DNA of 64,000 nucleotides from Callorhinchus milii (GCF_018977255.1 NW_024704742.1:79734001-79798000), one strand, 5' to 3'. Shown: positions 1 to 64,000, counted from the stretch's first letter. The notes: generated from the letters alone by a model not told the origin. Numbers and translations are program-made.

Positions 1-421
1 TACCCCATTTACCTCCGCACTGAGGAGGATTGTCACTAATTGGTCATTTGATCATCTTTAAAATGAATCTATAGTAATAGCACGATGACAGCTGATTGTG
101 CCCTAATATACCCACATACTTGCTTTCAAATAATAATAATCCTTGAGTTTAATATAGTGCCTTATCACATCATTAAGGCATCTCAAAACATTTCACAGAA
201 TATACTGTAAAGTGGATTGACTTTTTGTGGGCAAAATCTCAGCTATGCCACCTCAAGGACTTTGACAGCATTGGTCTTCTTTGTAGTAAATTTCAAAGTG
301 GACTTAGTGAGGTAGTCAATCTGCCTCCTGAACCTGGGACAGGAAAACGTGAGCAAGGGGAAAGAAAGAACATAAGATTCAAAAGACAGACGTTCACTCT
401 GAACAGAAGTAAATCATTTAC

Positions 422-687
422 CTCAGCTAATAATCTGGGAAGGGTGTCTGTATGTGCTTCAGTTGCCACTTTCAGTAAAGTGGAGGTATTGGCTGCAAAT
501 GTCTTCCAGTAACCTTTAAGTTTATTTGCCTCATTCAGAGATGCCCGGCTTTCAGTTATGATCTCTGTTAACTTTCTGTCTTCAGATTGTAACTGTGTGA
601 GCTGATTAGCTTTCAGGTGTAGAGCCTCCAATTCCTTGAAGTAATTGTGGATCAGATCTATTAAACTCTTTGTGCAAGAGTCACATT
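422..687 (-). CDS. Exon 25, start of coiled coil: (E)CDSCTKSLIDLIHNYFKELEALHLKANQL...LPRLLAE
   Basis: cactcttcag acceptor, GAG|GTAAAT donor, 266 nt, phase 1->0; alpha-chain 'CD.C...L.D.' motif followed by heptad-like helical sequence. Confidence 0.9.
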
Positions 688-825
688 CTGAAGAGTGGAC
701 AGGCAGAGGAGGAAAAGGTGTTAATGAGAACTGTAATACTGTATGTCTACACATGCATGCTAAACTACATTAGAAAGCAAGTATCAGGATCAAAACACAA
801 ACAGGCTTTGGTGATGACACGGTGA

Positions 826-1220
826 TAGCCTAGTTCAGTTGGTAATATTCTCAACTCTGAGGCAGAAGGTTGTAGGTTTAATTCCTACATCAGGACATTG
901 AGCTCACAGTCTAGACTGACACTACAATGCAGTGCCAGAGGTGTGCTGCATTGTCACAGGTGCAGTCCTTCAAATGGGACATTAAGCCAAGGTCCTGTCT
1001 GCTGCTCAGGTGGACGTTAAAGATCCAATGGGGCTACTCAGAAAGAGAAGGAAGTTCTTACTATTGCTCTGGCAACAATCCTCCAGGTAAAATTGGTCAT
1101 TCATGTCACAACTGTTTGTAAGACATTGCTGTGTACAAATTGATCACAACATTTTGAAGTAAATCCTGTGAAGTACTTTCAGACTTCCTCCTGATCTGAA
1201 TGTGCTACATCAGTTGCAAA
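826..1220 (+). mobile_element. Older tRNA-derived Deu-type SINE (SacSINE1-like)
   Basis: Degenerate tRNA head, 'gtcctgtctgc..tcaggtggacgt.aaagatcc' core, L2-like tail; similar to 45224, 36063, 50255. Confidence 0.7.
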
Positions 1221-1389
1221 AATACAACTTTTATAATAATGTACCTAATAATGTAACAATTTTGACAATTATAATAAGAAATTCCCACAAGATGTATATA
1301 TTGTCAAAGCCTAAACCACGGAGCCCAAAACAATAATAATCTGACACTTGGTAGGTATAGTACCTTTACGTCGGCTGACAAATTTTATT

Positions 1390-1655
1390 TGAGTTAATTG
1401 TTGTCCAGAACATTGGGAGAAACTCCCTTCTCTTTTCGAACAGTGCTATGGGATCTTTAACATCCACCTGAATAGGCAGAAAAAACCTCTGTTTAATATT
1501 TTATCTGAAGAATGGCATTTCTAACAATGGAGCACATCCCATCACTGTATTGGAGTGTCATCTAAGACCATGTCAGTTCAAGTCCTGACATGGGGCTTGA
1601 ACTCACTACTTTCCGACTCAGCGGAAAGAGTGCTATCAACTGAGTCAGGCTGACA
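1390..1655 (-). mobile_element. Older Deu-type SINE fragment
   Basis: Reverse copy of the head and core seen at 826. Confidence 0.7.
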
Positions 1656-2688
1656 CAGATGCACCATTCACCTATGCTTCTGTTGAGCATTTTCAATGTT
1701 TGGATTTAACAGTGAGTAAACTTGTGAATAAACTTGACAGCAGCGACTTGTAAAAGGACTTGAAAGGATGGAATCCAACTTGTACTTGAATGTGTCTTAC
1801 GCTAATTAGCTGACATTTTGTACGGACTCCAATCTCCTGCTGGAGAAACTCTTTCAATTTCAATTCAGGAAAAACAGAATTGAGATCGGCAACCACGACA
1901 TGAGTCTGAAGCACATCCCAGCATACACAGATTCTATATTTAGAAATCCTTTTCTGTGCTGCAGTATCTTGCAGCAATGCTGCCATTTATTTACCACTTC
2001 AGTAGAAAAGCCAATTATGTGCCTGGCAATTCTTTTTTAGTGAAATTATTTTCAACTTGTACACTATTTTACATTTTACTATTTGGGCCACATAGCCTGT
2101 TTCTGTGCTATACAGTCTTTGTAATTCTACGATATAGGACACAGCTTACCCAGGTACATTTTACTTAAAGGAGAATGCAAATATTACATAAATAGAAGTT
2201 TGATTCTATATAATTTCTTCAAAAACAACCTGAACATTCATTACACAGCGTAACCAACAAGTCTTTTGAAACGAAATGAGCTTACTACACCTCACTCTGT
2301 CCACATTTACAAGGAGGGACTTTTTAAAAAGTCATTGGGAAATTGTTTATTCACTGTTGTTTTTAAGAACTGGGGAAAATCAGCACCCCAAGTTAAAACT
2401 GAATTTAAAAATGTTCCAAAACTCTGCCTAAGCTTTAATTTTAAGACAACATTCTTAAGGCTAAACCTAGGGAAAATTTCAGGTCACAATAACGTAATGT
2501 AGCTTTGGTGCTTTGCAGCTCTTTCTCTGCCCATTTTTCTCAAAAACAACAATCAGTCAGCAAAATCAACAATTTGGACCCAGCCTGCATCTTTCATATG
2601 TCTCAAATGTCTCATAACACTTTACCAAGACTGAATAGAAGCCCAAGGTTGGAAACAAGCACAAAGAAGTAGGTCTTCAGGCAAGATT

Positions 2689-3039
2689 GTGGAGTCCCTT
2701 ATCATAACGGTTAGCATGCTCGCCTCGCAAGTGAGAGGACCCGGGTTTGATTCCTGGGTGGGGGGTGAAACCTTAGGTAAATAACCTTACTCCACACTCC
2801 TCTGTTTACTTGTCAGTAAGTAGGAGACAGGTCGATTGACAGGTCACTTTCCGGGGATAATAATCCCTCCCTGCCCCCATGAAATACAGTCACTCAATCC
2901 ATGACTGGTTATGGAACATCGCTGAATGCAATTGGCTGCTGCATTTTGCCCACAAAATACAATATATTCTGTGAAGTGCTTTGAGACATCTCAATGATAT
3001 GTCATGGATGCTGTATCAAAGGCAAGGATTATTATTATT
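2689..3039 (+). mobile_element. tRNA-Ala-headed Deu-type SINE, long variant
   Basis: tRNA-like head, central Deu-like block, L2-like tail with (TTA)n; flanked by AAGATT direct repeat. Confidence 0.85.
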
Positions 3040-3406
3040 AAGATTTGAAAGCAGAGAGGGAAAGAGTGTGGAAGAAAGATCTTGAGAGAGTTACCATGGA
3101 TGAAAGTGGCTCAAAGGTCGCCTACTGATAGTGGGGTGGAGTTGTTGCGGGGCATTAGGCAAGTGGAAGATATTATATAGATAGGATGGTGCAAAGTTGT
3201 GGATGGGAAGGTTGAGGATTTTTAAATTAATTTACTTGGGGAAAGAGAGGCAATGGAGCTTGGAGAGGATTGGGGAGATAAACCTGTGGAGTCTGGTGCA
3301 GAAGGCTATGAGCTGCAGAGTTCAGGTTGATGGAAAAATGAAGGAGAGTTAAGAGTGAAACAAAAGGTCGCCATTTTTCCCACAGGCTTCATGATTTAGT
3401 GTAAAT

Positions 3407-3487
3407 AACTGGGGAGGTTGGTATGGTCAACACATGTGGTGTGGAGGTACCACACCACATGTGTTGACCATATCAACCTCCCCAGTT
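3407..3487. repeat. 38-bp near-perfect inverted repeat (hairpin), 5-nt loop
   Basis: Arms 3407-3444 and 3450-3487 are complementary apart from one G:T. Confidence 0.95.
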
Positions 3488-6034
3488 TGTTACCATTGAG
3501 ATAGAGAAAATTATGCCTCATGCAGGATTAAATATCTGGCAATGCAGTCCATAGGAATAGCAGTGGTCCTGGAGTTAAGGGATGAGGGAGAAGGATAAAA
3601 TTGGGCATCACCAAAAAAGTATTAGGCAAAGAAAAAAATTAGGGAAAGATACCAATGTTCATTTATTCTTCAAAACGGTCTATGTTTTTTTTGAGAGGTT
3701 ATCATGGTGATATTTGCTCTTTAATGATATGAGCAGAGATAACAATATAATAATTCAGCTTCACCTGAATTTTGCACTCAATAAAGCCCATTCATTCGAT
3801 TCACTGAATCATTAGAGTCCATAATTACCACTTGTGTTATTTTGCCAAGAATAGATACATTCTCTAAAGAATTAAATGGCAATATGACAAGAGAAATTGG
3901 CTGTCTTCAATCTTCTTTTAAAGCATATTATTGTGTTTGAGTACAGGATGAGAATACAGTATTAGGCAAAAGTTGTGCTAATAGTTTTCCTATTTCACCT
4001 CAAATATTTTATTAATTGCAAGGATTATCATTATTCTTTCTGTATGTGTGCATCCCTTCATTTGTCATATTATGTGCCTTTTTTTTCTTGCTCTTTTAAA
4101 CTTCCCTCCAACTTTCTCTTCTCACAAAGTCATTCATGCTCAAATATGGATTAATGGGCATCTGATATCTCAAGTCAATTTGCCCAAAAGACTATTCTCA
4201 ACGTGTGAACAACAACTTTACATTAATATAGCACCTTTTACATGGGTAGTGAGGTATTCAACCTATGGGAACAAGGACCCAAAATAACCATTGTGGGTAG
4301 CTAACTGTTTTCATACCAAACTGCCAACCCTGCAGGCCTGGAAGATCTTAAACCAAAGTGTGAAAAGAATTGTCTCAGGATGAAGACAGCATATTCCAAA
4401 ACATTGGTTGCGAGTTGACTTCCAGACATGAATTCAAATAAAAGTACAACTGAATTCAATGAACCAGGCATTCAGCAGTGAATGGTATTTAATCCCCAAA
4501 AATCAGCAGATGAGTTTTGATGTGGTCTTTAACTACAACAGAAGGAAAAGCATTAGTGGTTTTATGTTACAAGCCTGCACTGATGCTCTGAGTGTGTGGT
4601 CAGCCCATTGATATTTGGTTGCAATAAATGAGACAGGATGGCAAACAATAGATTAACAGTAAAAGGCAATTTTATTTCCTCCCAGAAGGTTCTCTAATTT
4701 CCATACAGATGTCACCATATGAGTTCCTAAGGCAGGAGGATCCACAGTACTCCGCAGCACTTCTTCCAACTTGTTTATTGTTAATCCTACAAGCCAAAGC
4801 CCTAATGGATAGGGTCATCCAGCTGGATAAGCAGTGGGAAAGATTGCCAGGCAGTGCTTTCAATGGTAAAATATAAGTGCGTCGACACACCGTCCGGCTT
4901 GCAGGGTGCTATTTAATGCAAGTTGGTATTGTTGTGTTAAAATATGTGTTAAACCCCAGCAGTATATCATTGCACATTCTAGGGTCCCCAAATCTTGGTA
5001 ATTGCCAATCTGCGCCTAATACGCTCCGGTATTAGGTAAGTAGGCTGAGTCCCTCTAGGAAGTGAGTGCATATTCCATTCCAATACACAGGAATGTCCAA
5101 GTTTAGGTGGAACTCCCAGTTTGGTTTGGATACTCTTAAGCATGGTGGTGGGTTTTCATATATGTCAGACCTTCGCTTGACAGAAAAAGAAAGTATTTTT
5201 CTCAATATCTGTTATGAAGGCACAAAATTAATTCAACATTCAGCATCTCATAGTCTACATTTATCTTTCCTGAGAGAAGGGAATCCCAAGCCAGTACAGA
5301 GTCATGCTGCAGCTGCTAGAATACATCAATAGTTTACGTCCTGGCACAAAGAAAACCTATTCCCCACAACACACAGCAATACAGCTGTCCACTGTATTCT
5401 CATTCAGTACATGTCCTGGAACACCTGTCTGGTTGTCATCCCTGACAGAAATGCAGACTTTCATTACCATCTTTTATGCAATTTTGCTCCTCACACCAGC
5501 TCCCTGCAATTGACCAGACACCAACTTAGCAGATGGTTGTTACTGGGTCACCCTCACCTGAAATTCCTATTCTTTTTGTTAAACTGGGGAAGGAAGGCTA
5601 TTGTCACCTCAGTTTTTCAGCTAAACGCAATGTTGTTTCTCTGGGGGCTGACAGCACCAACAATGTAGAACTGGTTCAGAAAATAAGGAACTGTCAAAAT
5701 TGTTCACCCAAACGGAATCATTGCTTTGTTGACAAGTTTTGTTGACCGGCTTTGTTGCAAATGTCACCTAAGTCCTAAGATTCCCCAATATATATACTTA
5801 TATACTAGGCCAGAAAAAAACTAGTGACTAATGTCTATTACACAGAATCACATATCAGTCCAGCAACTAAATTATTTTCTGTTGTGTCCTCAAGGTAATG
5901 ATTTTAGTGCTAGGGTATCAGAAACATTCCCATTTTGAGCATTTGAGTTTCAGCATCAAACCTACTGAGACTAGGAACAGAACAGATAAACCAGGGAGCT
6001 GTGCTCAGCAAAACTTGTGGCTATTCTGATAATA

Positions 6035-6443
6035 AATACAAAATCCTTGCATTTGATATTGCACTTGATCACAAGTGCTTTATTGTAAAATGTAGTGACT
6101 ATGTATTTGTAGATGAAAGCAGCAACTAATTTGCCTACAGCAATGTTCTACAAACAGCTAGGNAAAAAATACTAATTTTATTTGAGGGATAATTAGGTAT
6201 GGCAATGGGAGAAACTCTCTTCTCTTTTCGAAACGTGTTATGGGATCTTGAGTGCCTGAATAGGCAAACCGGATCTTGATTTGCCTTCTCATCCAAGGAT
6301 GGCATCTGTGACAATTCACGGCTGTTCCAGCACTGTATTGAAGTATCAGTCTAGACTTTGAATCTCAAAGTCCCAATGTGGGAATTTTACCCACAACCTT
6401 CTGACTCATAGGTGAGCGTGCTACCAACTAAGCCAGACTGACA
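6035..6443 (-). mobile_element. Older Deu-type SINE
   Basis: Reverse copy with head, core and tail. Confidence 0.7.
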
Positions 6444-6614
6444 ATATAGTCCAGATGGTTGTAAACATAAAGGCAAATCTGTCAGTGACATTCTCATACT
6501 GCGATTCCTGGAAGATGCAAATGCAACAAATATTTCCTTCAGAAGTTATGAGCCACCCCTTGGAACGTGTTCATGACTGTGAATTGCCTCTGCTAAAGTA
6601 TTTTATGCGCAACA

Positions 6615-7245
6615 TTATCCAACTCTGCCACTGCCTCACCCCTCAGGCCGCTGAAACCCTTATACATGCATTCGTCACCTCAAGGCTCGACTACGGAAAC
6701 TTCCCCTTTGCCGGCCTCCTGAACTCTTCCCTCCTCAAGATGCAGATCATCCAGAACTCTGCAGCTTGTGTCCTCTCGCGCACCAGGCTCCGTGACCCCG
6801 GCTCCCCTGGCATCCCATCCCTCAGAAGATAGAATTCAAAATCCTCATCCTCACTTTCATCCTCATCCTCCATGTCCTTGCCCCATGCTACATCTCTGAC
6901 CTGCTAACCACCTATCAACCTGTCCGGTTCCTCCGCTCAGCAGGCTCCAGCCTGCTCCAGGGCTCCTGCCCATCACCCCTATCATCGGGGGCTGGGCTTT
7001 CAGCCTCTCTGCTCCCATTCTTTGGAACTCCATCCCACTATCCCTTTGCCTTGCTCTCTTGCCTCCTTCAAGGCATGACTCAAGATCCTCCTTTTTGACT
7101 GTGCTGTCAGCTGCCCTCCTACCCCCTCTGCCCTCCCTCTTCCCAACCCTGCCCCCCATGATTGGGTCCTGATCTCTGACTGTTCAGCACCTTGGGATGT
7201 CCTCCCGATGTGAAAGGTGCTTTACAAATGTATTTTGTTGTTGTA
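6615..7245 (+). mobile_element. L2-clade LINE 3' fragment
   Basis: 'ETLIHAFVTSRLDYGN...IIQNSAACVL' ORF2 C-terminus, frameshifted; (TTG)n tail. Confidence 0.9.
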
Positions 7246-7292
7246 TTTTATCTGAAGTGATTGGCCTTTCTTTGCTGGTGTTGCTCATACTT

Positions 7293-7606
7293 TAATAATA
7301 ATAATAATCCTTGCATTTGATGTAGCGCTTTTCACGTCTTCTAGACGTCCCAAAGCGCTTCACAGAACACACTGTAAAGTGAATTGACTGTATATTTGTG
7401 GGCGAACGCGGCAGCCAATTGCACACAGCAATGTCCCACAAACAGTCATGGATTGAAAATGACCAATTTATTATTTTTTTTTGGAGGGATTATTATTAGG
7501 TGTGTGGAGTAAGAAACTTGCCCAAGGTTTCGCCCTCTGCCTGGAATTGAACTCAGGTCTCTCACTTGCAAAGCGAGTGCTCTAACCACTGAGCTACAGG
7601 ACTCCA
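7293..7606 (-). mobile_element. tRNA-Ala-headed SINE, short young variant
   Basis: Near-identical (reverse complement) to copies at 39801 and 62065, same strand as 48347; A and B boxes, (TTA)n tail. Confidence 0.92.
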
Positions 7607-8179
7607 GGACTTTACTCATATTAGAATTAGGTTCAGCTTTTCTCTCACTCATTCATCAGGGACCACTCTTTCATCGAGCACTCCAGCTGAAAACTGCACA
7701 CTGTGAGTTATTTGCCTGAGATGAGTAAGTCAAGGACATTTGTGAGATGGGTAAGTGAGACACCTCCTGGATATCAGTAGTAATTCAGGCAGAATGAAAC
7801 ACTGAGCATCTCGGCGAAACTAGATTAAGATTGAAAGCAAATTGAATCCTATTGCCTGAGAACATTAACAGCCTAAAGGCTGTGAATCAGTGATTGTTGC
7901 AAAGGTATGAGGTGCTGATATAACATTTATCAACATTCTAAGTTACCCAGAGTAAAATCTGACAACATTGTTTCCACAGCAGTTTGATATGTTATGCAAT
8001 CAGCATCGGTTTGAACAAGGTTGGTCCTTGCATTCCCTTCAGTCCAGGGATGACTGATTTTATACACTTTCAGCACATGCGTTATAGCATTGAAACAAAT
8101 TAATCTTACAGTTTCAAAGTAAATCAAAGGTCTGAAGCAGCTTTTTACCGTAATAACTCAAAACAACTAAAATAATACT

Positions 8180-8725
8180 AATGACAATTACAATACAAAA
8201 TTACATTTGTATAGCGCTTTTCATGTTGGGTGGACGTCCCAAAGCCCTGGACAGTCAGGGAGGTTGGGGGTTTGGGATCGGGGAGGGTGAAGGGCAGGGA
8301 GGGTGGCCAAAGTTGCGGTCGAAGAGGAGGGTTTTGAGACATACCTTGAAGGAAGCAAGGGAGGCCGCATGGCAAATTATCTGTGGGATGGAGGTCCATA
8401 GGGTGGGGGCAGAAAGGCTTAAGGCCCGACTGCCAATGGTGACGCAGGCCATGGGGGACATGGAACAGGCCATAGCCTGCTGAGTAGAGGGAGCAGACAG
8501 GTTGATATGGGGTCAGCAGGTCGCAGATGTAGGAAGGAGCAAGGCCGTGGAGGGCCTTGAAGGTGAGGACAAGGATTTTCAACTCCATCTTCTGGGGGAT
8601 GGGAAGCCGGACGAGAGTGGGGTTGATGGGTTCACGGAGCCTGGTGCAGGAGAGGACATGAGCTGCAGAGTTCTGGATTATCTGCAGCTTGTGGAGGGAA
8701 GAGTTAACCAGAACTATATGCGGTA
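8180..8725 (-). mobile_element. L2-clade LINE 3' fragment
   Basis: 'LQIIQNSAAHVL...KILVLTFKALHGLAPSY'. Confidence 0.9.
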
Positions 8726-8894
8726 CTCTAGGTTCCAGTCTGACTCGAGCACTATTCGGCCTGATTATGTACATCAGGAATTGATTTTTCAATCAATCTG
8801 AATCCAGAAGAGTTATGATTAACATAGTCACAGGACAGATCATGACTGTCAATTGCAAACACATTTTCACACACTTTATTGAAATTCAACCTAC

Positions 8895-9038
8895 CTTTGC
8901 AGCCTTCATAGCCAAATCCATGACGAAGGGGTAGACATTGGTCACAAGTACGTCCTCCAACTCCTGGCTTACATCTGCATTGCCCACCAACTGCATTGCA
9001 GATCTTGCTGAAAGAGCCCAGTGTATTACACTGACAAC
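8895..9038 (-). CDS. Exon 24, LE: (G)[22 protein letters not shown]...HGFGYEGCK
   Basis: ttctttgcag acceptor, AAG|GTAGGT donor, 144 nt, phase 1->1. Confidence 0.94.
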
Positions 9039-11420
9039 CTGCAAAGAATACACCTTTAAATCCTCATATTTAATCCCTTCCAGAAACTGAAACAGTCTGG
9101 TGCAACTAGAGGCACATTCTTAAATAGATTGGATGAACCATCTTTGCTTATCAAACATATGGCTACAATTTACATTTTCAGCAGAAAAAAACAATAAGAA
9201 GTGTGGATGAACCAGTTCAGCAATCGTATTGTAACATAGTGACAAGAGTCAGTCATTCAGCCCAACAAGTTTGTTCATGGTAATTAGATTATAATGAATC
9301 TTTTAACCCATTTCCCTTAACACCTTCATTCCCCAAGTAAGTACTCATATGTGTTAAGTACAGTATTCAGAAAACTAAAGTGGCAGTCTATTTTTTTTTT
9401 GCTTTTTTTTACTTAATAATATTACATTATTATCATCTTGATACTACTCTTAATATCTTCTACTAATATTCAAAAAACACTGTTCTTGAATATTAGAACA
9501 GTGGGTTTGAACGCTTGATGACATTCTAAGAAAAATACTCTTCATAGAACAGGCCAGGCTGCACAATTTAAGAAAATAATCGCCTTTCATTGCATTTAGC
9601 CACCCACCACCCTCTTTGATTTTTGTTAAGGTATGGTTTAGACACATCAAATCAACACTAATTACTGCCATTAGATTCACTGCTACAGTAACTATACTCC
9701 TAAACGCTGTCTGATACCATACCAGAACCTTATAATCACACCATTTCATCTGCACTAACTGGAAAATGTTCAATGACCTGTGAGCTGCTGTTTTGCAGGA
9801 TACTTTGTATGAGACATCTTAGCTTGAACGGATGTCTTAGATAAGCTTATCTAGGGTAAAATGAATTAGAAATAGTGTTGATTCAATCTAAGCTGTGCAC
9901 CTCAAAAAAGGTATATGTTCTTGATAAAAAAAAACTGGGAAAACACATTTGTCCAGTTTCCCTTATGGAAGATGGAAGATAAATTGCATACTGCTCCCCA
10001 AATAAAGCTTGAAGTGTTCCTCCAATACTGGTGATTTTGCTTTCAGTTCTCATCAGATACAGAACTGTTCTATACAACATATTCATCATCACTGTAGTCC
10101 TTTGAGAACAGAATAGGAAATGATTATGCAGAACAAACTCATGATTATTTTGTTGAATTTGCAAGTTGGCGCAACTCTAATGTTCAGCTAAGTAAGAACT
10201 TCTCTTCGTATACAATGTGGAATATCAATGTTTGTTGGTTCTACCTAAGGGTATCAAAATAGGTGTTGGGAATTTGAAAGGCATTTGTTTTAATCTTCTA
10301 AAGCTCAGTACGTTCAAGATTAAACAAAGAAGATCTAAAGATGAAGAAAATACGTTATTCCAGAAAGAATCCAAGCAAATATATGTTTCTGAATTCTAAT
10401 ATTATTAGAGGTAAAACTACACAAATTCAAGACAAGGCAAGATAACTGAGCACATGCACAACTCTAAGTTAATCAGGGAGATTCAGCAATGTGCTTATGA
10501 CAAATGAGTTATGTAAGTCTTGTCTAAACAAACCACATTCAATGTTAGACAGAGGTATAAGGAGTTGATTTGATTTTGGTCCTTAAAATAATAAAGGAAA
10601 TTGACAAAGAGGATAAGAAATTATTCTTGCCTTTAGTGTGGGAATTTAGAACAATGGTAGAAAATCTTAAAATTGGACCTTAAATCATTTAAATGTGATT
10701 GCAGAATACATTTCTTTGCACAGGGGATACAATGCCCCCAAAAGACCATAGATTCAAAATCAATTAGGTGGTTAAGAAGGCAATAGATAAGTACTTGGAA
10801 ATAAAGGTACAGAGGCATATGGAGAAAAAGCAGGAAAATTAGATTTAAAAAAATAAAAAGCTGCCCTGAACTAATAAAATAATGAGTACAGTGTACTGTT
10901 AATCTTATTGCCCTCAGTATGCGCTTGCATGATGCTATGTAATACAACATATTAAAACAAATGTTGAGAGATGTTCATTACTGTATTCACATAAACCTAT
11001 TTGGAAGAGTTGAATGTATTGAATTGTCAGAATAAACTTGCCATTACTCCTTATAATGTACATTCCGAGTAAGGGCCATTACTAAATGTTTGCCAGTTTT
11101 CCTGAGTTGGAAATAGACTTCTCCCTTTTGAAAACATCATTTTAAAAGTTAACAGCAAATCTTTAAAAATCTGTAAATTGTGAAAACAAGCAATTTCGAA
11201 TCGAGTGGATATTGGTCCTATTTCTGCTATTGCAAATTCCGCACACCGTTTTGAATATTGTATTGTGTATGCAACCATTTCACCCATACTTCAAGGCAAA
11301 TACAGTATTTAACCCTCTGTTTGCAAAACTTTAAAGAAAAAAGTGAAAAACCTTTTACTTTTTAAGGTACAGGTGAAAATGTATCTATCATTAACATTGA
11401 AATTAACTGCCATAACTATA

Positions 11421-11787
11421 TAATAATAATCCTTGTATTTGATATAGTGCCTTATTATGTCTTCAAGATGACTCAAAGCACTTCACAGAATATACCATAG
11501 AGTGAATTCACTGTATATTTTGTGGGCAAAATGCAGTAACCAATTGCGCACAGCAATGTCCCACAAACAGTTACGAACTGAGTGACTATTTTTTTTAAAA
11601 AAAGGAATTATTACCCCCAGAAAAGTGATCCAGCAATCGACTAACTACTGAGTTCCTACTTACTGCTGGGCAAACAAAGGCATGTGGAGTAAGGACTCTT
11701 GCCCAACATTTCGCCCTACTGGGAATCAAATCCAGGTATATCAACTGGCGTAGTGAGTGCTGTAACCATTAAGCTTACAGGACTCCA
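11421..11787 (-). mobile_element. tRNA-Ala-headed SINE, long variant
   Basis: Same head, core and tail as the 2689 and 41800 copies. Confidence 0.85.
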
Positions 11788-12139
11788 AGTCATTGCTGGT
11801 CTATAGACATATAATAGTCCATTACAATTGCACATACAAATAAATGGCTCTTAGAAAATACAATCAATTAATTGGATGGCTTTTTATATTTCACTCTGAA
11901 TATAATTGTACAGTTCTGTCACATTTGAAACTCAAGGCGATAGTACATTTCATCAAATATTAAAGAATTTATTCAGTACCAGAAAGCAACAGCCCAGATC
12001 TAGAGACCTGCAGAGCCATCAATCAGAAAACAACATTAATACAGCATCAAGGGAAACCTCAGCAAGGAAGAAATCAGCAATTCAAATCAATTAAAATCTA
12101 GGTAAATCCAAATTTGAAAAACCTATTGCAAGGTAGAAT

Positions 12140-12410
12140 TACGAAGACAGCTAGGTCCATCAGGAGGTTTGGGACGGCAAATTGTGAAGTATGGTCGAAA
12201 GAGCCCTTTGTTTTCCCCTTTCAACTCCACAACCATGGTTGGGCCAAAGTATTGCAGTCAGAGTATTGCATGGTAGAGGCCAGGGCACTGGGCTCATTTA
12301 AACTGCAGTTGATGCTGCGATGGGAGTGATGGTTGGGTGGGTATCCTAGAGGAATGAGGTCAGGTGAACCCAAGGGCCTTCTTCATTCAAATCAATCTTG
12401 TGATTTTGAT
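12140..12410 (+). mobile_element. CR1-clade LINE 3' remnant
   Basis: Similar to 57500 and 23620 ('cagttgatgctgcgatggg', 3' UTR). Confidence 0.6.
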
Positions 12411-12756
12411 ATTAGAAAATGCTGGATTAATTCTGATCTATTCATGTTCAGTTAAACAGTCACCCGATATGCTGGAACTCCAATTGGAATCGGTGGGGAA
12501 AAATGCAACGAATGTCATGGGCAACTTTATGTCAAAATAAAATTGTGATTAAATCAGGGATAGGGGGTGGGGGGAGGAGAATTCATATCTGCAGTTATCG
12601 ACGGTCTCCATCCCACTTTAATCAGTGTGTTAATAATCGTATTGCAATTTTCATCCCTTGTCTTTTTTATTACCAGGTGTCAAGAGATGGTTTCTCAGCA
12701 GGGACTGGGGGAGGGGGGATGGGAGAAAGCTTCTTCCTTTGAAGACATAGACTAAC

Positions 12757-12937
12757 CTGAGCAGTTCATTCCCAGTGTGAGGCCAAATTGACCGCGGGGA
12801 CAAAGGCTGCACTTCTCTCCGGTGACATCTGGTTGGCAGAAGCACCTGCCCCTTTTATCACATTGCCTGCTTACTGAACCCAGGACATTGCAGTTGCAAG
12901 GCTGACAGCCACTTAAGGAAAACCCGTAATATCCATC
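12757..12937 (-). CDS. Exon 23, LE: DGYYGFSLSGCQPCNCNVLGS...QFGLTLGMNCS
   Basis: tttattcttag acceptor, CAG|GTTAGT donor, 181 nt, phase 0->1. Confidence 0.93.
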
Positions 12938-13970
12938 CTAAGAATAAAGGAAACATACTTGCAAATAAACAATAAATGTTATATTTTTGCACATCACAAT
13001 GCACAGTGAACCAAAACGCCAATGCCTCAATTCACTTTAACGTGACTGAGGGAATGTAATAATGGTATTAATGGCAATTTGTTTCAGATATCTGACCACT
13101 GATCTTCCATCGTTCCTCCCATACAAAGTCATTGAGTATTCCTCACAGAATAATAAAAGCCAGGACCTTCAGACATTTAATCTCTGTCTGTGCACTGACT
13201 GATACTCTTGATTATACTTCTTAAAACCACTCAGCTACAAACAAAACAGTCAGGCTCAGGATCACAATATTTTTGCAAAGTACACAGTCAATTTCAGGTC
13301 AGGTTCACAGTCAACATATAGATACAGATTAGGCAGTCTTTGAATCACTCTTTGGATCAATATTGAGAGCAATGCAATCTCAAATTAAACTGAACGTTCA
13401 CAGGAATAGAATATTAATTTCACTGGTTTTATGGTTAGGAACATTCTTGAAGTGTTGTTGCTGGCAAACACTGCACTGAAGTTTTTTTTCACACATTGCT
13501 TTGTTTCAAGATTTCTAAGTTTGTGGCCTTTAATTCAAGGCACACAATGCATTGTCGGTAGTGCTGTCCTTCGGATGAGATATTAAACTAAGGTCCCATT
13601 TGTCTGTTCAGGCGCATCTTAAACATCTCATGGCACTATTCAAAAAGAGAGATTCTGCCAACAATCTTCCAGGTAAAATTGATCATTCATTTCATGGCTT
13701 TTTGTGGAACCCTGACTTGCATAGCAGTGATTCTCAAACAAGTTTTTTTTCGTGGACTCAGTATAGTTACTTACTATATTACAGTGGATCCCTTTAAAAA
13801 AATGTTTGTAATGTGTGGATCCCCTTATAATATTGACCGATGGATTGTTGGTTTATCAAAGGTGTGAAATATTGCCAGCTTCCAACACCAACTGACCAGC
13901 TTTATAGCATGCAGGTGAACAAGGCCTCCTGACACTTTGTGGTGTTATAACAACTGCTGGAAATACTCGC

Positions 13971-14120
13971 AAGAGCAGTTGTCAGTGTCCTGTGTGCTAA
14001 GTACACCCACAGCAAGCAATATCAGCAACAACCTGAGCATATAGTTCTTCCCATTATAACTTGGAGTTTGATCAGTGCAAATGATAGAGTAATAGGGGAT
14101 AGGGTGTCCTACTATATATA
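13971..14120 (-). promoter_or_regulatory. Candidate intronic TATA promoter plus signal-peptide-like first exon (MLRLLLILLAVGVLSTQDTDNCS)
   Basis: TATATATA at 14113-14120, ATG at 14040, basic then hydrophobic N-terminus; possible donors GTGGGT (after 14011) and GCGAGT (after 13971). Confidence 0.35.
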
Positions 14121-14419
14121 TGCCTGTTGTAAAATAAATCCTGGTTACAGCAGCATTGAAGTGCATAAAGCCAGAAAAGACAATTGTTGTCTCATATCCT
14201 AAGTAAGATCATTTGGACACCACTTCCGTCACTGACCACTCGATTGAGTAGCCAAGATTCATACACCAAGGTCCCATAAATAGCCTTGAAGAGAACGATC
14301 AACCTATCTGGAGGATTGGTGGCTAGAAAACTCAAAGAAATCCCTTTTGCTTTTCACAGGGTGTCATGGAACCTTTAAGGGCTACTTGAACAAACAGATG
14401 AGATTGTGATTAATCCGGA

Positions 14420-15130
14420 ACTTTGGTGTCTTGTTCGACCATCAACGGGGTTCAAAAGACTGCCCGCCTCCACCACTGCCTCTCCACTCAGGCTGCCGAG
14501 ACCCTCATCCATACCTTCATTATGTCCAGGCTTCACTATCTGCTTGTTGGATTTCTCAATTCTTCTCTCCACGAGCTGCAGATTATTCAGAACTGTGCAA
14601 CTCATGTTCTCTCCTGCACTAAGCTCCATGAGCCAATCGCCTCCATCCTCATCCAGTTTCACTGTCTCCCTTTCCCCAGTGGATTGAGTTCAAGATCCTC
14701 TTCCTCACTTGTAAAACCTTCTTGGTCTTGCTCTTCCCTACCTCTGCGACCTACAAATATGTTACCAACCTGTCACTCCCTCTGTTCGGCAGACACTGAC
14801 CTGCTTCATGTCCCTCGTCCTGCCCATTCCACCATCGGCGTTCAGGCCTTCAACCTTTCTGCCTCCAGCTTCTGGAAAACCACATCCTAGAGCTCCTCTG
14901 CCTCGCCACCTCCCTTGCCTCCTTCATGACCTTTCTCAAGATCTTGCTTTTTGACTGCGCCTTCAGTCATCCTCCCACCTCCACCCCCATTGACTTCCAC
15001 CACCCTCCTTGCCTTCCACCCTCTTGACCCCAAACCCCAGCTCAGATGCAAACTCTTTACTATCCAGTACCTCGGGACTTCTTCCTGCTTTAATAGGCAC
15101 CAAATAAACACAATTTGTTTTTGCTGTTGT
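14420..15130 (+). mobile_element. L2-clade LINE 3' fragment
   Basis: Degenerate 'ETLIHTFIMSRLHY...LQIIQN'. Confidence 0.88.
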
Positions 15131-15592
15131 AATATGTCATCCTAAGGATGGGATAAAACAATGCAAAATTCCTCCACCATGGCTCTGGAGCATCAGCCTA
15201 GACTGTGAGCTGAAAAAACAAATACAGGGCTTGAACCCACAACCTTCTGACTGGAGAGGGAGGGCTTCCAATTGAGTCAAGTTATTAGGGCTGTATTCCT
15301 GGATGATTTGCCAAACATTTTATTAATGGCATTAGAAAAGCTATTAGCAAGCCATTATTAGTCACTTGAGAAACAAACATTCATGCCAAGAACATGAGAA
15401 GTGCATTGCAAAAACATACACAAACACTTGGCTCTTCGATGCACTAAATTCCATTGTAAGTTATTTCTTGAGTGGTCTTTTATGATTTTCACTTGTGAAA
15501 GGGTAATATTCTGGAACAGATGGTTTATATTCCATACGCAGAATTATTTTTCACACAGCTCACAGTGTACACTCACGCCTCCCCAACATTAC

Positions 15593-15701
15593 CTCGCATA
15601 AATGACATGTTCTTCCACCAATGCCAGGCTTGCAAGGGCATTTACCAGTTGTGGGCTCACATGTGTGGTTGCTCAGTGTTCCCATTGGTTACAATTGCAT
15701 G
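15593..15701 (-). CDS. Exon 22, LE with 1-nt frameshift: (A)CNCN/x/MGTLSNHTCEPTTGKCPCKPGIGGRTCHLCE
   Basis: ctttgaacag acceptor, GAG|GTAATG donor; 109 nt where 110 is needed for phase 1->0. As given it reads ACNCNQWEH-stop. Confidence 0.88.
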
Positions 15702-16043
15702 CTGTTCAAAGAAAAAGATACGAAAGCTGAGATGGATTCTGACACAGAAGTCACAAAAGATAAGATAAGGCAAATCCTGCATCAGTTTGGTTCAGGGATT
15801 GTAATCTCATCTCTGGGCTAGAAGACTGAGGGTGAGAATTATATATGCAGATCACCAGACTGCACCCACCCATACACAAACATGCGTGCATTTATTGACA
15901 GTGGCAAAGTCAAGTTACATTTAGACAATGAAAATAAGAGTCCACCACCACTTTCTGAAAAAATTTGATCTGTGTCAGACAGCTGTGTGTAAAAAAGTGC
16001 TGTATTGAAAGCCCCACTAAGTGGTCAAATATTAATGACCAAC

Positions 16044-16231
16044 CTTTGCAGTCTCCTTGAAGATTGGCGTTGCCGTACATTCCTGTCACACAGAGCTCGC
16101 AGTGGGACCCCGTGGTATTGAACTCACAGCTCAAGCACTCTCCAGATTTAGAGTCACACTTGTTCGAATTCTCCCAACAGTCACACTCTCTGCACGTGGA
16201 GTTTGTGTCTCGATAAAAGAAGTCTTCACAT
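16044..16231 (-). CDS. Exon 21, LE: (R)CEDFFYRDTNSTCRECDC...GMYGNANLQGDCK
   Basis: ttcccattag acceptor, G|GTTGGT donor, 188 nt, phase 2->1. Confidence 0.93.
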
Positions 16232-17164
16232 CTAATGGGAACAGGAAATGGGGTTTATTTTGATAGTGTTGCCCTGCACAAACTTCCATCTTCACATTGC
16301 AATCCTCAGGCTACTTGCTTTGCGTTTGTGAAATATTAAGTAGTGTTTGCTCTTCAGGGACAAAACTATTTTATTGTGCTACAAAACATAGGGTAAAGTG
16401 TGTGGCATTTCATAAAGTCTTGCACCATTTAATGAGTTGGCTGGATTCAGCAGCGAGGAAGGGNAAAAATTAAAAGAGAGAAATGCAAATGTAACTGGTG
16501 CTCATTCAATCTGTTTGAAAAGAATGAACTTAAGACTCAGCAGCCCAAGAGGAACTTTAAACCTTGCTTAAGGATGGGGTCAATCTGAATACAACTTCCA
16601 AAAATCAATTCCACACAATTATAGTGATGGTTTTCAGCATTATTTGAGAATCTGAGGAGAAGGTAAGTGTGAAGAAGCCAAAGAATATGATCATCAGCAC
16701 ACGTGCTTGATAGGCGATTTCAAGCATTTGTGTTGAGCTCAAACTGCTGAGCTCTCAAAGATCGCTTCCTGGTGGTTCGCTTGATGAACACACATCTACA
16801 ATGACGTGCGTTTATAAAAAAACCTTTTTGTAAGATAATGCCCCTGAAACACACAGCCACTCCAACTTAGAGTATGTCTTGTCAAGTTCTGTGAGGCACA
16901 CTTCTGATGTGAAAGGCACTATACCAAATGTAAGGATTATTATTTATCATCATTATTATAATGTCTCAGAGCACCGGATATCATCTCAGAGGACTGGGTC
17001 AAGTAACGTTTAAGAGAGAATTAGACAATATTTTAAAAAGCAACGCTAACAATGGGTATAAGGAGACAACAGCTAAACACTTAGCTCTTACAGAGAGCCA
17101 AATGGCTTCCCTGAATGCTGAATAGATTCTACAATTTCTATGATTCTAATCCACTAGCATTCAA

Positions 17165-17925
17165 TAACAACAACAACAAAATTACATTTATAGAGCTCCT
17201 TTCACGTTGGGAGGATGTCCCAAAGCGCTGAGCAGTCAGGTGTCAGGGCCTGAGGGAAGGGTGGTGTAGGGGTGAGGGAAGGCAGGGAGATGGGAGGGTG
17301 ACCAAATGCACGGTCGAAGAGAAGGGTCTTGAGACCGGCCTCGAAGGAGGCAAGGGAGGAAGCGAGGCAAAGTGACTGTGGGCTGGAGTTCCATAGTGTG
17401 GGGGCAGAGAGGCTGAAAGCCCGGGCACCGATGGTAGGGCAGGTCGGGCGGGAGACATGGAGCAGACCGGAGCCCGATGAACGGAGGGAGTGGGCAGGTT
17501 GGTAGGGAGTCAGCAGGTCAGAGAAGTAGGAGGGAGCAAGGCCATGTATAGCCTTGAAGCTGAGGACAAGGATCTTGAACTCGATCCTCTGAGGGGATGG
17601 GGAGCCAGTGGAGTTGGGCAAGGGTGGGATTGATGGGGTCATGGAGCCTGGTGCGCAAGAGTACACGAGCTGCAGAGTTTTGGATGATCCGCAGTTTGTG
17701 AAGGGAAGAGTTGGGAAGGCCGATGAGGAGGGAGTTCCCGTAACCGAGCCTTGATGTGACGAATGCGGCAGCCTGAGGGATGAGGCAGTGGCGGAGTCTG
17801 GCAATGTTGCGGAGGTGGTGGTAGGCAGTGCCAGTCATGGCGCGGATGTGGAGGAGAAAGGACAGTTCATGGTCAAACAAGATACCCAGGTCCCTGACTG
17901 GCCTAGTGAGGTTGAGTGTGCAGCT
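17165..17925 (-). mobile_element. L2-clade LINE 3' fragment
   Basis: 'LHWLP..RIEFKILVLSFKAIHGLAPSY...LWNS...LKTLLFDRAF'. Confidence 0.92.
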
Positions 17926-18926
17926 TCACTGGCAGATTCACTGCTTCATGAAAACTGAACAGGAAAAATCTGATTAGGAGAAATCATTTTCAACCCTTTT
18001 TTTAAAAAAAAACACGTTGAGATACTTCTCTTCCCTCTTTCTATCTTGCAACAGCTGATGTGTACAGTAGCCATTTTTTAAACACACTTGCTAGCAGGCC
18101 ATTCAACTCTGGAGGCCTGCACAGCAACGCCATGTTTGACATTATCCGCTTGCAGCAGGGGTCACTGAGCAACATGAGTAGGAGCCTAGTCTGATTTGTC
18201 TCTGTACCAAGAACCCTGAAACCAACTGAAACATGTCCAACATTTCACCACCTGAGATCACCAGCATAGGCCAGAAATTGAAACCGGTGCCTTCCTAAGA
18301 ACATATGCTCATGTGAGACAAACACTGGAACTTATAATCTAATATTTGTCACATCACAGAAAATCCCACTCTTGTCAATGTCATATCGTAACACTTCCCA
18401 CCACTTCTTTTCCCTTATCTTTGACCTGTGCGCAATTTAAGTGGCAGTTCCTGTGAAACCTTTTTGTTGATAGCTCAAAAAAAACTGAAGCAAGTAGCCC
18501 AGAAATGGCAGTCAAATGGCACATTCCACGGGCTGTGAATCTAATGGTAGCCACAAGAGGCTTCAGGCCCAACCCTTTTACCAAAATTGAGGGAGGGTGG
18601 GCGGAGAGAGAGGGGCAACTGCAGACATCAACAGAGCAACATTTCCCATGGTTCTAAGGTGTGACAAATACTGATTATCTTCAGCCCATATGTTGCCAAT
18701 TCTTACATGAATTTGACGGCTACAGGATACATTTGCAATATTTCATAATAGATTAAGTCAGTGACAAAGCATGCCAGGAAATTTAATCCCAGCGTAAAAT
18801 CTTGATAGGTTCAAAACTGATTTATGAAATTAACCAAATGTCAATGTTCCCTGCAGCGAGATGACTGCCCCTGATAAGCACTCAACCAATATCATTAAAT
18901 GATTACTGTGTGTCTCCAGTAATCAC

Positions 18927-19107
18927 CTGTCACACAGTGGGCCAGTGTAACCATCAGAGCAGTTCATGCAAGTCAGCTTCCCTTCCATTACATCGCATTC
19001 AGCTGCTGAAGCCTGGGGTGAGCGACAAGGACAAACCAAGCAAGGCTCCTGGAGGCTGGCAGACGAATACCTGAAGAACCCAGGCATGCAGCAGTCACAT
19101 CTGTCTC
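18927..19107 (-). CDS. Exon 20, LE: (G)DRCDCCMPGFF...CSDGYTGPLCD
   Basis: 181 nt, phase 1->2, AG|GTGATT donor. Confidence 0.94.
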
Positions 19108-19512
19108 CTGGAGGAAACACAAAAAGAGCAGAGGAATTATTTATGATAAGGAAATTAAAAGAAAACTCCCGGAGGCACAACATTTCCAGATGGTCTACCC
19201 CATAAAACCATTGTCTTAACATTTAACATTCCACAGAACTTTGGAAAATGTTTACATTTAGTCTCAAGTTGGAAGCTAATATTAGAAGCTAAATAGAGAA
19301 AACAGATGTTCAAATTAGCAATGAATTTATGATTTTTTTTTAATGGTCCTGCATGGTCTTAAATTCTCAGAGACTTTAGGTTGCGAACTTAAATTTAAAG
19401 GCCATAGTCGGAGCTTAATGGGAATAAGACAAGAGATTTAACTTTAACCAAAACTTGCATAATTCTCTTACTGCTGGGGACTGTCATGTTTATGATGGTT
19501 AAGTGGTTTTAC

Positions 19513-19654
19513 CCGCAGTGTTATTTGCACAGTCTAAACACCTTCCTGTGTTTGATTCACACATTAATGAGTGACCGTGACACTTGCAAGGGACACAGGA
19601 GTTTCTTGGTTCTCGGTCACCGGGTTCAGCCTTGTAGTATCCTGTTGCACACAT
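19513..19654 (-). CDS. Exon 19, [12 protein letters not shown]...[10 protein letters not shown]...CANNTA
   Basis: tttccgcag acceptor, G|GTAAAA donor, 142 nt, phase 0->1. Confidence 0.94.
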
Positions 19655-20995
19655 CTGCGGAAATGAAAAAGAAAGCAACTGAAACAAAGCTGCTTCGATT
19701 AACATGTTTCAGCCTCCACTGGCTGCCAAGCCCACTGCAATACAGTTGTTTAACTTTGCTATATTTGCACAAGAAATAGGCTACTCGATTGTTTAAGAAA
19801 TATTTATTAAAAGTTGCAATGGAGAAATAGCATAATACAAGGAAACCCTGCTTAAGCACCTTTCAATATAGGATTGCCTGAGTTATACAATTCCAGTAAA
19901 ATTTACACCTATTTTGTGCCTTTACATCAAATAGGATGTCTCAAAGTGCTTGATAATTCTGGCTGGGTATCCGAGCTACGGGTGGGAACCCAATGGGGTG
20001 GGGAGCGGAAAGATAACCGAAAGCGCAGTCAAAGAGGTATGTTTTGAAAAGGAAGGTACTCTGAGATCAGGGCAGAATCGCTGAAAGCCTGCCTGATTGA
20101 TGGTGGGGCAGATAAGGTAGGGGACATGAAGTGTTTGTTAAGCAAAGGGAGCAGCCAAGATGGTGTGGTTGAAGGAGAATGGGACAAGACAATGGAGGGA
20201 TTTAAAGCTGAGAAAAATGATCTTGAAATTGATCTGCTGAGGGCTAGGGAACCAGTAGAGCTGAGCGAGGATGGGGGGGTTGGGGTGGGGGAGTGATACG
20301 CTCATTGAGCCTGATAAAGGAGAGGACACAGGCTGCCAGAATTCTTGGTAATCTGCAACCTGTGTTGGGAAGAGCTGGAGAGTCCAGTGATCAGATCATG
20401 CAGTCCAGGCTGAACATGCTGAAAGCGTGGAAGAGCATCTCAGCAGCCCGAGAAAAGAGGTAGTAGCGGAAACGGGCAATGTGTATTATGCATCTGCTCT
20501 AACCAGAAACATGGTTCTACCCAGCTTCTACCCAGCTTGCTGCACTGACTAAAACATTAGAAAATTTAAAAAGAGAAACACTAATCCAAATAATATGTAG
20601 TGAAGAGTAACTTTTGACCAGGAATAAAGCAGAAATATGCTATGTTAAGAGCAAGCAAAGTGCAGGAGCAAACGTGGTTTATCTACATCCCATCAAACCT
20701 CACGTGCACAGGGGAAAGTCAGGTTTTCAACCAACAGCTCTGTTTGAGTCAAATTGCCACTAAACAACCTATTTCAAAACTGCAGAGAGGATATCCAGTT
20801 TTTATGAAATTGGGAAGTGGGAAAAACATTCAAAGGATCTTACATGTCCAGCTAAATCACTTTTGTGTAAGAACAACTCCACATACATGGGCAGTGGAAT
20901 ATATATGTTTGAACACATTAGTGAGGACTTATCTTCATATCAAAAAAACAGACTCAAGAGATGTTCCACTCCATAAACAGCCCTGCATTTAGTGT

Positions 20996-21230
20996 CACTC
21001 AGCAGGTCAGGCAGCATCTATGGAGAAAGGAAAGTGAGTCAATGTTTCGGATCTATGACCCTTTGTTAGAACTGTTCTGATGTAGAGCTGTTCTGACGAA
21101 GGGTCATGGAGCCGAAACGTTGACTAACCTTACTTTCTCCATAGATGCTACCTGACCTGTTGAGTGTTCCCAGCGACTTCTGTTTTTGTTTCAGATTTCC
21201 AGCATCTGCAGTATTTTGCATTTTGTTTCT
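20996..21230. mobile_element. Penelope-like inverted terminal repeat remnant with minimal hammerhead motif
   Basis: Imperfect inverted repeat 20996-21166; CTGACGA (21093-21099), short stem, GAAACGTT (21114-21121). Confidence 0.72.
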
Positions 21231-21941
21231 TGCATTTAATGTATTGTGTTAATATTAAATACAGGACTGATACATCAACAGTAGGAATCCTCCCTTCAAG
21301 GCAAGTCAAATATTTTGTACAAACTTCCAAGTATACTGTCATTGCTCCAGCCAAGGGATAACACAATCAGGTTTAAATTCCATTAAGAAATTTTAAACCA
21401 AACAAACTCACTTGGCCTAAATCAGTCATCCATTTGGATGATTTATTTCACCCCCAAGCTATGTTAAATTTAAGGACCTTGCTGTATGCAAATTGACTGC
21501 CGCTTTTACCCATAAAAACAATATGACTCCACTTTACAAGATGTCCTGTGAAGAGCTTTGGGATGTCCTCCTGATGTGAAAGGTGCTATTCCAATTATAA
21601 GGATTATTTTTATTGAATTTAAATACAAGCAAATACTAGCAAACATGGAGAAGCAACATAACATATAGGAGCGGAAAATGGGACATGCCACATATTATTA
21701 TCATATTGTGCAAAATTGCATTCTAGCCATTCGATAATTGTTAGCCGGTTATCAACAATGGGCATGAACACCTCCCATTTTAGTCCGATTTTTAACTAAG
21801 TCATTGTATTGCAGTTGGTAGGTGGTCAGATGGTGGTGGTGGGGGGAGGGGGGATGGTCACACACAGCGTTGATTAATATAGTATTGTATGGTTTGACTA
21901 CATTTTACTCTAAACTTAATGGCAAAATTGAAGATTCTGAC

Positions 21942-22056
21942 CTCACAGGATAATCCACCGTAGGAGGGTCCACAGGAACACATTTCAACAGCAAGATCCC
22001 GGTCATTCCCTTTGTCTGATCCAGCAACGGCAACTGTATAGGAGGCTTCATAAAGA
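21942..22056 (-). CDS. Exon 18, L4 end + LE: (I)LYEASYTVAV...AVEMCSCGPSYGGLSCE
   Basis: 115 nt, phase 2->0; 'VE.C.C...Y.GLSCE' motif follows L4. Confidence 0.94.
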
Positions 22057-23619
22057 CTGTATACAAAATAATATGGCATGACCATATCTATTAGTACTTT
22101 ATTAATCGTTATTGAGACAAATTGTAATCATTAGAGTGTTTTGCCTTGCTTCATCTTATTAGTATCTTCCTGACAAACACCAGAATATTAATTGCCACAT
22201 ACCCCAGTTTCAATGTTGTTTTCTTTGACCCTGAACTCTTGTTACTGCGCTGCAAAAACTCAACTGCTAAAAGCAAAATGCAACAACTCACAACAGAAAT
22301 ACACAGATCAAATATATATTAACGCTATATTGCAAAATTTAAACTCCTCACTTGAACATTCCATCATTAAACTGTTAACCAAAGTGATCATTCCTAGTGC
22401 AAAATGAGCAAGAATAATCATGTTGACATAAACCACTTTTTCAACTTTTTTTCACTGAAATACATATCTGTGGTGTAGACTACACAATCATATGAATAAA
22501 TTTGGGCTTGAAGACCTATCCTTTACAAAGTGCTTTCTATCACCTCTCCCCACTCCCAATTCAGTTCAGAGTTTTGAAAGGTCCTCCCCACATGAGTGGT
22601 GCTATATAGATATAAAGTGATTTGGATGTTATTAAGAATGCTCTGTGTATAAGCCATGTGTAAGGCAAGTTTAAAGGCATGTGCGTGTGTAAACAAGGTA
22701 TGCGTAGGGGATTAAGGTGTCCTTAATTATATAATTAACAACCAACAAAACTATTACATAATTAATAAATTATTTTACGACGTTCACATATTAAACCCAA
22801 CTATCTACGGTTGCCAATGAAAAATGGTCACTTGGACAAAATACCAGATAGTGGCCAGTGTCTGTATTTATTCCAGCTAGGACTAACACATTCACAACAG
22901 GAAGTTAGGATGCAAAGGATTGAAAAATAAACTGAAAATCCCCCACTCAAATGCTAAAATCATTCCCAGTGTTTTCTTGCATTTTTAAATACTGAATATA
23001 TTCAGAAAATAGCAGGTTGTAAGGCTTGGCAGTAATTAAGCTGGTTTGAACAGAATTTGATGTCCCCATTACCTCTCTGCTCCTTGAACCACGGTATTGG
23101 GAAGTGTTACAAGTTTAATTGAGCCACTTATGGTGCAGCACAGATGAGGAGTCAAACAGAGATCTCAATCAGGCTTTATACAACACAGAAGAACTCAAAT
23201 TTTCTGATTCTGATTTTAAAATTGCAAGTGGGGAAGAGAAGGGGGAAGAATTTTCACTGCAGCCTGACATTTGCAAAACTTTGTTTGCATTATTGAAGGA
23301 AGCAGGAAGGCGAGTCATTATAAATGAACATGGCTATAAATCCACTAAACAAATCAGAATCAGAATCTGACATACTATACGTAGATGAGTTTCTCATCCA
23401 TCCAGGGCTCTTAAGAGATTGCTCTTCACTTTGGAGACTCACATTTCCTCAGAATTCATAGCTTTTAATGGTGTATTGACAGCTGCAAAAGTTTACCAAA
23501 ATTAGCTTCTACAAATAATTTAATGGGTTAAGTATATTTAGTGTAAGTGCTGTGTTGAGTGCCATGGATTTTCTAAAGCATGAATAACCGCCCTTCCCCA
23601 GCCTACTCCAAATCATCAC

Positions 23620-23890
23620 ACAGCCTATCATATCCATTACTATGTTGTGCAGTATATACCTTTCCCTTAGGACTAAGATGTTTTAACATTGATACTTATT
23701 TAAGTTATTGCACCATTGTATCCTTCATAGAAGTGCAGTGTAAGATCACAAGAGAGGTTCAGATGAAGTACTCCTTTTGCTCCATTTGATCGCATCTTTC
23801 TAGAATACTCACCCTCTCGTCCTACCATGACAGCATCAAGCTGTTTCTTAAATGAGGCCCCATCATTCTCCTTGGCACACCATTCCACAT
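23620..23890 (-). mobile_element. CR1-clade LINE 3' remnant
   Basis: 'SFKKQLDAVM' ORF2 end. Confidence 0.65.
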
Positions 23891-23992
23891 TTCACTTAAC
23901 CTCTGTGTTTATTCAATTCAGAGTACTTATAAATCCTTAGATTTGTGTTTGAAAGAGAATAAGGTGGAAAATGTAATTACACTTAAACTTAC

Positions 23993-24198
23993 ATCGTTTG
24001 TGTCTCTTTCCAAGAAAATAAAGCAGGGATAAAGATATCCGTCACATTGGATAGAACTAAGAGAAAGTCCTGGCGGGTTACAGGCCGATCAGTTATCTGA
24101 TGCATCCAGAACCACTCATACAAAGGGAAAGCAATCACTTCTTTCTGTCCTTTGCACTGAATTGATCCAATGTTATGCTTCAGTTTCTCACCAGATCC
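23993..24198 (-). CDS. Exon 17, L4: GSGEKLKH...WMHQITDRPVTRQDFLLVLSNVTDIFIPALFSWKETQT
   Basis: 206 nt, phase 0->2, GTAAGT donor; L4 motif 'PVTR.DF..VL.N...I.I.A'. Confidence 0.92.
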
Positions 24199-24769
24199 CT
24201 ATTTTTGGAGGGAAAATATATGAATATAAAACATAATTACTGAAATGCAATTTAGCCAATGTCAATCAGCACTAAAATGTGACTGCAAGTGCAATTGAAT
24301 TGAATGCCCCTCATCACTTGAGAATCTGTCAATCATTCTCCAGGATTTTTCATATATTATTTATTTTCAGATTATGATTTTTTAAATTCAGACTAACTTC
24401 AAACCTATTATCAAATGGCAAATTTATGTTTTCCAATAATCAATAAATTTACTCACTCTTCTTAGCATTTCAGAGCATCCAGAATTTTTCAAATTGTTGA
24501 ATTCAATTGAACCTTTGCAGCTCTATTTTTGATTCTTAAAAGAACTTACAGAAAACCAGTTTCAACATTAAGACTTTTTAATCTTGGACTTTCTTTAAGC
24601 ACTCTGGAATACTATCCTGCATGAAATATTACATAATGAGAGTAATTCTAGACTGAGCTGGAATTGCTACCTCCAAGTCTTCTACCGAACCTAAAATGAA
24701 TGTATTACAAAGAATCATAACTTATTTTAAAATGATATTATAATCATTAAAATGCCATGGAAATGTGAG

Positions 24770-24835
24770 AGAGAGCATGAAAGCGAGAGAGAGAAAGAGA
24801 GTGCATGCATGCGTGTGCATGTGTATAAGAGAGAT
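24770..24835. repeat. Imperfect (GA)n/(TG)n microsatellite
   Basis: Directly visible. Confidence 0.7.
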
Positions 24836-25230
24836 CATTTTCATTAAATCAAAGTGTTAACAACACTCTGGAAAATGAGCCTGATAATGTTTGGAAGCTA
24901 ACTTGATTAACATGTAAAGTTGAAATAACAAGATTGCTGATGCCTCTGTGGTTAATGACTGTATCTGTACAGATGTTAATTCAGCTGCCTCGAACAGTCA
25001 AGCCTCAATACTTCCTTCAAGCCAGCTCCCCCGATAATGTCACCAGAGCTCACTGTTCAAATGAATTACTCAAAAAAGACATTAAAAGAAAGCAAAACAC
25101 CAAAAATCATTTGACTTTTAAAACAGCTCCAACACTGAAATGCAAAGTGTCTATTTCAAATGCAATGGATTTCATCCAGGATCGAAAATCTACTGTTCAG
25201 AGTCAAAAGTAATTCAGATTTCATCGGTAC

Positions 25231-25488
25231 CTCTAGCAATGTCACTGCCATTGATGTTGAGTTTTCTCCACTACAGCTCACAGTGCAGCTAACTCTTGTT
25301 CCATAGAGATTCAGGAGATTTCCCACGAGAGCTGATGGTCTCCAGAAGACCTCAGACTGCACACTGTGGGATAACAGCCTCAAAGTGTTCCTGACAGCAG
25401 TCAGTTTGCTGACACTTTGGCACAAGAGGGCTGTAGAGTTCATTTTCTGCCATAGTTGCCAGTTACTCTCCTGTGCAGGAATCGGCAC
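25231..25488 (-). CDS. Exon 16, L4 (laminin IV type A) domain: VPIPAQESNWQL...EVFWRPSALVGNLLNLYGTRVSCTV...VTLLE
   Basis: ggttttgtag acceptor, GAG|GTACCG donor, 258 nt, phase 0->0; resembles the L4 'YW..P..FLG....SYGG.L' motif. Confidence 0.88.
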
Positions 25489-26545
25489 CTACAAAACCAA
25501 CAAGGTGAAATTGTCACCCAAACAGTCTACACAAGAAGCTCATTGTGAACATTGTCTATTGGATACTATATCTAAACAGTTACTGTAGGGCCAAATTAAC
25601 CCCAATGGTTGAAACAGTGAAATGAAGTGGGAAAAAGCTTGTTCACATTAATCTTTTCAGTTCTTTAATCATCATTTCCTCAACATGCAAACAGAAACAT
25701 GACTTATTTCAATGGCACATAACTCCAATGCCTGAACTTTACTCTTGGATTTTAACAGAAATGATCAGAGTACTGTTTTGTGGTTCTACTGTCAAAAGTA
25801 TTGGACAAAATCATTTACATAGAATTATATAGAACGTATAGCATGGAAACAGGCCATTAAGATCAACCATTGATGGTGTTTATGCTCACATGAATTTCAA
25901 CCACTCCTAATCCCCTCTTCAATACCCCTCTGTTTACTTCCTTGCTGTGTATGTATCAAGCTTCCTCTTACAAACAATGACGCACTTTGCTTTTCTGGAG
26001 TTTTGTTTCTTAGGTTTGTGATTCAAGATAATCAATACAACAGTTTGTAAGTAGATTGTGTGTGGGAAGATGTGAATGATAGTGTGTATGTTTTACGTGA
26101 TAATGGGAAGAATACATTTGATAAACTGAATGTCTTTTTCTCATTCCATGATTTTGTATGTTCTTACCAGCTGCCGAAGGAAAATAAGTATGTGCATTTT
26201 AAAAAAACATTTTAAAAAATGAGATGCCAGATACATCTATGCAAATATACAGGCTGCTTTACTATTCCTGAAAAATAGAGTAATGCCCTTATTGCTTGTG
26301 CATTTATATACAGTAGAGTGGAAAGCTGGGAGCATTAAATTAAAGGGTTTGACAGATACAATTTAAAATAAAGTTTTGTGACTTTAGGCTCTTATCCTTC
26401 CGTGAGCGATATGACAAACAGAGGCTTTAGGTTTCTGGGGTTAAGATAGAGCAGTGGGACTGAATGAACACCTTGCTCTAAGAGTCAGTGTAGGCCTGAT
26501 GGCCTCCTTTTGTGCTGTAAATTTCAATGATTCTGGATTACATAC

Positions 26546-26686
26546 CCTTTGCAGACTCCCTTTCAGACTAGTGCAGTTTGATGTTATCCCTGAACAGTAA
26601 CATTTCAAACAACCCGAGGGATAGTCTTCATACAGATGAAATGATCCTTGATGGCACTGATTACATTGAGGTCCAGTGACAAGCTC
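26546..26686 (-). CDS. Exon 15, LE + split LE before L4: ELVTGPQCNQC...SGCLKCYCSGITSNCTSLKGSLQR
   Basis: 141 nt, phase 0->0, GTATGT donor; 'GCL.C.C.G....C.S' precedes L4 domains. Confidence 0.94.
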
Positions 26687-26804
26687 CTTAAAAAACAACA
26701 CACATCTATTCAGTCTCTTAGTCACAAACAGGAGGTTAGATAAATAATGCTAATAAGAAGATAGAAAATGTTATTCTGATATTTAAATATAAGACAAGAA
26801 CCTA

Positions 26805-27110
26805 CATAGAAGTTATTTCCTCTGGTGAGAGAATCAAGAACAAGGAGGTATAATCTTAAAATTAGAGCTGAATCATTTAGAAGTGAAATCAGGAAACATT
26901 TTTTCACATAAAAGGTAATGGAAATCTGGAACTTTCTTCCCCAAAAGGCTGTGGATGCTGGATCCATTCACATTTTCAAGACTGAGATGGATATAATTTT
27001 GCTAGGTAAGGATATCTAGAGATATGGGACAAAGGCGGGTAATTAGAGTCGAGGTACAGATCAGCCGTGATCTAACAGCAAAGGGTCTGAATGACCTATC
27101 CTGTTCCTAT
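26805..27110 (+). mobile_element. CR1-clade LINE 3' fragment
   Basis: 'LFPLVRESRTRRYNLKI...RKHFFT.KVMEIWNFLPQKAVDA'. Confidence 0.85.
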
Positions 27111-27974
27111 AAACGGTGGATCAGTTAGTCTGCACTGGTGATGCAGAAAATGCTTGCCATCAATGTTCATCTCAAGAGCAGAGACACAATGAGGAGGAGT
27201 CAGTGTTGATTTATATTGATTATTACAGGAATTAAAGCTTCAACTTATGAGAAGAGATTCATGAAGTATAATTTATTTTCATTGCAAATATGAAGCCTGA
27301 TGAGTCATAATCCAAGATGTGAAAAACAGTTGATGCAGGTAAAAAAAAATTAAACTTTTAACTTTAAAATGTTCAATTTAACTCTTTAAGCTTTTAAGTT
27401 CTAGACATTTAACTTTCAAGACATACCTCTTTGACCGCAATCTCTCCTCTCCCTACCCCCATAGACTCCCACTCCCAGCTTGGGTGCCCAGACAGCAACG
27501 TTAAGTGCTTTGAGACATCCTCCTGACATGAAAGGCGCTATATGAACATAAATTGTTTTGCACTGTATTTAACTAAAAGTGAGTCACAAATGCAAACAGA
27601 ACAAGCTTCAAATAATGAAACAGAATAATTCTGTTTTCTTTGCTTTGAGTGTTGACTACACGGAAGAAATCCCTTGAAAATCCACTAAAATTGTGCCAAT
27701 TAACACCTTCATAAAGAATCTCGACAAGCATTTAATTAGTAATGGAGTATAAGTGAAGATTAAATGATGCTTCCTGTGCTACTGGAACCATGGAAATACC
27801 ATCTGTGGAAGCAACAACTCACTTGAATAGCAGAGATGTGATCTTGGAGTGTCTTACATCATGAAGATGAAATTGGAAGGTTTAAGGTTTGGGGACTAAG
27901 AGAATTTTTATGGAGCGCTTTTTCAAGTGATTCCATATATGGAGTACAGTCTAAGATGGGATATATTAGAATAG

Positions 27975-28380
27975 CTCTTGCATTTAATATAGCTTATCAG
28001 ATCATTGAGATGTCTCAAAGCATTTCACAGGATACACTGTAAAGTATTGTAATTGTGTGTATTTTGTGGGCGAACATGGCAGCCAACTTACACACAGCAA
28101 TGACCCACAAACAACCATGGAGTGAGTGACTAATTTTATGTTGGGGGATTGTTGGCCAGGACACAGTGAGAAACTCCCTTCTCTTTTCGAATGGTGCCAT
28201 GGGATCTTTACCATCCACCTGAACAGGCAGGCGAGACCTTATTTAATGTCTCATTCGAAGCATTACACCTCTAACTAATACCCCCGGCACTGCATTGGAG
28301 AGTCAGCATAGATTATATGGGTCCCAAATCTCGACGTCCTTCTGATTTAGAGGTAAGAGTGCTACTAACTGAGATTAACC
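27975..28380 (-). mobile_element. Older Deu-type SINE
   Basis: Reverse copy with core and tail. Confidence 0.72.
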
Positions 28381-31300
28381 TGTATATTATAATCTTGCTT
28401 GTGAAAAGAGACAAACTGGATTCCCACATTCTATGCTTTTTCTTTCTTATTTAACAAACCATTTTGAAACAGATTGAATCCCCTGAAGTTATTATTTCAC
28501 AACAGTGAAAATGTAGTTTAATGGCTTTCTGTTCAAGAGAAGCTTAATCATGGCTAGGTTAGCTGACTAAGACAGTTGAAATGAATGCTCTCCCCAGCCA
28601 AAAATGTAACATCTTGTGATTGGCCCAGAGGCTTCAAGTCTGGACAGCCTAATTGCTAAAAGATAATATTTTGATGTTCATCAGACTCTGGTCATTATTT
28701 TACTTAATATTGCATTCCCAAGATAGTTTAGGAGAGTTGAAATCCCCATTATCCTAGAACAGAAAATTAACTTTAAGCAATCCCGTGAACTAGTGGGTTA
28801 TTATTTGTGGACTTTGATAACATTTGAGTCAGTCTGATACATGAAGGCTTTATAAATGCATATGGTAGCAACTAAAATCACTACAGCACCATTCTTCAGT
28901 GTCACTTTGTCTCAACAAAGAGTGACAGGCTTAAGGAGTTTGCCTAAGGATTGATATAGTGTGATCAATTTGCCCATTATGAACTTCACTGCATTAGTGT
29001 GCTCACAGCAGCAAAGCAGATCTAGAGTGACCATAAATAAGTAAAACCCTTGGTGAAGGAAAACAGTAGCAACCTTAAAGCCTATTTTCAGATTTATCAG
29101 CAGGAAGGCACTTTAAACGATCGTGCACTATGCCCTGTTCAGAGCTCAAGCAGAATAAAAGCAATCTTTAATATAATTTACTCAAGCTCCATGTGTTCTA
29201 CCGTAAATCTGTGCAGCAACTAAAGACACGTCATCCTGTTGTCTCTGTGAATGAGACTTCAAATAGGTGCCACACTGTCAGTAATGACACAGTGTGGTTT
29301 CTGTCCTAATGCATTTTACTTAGACTCTTAAAAGATAGCAAAACTATCAGCCCTTAAATCTGGGCAGGATTCAGACTTATCGGCAGAAAGCCACTTCAGC
29401 AGTATTTCCTGTTCAGAGTTTAAGCAGAATAAAAAGCAAATTTGTTGCTGTTCACTCGAGCTTTGTGTATTCTACTTGTCCAGCTAGGACCACCCTATCC
29501 ATTAGGACTTTGCCTTGCAGGATTAACAGGAGCTGAATGGAAAAAATCCCTATCCCCAATGGTCTGCCCCTTCTTGTCCTCCTGGTTTGTTATCAGCAGT
29601 GGCATGGAGCACTGCAGACCTGCCTGCCTCAGGATCTGACTACTGAGACTGGGGAAAGACCTAATAAAAGTTTTGAAAACTTCTTGTCTCTCCTGTTCAC
29701 CATATCCTCCCTCCTGTTCCACAGGCTTAATATCATCAATTTTATATTTTGATAAATAGTAATAATAAATAATCCTTGCATTTGATATAGCGCTTTTCAG
29801 ATATCTTCCAGATATCTCAAAGCGCTTCACAGAATAGACTGTAAAGTGAATTGACTACATATTTGAGGGCAAAATCCTGATAGAATAGGATACAGGCCCT
29901 GCAAAATAGTTGTTTCTTCATCGATACAGAGGATTAGTAAAACACTGCTTCAGATTTGATATAGGAATATACAAGGGCAGACTTGGATTTTGGACTGAGA
30001 TCTGTGTAGTACATGAACAACAACTGGGTTACAATGTTTTACATGGCTATAAAGCGTGGAGGGCGAAGTCATAAACTGCAGCTTCTCAGCTGCAGCAAAA
30101 CTGACAAGATATCAACTGGGGCTTTCTACATTTCCTATCTTATGAGTGATTACAATGCTGGCAATCTTCCAGTACTGTGCAACACACTGCTGTCTGCACC
30201 GCTGTGGACATCTTCTTAATTTTTTGGAAGAAGATGTCACACAACAGGATTTGTGATGCAGATTCACATCACTAAGACATAATGCTGAGCCCTCTGTACT
30301 GAGCACCAGAGAGGCAGGCCATGGTGCTATTATCTGCCACCCTCTTAAAACAGATTAGGGAGATGTCAGATTAGGGATACACGGAGATTCCAGTGCCTCC
30401 CCACAGGGACAGGAAGGAAACAGGAGCACGGATATAACTCCAAACAAGCACACTTTCCGTACATGCTTTTTAATTAAAGAGAAAAAAATCAGAAGTAAAG
30501 AGCTAATGAAAATAAGCCAACACAATGCTGAAAATTCCATCAGCTCTTACCCAGCAGACAGCTGCCAATGATTTATTTTTAATATATCACTGCTAAAGTG
30601 TAATGTATTTCATTAATAGCACATTAAATGGTCTTCTGCTTGAAAGTCTTGAAGTTAATATACAGTTTGTATTAAATATCCATCTCTTTTAAGCAGACAG
30701 ATGAGAGTGCAGTCTAGATTTGCTAAGATTTTACCAAGGGTGAGAGGATTCTCTTACACTGTTGAGCATGAACACTTATCCGTGCCTCTGTTACCTCCCT
30801 TAGACTGTTCTATTGCACACCTCACTGGTGTCTCCAGCTCCATTATTCATAAGCTTCAGCTCATCTATAACTCTGCCATCCACGTCCTCACTTACACCAG
30901 ACTCTGTGTCCATCAATCCAGTATACTCAACAGTTCCCACTGGCTCCTTATCTCCCCCACTGTACCAGCATTAAATTCTCCATATCAATCTTATGGCCAA
31001 ATTCTGAATGAGACAAGTTTTGCGGCAAAGCAATGTCACATTCTCAGCTGTGAACTGTATAGGCAGTCCCCATCATAAAGCAACTCATTATAGGGACGTC
31101 ATCAGGCGTGAAAGGTGCTATACAAGGCAAGTGTAATGATGACAAGTATGAGGATTTTGGCAACCTGAGGGGTGAGGCAATGACAGAGTCGGCCAATGTT
31201 GCAGAAGTGGGGGAAGGCAGAGTGGAACATGGCATCGATGTGGGGGAGGAAGGACAGTTGAGGGTCGAACTTTATCTGGGCAGATAAAGTGGGGCAAACG

Positions 31301-31635
31301 ACAGACTAGCCTTGTCACTCAGTTTTGGTCGCACTCTTGAATTGGGGCTCCCTCACTGTACCCCAGGCAGGGTGAGCCGACTCCAGGATTGGGCAGGCTC
31401 CCTTGGGATAGCATACATAAGCAGCACATAGGAAGTGATGGCAGTGACACTTCTTATGCATAGTATACATCACATGGCATCAGCAGTGACCTTAGACTTG
31501 GAAGCACAAATTAGCAGCCCTTACTTGGCATGTCCAGTTATAGGTTTACGGGTCCATTCTTCGGCATTATAAGGGGCTAGTCTGGGATAATGTACCTATT
31601 ATTCTTGGAGTGGCAAAATATTTTATGGCACTCAC

Positions 31636-31851
31636 CTTACATGGGCATTGTCCACTGAAAGGATCACAAATATCGCTTTGGCTCCCAGCTGGATCGCAGC
31701 CACAGTCAACACATCCGTCCACAGAGAAGTGCTTGAATCCTGGAGCACAACGGTTGCACATTCTCCCTGCTACGTTAGGCACACACTCACAGGCACCGCT
31801 CACCACATCGCACTGGCTAAACAGGGATCCAGTGGCATTACACAAACATTC
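31636..31851 (-). CDS. Exon 14, LE: ECLCNATGSL...CDPFSGQCPCK
   Basis: cttttgcag acceptor, AAG|GTGAGT donor, 216 nt, phase 0->0. Confidence 0.95.
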
Positions 31852-31989
31852 CTGCAAAAGAATGAAGAATTACATTGAGACGGAATACATTTTTTATTTT
31901 TTCCCCACCATTGCACATTTCTGCCCTTCTCACCATCTCTCATTAAAGCTTATGCTGGGGTGCTGCTTGTCCAGGGCTTCATCAAATAT

Positions 31990-32880
31990 CAACAACAAAT
32001 TACATTTGTATTGTGCCTTTCATGTCGGAAGAACGTCCCAAGATGTTGAACAGTCAGGGATTTGGACCCAATCAGGGAGTTGAGACTAGGAGGGGTGGGG
32101 GGCAGGGTTGGGAAGAGGAAGGGTGGCTGAAGGAGTGGTCACAGAGGAGGTTCTTGAGACATGCCTTGAAGGAGACAAGAGAGGGAGATGAGGTGAAGGG
32201 ACTGTGGGATGGAGTTTCAAAGGATGGGGGCAGAAAAGATGAAGACCCGACCACTGATGGGACATGGATTAGGCTGATTGATATGGGATTATCATGTCAC
32301 AGAGATAGAAAGGTGCAAGGCTGTGGAGGACATTTAAGGTGAGGACAAGGGTTTTGAATATCTTCTGGGGGATGGGAAACCAGTGGAGCCGAGCAACGGT
32401 GGAGGTGATGGAGTCATGGAGCCTGGTGCATGAGAGACACAAGCTGCAGAGTTCTGGATGATCTACATCTTGTGGAAGGAAGAGTTGGGAAGGCCGACAA
32501 GTGGGGAGTTGGCATAGTTGAACTAGATGTAATAAATGAATGCATGAGGTTTTTGGTAGCCTGAGGGGAAAGGGATTGGCAGAGTCAGGTGATGTTGTGA
32601 AGGTGGGGGAAAGGCAGAGCAGATTGACAACAACAACAACAAAATTACATTTATAGAGCGCCTTTCACGTCGGAAGGACGTCCCAAGGTGCTGATATGGC
32701 ACGGATGTGGGGTAGAAAGGACAGTTGAGGGTCAAACAAAATGCTAAGGTTCCAGACTGGCTCAGTGAGGTGGAGTGTGCATCCATGTACGGTGATGCTG
32801 CCAATCAGGAGGACCTCGGTCTTGTTGAAGTTCAACTGGAGAAATTTATGACTAAAGTGACTATCGTTCATGTTCGTAAG
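31990..32880 (-). mobile_element. L2-clade LINE fragment containing a nested ~65-bp L2 tail insertion
   Basis: 'FLQLNFNKTEVLLIG' and C-terminal motifs; second tail at about 32628-32693. Confidence 0.85.
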
Positions 32881-33287
32881 AGCCTAGACACCGTTGAGAA
32901 ATATCACATCAAATGCCATATACCCTTCCTCTAGGAAATACTCCAAATAGCTCTACTCTTACCTCTCCCCCGATAAATGACTCCATACTCTGACAACCTA
33001 CTGGGCAAAGGCTGCTCTCAACCTCTCGTTTCACTCCCCCAGTTACATCTTAACTTTGTGCCTTATTGTCCTCAAATGCACAACAAAGGAAAGGATTTTT
33101 TTTCAATTCATTCTTTCAATTCCTTTCATTATCTTGAAACACCTCTTCCACATCCCCCTCAATGAAGATTGAGATCAAATGGGCTGATCCATACCTGATC
33201 TTGTAATCCCTGTCTACTGCAATGGAAAGAGTCTTAACCTCTCTAGCCTCTCCTCATACTTTTATCCTTTCATTACCAATATTACCA

Positions 33288-33770
33288 CACCAGGCTTTGT
33301 GACCACATCACTCCCACCCTCGCTCGCCTCCACTGGCTTCCCACCCCCCAGAGGATCGAATTCAAGATCCTCATCCTCACCTACAAAGCCATTCACGGCC
33401 TTGCTCCCTCCTACCTCTCCGACCTACTATCCCCCTACCCTCCGTTCCTCTGGCTCCGGTCTGCTCCACATCCCCCGCCCCAACCGCCCTACCGTCGGTG
33501 GCCGGGCCTTCAGCCTCTCAGCCCCTAGGCTCTGGAATTCCATTCCCCAGTGCCTTCGCCTTGCTTCCTCCCTTTCCTCCTTCAAGCCCGGTCTCAAGAC
33601 CTTTCTCTTTGACTGTGCCTTCAGCTCCCCACTCGACTCTATACCCCCTCCTCGCTCCCTCCCTTCCCTCCCCCTGACCATTTCCCCCCTGCTTGGGTCC
33701 TGACCCAACTGTCCAGCGCCTTGGGACGTCCTCCCGACATGAAAGGCGCTCTATAAATTGAATCATATTG
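33288..33770 (+). mobile_element. L2-clade LINE 3' fragment
   Basis: 'VGGRAFSLSAPRLWNSIP...LKTFLFDCAF'. Confidence 0.9.
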
Positions 33771-34065
33771 CTGTATTCGCATGAACATCTACAATACACT
33801 TTTAAAATCTCCAGTATCTTTTCTATAACACAGTGCCCAAAACTGCACAGAATATTCCAATGGTGATCCAAACAATGTCTTACAAAGATTCATTAACACT
33901 TCCTTACTTTTCTATTCAATTACTCTGAATATAAAATCTATTAAATTGGTTTGAAAACATTGCAATTTTCACCCCTCTCCCCACATTGCTTTTATTGGAA
34001 TATTGCTTGATACACTTCAATACGTGAAAAATTGTAACACTGGCATTGTGAATAATTTTACCCAC

Positions 34066-34202
34066 CAGACATCCAGCAGCTGCGTCATATCTCCATGTAT
34101 CCGAAATGCATTGGTCACATTTCTGTCCATTCACATTTGACAGACAGTCACACTGTCCAGACAAGGCATGACACATCTTGTTTACTCCTGTGCAGTTGCA
34201 AA
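34066..34202 (-). CDS. Exon 13, LE: (F)CNCTGVNKMCHALSGQCDC...YDAAAGCL
   Basis: 137 nt, phase 1->0, GTGGGT donor. Confidence 0.93.
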
Positions 34203-34461
34203 CTGCAATGATGCAAAGAAAAGTAAAAAAGTACACAATGACACAAATACCACCTGTAATTTCTTAACCCTAAAATTTGTGCTGATTCAGATCTGCTCAT
34301 GCGGTTGTTTCTAGGCAATAATTTCGGATGTACAAAGTCAGTAAAATAACTAGGTACAGGTTTAGTATTATTTGCAAATACTGAAAGTCCCTTAATCCAG
34401 TATGTTTGAATTTATATCTAGATTTCTGCCAAAATACTCAACAGAATATTCTCTGGAATTA

Positions 34462-34615
34462 GTCAGGCAGGGTGCATCCCTCTTGGGAGAGAGTGTGCAT
34501 GCCATTCCATTCACGTGAATGTCCATGTGTAAGTAGCTTATACGGAACTCTCAGTTTGGTTTGGATGCTCTTAAATATGTGATGGGTTTCCAGTTGTGTC
34601 AGACACCTGCCTGAC
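34462..34615. repeat. MITE-like dispersed repeat (second degenerate copy at about 5035-5182)
   Basis: Ends GTCAGGCAGG..CCTGCCTGAC; internal 'ggaactc.cagtttggtttggat.ctcttaa' is shared with the 5 kb copy. Confidence 0.55.
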
Positions 34616-34783
34616 CAAAACAAAGACTGCCGAAGCTCTGGACAATTTTGAATGGCAGAGTAGAGCAGTAAGTCATGACTTAAGATGTAACCATGAATGA
34701 TGTCTTTACATATAAGCAGGAGCCTGTCTGCTTGACAACCGTGAATATTCATAGAATTAAGTGCTTCTCAAAGTTACACTTAC

Positions 34784-35001
34784 AAGTGCAGCCGCTGTTG
34801 GAGAAGTTGTAATGCTGTAGGAAACATGTATCACAGTGCTGGCCACCCACACTTGGCTTGCAGTTACATCTCCCACCATATTCCTCACACCTCGAAGAAA
34901 TGCTTCCGACTGGACTACATTCACAAGGGAAAGCCCCGTCCAGGAAAGACAATACCAATGTGAACAGGTACTTTTGACAAATTGGATCCGGGGGCCAGTA
35001 C
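34784..35001 (-). CDS. Exon 12, LF end + LE: (G)YWPPDPICQKYLFTLVLSFLDGAFPCECSPVGS...NFSNSGCT
   Basis: cctttgcag acceptor, GTAAGT donor, 218 nt, phase 2->1. Confidence 0.94.
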
Positions 35002-36062
35002 CTGCAAAGGATGATTGTAAACAAATATATATTTAAAACAAAATCTACATTGAGCTCATAGTCCAAGCTAACTCTGCAGTACAGTATTACGTTAGACAAA
35101 GTCATGTCTGCCTGATCAGGTAGATGTTAACAATCCCATAGTACAATTTGAAAAGAAAGGGAATTTTCTACCATTGGCCTGGCCAACATTCCTCAAGATA
35201 AATTGATTATTTACCTCTTGGCTATCTGTGGGACCATGTTGTATACAAACAGGCTGCTGTGTTCACCAAAAGCAATAGACCTAACAATAATTATTGTAAA
35301 ACACTTTTGACCTATAAGGCGCTATAAAAACTGCAAGTTCCTTTATAGGTGTGTGTGTATGGACCCACACTTAAAAGAAGCTCATAAGGAATAAAACAGA
35401 AAAATGTTGATAAAATATGGCAAATTATATTTTGGCGGGAAACCAAAGCCTTGGGATACTTGACAGAATTGTATCGAGTGATATCACATAGAAACAGTCT
35501 ATTTGGCTCACCTGGTCCCCGCCAGCGTTTATAATCCACACAAGCCTCCACCGCTCCTATTCCCCTCTCCTATTTATCCCTCTCTTCCTCATTTATGATT
35601 TTATAATTTTTCTTTTAAGCACATTAAAATTCCAGAATGAAACATATAATGCGAATGCTTTCTATTTCCTCATGGAATTGTATGATCCTGGCATTTGTTA
35701 TGGACTTTCCTGACATTATTATAGACACACTAAGTTAAACGAAACAAGTGATAATTGCAAAGATTATTGCAGTCACTATGTATTCAAACTTATACAGGAA
35801 TTGCACGTTGTGAGATAAATTGCATGCTAATTGTTGGCACCAAGACAACTGTTTAAAAAACAAGCAGAATTATCAATGTTAATAGATTTGATCTCTCCTA
35901 TTTCAATTGAGTTTTCTATTAGTGCTTCAATGTTGGCTGCATCTGGCAGGATTGGTAACGGATTTGACAATATTGTATACCAGAAACCACTATTGTATTT
36001 GGGAGATGTGCTTCTAAACTCAAAAATAAGCTGGTGCATCAACTGTCTACAAGTATGTTAGG

Positions 36063-36790
36063 TATCAGCCTGCCTCAGTTGGTGCACTCTCGTCTCTGAG
36101 GCAGAAGGATTCGAGTCCAAGCCCCATTTCCACATGTGTCAGAACAAGGTTGACACTTGAATATAGTGTTGGGAGTTTGCTGCATGTTTAGAGAAGCTGT
36201 CCTTCAGATGAACTCTTTCAAGCTTCATCTCAAGTCCTTTCTCTTTGACTGTGCTTTCAGTCATTTTTCCCCTCCCAACCCCTTTCAGCACCACCTCCAG
36301 CTCAGGTTCCAAGGCAGGACTGTCAAATGCCTTAGGACGTGCTCCCAAAGTCAAAGGCGCTATAACATGTCAATTTGTATTGTATTTGTATGAAATGTTA
36401 AACCGAGGTCCTGTCTGCCTCTTCCGGCAGATGTTAAGGATTGCATGGCACTATTCAAAAAGAGAAGGGAGTTTCCCTCTCCCAGTGCCCCTGTCCAACA
36501 ATCCCCCAAAATAAAACTGGACATTCACTTCATTGCTGCTTGTGGGACAATTTTGTATGCAAATATATGTACCACAAGCAGCCATGCTGCATTCAGCTAT
36601 GAATACACAGAAGATTATTGCAGTCACTAAGCATGAAAATTATACAGGATTTGAATGTTGTGAAATAAATTGCACAATAAATATTGAAGAGAAACACTTG
36701 GCACCAAGACACCTCACAGTACATCATGTGAAGCCCTTTGAGATGTTCTCCTAACATAAAAGGCACTCTATCAAATGCAAGTATTATTAT
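36063..36790 (+). mobile_element. Older Deu-type SINE interrupted by an L2 3' fragment
   Basis: SINE head and core split at about 36212-36390 by an L2 tail, then the core resumes. Confidence 0.65.
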
Positions 36791-37139
36791 GTTCAAATGT
36801 TACAAAATGACTAATGGGATTGAAAAAGGGGAGGGGGAATTAAAAAATAATCTTACAGTTACTCTTCAATAAGCACATGTAGGATTTCTCCAATTGCATT
36901 CTATACTTTCTACAGTAAAGTAAAGCTGCAGGATATTTAATATTCTCCTGAATCATCAGCACCAAAGGGAAAAATGGAAAACCCTTTAGCACACTTTTGA
37001 AAATTATGAATCAAATCTTGTGAAAATAAGTCATAATGAAACATTGTTTTGTTTATCATGACAGATTTTTTAAATATCTAAAGACTGACATCTAAAAAAG
37101 AACAAACTACAGAGGTATGGGGAAAGGGCAGGCAATTGG

Positions 37140-38450
37140 CTGAAAGGGTGTCTCTATTCTCAGTCCTCTCCTCTTTAATATCTACACGCTCCCACTCAAT
37201 GATGTCATCCACAAGCACGTGGGGTTAACTTCCATATGTATGTAGATAACACCCAACTCTATCTCCCTGCCTCCACCCTCGATTCCAAGAATATTGCTGT
37301 CCTGACCGATTGCCAAGTCCTAGATGAGAGCTAACTTTCTCCAGTTGAATGTCGAGCAGAGGCTCTTCTGCTTAGCGCCCATTAGTGTCTTCTCATCTCA
37401 GGCGTTGACAGCCTCACTATTCATGGATACAAGCTCCACCTCACCGAGCCAATACAGAAGTTTGGTGTTCACCTCTCAACTGTCCTTCAAACTCCACATC
37501 TGTGCCTTGACCCCACCTCTGCAATATTAGCCCCCTTTGCCACGACCTCACACCGGGAGCCACTGAAAATCTTATCTATGTATTCATCTGATCCAAGCTA
37601 GCCTATGCCAACTCTCTGCTCACTTTAATTCCCAACTCTTCTCTCCAACTCAGCAGCTCATGGCTTCTCCATACTAGGCTCCATGGGACAATCGCCCCAT
37701 CCTCACCCGGTTCACTGGCTCCTCATTCGCTAGAAGAATGAGTTCAAGATCCTCATCCTCAATTTTAAATCCCTCCCCAATCTTGCACCAGCCTGTTCTG
37801 TGACGTTTAAAAACCCTACCAACATGCCCACTCCCTGCACTCACTCGGCAGGCAATGGCCAGCTTCATGAGCCCAATCATCGACGTTTGGGCCTTCGGCC
37901 TTTCTGCGTCTACTCTCAGGAACTCCTCAGTGGTTAGAGCACTCGCCTCGCAAGCGAGAGACCTGGGTTTGATTCCTGGCAGTGCAATATCTTGGGCAAG
38001 TTTCCTTACTCCAAACGCCTGATAATAATTCTTCAAGAAAAAAAAATAATAGATTGGTCACTTCAATCCACGACTGTTTGTGGGACACTGCTGTGCTCAA
38101 TTGGCTGCCTTGTTTCGCCCACAACTACACAGTCAATTCACTTTAAATATATCTTGTGAAGCACTTTGAGACATCCAGAAGACGTGAAAAGCACTATATC
38201 AAATGCAAGTATTATTATTGTTATTATCCAGGAATGCTTTCAACCTGGCCCCTCCCTCACCTCCCCCTCAAGGCCCGTCTCAAGACGTTCCTCCTTGACT
38301 GCACCTTCAATCATCTTCCCCCACTACATAGGTCCAACTGGTCCTGAATCCAACCCCCAGCCTGGGTGCAAATCTTTGATTATCCAGTGGCTTGGAATAT
38401 CCTCCTGACCTGAAATGAGTTACATAAATGTAATTTATTATTGTTGTTGA
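37140..38450 (+). mobile_element. Old L2-clade LINE fragment (RT to 3' end), SINE-interrupted
   Basis: Degenerate 'FHMYVDNTQLY' and 'MRANFLQLN'. Confidence 0.82.
37926..38227 (+). mobile_element. tRNA-Ala-headed SINE inserted into an L2 fragment
   Basis: Slightly 5'-truncated head; CAGGAA on both flanks. Confidence 0.88.
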
Positions 38451-38638
38451 AAGGACTGCTCTTTCAAAGATGGAGCACAGACACTTTGAGCCAAATGGCT
38501 TTCTTCTCTTCTGTAAATTTCTATAGTTTTATTTTCACAAAGCTGCAAAAGTATATGAAGCACACATATAGATTAAAGTGATGATTTTCTTCGAAAATAA
38601 TAATAGATGTGTTTCTATTGTAACAATGACATACATAC

Positions 38639-38742
38639 CCCCAGCGTTCAGACGGAAAGCTGCATTTACTCATGTACGTGATAGTGTCTTGTTCTTCAAG
38701 AATTCCAATAGGATAAATAAACTCTGACGGAATGGCAACTAC
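38639..38742 (-). CDS. Exon 11, LF: VVAIPSEFIYPIGILEEQDTITYMSKCSFPSERW
   Basis: aatttttag acceptor, GTATGT donor, 104 nt, phase 0->2; completes the 'LLD.VV.IP' motif across the junction. Confidence 0.88.
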
Positions 38743-38949
38743 CTAAAAATTACAGACATGGAGAGAAAAGTTTTACCAGGTCATCAAATTCTTAAACATT
38801 ATTTACTGCTGTTTGGAAGGATGTGCAACCAAACTCCAACACTCGCCAGTAATAGCTTCATACAGTTTGTGGAGGCTGTCAGGACATATTTAGTGGAGCA
38901 ATTATATATTCAAATAGATATAACTATTAAAATACCAAGTTACATTTGT

Positions 38950-39470
38950 CAGTGATTTGGATATGAGCTGGGGGTCAGGATCGGGGAGGGTGGAGGGCCT
39001 GGAGGGTAAGGAGGGTGGCTGAAGGCTCGGTCAAAAAGGAGGGTTTTGAGGTGTGCCTTGAAGGAGGAAAGGGAGGGAGCGAGGTGAAAGATATGTGGGA
39101 TGGAGTTCCAGAGAGTGGAGCAGAAATGCTGAAAGCCTGATCGATGATGGTGGAGCACGCCGAGTGGGGGATGTGGAGCAGGCCACAGCCTGCGGAGTGA
39201 AGGGAGTGGACAGGTTGATATGGGGTCAGCAGATTGCAGAGATATGGAGCAGACAAAGCCATGGAAGGCCTTGAAGGTGAGGATGAGGATTTTCAACTCG
39301 ATCCTCTGAGGGATGGGGAGCCAGTGGAGCCAGGTGAGGGTGGGTGTGATGGGGAATGGAGCCTGGTGTGGGAGAGGATACGAGTTGCAGAATTCTGGAT
39401 GATCTGCCGCTTGTGGAGGGAGTTGAAGGCCGACAGCAGGGAGTTGCGTAGTCAAGCCTAGGTGTGATGA
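38950..39470 (-). mobile_element. L2-clade LINE 3' fragment
   Basis: 'LHWLPIPQRIELKILILTFKAFHG'. Confidence 0.9.
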
Positions 39471-39634
39471 ATTGTTGCCCCAATTTATGACTCATAGTAA
39501 CATAAGAACAGGAGTAAGATATTCAGCCCCTCAAGCCTGTTTTGCCATCCTATTACATAATGGCTGATCTTTGCCTCTACTCCAATTTCTTGGCTTGTAT
39601 CCCTTGATAACCTTACCTAACAAAAATCTATTAA

Positions 39635-40612
39635 CAAAACCTTGCAGTTATATAGCGCCCGTCACTTGAGGTAGAGTCCCAGACCCCTTGACAGTGGCAG
39701 ATCAAAAAGTAAGTTCTTTAGGTGGGATTGGAAAGTGAGGAGGGAGGGGTCAAGGTGAAGAAATTGAGGGTGAGAGTTCCAAAGTTTCGGGGTGTAGTTT
39801 GTGGAGTCCTGTAGCTCAGTGGTTAGAGCACTCGCTTTGCAAGTGAGAGACCTGAGTTCAATTCCAGGCAGGGCGAAACCTTGGGCAAGTTTCCTTACTC
39901 CACACGCCTAATAATAATCCCTCCAAAAAACCAAAAACAATAATTAAATTGGTCATTTTCAATCTACGATTGTTTGTGGGACATTGCTGTGCGCAATTGG
40001 CTGCCGCGTTCACCCACAAATATACAGTCAATTCACTTTACAGTGTGCTCTGTGAAGCGCTTTGGGACGTCCTCCTGACGTGAAAAGCGCTATATCAAAT
40101 GCAAGGATTATTATTATATATTATTATTATGTAGTGGCTGAAGGCATGCGTGCCATCAGTGAGCGGAGGGGATGAGGGACAAACAGGAGGCTGGAACCAG
40201 AAAATTGCAGACAGCAGATGGTGGAGTGGGGGGTAAGCAGATCGCACAGGTAGGTCGGTGCGAGCCATGAAGCGATTTGAAATCGAGTGATAGAACTTGA
40301 AATTGAACCATTTGGTAATTGGAAGCCGGTGGGGCCTGGCAAGGAATGGTGTGATGGGGTCACAGACTTTTGTGTGGGTGAGTAGAAGGTCGCAGAGGTA
40401 TAGGGGAGAAAGGCCATGGACGGCTTTGAAGGTGAAGACCAGGATCTTGAACTGTATCCTCTGTGTGGGAAACCACCGGAGTCAGACGAGGATGGGGGTG
40501 ATAGGATCATGGAGCCTGGTGTGGGAGAGGTCACGGGCTGCAGAGTGCTGGATGATCTGCAGCTTATTGAGGGAGGAGTTGGAGAACCCAATAAGCAGGG
40601 AGTTTGCATAGA
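39635..40612 (-). mobile_element. L2-clade LINE fragments, SINE-interrupted
   Basis: L2 C-terminal motifs on both sides of the 39801 SINE. Confidence 0.82.
39801..40129 (+). mobile_element. tRNA-Ala-headed SINE, full length, inserted into an L2 fragment
   Basis: Head GTGGAGTCCTGTAGCTCAGTGGTTAGAGCACTCGCTTTGCAAG; TGTAGT target-site duplication. Confidence 0.93.
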
Positions 40613-41799
40613 TTAGAGGGGACATTGAACTAATTTAGTCTAAAGTGACACTCCAGCGCAGTGCTGCAGATGTGATGCTGTGACAGAGGTGATGTTCTTC
40701 AGATGAGATGTTCAACTGAGATCCTGTCTATCTTTTTAGAAATTTAAAAAATCCCCCATTTGAAAACAGAAGGGAGTTTCTCCATGCATCTTGGCCATGT
40801 GTCCTCCTCTCGTGAAAGGAGCTGTCTCAAATGTAAGGATTATTATTATTATTAATAATAAAATAATGATCACTGTTCTCTTCAACTTAGCCATGCTAAT
40901 TTAAAAATTGTGGAATGGTGGGGCATGGTATGGGTGAAGAAGAGAGGTTGTTTGCAGTTGGGAAAGAAAAAAAACCCTTGCATTTGCTGTAGTGCCTTAT
41001 CACTTCATCGAGACGTCTCAAAGCACTTCACAAAATATATAGTGCAAAGCGAATTGACTATAATTTTGAGGCAAAATGGTGCATTGGAGTTGGAGGTTCT
41101 CACCTTGGTGGATGAAGGTTTTATGTACTTGTTTGAAATGTAAAGTAATAAAAATAAGATTTATTTTCTTAACGGCAGAGATCAAAATGTTGATCTAAAT
41201 GTTAAGTATATTGCACTCAACCTAGACCTCAACCTCCATCATAAATACATAATTCTAATAACAAGTGCTTACACTGCAGAGTGCAGCAAAGAAGGTATTT
41301 CACCTGAACATACTTAACTTTAATATATTTTTGCACTTGCAAACATAATAGAGATCTATTAGATGCTCTTCACTGTAGGTAAAGTACTCCAATTAAATAA
41401 AATATTGATGAATGCTCAGCATATAAATGTTCCTTTCATAACTGCAGATTATTTCTTGATCAACTGGCATGCTCAGGTAGATTAATCCTCCGTTGCAGGT
41501 CAATGTAGTAAATGTGGAGCACACTATTTTTGGTAGTGCATTTGTGTGAGATGTGAAATTAAAGTTATATTCTAGTGGCTTAGTTGGACAATAAGGACCT
41601 TGTGTGTCAGCTTGGCTGAGTGGCAGCACTTTTGCCTTGGAATTAGAAGGTTGTGTGTTCAAGACTCGCATTGGGATTTGGAATTGCATCATCTAAAATG
41701 ACACTCCAATGCAGTGCTGTGGGTGTGCTGCATTGATGGAAGTGCTGTCGTTCGGATGAGAGGTTAAACTGAGGTTCCATCTGCCTGTTCAGATGGAAG

Positions 41800-42168
41800 A
41801 CCTGCAGCTTAGTGGCTAGAGCACTCGCCTCGCAAGTGAGAGGACCTGGTTTGATTCCTGGCAGGGCAAAACGTTGGGCAAGTTTCTTTACTCCACATGC
41901 CTCTGTTTACCTAGCAGTAAATAGGAATCCAGTTGTATTCGATTGGCAGATCACTTTGCCTGGAGTAATAATTCCTTCAAATATAAATTATAAAAATAAT
42001 TTGGTTACTCAATCCACAACTGTTTGTGGGACACTGCTGTGTGCAATTAGCTGCTGTTTATTGCCCACAAAATATACAGTCAATTCACTTTACAGTATAT
42101 TCTGTGAAGCGCTTTGAGACGTCTCAAAGTCGTGACTAGGTGCTATAACAAAAGGCAAGGATTATTAT
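41800..42168 (+). mobile_element. tRNA-Ala-headed SINE, long variant, adjoining an older SINE
   Basis: Head, extra ~70-bp middle segment, core and tail. Confidence 0.85.
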
Positions 42169-43872
42169 ATATATATGATATATAAATCAAAAATCCTACA
42201 GCATGTGATAAGGCACTACAGAAAACGTAAGGATTATTATTATTGTGGAGCAAAATCCTCCCAGCACCTTGGTCAGTACCGCTCTCCGATTCAAATGTCT
42301 TATAAATTAGATGAAATGGTTATCTATCTCCACTTTTTTGTGTAATTTGCTGACATGCATTAAAAGAAAGAGGGAGTTTTCTCTTCTTTTCCTGGCCAAC
42401 AATCACACAAATAAAATTGTTGACTCACTTTATGGCTGTTGATGACACATTGCTGTGCATAAGTTGGCTGCAACATTTCTCCTTAAAAAAATACAAAGAC
42501 CCTACACTCTACAATAAATTGTTTGAAGCATTTTGATACGTTTCAAAATCATGATAAGAAAATTAGCAACTCGCATTTATATAGCATTCTTTACATAGGC
42601 CTTCACAAATTTGTGTATATATCACACTATATTAAATGCACAGGTTATAAGTATTACAAGATTTGTATTAGTCACCTGTTTCAGCACTGACATGTTGTGT
42701 GAGTTATTTTTTAGATGATTTTACACAATAAGGTACTATATCAAATGTTAAGTGTTATCATACCTTACAAACTTCTCGGTGAATAATACTGTGAATTATA
42801 TTGAGGACAATTCACAATGCATTACAAGTTATGAATTGCAAATTATGTATTTTAATAAAAAAAACAGCAGGGAGTGATTTGAGCTCACTAACCCGGCTCA
42901 TGCTTGTGATGTTTATGATTGAATTCTTCAATTAGATTACAGGTTTGCAATTTGCTCCCTGCTGTCCATTATACTGCATTTAATTTCATTAACAACACAG
43001 GGTATGTGGCAATCTTAACTTTAGAACAACTGGGAACATGACTCCATCCTCAATTTAGACGCTTATGGTGCAGATAGTCCCTCCCCCACCCCGCAACTGC
43101 AGTTTGAAAGCAAGACACAACACCCTCTCCTAATTTGTAATCTGTACACTAAAAAACTATAACAGTATGGAATATTTCATCTATTAAGCAAATTATACCT
43201 CCCAGTGTGTTGCTGAGCAACATAGATCAGAAGGAAACCAAGTTCAGTCCCTGGCCTTTAATGGGAACGCTGATCTCAGTCGTGCAGTTATAGCGCTCTG
43301 AGACGCTGCCCCACGTGAAGGGTGTTATGTAAATGCAAGTTGTTGTTGTTACAATTGGCCACATGATTCACATGAATTCAGGGATAATGATCGAGAAAGT
43401 CACCTTGGATTCTAATCACTGACGACAAACCACTGTCACTTCTTCTAAAGAGCGTGGATGTTGGGGAGGAGTGGAGGACTGCTGACACTCACTGGCCCTC
43501 GTTACCCATAAGTAACAGTCCTTTTTTACAATGCACTGCAGGATAGCCAGCCACTTCGAACTCATATGAGTCAATGCCTTCAGGGAGATGGGGAAAGTAA
43601 AATATGTTTCTCTTTCCCTTCAACCCCATGAAATGTCTGCAGTTCCCAAAGTGACAATAGGCCACAATGAAATAAAATTGGTCATTTAGTCCATGGCCAT
43701 TTGTGAGACGTTGTTGTGCACAAAATGTGCTGCTGCATTCAACCACAAAACACAGTCACTCCACTTTACAATATTTCCTGCAAGCGTTGTGGGAAATCCT
43801 CCTATCGTGAAAGGCAATCTACCAAATGCAAATTCTCTTATTATAATGTTCACTGTAAAGCTAGGAGTTTAC

Positions 43873-44034
43873 CTGGTCCAGAAGAACATTAATGTCTTCT
43901 TCAATGTTAAGTTGAACCTCCACTTTCCAGTCCCCAGGCGCCATCTTCCAGTATTCTCCCGCAGGATTGAGAGACACATAGCACCAGGTCTGACAGCCAT
44001 CATACAACGTTACAACTGACGAATAGCCTGCCCT
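43873..44034 (-). CDS. Exon 10, LF: RAGYSSVVTLYDGCQTWC...MAPGDWKVEVQLNIEEDINVLLDQ
   Basis: 162 nt, phase 0->0, CAG|GTAAAC donor; 'PG.W....VLLD' LF motif. Confidence 0.88.
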
Positions 44035-44496
44035 CTGTTTCATAAAAGAAACCATACAATAGTTGACTTGCATCTGTTTCAAAGATTCTCAAGGCTATCA
44101 GAGGCTGAATTTATATTGAGTTATGTGGAATGATATGGCACAGAAGCAGCTCATTTGGGTGTGGGTGTTTATGCTCCACACAAGCCCCCCACCCTTACTG
44201 TTGCCCTCACCTATACTCCTCTAGTTCCTTCTCCCTACTGTTTGCATCAAATTCTTTCTTAAATACATTGATCCTTCAATCATAGCTTCTGACAGACAGT
44301 TTCAAATTTGCACTACCGCCTATTTTTAACTACAATCCAAGATTTTTGGTAGCCACATTCATACATTCTAGCCTTGCCTTTTCAAAAATTTGAGGTTATC
44401 CAACCATCACACAAACTAACACCAATGTCAAGGCTTCAAACCAAGAATGAATTGTCTTTCATTCATCTATTACCTATTCAGGGAAGAAGCTCTTAC

Positions 44497-45011
44497 CTTT
44501 GTTTGAACGACAGACACTGTTGCTTTTGTATTCTTTGAAGAGATAAATCGGAGAAATATTCTGAACAAACCACTGAACTTTGTGCTACTGGGTACAGTCA
44601 GGACTGCATGAACAGGGTCTCCAAATGCAAATACATAACCAAAGCCACTAAAGTCCTTCCAGACAAAAGACCCTTTTGAAATCTCTGACCTGAATCCTTC
44701 AAATTCTCCAGCTATAAACTGCATGTTGGGATAATAATGGTTTGGAGCAGGTCTATTGCACCGCTGACCAGTCACAGCAGTTTTGCAGGCACACTGTCCT
44801 GTCAACGTGTTGCATATTTTACTTGTGGAGCCCCCGGCATTGCAATTGCAAGGATAGCAGCCTTCAGCGTTACTCTGATTCAGACCATAGTAACCATCCA
44901 GACATTCAAAGCATCGGCGACCAGTGGTATACGTTCTGCATTGACATTGGCCTAAGGTTTTGTCACAGAGGAGCGAGAAGTCTTTGGTCCCTGCAGTCTC
45001 ACAATCACAGG
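44497..45011 (-). CDS. Exon 9, LE4, LE5 and start of LF domain (HYYPNMQFIAGEFE...DFSGFGYV...LFRIFLRF)
   Basis: 515 nt, phase 1->0, GTAAGA donor; resembles alpha5 'HYLPDLHHLRLELE...FSWRGY...LFWLVFRY'. Confidence 0.95.
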
Positions 45012-45223
45012 CTACAAATAGGTAAAACAAGAAAAGGTTAGAACAGCAGCTTACAGAGTAACTCACATGCAGAATACACATTCCAAAGTGCTTCACAAAG
45101 ATTACCAAACGGGGTTCACCAAGGAGGGGAGGAAGCAGATGAGGTTGAGGGTGCAATGAAAGGTACAGTAATGGAGAGGGAATTTAGTGGAAATTGTTTA
45201 TTTGTTATCTTGATATCTGCTGC

Positions 45224-45570
45224 ATAGCTCAATTAGCAACATACTTGGCTTTGAGTCAGAAGGTTTTGTGTTCAAGTCCCACATCGGGACTTGGAATTTA
45301 TATTGTCTAAGGCTTAGATTCTCAGCTGGCATTCCAGTGCAGGGCTGGAGGGAAAGTTGCATTGTTGGAGGCATCGTGTTTCAGATGAGATGTTAAACCG
45401 AGGTCCTGTCTGCTTGTTCAGGTGGACGTAAAGATCCCACAGCACTATTCCAAAAGGGACTTTCTCCCAGTGTCCTGGCCAAAATCCCCAAATATATTTG
45501 GTCATTCACTTCATCGCTGTTTGTGGGACATTGCTGTGCATAAATTGGCTGCCTTGTTTGGCATCGAAAC
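45224..45570 (+). mobile_element. Older Deu-type SINE
   Basis: Well-preserved core 'gatgagatgttaaaccgaggtcctgtctgc...ggtggacgtaaagatccc'. Confidence 0.75.
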
Positions 45571-45739
45571 ACACCAACAATCTTGTATCCAATATCAAAG
45601 AAGCTATTCACCAGATCAGTTTGGATGAAGAAGGCACTTTGGCCCATCAGAACTCATCCCTTCAGAACAGTCACCCTACCGTTCCCCCCAACACTGCTTC
45701 AAGCTGCTTCTTATAAGTCCAGTGTCCTCTCTGACTTAC

Positions 45740-45845
45740 CTGTACATCCCTCAGGCTCTTCGGCACTAAGGTTGAAGAAACCATTCTTACACAGGCTGCA
45801 TTTACTGTCCATCACATTCTTCTTACAAAAGCAATCACCAGGCGA
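45740..45845 (-). CDS. Exon 8, LE3: SPGDCFCKKNVMDSKCSLCKNGFFNLSAEEPEGCT
   Basis: ctattttcag acceptor, G|GTAAGT donor, 106 nt, phase 0->1. Confidence 0.93.
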
Positions 45846-46319
45846 CTGAAAATAGAGGTTAAGTATTCAAACTGTGTTAAGGAGACGCTCAGAATAATGT
45901 AGACAAAGGTTCGCAACAATGTAGAATAAGAAAAACTGGAGGCGAGTGCTGCCACCTAGTGGTTTACACAAAAGTTACTTTACATTGGCTTTGAGGATTA
46001 CCACAAACCTTATCCATTATTTCTAATTTGAAGAAGCATCCTGAAGAAAAAATTAAAGATTGTGGACATGGAGACATTCCCTTCAGAAACAAGACACAGA
46101 GGAGCCCCATTACAACAAAGTGGCTGGCAGAGATGCATAAAATCCCAACAAGGCACGATAGCCAGTTTCATTGAGAACATGTGCTATCGGCTCACTTCCT
46201 GCCCGCAAATACATATTTTGCAGAAAATTGCGACGTTCATCCCGCAATAACTTTTATATTGAATTAATCTATAGGTGGCGAGGGGAAGGGGTAATAATCT
46301 TAGAATGGCGTGCACCTAC

Positions 46320-46492
46320 TTTATCCTTGACTAGCAGATGGTCTTCTTTCCTAAAACAATCACCAGGCACTTGCCCTGCAATCTGTCTGACGCCAGGTAA
46401 GAAACAAGCACAGGGCTGGCATGCCTCCGTGGAGGAGAGCCCCACCATCTCTGGGTGGAAAAATAACGGCAAACATTTTTCACAGTTCACGC
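46320..46492 (-). CDS. Exon 7, LE2/LE3: (G)VNCEKCLPLFF...ACQPCACFLPGV...DHLLVKDK
   Basis: ctcttccag acceptor, GTAGGT donor, 173 nt, phase 1->0. Confidence 0.93.
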
Positions 46493-48346
46493 CTGGAAGA
46501 GAACAGGCCCTTGATTACCACACAGTAACAAGGGAAGGGATAGGTTTTCAGGTAGGAATTAAAGACGGATAGATAGGAGGCAGAGGAGTAGAGGGAGGGT
46601 GTTCCCAAACAATGGCTGCGTAGTTGCTGAAGGCACAGCCACTGAATAATAGGGATCAGCAGCAGGGATTGAGTTTGTCAAGCAGAGAGGGTGAGATGAC
46701 ATTTGTGGGAAGAGATGACAAATTGGAAAGGTTAAATAATTGGTATTGCTTTAGTTAATAACAATAACTAAAAGTAACTAAATTACTACACCAAGGCAGT
46801 GTCTGCTGATTTTAACCACAGGCCAGGTCTTAAGAGAATTATAGGCAGAATTTCATATTACCCACTTTGATAACCCCAATATCAGAAGGTATCCTGTAAG
46901 GAATTCTTGAATTCTATGTGAAATGGGTTTGGCAGTTTAAGATCAGTTTCAGATGGTGTGAATGGATTAAGAGATGAGGGTGAGGACCTTGAAGTGCATC
47001 CACTGGAAGACTGGGAACCAGTGGAGATTGGCAAGGATTGAGGTCATGGACTTGCAGAGTTTGGTGCACATGAGGATGCAGGTGGTGGAATTTTAATGCA
47101 CTGGAGCTTATGGATGGTGACACAGGGGAGATAATCGAGGAGTTGGTCAGAGAAATTGAGTTAGTTGGTAACAAAGATGTGAATCCAATTGGCCTGACAA
47201 AAAACTCTTCTGTCTGTTGGCTGCTGGAGTTCTAATTGAAATGAGTTTGGCGGCTTAAGCCTAGTTTCTGGTGGATATGAGTCCACAATACCAAGCTGCT
47301 TTTAGTTAGCATAAAATTGCCAATTTCAGTCAGACCAGCTGCCGTGTAAGGTGGAGTGAGAAGCTAAATTAGTACTGTGATGCATTTGGACAGAGCTCTC
47401 TACAGGTTAATTAATTATTGTCAAGTTACCATTGCTTCACAAACACTTATCCAGTGTGCAGCTTTGGAAACAAACAGCTTCCTTGAGCTAAAATAACGCT
47501 GTGCTTCCAACCACAACTCAAACTACATCAAACTGATATGGAAGCAGCATGGAGCCAATACAGACAGGCATATCAGTGTTCATCATATGACATAAAACTT
47601 TACAGTTTCGGATCCCGGGACCGAGCCAGGGGGAGGGAAGGGAAGGTGGCCAAAAGCACGGTTGAAAAGAAAGGTCTTCACACATCAAACATTGAGGCAA
47701 CATGCTTGGCATTATTTTATACACACAATTGTATTGCTACACTTTATGATTTGACTATATAAACGAGCAGATTCTGTTGGGCAAGTCATGGGTGTGAATG
47801 GGCATGTAAATAGTGTATTTATGCTCATCATTGCCAACAAAGTGTATTCTAGGGTGTGAAATTCTTCCCGTAGAATGAAAAGGGGAGTAATTCCACTCCC
47901 AAATTGCTGTTAGTCCAGGCGGATAACTGTAAATGGGGATATAATCCCATTTAATCAACCTGTTGCATGCAACTGTCAGTACAAAGTAGTCTTACAGGAC
48001 ATCAATTATATTTGTGTATCCTGCATTAAAATTGCAAAGGTCAAACAATTGAGATTGCTTTATGCACCGAACCACACAATCAGCAATTTGCTTTTTGTGC
48101 TCCGATTCGATGCAATGTGGGACAGGAAGTTCAAAATCAGTCTCTTCACATCAGTGCCAGGTGTGCAGCAGCTTTTCTCCCAGCGGCGCAGTAGAAACAT
48201 GGCACTGCAATTGGTACAGCTGGAATAAAATGTAGACTAAATGATCACTGCCCCTACACTGATCCAACAATGCAATTTAGCCCTAACCCTCGAGCCCACC
48301 TCAGTACCCCTTACAGCTGGGCTGAATGAAATTGAGAACTGAGCAT

Positions 48347-48661
48347 TAATAATAATCCTTGCATTTGATATAGCGCTTTTCACATCGGGACATCCCAAAG
48401 CACTTCACAGAACACACTGTGAAGTGAATTGACTGTATATTTGTGGGTGAACACGGCAGCCAATTGCGCACAGCAATATCCCACAAACAGTCGTAGATTG
48501 AAAATGACCCATTTATTATTGTTTTTTGTTTTGGAGGGATTATTATTAGGCTCTGTGTGGAGTAAGGAAACTTGCCCAAGGTTTCGCCCTCTGCCTGGAA
48601 TTGAACTCAGGTCTCTCACTTGCAAAGCGAGGGCTCTAACCACTGAGCTACAGGACTCCAC
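48347..48661 (-). mobile_element. tRNA-Ala-headed SINE, short variant
   Basis: Full-length reverse copy. Confidence 0.92.
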
Positions 48662-49006
48662 TCCATTCATGACTTTCAGCCCTCCACTATGTATTCCCAA
48701 CCAGCTTTATAACATGTATCATCATTATTCATACCCAAAAACAAAAATCTCCTACATAATGGCTGGTACTTATAATTGCATTGCCTGTGGCCTCAGATTA
48801 TCATCGAGAAGCACTATCTGAGGCATGGTACCAGAGAGTTATATCTACTTAAAACACAGATAAACTGAAGCTATTCTGACTTGTCAGATTATTTTACTGA
48901 ACAAATGCTGTCACAGCCTTTGTAGGGATTAATAAAGTAGCTGGCTGTCAGATGGCTAGGGTCTGTGAAGGAAGATGATCTATTCTCGAGGGTTATTATC
49001 ACATAC

Positions 49007-49138
49007 CGGTGGTGTTGTGCTGGCAATTGAGGCAGACCCCTCCCCCCTCCTGCTGTCCCTGTGTGTTCTTGCTCCAGTTGAGATCTGCTGCTGTTTGATT
49101 ATATACACATTTATCACTGTGTCCCAAACAGTTGCAGG
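49007..49138 (-). CDS. Exon 6, LE2: (A)CNCLGHSDKCVYNQTAADLNWSKNTQGQQEGGGVCLNCQHNTT
   Basis: 132 nt, phase 1->1; carries the alpha-chain LE2 insert 'S.N..G...GGGVC'. Confidence 0.95.
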
Positions 49139-49464
49139 CTATTAAAAAAAAGCAGAAGACTTTAGTAGACCAGATGAGGGAATGAGCTATTCCCAAATTC
49201 ACTCAATTCCTTAATTATTGATGTTCCTTATTTAATAATAACAATTCTTGCATTTGATATAACACTTTTCACATTGTGAGGACATCTGAAATGTGTTCCA
49301 CAGGATATATTGTAAACATTTAGTGATTATGTATTTGTAGGTGAATGTGATAGCTACCTTTTGAAGAACAATGTCCCACAAACAGCCATTTAAGGGACAC
49401 AAACAGCTATTTAAGAAAAACTTTAAGGAGGATTGTTAAAATCTATCCTTAAAAGCTATCCACA

Positions 49465-49745
49465 AATAATAATAATAATAATCCTTGCATTTGATATAGC
49501 GCTTTTCATGTCTTCTAGATGTCCCAAAGCGCTTCACAGAATATACTGTAAAGTAAATTGACTGTACATTTGTGGGAAACACGGCAGCCAATTGCGCACA
49601 GCAATGTCCCACAGACAGTCGTAGATTGAAAATGACCAATTTATTATTGTTTTTGGTTTTGGAGGGATTATTATTAGGCTCTATGTGGAGTAAGGAAACT
49701 TGCCCAAGGTTTCGCCCGGCCTGGAATTGAATTCAGGTCTCTCAC
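49465..49745 (-). mobile_element. tRNA-Ala-headed SINE, 5'-truncated
   Basis: Reverse copy lacking the A-box half of the head. Confidence 0.9.
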
Positions 49746-49929
49746 AGCAGGATTGGGACTAAAGCCCGTGCCCCCACCCATTTCCATTGAATGGCTTCAC
49801 CACTTTTTGTTTCACATTCTCTTTTTTTTCTAATATTTAATGTGTCAATTATTTCTCTGCTTATTTCGCCAATGATGTATGTCTCTCAGCTCTTGGTTTG
49901 GCTTTGTCTTGCTGGGGTGTGGTTGCACA

Positions 49930-50230
49930 GGTGCTATTTGCCCTCTGGTCACATGAAATGACCATTGCTCATGTCTGAAAGTTGACAGAGTATCGACAGG
50001 CAACTCAACTACTGAGGTTGTCTTAGCCGAGCCTGACCTCTCCCCACCCAGCTGTCAAACACAGCCAGCAGAAGATGATGTAGAGACTCCAGGGGCAGGA
50101 ACCCTGGCTGTATTTCGCATTCCTAAGCATGGGAAGGCTGGATAAAATGTAGCCTCCCATGTAGCCCACAAACTCAAACCAGCAGGGATCAGGATTCAAA
50201 CCAGTGAGCTCCTGGTCTTTTAGCTTCAGC
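49930..50230 (-). repeat. Ancient SINE-like repeat (related copies at about 18050-18310 on - and 43215-43560 on +)
   Basis: Shared degenerate blocks and a B-box-like 'ggtttgaatcc'; family not identified. Confidence 0.45.
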
Positions 50231-50254
50231 CCTCATATTTTACAGAATTGGATC

Positions 50255-50600
50255 TCAGCCTATGTGTGAAGGTTCTGGGTTCAAGCTCCACATCAGGGCT
50301 GGCTCAAGTCCAGGCTGACTCTCCAATGCAGTATTGGGGGAATACTGCATTGTCAGAGGTGCCATCTTTGGAATAAGATGTTAAACTGAAGTCTTGCCTG
50401 CCTGTTCATGGGTAGGTAAAGGATCCCATATTACAATTCAAAAAGAGTTTCCCTTGGTGTCATGGCAGACAATCCTTCAGATAAATTAGGATTTCACTCC
50501 ACTTCATGGCTGTTTGCAGAATGTTGGTGTGTGTAAATTGGCTGCTACCTTTGCCAACAAATAATCATTACACTTGATAGTAATTACTTGTGAAACAGTT
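50255..50600 (+). mobile_element. Older Deu-type SINE
   Basis: Same head and core as 45224. Confidence 0.68.
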
Positions 50601-52503
50601 TAAGATGTTTCAATCTTTTTGCTACTACGGGGTAACATTTGCGATCTTGTTAAACATGCCTTTAAAAGTCTCAAGGTTTTATTTTTGTTCTGTTCACAAT
50701 AAAAACATTGCATACCCAAAGCAAAATGAACAAGAGACATAGAAGGAAAGTGAGCATAAGAAAGAGTGCACAAGGGTGATGACAAGTTTACGTCAGTCAC
50801 AAATAAATTGTACGTTTTACCAATAAAGATCACTGATATTATCTAAACTCTTCTCCAGACAGTCAGAAAATGAATTACAACACTTGGTAGAATAGTTTAG
50901 TTTTGCATACAAATGTAACATGCCATCAAAAATCAAAATGCCCTTTGTTTTCATATCAAATAAAGCAGTTTGCCCTTGAAGTTTAAACGTGCAATTTCCA
51001 GAGCAAACACCAAGCAACTGTCAATTTATTTTATAGCTGAAAGACTTTCACCCAATCACTTGTCAAAGTCCTACAATTCCCCAGCACTGCAATCCTCTTG
51101 CCCATCTGTTTGCATCTTTCTGCCCCATGGACTCTGAACAATCATTCACTTGACAGTAATTACCTGTGAAGCGCTTTGAGATGCTTGAAAGTGGTATGGA
51201 GCTCTAAAAATTAAAGTTCTCTCACTCTATGCAAAGATGTGATGAATCTTGAAAGTTGCAGTAATGTGGCGCAGCGCTCGACTCTGTCCACAATTGTTAA
51301 AATGCATTAGTCTCCACATCGCTGGTAGACCTCAAACACGTGAGCTGCACAGTAATGGGATAACTGCCTTATCTGAATAGCTTCCTCCTTGACACTGAAG
51401 GTGAACAAATCATTCACTATTTTTCGGCAATACATATAACAATAATAATAATCATTGCATTTCATATTGCGCCTTATAACTTCATCAAGACTTCTGAAAG
51501 TGCTTCGCAGGACATACTCTAAAATTAATTGACTGTATTTGTAGGCAATGAACAGTAGAATGAAATTCACCAACTAACACCCTCCTCTCCTGTTAGACAC
51601 CATGCTGAGTTTTATAACATAGGCACTAGTGATCCCTCCCCCAGTACTTTGTTCAAGGGGCCATTCTTCAATAGTGAGATAGATAATAAATAATAGATAA
51701 TAAATAATAATAAAGATAATAAATAATAATAAAGCATCTTTTTATAGCGCCTCATCATGTTGAGACATCTCAAAGCGCTTTGCAGGACTTTATTGTGTAA
51801 TTGTAGGTGAAATACCATCAAGCTATGAAACAAACAACAAATTGGGGGACAGGAAGAAATCACAGTGGAGCCCAACCCTATTCATATTCAATTTTATAGC
51901 CTGGAATCGCTGGACATTAAGTCAAGATTAGGAACCCTTATGGATTTCCCAATTTGCATTTATGTAGCACCCCTCATGCAGAGTAGCGTCTCAGAGCACT
52001 TAAATCAGTAGAGGATGAGACAAAACTAAAATGTAGTGGAGTAGTCTGCCGCTGAGTTTGAATAATCTAAAAGGTCCATGATTTAAAGCAGGGTGGTCCA
52101 ACGTTTTGGCTGCCGAGGGCCGGATGCCCTATTTGAGAAACGTCAGCAGGTCGCATAAGCAATATTTTTGTGTTTCCCTTCAGAAACATAACATTTTACA
52201 GTTTATGGAGAAAGCGAGTGGGCCACGTGAAATGGTGAAAGGGGTGGGCAGATGAAGCCTGTTGAAATACCCTAATTTAAACTCTTTGAGTCGTTCTCCT
52301 GATGTGGGAAGCACCATATAAATGTAAATTATATTGTACTGATAATAATAATCCTTGCATTTGATATAGTACCTTATCATGTCTTTCAGAAGTCTCAAAG
52401 TGCTTCACAGAATATACTGTAAAGTGAATTGACTGTATATTTTGTGGGCAAAATTGTTTTATGTTTTCCGCTCTGACTTTCCAATAGAAACTCTCAGAAG
52501 TAC

Positions 52504-52696
52504 CTTCACAAGGAATTCCAGGATGATATGCTCTTTGGTTATAGAAGTCTTTACATTGTTCACAGTATCTTCCTTCAGTGTTCCCTCCACACACACATTC
52601 ATACTGTCCAGTTACATTATTGATCACACAGTCCTCCTCCAGATCATTGCAGGGGCAGTATCCAAACACTTCAATCTCCTTCACTGTAAAATGATG
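52504..52696 (-). CDS. Exon 5, LN end + LE1: HHFTVKEIEVFGYCPCN...YHPGIPCE
   Basis: ttcttcccag acceptor, G|GTACTT donor, 193 nt, phase 0->1; 8-Cys LE pattern. Confidence 0.93.
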
Positions 52697-53741
52697 CTGG
52701 GAAGAACAAAACAAATCACAATACCAATCATGTTACAATTGTTAATGTTATTGTCATGTTACAATCACACAACCTCGTGAGGCACATCTGCAGAAATTAG
52801 CTAAGGAAAGCTTTGTTCGTTTGTCCATTCTTCTAATGTATCCCATTTCTAGTGCTATTACTTTCAACTTCATGTGCACAAGTAAATGTATCGAAATATA
52901 CAAATTGAAGGAGAAAAGAATGCAGAACATATAGTAGGTCTAAAATTATCACTGCAGAGAAAGAGAACATGTAATAATATTTTGACCTTCATAAATAAAT
53001 GACTGTACTGGGGAGTATGCCCAAATTTAAGGCAGTTTTCATTGGTAAAACAAAGCAGGTAAAACTGGATTGGTATAACTGGATTCTGTATTTGTTATGT
53101 GGCATTCTGCATTTGAAAAGAAAACTATTATTTCTACCAAAGTTAGAATGGTTTCTAATCCAGATTTACTTAATATCAGAAATACAGTAAATTATTTTGC
53201 ATGTTCAGTTAGTGATCCCTTAAAAATCACAGAACTGAATGTAATGGAGCTTGTCAGTCCAGTCCCTGATACTGATGGCTCAAAATTACCCTTAATTTCA
53301 CTCAAAGAGACCTGAAAGATATGGAATTGTCACTGATACAATAGGGCCCGAACACTGGATTCATTTTAAGATGCTGTAATGGGAAGATGGCAGAGTTAAT
53401 ATTCCGGAAATTGAGACAAATGGGTCAAAGAGACTTCTTCACCCAAATCTCTTATATGATCATGAGGTGAAAGTGGAGGGGAGTGTGGGGTGGGAATGCA
53501 GCATATTGCTGAGGAAAGTAGGATCTTTACTCTGCACTTGGCTGTCCTCTGACTGAATTTGGAGTGCTGGTAGCACAACGAGGAAATACAGCACCTCCTC
53601 ACATTGAACATAAAAACAATTTACAGTTATATAGCGGCTTTCATATCGGGATGATGTCCTTGAAGCACTTCACACGGCTAAAGTGCTTCATTGAGCATTT
53701 GACAAAATGCACTGAAGACAATAATATGTCATTGTACTTAC

Positions 53742-53822
53742 AAACAGGTTATCATAAACAGTTGGCCAAGTTGTATCCATACCAAAGAATCCAAGCCGAA
53801 TATATCGGGTCATTTTCCACTC
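53742..53822 (-). CDS. Exon 4, LN: EWKMTRYIRLGFFGMDTTWPTVYDNLF
   Basis: ttttgtatctttag acceptor, GTAAGT donor, 81 nt, phase 0->0; matches LN 'E(F/W).kat.IRLrF'. Confidence 0.85.
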
Positions 53823-54489
53823 CTAAAGATACAAAACCAGCAATTTCACATCACACCACAGTGTGAATACTTAAAATAGACAAAGTCAAATTTCCATTTA
53901 AGAAAAACTTGCAAATGAACAGAGGCATCTCTTGCAGTGCATCCCCACGAGAGCGATTCTGAAGGACACATATTCACAGAGTACTGTCAACTGACTTTGC
54001 AATCGCATTCACTTTGCATTGGATGCATCATAAACTCAGATAAAGGATGAGACCACACAGAGTCAAAAGGCCTTAATCGAACTCCTTGTTAAACATTGAG
54101 TGTGCAACATTGAAATGAAAGCTAAACTCAATGCATTAAAACCTGTGCAACAAACTGCATAACATAGATGTTTAAACTGATAAATTATTTTATAAAATAG
54201 GTAGTTTGAATGGCTGCAAATCTTTATGTCATTTACTTATAAAATCCCATATTTTAATGCTGTCTGAGGATTTATGAAAAAACCACTATGGTTTTGCAAA
54301 GGTGATTTGGCACCCCCTGCTGAAAAGCAGTTTCACATTTTTACCATGTATCTCCAATGTAGAGTAGGAATATCTGAGTTTATTTTTTTCAATTATCCTC
54401 TTGAATATTTCTTTCCTCTTTCCGATTACCACATTAACACACATGGAACCTGGACCTAAGCCTCTGCCATTGCTGTCCAGTTCTATTAT

Positions 54490-54815
54490 AACAAATTATA
54501 AGGGTTTTGATAGTTAATGGGGATATAATGATTTCCGCTGGTCGATGAGTCAGTGACTAGAGGGCATTAATAAGATAATTAGCAAGGGAGCGAAGGGGTA
54601 GATTAGGAGAAATTGTTTTACACAGAAAGTTGTGGAGTGCCTAGGGGAGAAATAGTTGAGGTCGAATCAATATTAGCTTTCGTAGTAGTAAGTCATTGAA
54701 GTAAAAGGAGTATTGGGTAGGGAAAAAGCATGTAAATGGGACAAAATAGATTGCTCTTTAAAAGAGCCAAAATAGACAAAATAAGATGAATGACATTTTT
54801 CTGTGCTGTAATTTC
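54490..54815 (+). mobile_element. CR1-clade LINE 3' remnant
   Basis: Degenerate 'FPLVDESVTRGH...RRNCFTQKVV'. Confidence 0.7.
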
Positions 54816-55169
54816 TAAGCTTCAGTCCTAGAATCTTACAGCACAGAAGGCAATTTGGTCCATCGTGCCAGCTGTTTGAAAGAGATATCCAAATAGTCCC
54901 ACTCCCACACTCTTTCAAATTGCAAATTTTCCCTTTTCAAGTATACATCCAACTCCCTTTTGAAAGTCATTATTGACTCTAGATTTTATGGCTGTATGCT
55001 CTACAAACATCCTTTTGGAAAAAAACAAATAACATTGGCATAACTCCCTCTCTGATTTGCCCTCCTTCTCTTGACTCCATCCACGCCTTCAACAAAAACA
55101 TTACATTTGTATAGCAACTTTCACGTCGGGAGGACATCCCAAGGCGCTGGTTTCATTACATCAGCACAC

Positions 55170-55755
55170 TTTCTCTACCTCCAGACTTGACTATGCTAAC
55201 TTCCTGCTCAGCAAACTTCCGAACTCTTCTCTCTACAAGATTATTCTAAACTCTGCAGCTCCCACATTAACCTTTGTGAGCCAATCACCCCCTTCCTTGT
55301 CTGGTTTCACTGATTCCCCATCCCCAGAGGATCAAGTTCAAGTTCCTTGTCTTCATCTTGAAAGCCCTCCATGATCTTGTTCCTCTCGACCTCTACGACC
55401 TATTAGAGCTTCAAAAATCTGTCCACTCCCTCCCCTCTGCAGGCACTGGCCTGCTCCACATCTCCTGCCCTGCCTGCTCCACTCTCAGCAGTTCAACCAT
55501 CAGTCTTTCTGTATCCACTCTCTGGAATTCCATCCTGGAGCCCCTCCATCTCACCCTCTCGCCTAACTCTTTCAAGGCCATCTTAAAACCTTCCTTTTTA
55601 ACCGTGCCTTCGAATATCTTTTCTACTCCACACCCCCTTTGCCTGTCATCCCTCTCTGATCCCATCCCACTCAGGTGCAAATCCCTCATTGTCCAGCACC
55701 TTGGGACATCCTTTTGATGTGAAAGGCTCCATATAAATTCAATTTGTCTTGTTTA
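55170..55755 (+). mobile_element. L2-clade LINE 3' fragment
   Basis: 'KALHDLVP...TLWNSI...SFKAILK'. Confidence 0.88.
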
Positions 55756-56981
55756 GGAGAAGCACTTGGTTTTGGGGATAGTCACTCCTTCCAGTGATCT
55801 GAATTGAATTATTACTTTGTACAGAGTGGTTGGCATAAAACCAGCATTAGATTCCTCCCATACACAGAATTAGATCCTGAGCTCATACCACCACTATCAG
55901 TTATTGGTTGATTAAAGCATGGAGCTGGTATAAGTTTTTGATCTGCTTCAGTGGTGCTCTCCTGCTGGTATAACACTGCCAAGGTGAACTGAATATAAGA
56001 ATATGATTTAAACACCAATTTGGTCTCATGTACTTTGCAGTTCTCCATTAATGGCTGTAATATGCATACCTGCCAGTTCTGTACTGAAGTAGATGACCTG
56101 AGACTGATTGTATCACACTTTAATCACCTCCTGCCTGATTGCAGCTCAGAACCAGCACTGACACAAGCAAACTGGGGTCCAATATGCAGTGATTTCAAAA
56201 GGAATTTCAAAATCAGGAGTTATAATAATAATAATCCTTACATTTTTATAGCACTTCATAATAATAAACCTTGCATTTGATATAGCGCCTTATTATGTTT
56301 GGAGGATGTCTTAAAATGATTCACAAGGCTTAGGATAAAGTGGACAGACTGGGTATGTTACAGACAAACACAGCAGCCAATTTGCATACAAGAATATTTC
56401 TACAAACAGCCATGAAGTGAATGATCAATTTATTTGGGGAATTGTGGGCCAAGTCACCTGGAGAAACTCCCTGCAGGTAAGTCGAAATATGACACTCATT
56501 CAACACCAGCCCATGGAAATCCAACTCCAAATGTCGATTGGATCAGAACTCTCAGAGTATGGCACAAGGTATTCGTGGTTTTCTTATTAAGGAATTCCAT
56601 TCAAAATCTTCAAATAATAGACCTAAATGGCTGAGACTCTTCAGTGTATTTATAGCACCTTGTACAACATTCTCCTTTTCAGCAAGTTCCCACTCAATGA
56701 ATAAACTGCACAACACACACTGAACATATATTCTGATAAGAACAGATATTTACACAGATGACAATCAGTGGATGACTCCCATTACTGTGTGCAATTGGCT
56801 ACTGCATTTTGCCCACAAAATATACAGTCAATTCACTTTACAGTATATATTATGAAGCACTTTGAGATGCCTCAAAGATGTGATAAGGCGTTTTATCAAA
56901 TGCAAAGATTATTTTTATTAATTTTGCATGACACTGTTATCCATTTAATACAATGATCATAAAAAATAAACAATTCCTTAC

Positions 56982-57017
56982 TTTTCCCAGGGCTTCTTCA
57001 TTAACATCAAGTTTTAT
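56982..57017 (-). CDS. Exon 3 (36-nt micro-exon), LN: IKLDVNEEALGK
   Basis: cttctctattgcag acceptor, GTAAGG donor, phase 0->0; fills the gap between flanking LN exons. Confidence 0.7.
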
Positions 57018-57499
57018 CTGCAATAGAGAAGGCTACATGATAAAATTGTTTCCATTATCCATTCATAGCATTATTGACATTTTCACATTCATTCCTTTTT
57101 TTTCTTCTTAGTCATATAACTGAACCAATTTGATCCAAAGTGAAAGAGGCATGATTTTCAGAGCACCAAAGAGGATCCAAAGTAGTTGACAAGTTTGATT
57201 CATCAAATCCTATTTCTCCTCTAAAGCATGAAAACGGATCTGAATATATGAGATCAAGAAGGCATGAACATATTCATACTTTACACTGAAACTTTAAAAG
57301 TACATGAAAAAAAAGTGAAATGTGTTTATTTACATTTTATTCAATGAGGAAATACAATATTCTTCAACAATTCTAGTTAAATCATATGCAATTATAGCTT
57401 CACGTGCATTTATTTTAGTCGTGCACTGAACCATAAAAGAAACTACTTAGACTATTCTAAATATTGAAAACTAACTCATACTTGCCCCTATCCTACTCA

Positions 57500-58050
57500 C
57501 TTTGTGATATNAAAAAAACACTGTATAGCACATAGTCAAATCTAACTTCAGCATGTGCTTTCAAAAAAATAATTGTTCTGGTCACCATAACATAAAGAGC
57601 CTACCTAGGGCCTGGAGGTAATGCAGAGGAGAGCAACTAGGGTGATCCCCAGTGTTAGAGAAATGAGCTATAAATATTGATTAGAGAAGCTCTTCAGTCT
57701 TGAAATGACACAAACCAGAGGGGATCTTATAGAGGTATATAATATTAGAAATAAGATTGAAGAAGTAAACGCAGAACAATGCTTTAGGATGCATCAAGAT
57801 AGTAGAAAAGAGGGCCTAGATTTAGAGTTGCAAATAGCAATTCCAGGACAGGTACCAGGAAGTTTTTCTTGACTCAACAGGTAATCAACTTTGGAACTAT
57901 TTAACACATAGGGTAGTTGAGCCCAAGACTCTGGACTTGTTTGAAAAACAGCTTGATGCTGTGATGGGAAGAAGGTAGGGAGGGTATTCTAGACGGATGA
58001 GATTACATGGGCTCAAGGACCTTCTTCATCTAAACCAATCTGTTGATTTT
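57500..58050 (+). mobile_element. CR1-clade LINE 3' fragment
   Basis: 'LE..QRRATRVIP...RGDLIEVY...KFFLTQQVI...FEKQLDAVM'. Confidence 0.8.
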
Positions 58051-59249
58051 GTTAATATAAATTCAGACTATCCAAATGGATTCTGTTTACAAATGGCCTG
58101 GATGTACAGCTGAAGATCTTTCAGTCAACTACTTTTTAATGTTATTATTGAAGCAGATGCATGACCAATTATATGCTCTTTATAGACAAGACAAGCCCCC
58201 ACATCTGGTCCCTCGTTGGGAGGAATGTTGAGTGGTGGTGGAAGAGGGCACACAAATGGGGTTCGATTAAGATCATCTAATCTAAGGGATTCTGAACTCT
58301 CCTCCTCCCTCCCCAAACTCTGAAATACTTAAAGACTTGGGTCTTTGCATTTTTGGGCTCTTAATCAGTTTGTGTTGCATGGGACTGGCAACTTAATAAA
58401 TTGAGCATTCTCTTATCACAAGTAGAAGGTGTTAATTGTTATCCAGGGCTCTCAATCCTGATAAACTCAACTGGATGAGGCTCATCAGTTTCAATCCTTA
58501 ACTCTAGATGGAGTTCTGTAATACAGCATTGCATCGATGATGGTTAAGATGAAATCATTGGGCACAATGCCTTCCCCTCTTTGTCCGTGTTAAATTGAAG
58601 GGATGTAAGGCTCATCCAAGCTTTGATGTCTGACAGGCAGGTGGTCAGAACATCAGTCGACGTGGGTATTGAGTGCAGCTGGGATCATCTGGAGGAGTCA
58701 GTTTAATGGTGGAGGACACTCAAAGCAACAGCAGTGTACAGCGGCTGCATACAAGAAAGTAACTTTGAGGTGTTGCATTATACCAAAGGAAGCAAAGCTT
58801 CACAATTTGCTTCACATATCAAAGCCCACAGGAACCCAGGAGAAAAAGACATGAAACAAGCTAGTCTGAAACATTGCATTCAATAACTTGATTGCCTGTT
58901 TAATCCTCACAGAGGGGAGCAGAGTGAGACAAGAGAGAAAGAAAAACTGTGAAAAAATTAGGCAGAAATGAAGTCATTTATTTGTATGGTTGAATAAACA
59001 TTTGTTCATTCCCCACAATCATTGGCAGCAAAATTTCATGGTAATAGCTCAGGACTGTGTAAATGACTTCCAATAGTGAATGGCTAGGCAATGTGACGGG
59101 TGATTGCAGACTGCAAATCTTGTAGTTATTTTCAGTATCCTATTCTCTGAAAATTGTGGAGCATTTAAGCAGTGAGGGGCTCCCACAAAAGCTTTTAAAT
59201 TAAGTATTATTGGTGCAAATGTAATGACTGAGCACACCACAATGTTAAA

Positions 59250-60072
59250 CACTGCACTGTCCAGTTACCTGGTATTGCGTCAGCACCTCAGGCTCTGGCA
59301 GCATCAACCTCCATGGTTGCACACTACAAGCCAGTCAGGAACCTAGGTGTCTTGTTCGACCCTCAACTGTCTTTTCTCCCCCACATTCAAACCATGACCC
59401 GCTCTGCCTTCCCTCACCTCCGTAACATCACCCGACTCCGCCACTACCTCACCCCTCAGGCCACTGAAACTCTTGTTCATGCCTTCGTCACCTCCAGGCT
59501 CGACTATGCAAATGCCCTGCTTGTCAGCCTTCCCAACTCCTCCCTCCACAGGCTGCAGATAATCCAGAACTCTGCAGCCCGCGTCCTCTCTCGCACCAAA
59601 CTCCATGACCCCATCTCCCACACCCTCGCCCGATCCTGTTGGCTCCCTATCCTTCAGAGGATCCAGTTCAAGATCCTGGTCCTCACATACAAAGCCCTCC
59701 ATGGCCTCGCACCACCCTTCCTCTGTGACCTCCTAACACCCTACAAACCCGCCCGTTCCCTCCGCTCAGCCGGCTCTGGTCTGCTCCACGTCCCCCGACC
59801 CACCCGACCCACCATTGGCGGGAGAGTCTTCAGCCTCTCTGCCCTCAACCTCTGGAATTCCATCCCCCAGTCACTCCGCCTTGCCCCCTCCTTGGCCTTC
59901 GTCAAGTCCTGCCTCAAGACCCTCCTCCTTGACCATGCCATTGAACACCCCACTTACCCTCCCCTCCCTCCCCCCCCGACCCCAGCTCGGGTCTGAAATG
60001 CTGTACTCTGTCCAGGCCTTGGGATGTCCTCCTGACGTGAAAGGCACTATACAAATGTAATCTTGTTGTTGG
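59250..60072 (+). mobile_element. L2-clade LINE 3' fragment with an open 227-codon ORF2 C-terminus
   Basis: 'VRNLGVLFDPQLSF...ETLVHAFVTSRLDYANALL...LWNSIPQSLR'; (TTG)n tail. Confidence 0.95.
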
Positions 60073-60262
60073 TATAGTTGGCAATGGCACTCAAAGTTGA
60101 TTTCTCATCAGACTAAGTGGCTTTTAACTAATTACCATAATCCACTCAATAATTGTAGTTGCAGGAGGCCATATGTTCTGAAGCCTTGGCTGCAGTTTTG
60201 CCACAAAGGCTCAAAATAAAAGCGATTCATCACACTTCAGGGGCTTGTGAGGATCTTCTTAC

Positions 60263-60389
60263 CGTGATGTTTGATTCCACTGGAGATTCAGTGAAGCGAA
60301 ATGCCCTACAGGAGAAGGTTGTGGTGTTCTGAGCTGTAAGACCATAGGAAACGTTGAAAAGACGCCTGCAGTGACTTCTCTCAGATACT
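60263..60389 (-). CDS. Exon 2, LN: (R)VSERSHCRRLFNVSYGLTAQNTTTFSCRAFRFTESPVESNIT
   Basis: ggtacag acceptor, GTAAGA donor, 127 nt, phase 2->0; carries two LN cysteines at the expected spacing. Confidence 0.85.
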
Positions 60390-61494
60390 CTGTACCAAAT
60401 CAAAAGCAGGAATATTGCAATTAATTGTTTTGTTGCGCATGATGTGCAAGGAGCAATATAAAACAATATTTACAGTGAAAATTGTGGTTCAGTCCCAAAT
60501 TTTGCATTTGTCAACAAAACACAGTCACTTCACATTACAATATATCTTGTGAAGCTTTTTGGGACGTCCTTCTGACATGAAAGGCAGAACTTCTACATCA
60601 AATTCAATTATGATAATTTTTTTTATTGTTTGAAAAGATTAAACTACAAATCTGCAATTTATTGACAATCCAAGCTGTATTTCCAAGAAGCAGAGCGAGT
60701 ATATATGTGTTGGCACATGAATTCACACAGCACAGAATAATTCACTGGACTAAATGTACAACAGTGAATGCTTGGAATTTGTAACCAAAGAAATGTTCAA
60801 ATTTTAAAATAAAGGATAGAACAAAGAGAGAAAGAGATTTATATGTGACAGTTGCAAGTATATAATGCTTACAGAAACATAGCAAAACAGGAAGAGACCA
60901 TTCAGCAGTTTATTAGATATTGGGGAGAGGATATTTTAATTCGAATGTCCTGCCATTTTATCTTACCCCAAGTCTCTGTCTATTTCTACTTTAAACAACC
61001 CTATTGATTCCACTTCTACTGCCTTCTGAGGCAGAGCTTTCTTCAGCCCTCTTATGCCATAAGTGAATTACCACAAAATCACAAGGTTTAATACGCTAAT
61101 GGTTGAAGTTGCGAATGGTTAGGCACAAGAGTGGGGTAATTATTCCACAACTCATCTTCTATTTTTAACCTTATGGTTGGGCTCTGTTACAGTGCTCAAA
61201 CTAATGCACAAATTAATAGGCCAAATGGGCCTGAATCACTTTATGTAGTATAGGTTTCTCCCCATGACCGAATGGTGCATGTTTTCTCACTTCACTACTT
61301 TTTTACAGGGGTCTGGAAGTTCTCAGAGGCTGAAGAGGTGGAAAGTATATGAAACACGAGAGATCTAAACTATCAGAGCTTGGATTGGAATCAATAGGGA
61401 TGTTTACAAGAGAAATAGACAGATACTTGGGGTAAAGTGAAATGGCAGGGCATGTTGGAAACCACCAGTGCATTTGGAATATTCTCCTGATGTG

Positions 61495-62985
61495 AACAAC
61501 AACAACTTGGATTTATATAGCGCCTTCCACGTCGGACGGCATCTCAGAGCTCTTCACAGTAACAGATCCTGGGGCCGAGGCAGGGGGAGGGTGAGGAAGG
61601 TGACCAAAGGTGCGGTCGAAAAGAAAGGTCTTCAGCCGAGACCTGAAAATAGGAAGAGAGGGGGTGAGGCGAAGGGAGTGATGAAGGGAGTTCCAAAGCC
61701 TCGGGGCATAGTGGCTGAAGGCACGGCTGCCGATGGTGGAGCGGAAGACTCGGGGGACACGGAGGAGGCCAGATCCGGTGGAGCGAAGGCAACGGGTACT
61801 GTTGTGAGGAGAAAGAAGGTCAGAGAGGTAGGGGGGTGCAGAGGAGTGGAGGGATTTGAAGACAAGAGTGAGGATCTTGAAGACGATCCTCTCTGGGACA
61901 GGCAGCCAGTGCAGTCTGCCAAGGACTGGGGTGATCGGGGAGCGGAGTTTGGTGCGGGTGAGCATGCGGGCGGCAGAGTTTTGTATGACCTGGATTTTAT
62001 GGATGGTAATGGAGGGGAGACCGGCGAGGAGGACATTTGAATAGTTCAGCCGAGAGTTGACAAAGTGGAGTCCTGTAGCTCAGTGGTTAGAGCACTCGTT
62101 TGCAAGCGAGAGACCTGGGTTCAATTCCAGGCAGAGGGCGAAACCTTGGGCAAGTTTCCTTACTCCACACGCCTGATAATAATCCCTCCAAAACCAAAAA
62201 CAATAATAAATTGGTCATCTTCAATCTACGACTGTTTGTGGGACATTGCTGTGCGCAATTGGCTGCTGCATTCGCCCACAAATATACAGTCAATTCACTT
62301 TACAGTGTGTTCTGTGAAGCACTTTGGGACATCCTCCCGACATGAAAAGCGCTATATCAAAATGCAAGGATTATCAAAAAAAAATGCAAGGATTAAAGGC
62401 ATGGACTAGGGTTTCAGTGGCGTAGATGGGCGATGCGTTGGAGGTGGAAGAAAATGGTGCTGGTGAGGGACCGGATGTGGAGGAGGAAGGATAATTGGGA
62501 GTCGAACCTGACACCTAGGTTGCGTACGGGTTCAGAGAGTTTTAGGGGGAGGTCGGCTCGGTGGAGGAGGTGAGAACCATGTGATTTTAGACGTTGATGA
62601 GAGCCAAAGAGTATGGCGTCCGTCTTGTCAATGTTCAGCTGAAGGAAATCCACGCTCATCCAGCTCCTGAGGTCTGACAGGCAGGCTGACAGAACATCAG
62701 GGGACTGGGGGTCACAAAGTGAGGTGAAAAAATAGAGTTGGGTGTCATCCGCATACATGTGGAAGTGTACCCCATATCTGCGGATGACATCTCCAAGAGG
62801 GAGCATGTAGATCAGAAAGAGTAGAGAGCCAAGGATGGATCCTTGGGGTACTCCGCAGGTAACCGGATGAGAGTGGGAGGAGAAGCCGTTTGTGCAGATG
62901 TACTGCTGGCGGTTCGTGAGATAGGACTTGAACCAGGCGAGTGCAGTCCCACTGATGGAGGAAAGGCAGTGGAGGAGGATGACGT
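61495..62985 (-). mobile_element. L2-clade LINE fragment including the RT catalytic motif, SINE-interrupted
   Basis: 'GVPQGSILG', 'FHMYADDTQLY', then ORF2 C-terminus and (TTG)n tail. Confidence 0.95.
62065..62394 (+). mobile_element. tRNA-Ala-headed SINE inserted into L2 ORF2
   Basis: Full-length; interrupts the L2 'HAFVNSRL' codons; AAA on both flanks; duplicated tail. Confidence 0.93.
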
Positions 62986-63884
62986 GATCAACTGAAAGGC
63001 GCTATACAAATGTAATTTGTTGTTGTTGTATTTTAGGTCCCTTTCTCAGTTGTAACATTCATGAAGTAGGAAGTGGCCTCATTGCTTGTGGATTATAGCT
63101 ATAGTAGATAGCCTTAGTTAGTAGGATTTTAGATACTCTGAGATATTCTCGCTAAGTGTGGGGAGAGAATATGCCTCCAGCACATTTGATCCGCTCAGTA
63201 CTAATTAACTGCATGAAAATTAATAACTGCATTTCCAACATGAACCAGGGGTGTTACAATGTAAATTACATAAGTGTATACCTCATAGATAAGATCAGTT
63301 TTAAGATCAGTTTTTAAGGTTTCCCCAATAAATATCTTTATTTGGTGAAAACCGATTGGTAAAAGCAGAATATAGAGAATATTCTTGGGGCCTTAAGTGC
63401 ATAACATGGCCCCAAAATATTTGCTTTTATTACTAGTGATCAAAAAGTGAAGGACTCTGTTTGGCATTGTGTGGTGGTATTCTCTGACAATCTTTAGCAT
63501 GAACAGAATATGTCAATTTTTATTTTTGGTCAGCTGGATGTCTGACACATGCGGAAATCTATCACCATGCTTAAGAGTATCAAACCAAACCAAACCCTGC
63601 ACTCCATCCAGAAAATATCATTCAGTGGCAGAATTTTGTTTTACAATTTTTCACCAAACCATTTTTCCCTCTATTTTTTGCCAATTTTGGCACGAAAAAT
63701 AATGTTTCACTCCACCAAACCTCCCTCCCCAAAAACAAATTATATACCCAGGATTTTATTTTATGGATAAAATAACATTATTACAGTAATCCTTAAATAT
63801 AGATCAGATTTACTGCTGGGTTATTTTTATTGTCATGGTTAGTATTTGGTTGAATACAACTTTTAGAATATTCTTTAAACTTAC

Positions 63885-63994
63885 CTATAAATCCGATTAT
63901 GGTATCTTTTCCCATCCAATGACATTTCTACAGAAAGGCTTCCTGATCTCCTGGAATCTCCAATCCCAACTATGATGGCATCGATGAAATGTTC
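63885..63994 (-). CDS. Laminin alpha-like exon 1 (numbered within window), LN domain: EHFIDAIIVGIGDSRRSGSLSVEMSLDGKRYHNRIY
   Basis: taatag acceptor (at window edge), AG|GTAAGT donor, 110 nt, phase 0->2; resembles the LN 'SPRP..vlErS.DG..y' segment. Confidence 0.8.
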
Positions 63995-64000
63995 CTATTA

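Follow-up and report, generated by a model that had tools for sequence, protein, structure and literature searches.

Exons and domain order of the locus

The window, meaning the whole stretch of 64,000 nucleotides of Callorhinchus milii DNA that was analysed, carries 24 GT-AG exons on its minus strand, running from 63994 to 422. These are probably exons 3-26 of a laminin alpha gene of a third, compact type, separate from both the alpha1/2 and the alpha3/5 lineage. The full model has 26 exons, and the two that complete it, exons 1 (ATG and signal peptide) and 2, are found 1.4-3.2 kb past base 64000, upstream of the window, which places the start of the LN domain outside it. The model was assembled from splice sites chosen one junction at a time. 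It encodes 1520 aa, is stop-free and consistent in phase, and has AG at 25/25 internal acceptors and GT at 26/26 donors. An earlier, sequence-only reading of this DNA had given 422 and 63994 as its ends, which are identical to the last exon end and the first in-window exon start. It had also counted 25 phase-consistent exons, against 24 in the window here. The exons are as follows.

63885..63994, minus strand: exon 3, aa 119-155, LN, first in window (family HMM 124-158; AG/GT; best-scoring junction from upstream exon)
60263..60389, minus strand: exon 4, aa 155-197, LN (family HMM 158-202, E 0.012; AG/GT)
53742..53822, minus strand: exon 5, aa 198-224, LN (family HMM 213-235, E 0.097; AG/GT)
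52504..52696, minus strand: exon 6, aa 225-288, LN end and LE1 (Pfam EGF_laminin; HMM 236-302, E 9e-24)
49007..49138, minus strand: exon 7, aa 289-332, LE2 with GGGVC motif (HMM 303-348; motif test)
46320..46492, minus strand: exon 8, aa 333-390, LE2 end and LE3 start (HMM 347-405; acceptor picked from LE pattern)
45740..45845, minus strand: exon 9, aa 391-425, LE3 end (Pfam EGF_laminin 7e-7; HMM 406-440)
44497..45011, minus strand: exon 10, aa 426-597, LE4, LE5 and first half of LF-like insert (Pfam EGF_laminin 2e-19; HMM 441-614, E 1e-53; present in runs X1-X4)
43873..44034, minus strand: exon 11, aa 598-651, LF-like insert (HMM 620-672, E 0.01; phmmer of insert)
38639..38742, minus strand: exon 12, aa 652-686, LF-like insert (weak HMM 672-702, E 2.4; retained on colinearity, phase and AG/GT)
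34784..35001, minus strand: exon 13, aa 686-758, insert end and LE6 (Pfam EGF_laminin 2e-9; HMM 713-783)
34066..34202, minus strand: exon 14, aa 759-804, LE7 (Pfam 1.6e-7; HMM 777-823)
31636..31851, minus strand: exon 15, aa 805-876, LE8 and LE9 start (Pfam 5e-16; HMM 824-897)
26546..26686, minus strand: exon 16, aa 877-923, LE9 end and first part of split LE10 (HMM 896-944)
25231..25488, minus strand: exon 17, aa 924-1009, L4 (HMM 975-1033; weak donor, homology-chosen; X6 contig end at 25230)
23993..24198, minus strand: exon 18, aa 1010-1078, L4 (Pfam Laminin_B 5e-7; HMM 1043-1107)
21942..22056, minus strand: exon 19, aa 1078-1116, L4 end and second part of split LE10 (HMM 1095-1144)
19513..19654, minus strand: exon 20, aa 1117-1163, LE10 end and LE11 (HMM 1143-1192)
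18927..19107, minus strand: exon 21, aa 1164-1224, LE11-LE12 (HMM 1191-1252)
16044..16231, minus strand: exon 22, aa 1224-1286, LE12-LE13 (Pfam; HMM 1252-1314; spliced X6 contig uses donor 16044)
15593..15701, minus strand: exon 23, aa 1287-1323, LE14, with the assembly's 1-nt frame break after 15688 (sequence view; X6, X1 and X3 contigs)
12757..12937, minus strand: exon 24, aa 1324-1383, LE14 end and LE15 (Pfam 1.2e-9; HMM 1354-1407)
8895..9038, minus strand: exon 25, aa 1384-1431, LE16 (Pfam 1.5e-11; HMM match)
422..687, minus strand: exon 26, aa 1432-1520, CDSC junction and coiled-coil start (HMM 1462-1518; donor GTAAAT after 422, read directly)

Spliced together, the model recovers the same domain order that had been read earlier: a signal peptide, a divergent LN, five LE, an LF-like insert, four LE, a split LE around L4, six LE, the CDSC junction, and a coiled coil, with heptad-rich sequence after CDSC. 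When 19 minus-strand ORFs were compared with Pfam, laminin-type EGF models matched 14, Laminin_B matched one (the L4, 23992-24198, E 5e-7), and four matched nothing. A profile built from nine invertebrate relatives matches the window ORFs in strictly colinear order, and LN positions 16-302 of the family HMM are covered across six exons. None of the 48 genome-wide matches to Pfam PF00055 (LN) falls within the window. The insert comprises 195 aa (model residues 512-706). PF21199 (LF, laminin IV type B) had no match on the ORF with the first half of the insert, which is the part scanned, and none on the six relatives examined, five of them full-length and one a fragment; the insert is therefore termed LF-like by position only.

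A compact family of laminin alpha chains

The best BLASTP relative of the model is the 'laminin subunit alpha-like' protein of Ptychodera flava (XP_070542660, P0017), with 37.8% identity over 1545 columns and 1012 bits. A single HSP aligns model residues 26-1519 with residues 41-1569 of this protein, and the next-best matches are echinoderm and hemichordate members of the same family (877-987 bits). The family has the plan LN-5LE-LF-LE-L4-LE-coil-5LG in about 3000 aa, and was found in hemichordates, echinoderms, molluscs, annelids, cnidarians, and one sponge. Examples include Ptychodera flava, Acanthaster planci, Patiria miniata, Lytechinus variegatus, and Anneissia japonica, as well as Biomphalaria glabrata, Haliotis, Helobdella, Rhopilema, and Sycon ciliatum. 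These invertebrate proteins of ~2900-3200 aa ('laminin subunit alpha-like' or 'epi-1-like') have automatic database names only. Pfam detected LG domains in five of six relatives and Laminin_B in five of six, the LG-less one being a 1278-aa fragment.

The gene shares with these proteins an identical order and number of short-arm domains, a CxxC coil start, a divergent LN that Pfam mostly misses, and the type of LG exon that is also found downstream in this genome. It differs from them in its sequence (34-39% identity only, and 25% to the sponge member), its much longer branch, its vertebrate host, and, if it is a single unit, its spread across ~1 Mb. Its membership of the family is indicated by the same short-arm domain counts, exon-by-exon colinear HMM matches, and the one end-to-end HSP. 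With LN+LE1-2 as the query, BLASTP scores against compact members with a whole N-terminus were 117-263 bits, mostly 216-263, with lower values for Helobdella (179), Actinostola (154), and Sycon (117); outside the family, other alphas scored 104-144 bits and beta/gamma chains 66-86.

Phylogenies of two regions place the gene inside the compact clade, with SH-aLRT values of 100 for LN+LE1-2 (55 rows) and 99 for LE9-L4-LE12 (64 rows). Both trees come from quick searches, which can be misled by a long branch such as that of the gene (1.42 and 1.54 changes per column, versus medians of 0.19 and 0.27). This branch length could reflect relaxed constraint. The compact clade joins alpha1/2 weakly (84 and 82 SH-aLRT), and in the LN tree beta and gamma chains fall outside all alphas. 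Among the sequences checked, the motif GGG[VIL]C in LE2 occurs in 45/47 alpha, 1/8 beta, and 0/2 gamma chains. This motif, the five LG of the closest full-length relatives, and the family's LG2-LG5 downstream on the same strand all bear out the alpha identity first proposed. The further assignment to an alpha3/5 subfamily does not hold, since both trees recover a separate compact clade, and forcing the gene to join alpha3/5 in the LN-region tree is 94 lnL worse (AU p 7e-6).

The gene had also been viewed as a possibly lineage-restricted paralog. Since members occur from sponge and cnidarians to spiralians and ambulacrarians, the family is ancient, and the gene has been retained here and is not new. 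When the whole genome was searched with P0041, a protein of the compact family, short-arm exons of this type were found in the window alone. No vertebrate compact-family member was present in the protein databases or literature searched. Nor was any tunicate, cephalochordate, or other vertebrate member found among the searches made, which would imply several independent losses. For a conserved functional gene, it is unexpected that no other vertebrate yielded an ortholog. In 2012, Fahey and Degnan reportedly noted an additional type of laminin chain that a sponge, Nematostella, and a sea urchin have in common and that many bilaterians have lost; it may be the compact family.

Reading frame, constraint, and gene extent

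The sole defect of the model is a 1-nt frame break in AACCAATGG, after base 15688 of the assembly, where a break near 15686 had been noticed before. Contigs from other sequencing runs of the same organism (X1, X2, X3, and X6) bear on it. In an X6 contig, the assembly's 13 nt at 15701-15689 are represented by 14 letters, and X1 and X3 contigs across the break are each one letter longer than the reference span; an X2 contig starting at 15708 has no extra letter. The evidence for this repair is the length of the contigs, as no row at 15688 is among those listed in the indel table. Since contigs of other runs carry one extra letter, the break is probably an assembly error. The X6 contig is also spliced, with 16044 joined to the next exon (one junction); that X6 is an RNA run is a guess, and it also contains intronic contigs.

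Residues that are invariant in the family are strongly conserved in the model. At columns invariant in 12 family members, 136/143 residues are kept, comprising 94/94 Cys and 42/49 others, as are 98/121 at nearly invariant columns; the majority residue is matched at 594 of all 1360 aligned columns. Three exonic differences separate individuals, two of them synonymous and one changing Val to Leu. This retention of invariant residues and the nature of the differences argue against the gene being a unitary pseudogene or a decaying remnant, which the frameshift would have disrupted and a rearrangement may have cut off from its LG part. So do the 26/26 open short-arm exons with consensus splice sites, the LG exons, which are open and retain their family match, and the additional letter across the break in X1, X3, and X6. 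We regard decay as unlikely, even though the frameshift in the assembly, the very long branch in both trees, the absence of a protein of this gene from the searched databases, and the ~0.8 Mb without detected exons between coiled-coil and LG exons (~700 kb of it unread) would all fit it. The compact-type gene is real and largely intact, and its front half lies in the window.

The remainder was sought downstream. Exon 26 contributes the CDSC junction and 85 aa of coil, and two further coil exons are located 69-70.5 kb downstream (HMM 1767-1891, E 5e-8). There is no LG match within 160 kb downstream, and neither coiled-coil nor LG1 exons were found at 70-870 kb, an interval of which ~700 kb is unread. 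LG2-LG5 exons of the compact type occur 0.87-0.94 Mb downstream of the window, colinear on the minus strand of C1 from 78861683 down to 78791501 (family HMM positions 2248-2990, best i-E 3e-17). The search for LG domains beyond the window, which the sequence-only reading had suggested, yielded these LG2-LG5 exons but not LG1. Summed best BLASTP bits for the seven LG exons are 94-280 for 20/21 compact members and 21 for one, and <=167 for other alphas. The LG2 exon lies in a duplicated segment (99.6% identical, 36 kb apart), a sign of a difficult region.

We infer that the short arm and LG exons form one transcript, from a gene of ~1 Mb: they share strand, colinear order, and family, and coiled-coil exons go on at 69-70.5 kb. 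The large distance, with nothing found to bridge it, and the first 160 kb free of LG matches could instead indicate that the window encodes an independent short-arm protein, which has LN, LE, LF, and L4, ends in a short coil, and lacks LG, the LG exons being a separate transcription unit. Laminin genes do give rise to short products with LN, for example the LaNt proteins from LAMA3, which provide a precedent. Nevertheless, such a protein is doubtful, as all whole full-length relatives have LG domains and the genome has no other compact-type short arm to own these LG exons.

Comparison with other chains and a proposed third alpha lineage

Vertebrate LAMA3 (alpha3B) and LAMA5 and invertebrate LanA and EPI-1 are alpha chains with LN, as is the gene, and like the compact type they have a globular insert, one L4 later, 6-7 LE before the coil, and five LG. 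Unlike in the gene, their insert starts near residue 740-800, after about twice as many LE, in proteins of 3400-3800 aa; the stretch that matches in alphas of this size begins at residue 724-808. The gene has five LE and a 195-aa insert, whereas alpha3/5 chains are recognised by a long domain IVb and by ~11 LE ahead of their first insert. In local phmmer searches, the LF-like insert alone matched the start of LAMA3 domain IVb in 2/4 fish LAMA3 (E 7e-8 and 3e-7), a resemblance that involves its first 160 residues, and matched 0/9 beta chains. This resemblance favours the alpha3/5 link drawn earlier; the tree grouping does not.

Separate loci for both genes, which the sequence-only reading had proposed looking for, are present: LAMA5-like exons at C18:14.96-15.04 Mb (52-79% identical to teleost LAMA5) and LAMA3-like exons at C2:117.84-117.94 Mb. 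These loci give the best laminin-gene matches to LAMA5 and LAMA3 queries, at 47-81% identity, against 32-34% for the window, in keeping with the claim that the gene is none of LAMA1-5. It is thus extremely improbable that the gene is orthologous to LAMA3 or LAMA5, or arose by recent duplication within alpha3/5, with some exons missed, despite the common order of LF-like insert then L4 and the insert's match to LAMA3: the C18 and C2 loci and the AU test refute this, both trees place alpha3/5 in a separate clade, and gapless colinearity with 3000-aa relatives leaves no space in which LE exons could have been overlooked.

The alpha1/2 and alpha3/5 lineages are the source of vertebrate LAMA1-5. 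With a gene of the third, compact type, a vertebrate seems to have retained a basement-membrane gene that is lacking in other chordates of the searched databases. We give roughly even chances to the stronger proposition that its sixth laminin alpha gene still works and descends from a third alpha lineage, one that existed in the bilaterian and probably the metazoan ancestor. In that case, the two ancestral alpha chains of textbooks would not suffice for chordates, and Callorhinchus milii could assemble a kind of laminin trimer that mammals lack. The product would comprise a signal peptide, a short divergent LN, 5 LE, the LF-like insert, 4.5 LE, L4, 6.5 LE, the coil, and LG1-5 (relatives have ~3000 aa). 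By analogy with the domains of the family, it would be secreted, its coiled coil would pair with one beta and one gamma chain, its LN domain may contribute to laminin network nodes, and its LG domains may bind cell-surface receptors.

Laminin beta chains (LAMB1, LAMB2, and LAMB4) resemble the gene in their N-terminal plan of LN, LE1-5, and a globular insert after LE5; one article places LF between LE5 and LE6 in beta1 and beta2 (PMC5338690). They are also the top matches among proteins of 302-2000 aa. However, beta chains are without L4 and LG, while the gene has L4, and GGG[VIL]C is found in 1/8 of them, while the gene has GGGVC. A beta-chain identity is ruled out by the L4 (Pfam Laminin_B) and by the grouping of the LN region with alphas.

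Short arm of a laminin alpha chain

All laminin-like reading frames of the window (G000:C1:79734001-79798000, in a Callorhinchus milii assembly of 991.5 Mb and 1762 contigs) lie on the minus strand. Among 19 minus-strand frames searched with Pfam, 14 contain laminin-type EGF (LE) domains and one contains Laminin_B (L4), with no match in the remaining four. Exon junctions were set by splice-site score, phase, and homology, with a profile from nine relatives as the guide. The assembled model has 26 exons and 1520 residues, no stop, and internal acceptors and donors that are all AG and all GT, respectively. The first 118 residues, with the ATG start and a hydrophobic signal sequence, come from exons 1 and 2.

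Exons of the short-arm model (window or window-equivalent coordinates)
67195-66987, minus strand: exon 1, outside the window
65553-65409, minus strand: exon 2, outside the window
63994-422, minus strand: exons 3-26, the in-window part

The in-window exons match exactly the gene limits set by an earlier sequence-only reading; they number 24, rather than the 25 it had counted. The domain order it had described is also recovered: LN, five LE, a 195-residue globular insert after LE5, four LE, an LE split around L4, six LE, and then CDSC followed by heptad-rich sequence. Its observation of laminin alpha-chain anatomy is confirmed, and the GGGVC motif that it took as an alpha marker occurs, in a local sample, in 45 of 47 alphas against one of eight betas and neither of two gammas. 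Judged from these domains, the product would be a secreted, trimer-forming, polymerising alpha chain.

Because whole-genome Pfam scans for LN and LG missed the window's LN, a family profile was needed to recover the gene. Searches with beta and gamma references returned LE exons only (tblastn), and an LN profile built from beta and gamma references gave almost no matches. Very large introns and an LN missed by Pfam make this the kind of locus that automatic annotation drops. The window has three N bases, all in introns, which show up as X in the reading frames around 6160-6350, 16470, and 57500.

Membership of a compact alpha family

Exon 10, searched against 1.84 billion representatives, gave 2377 matches, none above 47% identity among the 150 listed. 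Several proteins of about 3000 residues match it, including the start of the insert, at residues 450-630, the same place as in the model. These are invertebrate alpha chains with the order LN-5LE-LF-LE-L4-LE-coil-5LG, here called the compact family. By tblastn, they recover 16-17 colinear exons at the locus. Pfam finds LE, one L4, and five LG in the full-length relatives, with LN mostly unrecognised, and their automatic database names run from ‘laminin subunit alpha-like’, ‘alpha-1-like’, and ‘epi-1-like’ to even ‘beta-1-like’. The exon 10 search found relatives in Ptychodera, Saccoglossus, Anneissia, Owenia, Haliotis, Elysia, Helobdella, and Sycon, to which a search with the Ptychodera flava member (P0017, XP_070542660) added Glandiceps, five more echinoderms, Biomphalaria, Lottia, Lineus, Actinostola, and Rhopilema. 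Within the latter search (proteins of 1701-5415 residues), 16 of the 120 matches listed cover at least 87% of the short-arm query, and no chordate is among these 16; the vertebrate LAMA1, 2, 3, and 5 among the matches listed cover 38-65%. Word searches found no close match among proteins of 302-2000 residues, and no match at E 1e-10 among those of 94-301 residues.

The whole model aligns with P0017 in a single BLASTP HSP (37.8% identity over 1545 columns). The gene falls within the compact clade in trees of both LN+LE1-2 (55 rows; 100 SH-aLRT) and LE9-L4-LE12 (64 rows; 99 SH-aLRT), which are quick searches in which its end branch is long (1.42 and 1.54). The join of this clade with alpha1/2 is weak (84 and 82 in the two trees). 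Grouping of the gene with alpha3/5 is rejected by an AU test (p 7e-6) in which the group was picked after the tree was seen.

The sequence-only interpretation, an extra and possibly lineage-restricted chain of the alpha3/5 subfamily, was half right. The gene is indeed an extra alpha chain outside LAMA1-5, in a separate compact clade in two trees. However, the AU test and both trees contradict the alpha3/5 placement, and the family, far from being restricted to one lineage, is common to a sponge, cnidarians, spiralians, and ambulacrarians. What this genome has kept is a member of an old third family of alpha chains rather than a recent offshoot of alpha3/5.

The insert had been labelled LF. The Pfam LF model matches neither the reading frame carrying its first half nor the relatives. 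In a phmmer search of the local set with the insert alone, 18 of 22 compact members match, with E values as low as 2e-22, as do two of four LAMA3 proteins, at the start of domain IVb (E 7e-8 and 3e-7); none of nine betas matches. The label therefore fits by position and by kinship to alpha3 domain IVb, but not by kinship to the beta LF.

Constraint on the sequence is evident in the short-arm columns invariant in 12 family members, of which the model keeps 136 of 143 (all 94 cysteines and 42 of 49 other residues). It also keeps 98 of 121 nearly invariant columns and matches the majority residue at 594 of 1360 aligned columns. Other individuals show three exonic differences, of which two are synonymous and the third replaces Val with Leu. 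With most invariant residues kept and differences of this kind, the gene is not like a decayed pseudogene.

That the window gene is itself LAMA3 or LAMA5 can be rejected, as better-matching loci exist on contigs C2 and C18. For a fish LAMA5 (P0245), the best laminin-gene matches are at C18:14.96-15.04 Mb (52-79% identity); the two rows ranked above them, on C20 and C16 (38-39%), are LN loci of one exon each and do not belong to laminin alpha genes. For a fish LAMA3 (P0014), the best locus is C2:117.84-117.94 Mb (47-76%), and the window reaches 32-34% with either query. The separate LAMA5-like and LAMA3-like loci that the sequence-only reading had proposed looking for are thus present. Further LN-plus-LG loci occur at C2:115.8 Mb and C3:30.5 Mb. 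The locus at G000:C3:88353545-88445382 (plus strand; L002-L004) also has LN, LE, and LG matches and is not a laminin alpha; it matches the 5221-residue P0052, which we take from its length to be usherin, at 100% over one 66-residue exon and 66% over a 218-residue frame. Two LN + LE match sets lie on one strand at each of C12:16.19-16.27 Mb and C5:55.12-55.27 Mb, as expected for tandem beta-chain gene pairs.

The alpha chain of a laminin determines the type of basement membrane formed and the receptors that this membrane engages. The usual teaching is that vertebrates have five such chains, which arose from two invertebrate types. Fahey and Degnan reportedly described, in 2012, an extra chain type common to Amphimedon, Nematostella, and a sea urchin. 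The standard view is that bilaterians typically have two alpha subunits (Hynes 2012, PMC3308698). An echinoderm extracellular matrix review counts 5-8 laminin genes per echinoderm class, with the chains untyped there, and a sponge genome paper mentions alpha-like and chimeric sponge chains, crediting Fahey and Degnan. A literature search yielded no report of a sixth, novel, or atypical laminin alpha chain in a vertebrate, and no description of the compact family was found in the laminin-evolution literature, with Fahey and Degnan 2012 and Whittaker 2006 outside the comparison. A third alpha type in a vertebrate, if true, would alter the reconstruction of the ancestral basement-membrane toolkit and offer a vertebrate model for asking what the chain does.

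Coil, LG exons, and gene extent

No LG match was found in the window or up to 160 kb downstream. Two coil exons lie 69-70.5 kb downstream (HMM positions 1767-1891, best E 5e-8). Whole-genome Pfam LG scans gave three weak LG matches only, far downstream, and the 1017-residue LG tail of P0017 matched only one exon on C1. Searches with family proteins led to C1:78.80 Mb, where 59 kb on the same strand as the window gene holds colinear open exons covering family positions 2248-2990.

Downstream exons
C1:79663495-79665173, minus strand: two coil exons (family HMM)
C1:78791501-78861683, minus strand: exons for LG2, LG3, the LG3-LG4 linker, LG4, and LG5 (family profile)

By BLASTP, the LG exons pair best with the compact family, with summed bits of 94-280 for 20 of 21 compact members (21 for the other) and at most 167 for any other alpha. 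When the genome was searched with a compact-family protein, no second short arm of this type came up. The sequence-only reading had proposed looking for LG domains beyond the window. LG2-LG5 were found there on the same strand; neither the 160 kb downstream nor the 59 kb at C1:78.80 Mb yielded LG1 or the greater part of the coil. Because the LG exons are on the same strand, are of family type, and have no other short arm to belong to, the simplest reading is one gene of roughly 1 Mb, from C1:79,801,195 to about 78,791,500, in which the link between the two parts is inferred. The LG2 exon and about 2.86 kb of surrounding sequence occur in two copies 36 kb apart with 99.6% identity (G000:C1:78825096-78825428 and 78861351-78861683; L030 and L031), which reflects a segmental duplication of recent date or a stretch duplicated in the assembly.

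Frame break and sequencing runs

In the assembly, exon 23 reads AACCAATGG, and an in-frame, eight-cysteine LE14 requires one added base after 15688; the sequence-only reading had placed this one-nucleotide break near 15686. Contigs from four runs of the same organism were compared with window 8001-27000. The X6 contig runs from 16298 to 16044, then 14 letters, then 15688 to 15557, so that it omits 16043-15702 and joins the predicted donor to the predicted acceptor; the assembly has 13 letters (15701-15689) against its 14. The X1 (15224-16564) and X3 (15223-16930) contigs each exceed the span they cover by one letter, and an X2 contig beginning at 15708 is without extra length. The extra base is deduced from these lengths, the indel rows shown having none at 15688 and eight more rows existing. 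By these lengths, three further data sets (X1, X3, and X6) seem to carry an additional base at or close to 15688, which makes an assembly error or a private variant the most likely cause of the break. At window 15680-15700, AACCCAATGG, or any added base, would confirm an assembly error, while a fixed deletion would favour pseudogenisation.

The sole direct sign of expression is the spliced joint in X6, a run whose RNA origin is a guess. X6 also has intronic contigs and so cannot serve as clean evidence of mature mRNA; these short contigs (15755-15909, 16347-16497, and 21393-21547) represent pre-mRNA or genomic DNA. No RNA run is among the listed runs containing gene sequence, and all of these carry one species label. 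Contamination is rejected: the contig holding the locus is 139 Mb long, repeats in the introns reach very high depth in these same runs, and the unique parts of the locus are covered at about 6-20x in three whole-genome-sized runs.

Word depth in X1-X3 reaches 50,000-180,000 in the introns at 11171-11804, 16877-18144, and 20681-21314; these stretches are very abundant short repeats, in which tRNA-like frames (...SALTTELQ...) recur. Intronic frames at 62414-63001 (minus), 59232-59996 (plus), 17202-17925 (minus), and 8178-8792 (minus) are of non-LTR retrotransposon type, being long open frames typical of a reverse transcriptase and C-terminal part, and related fragments recur many times in the window.
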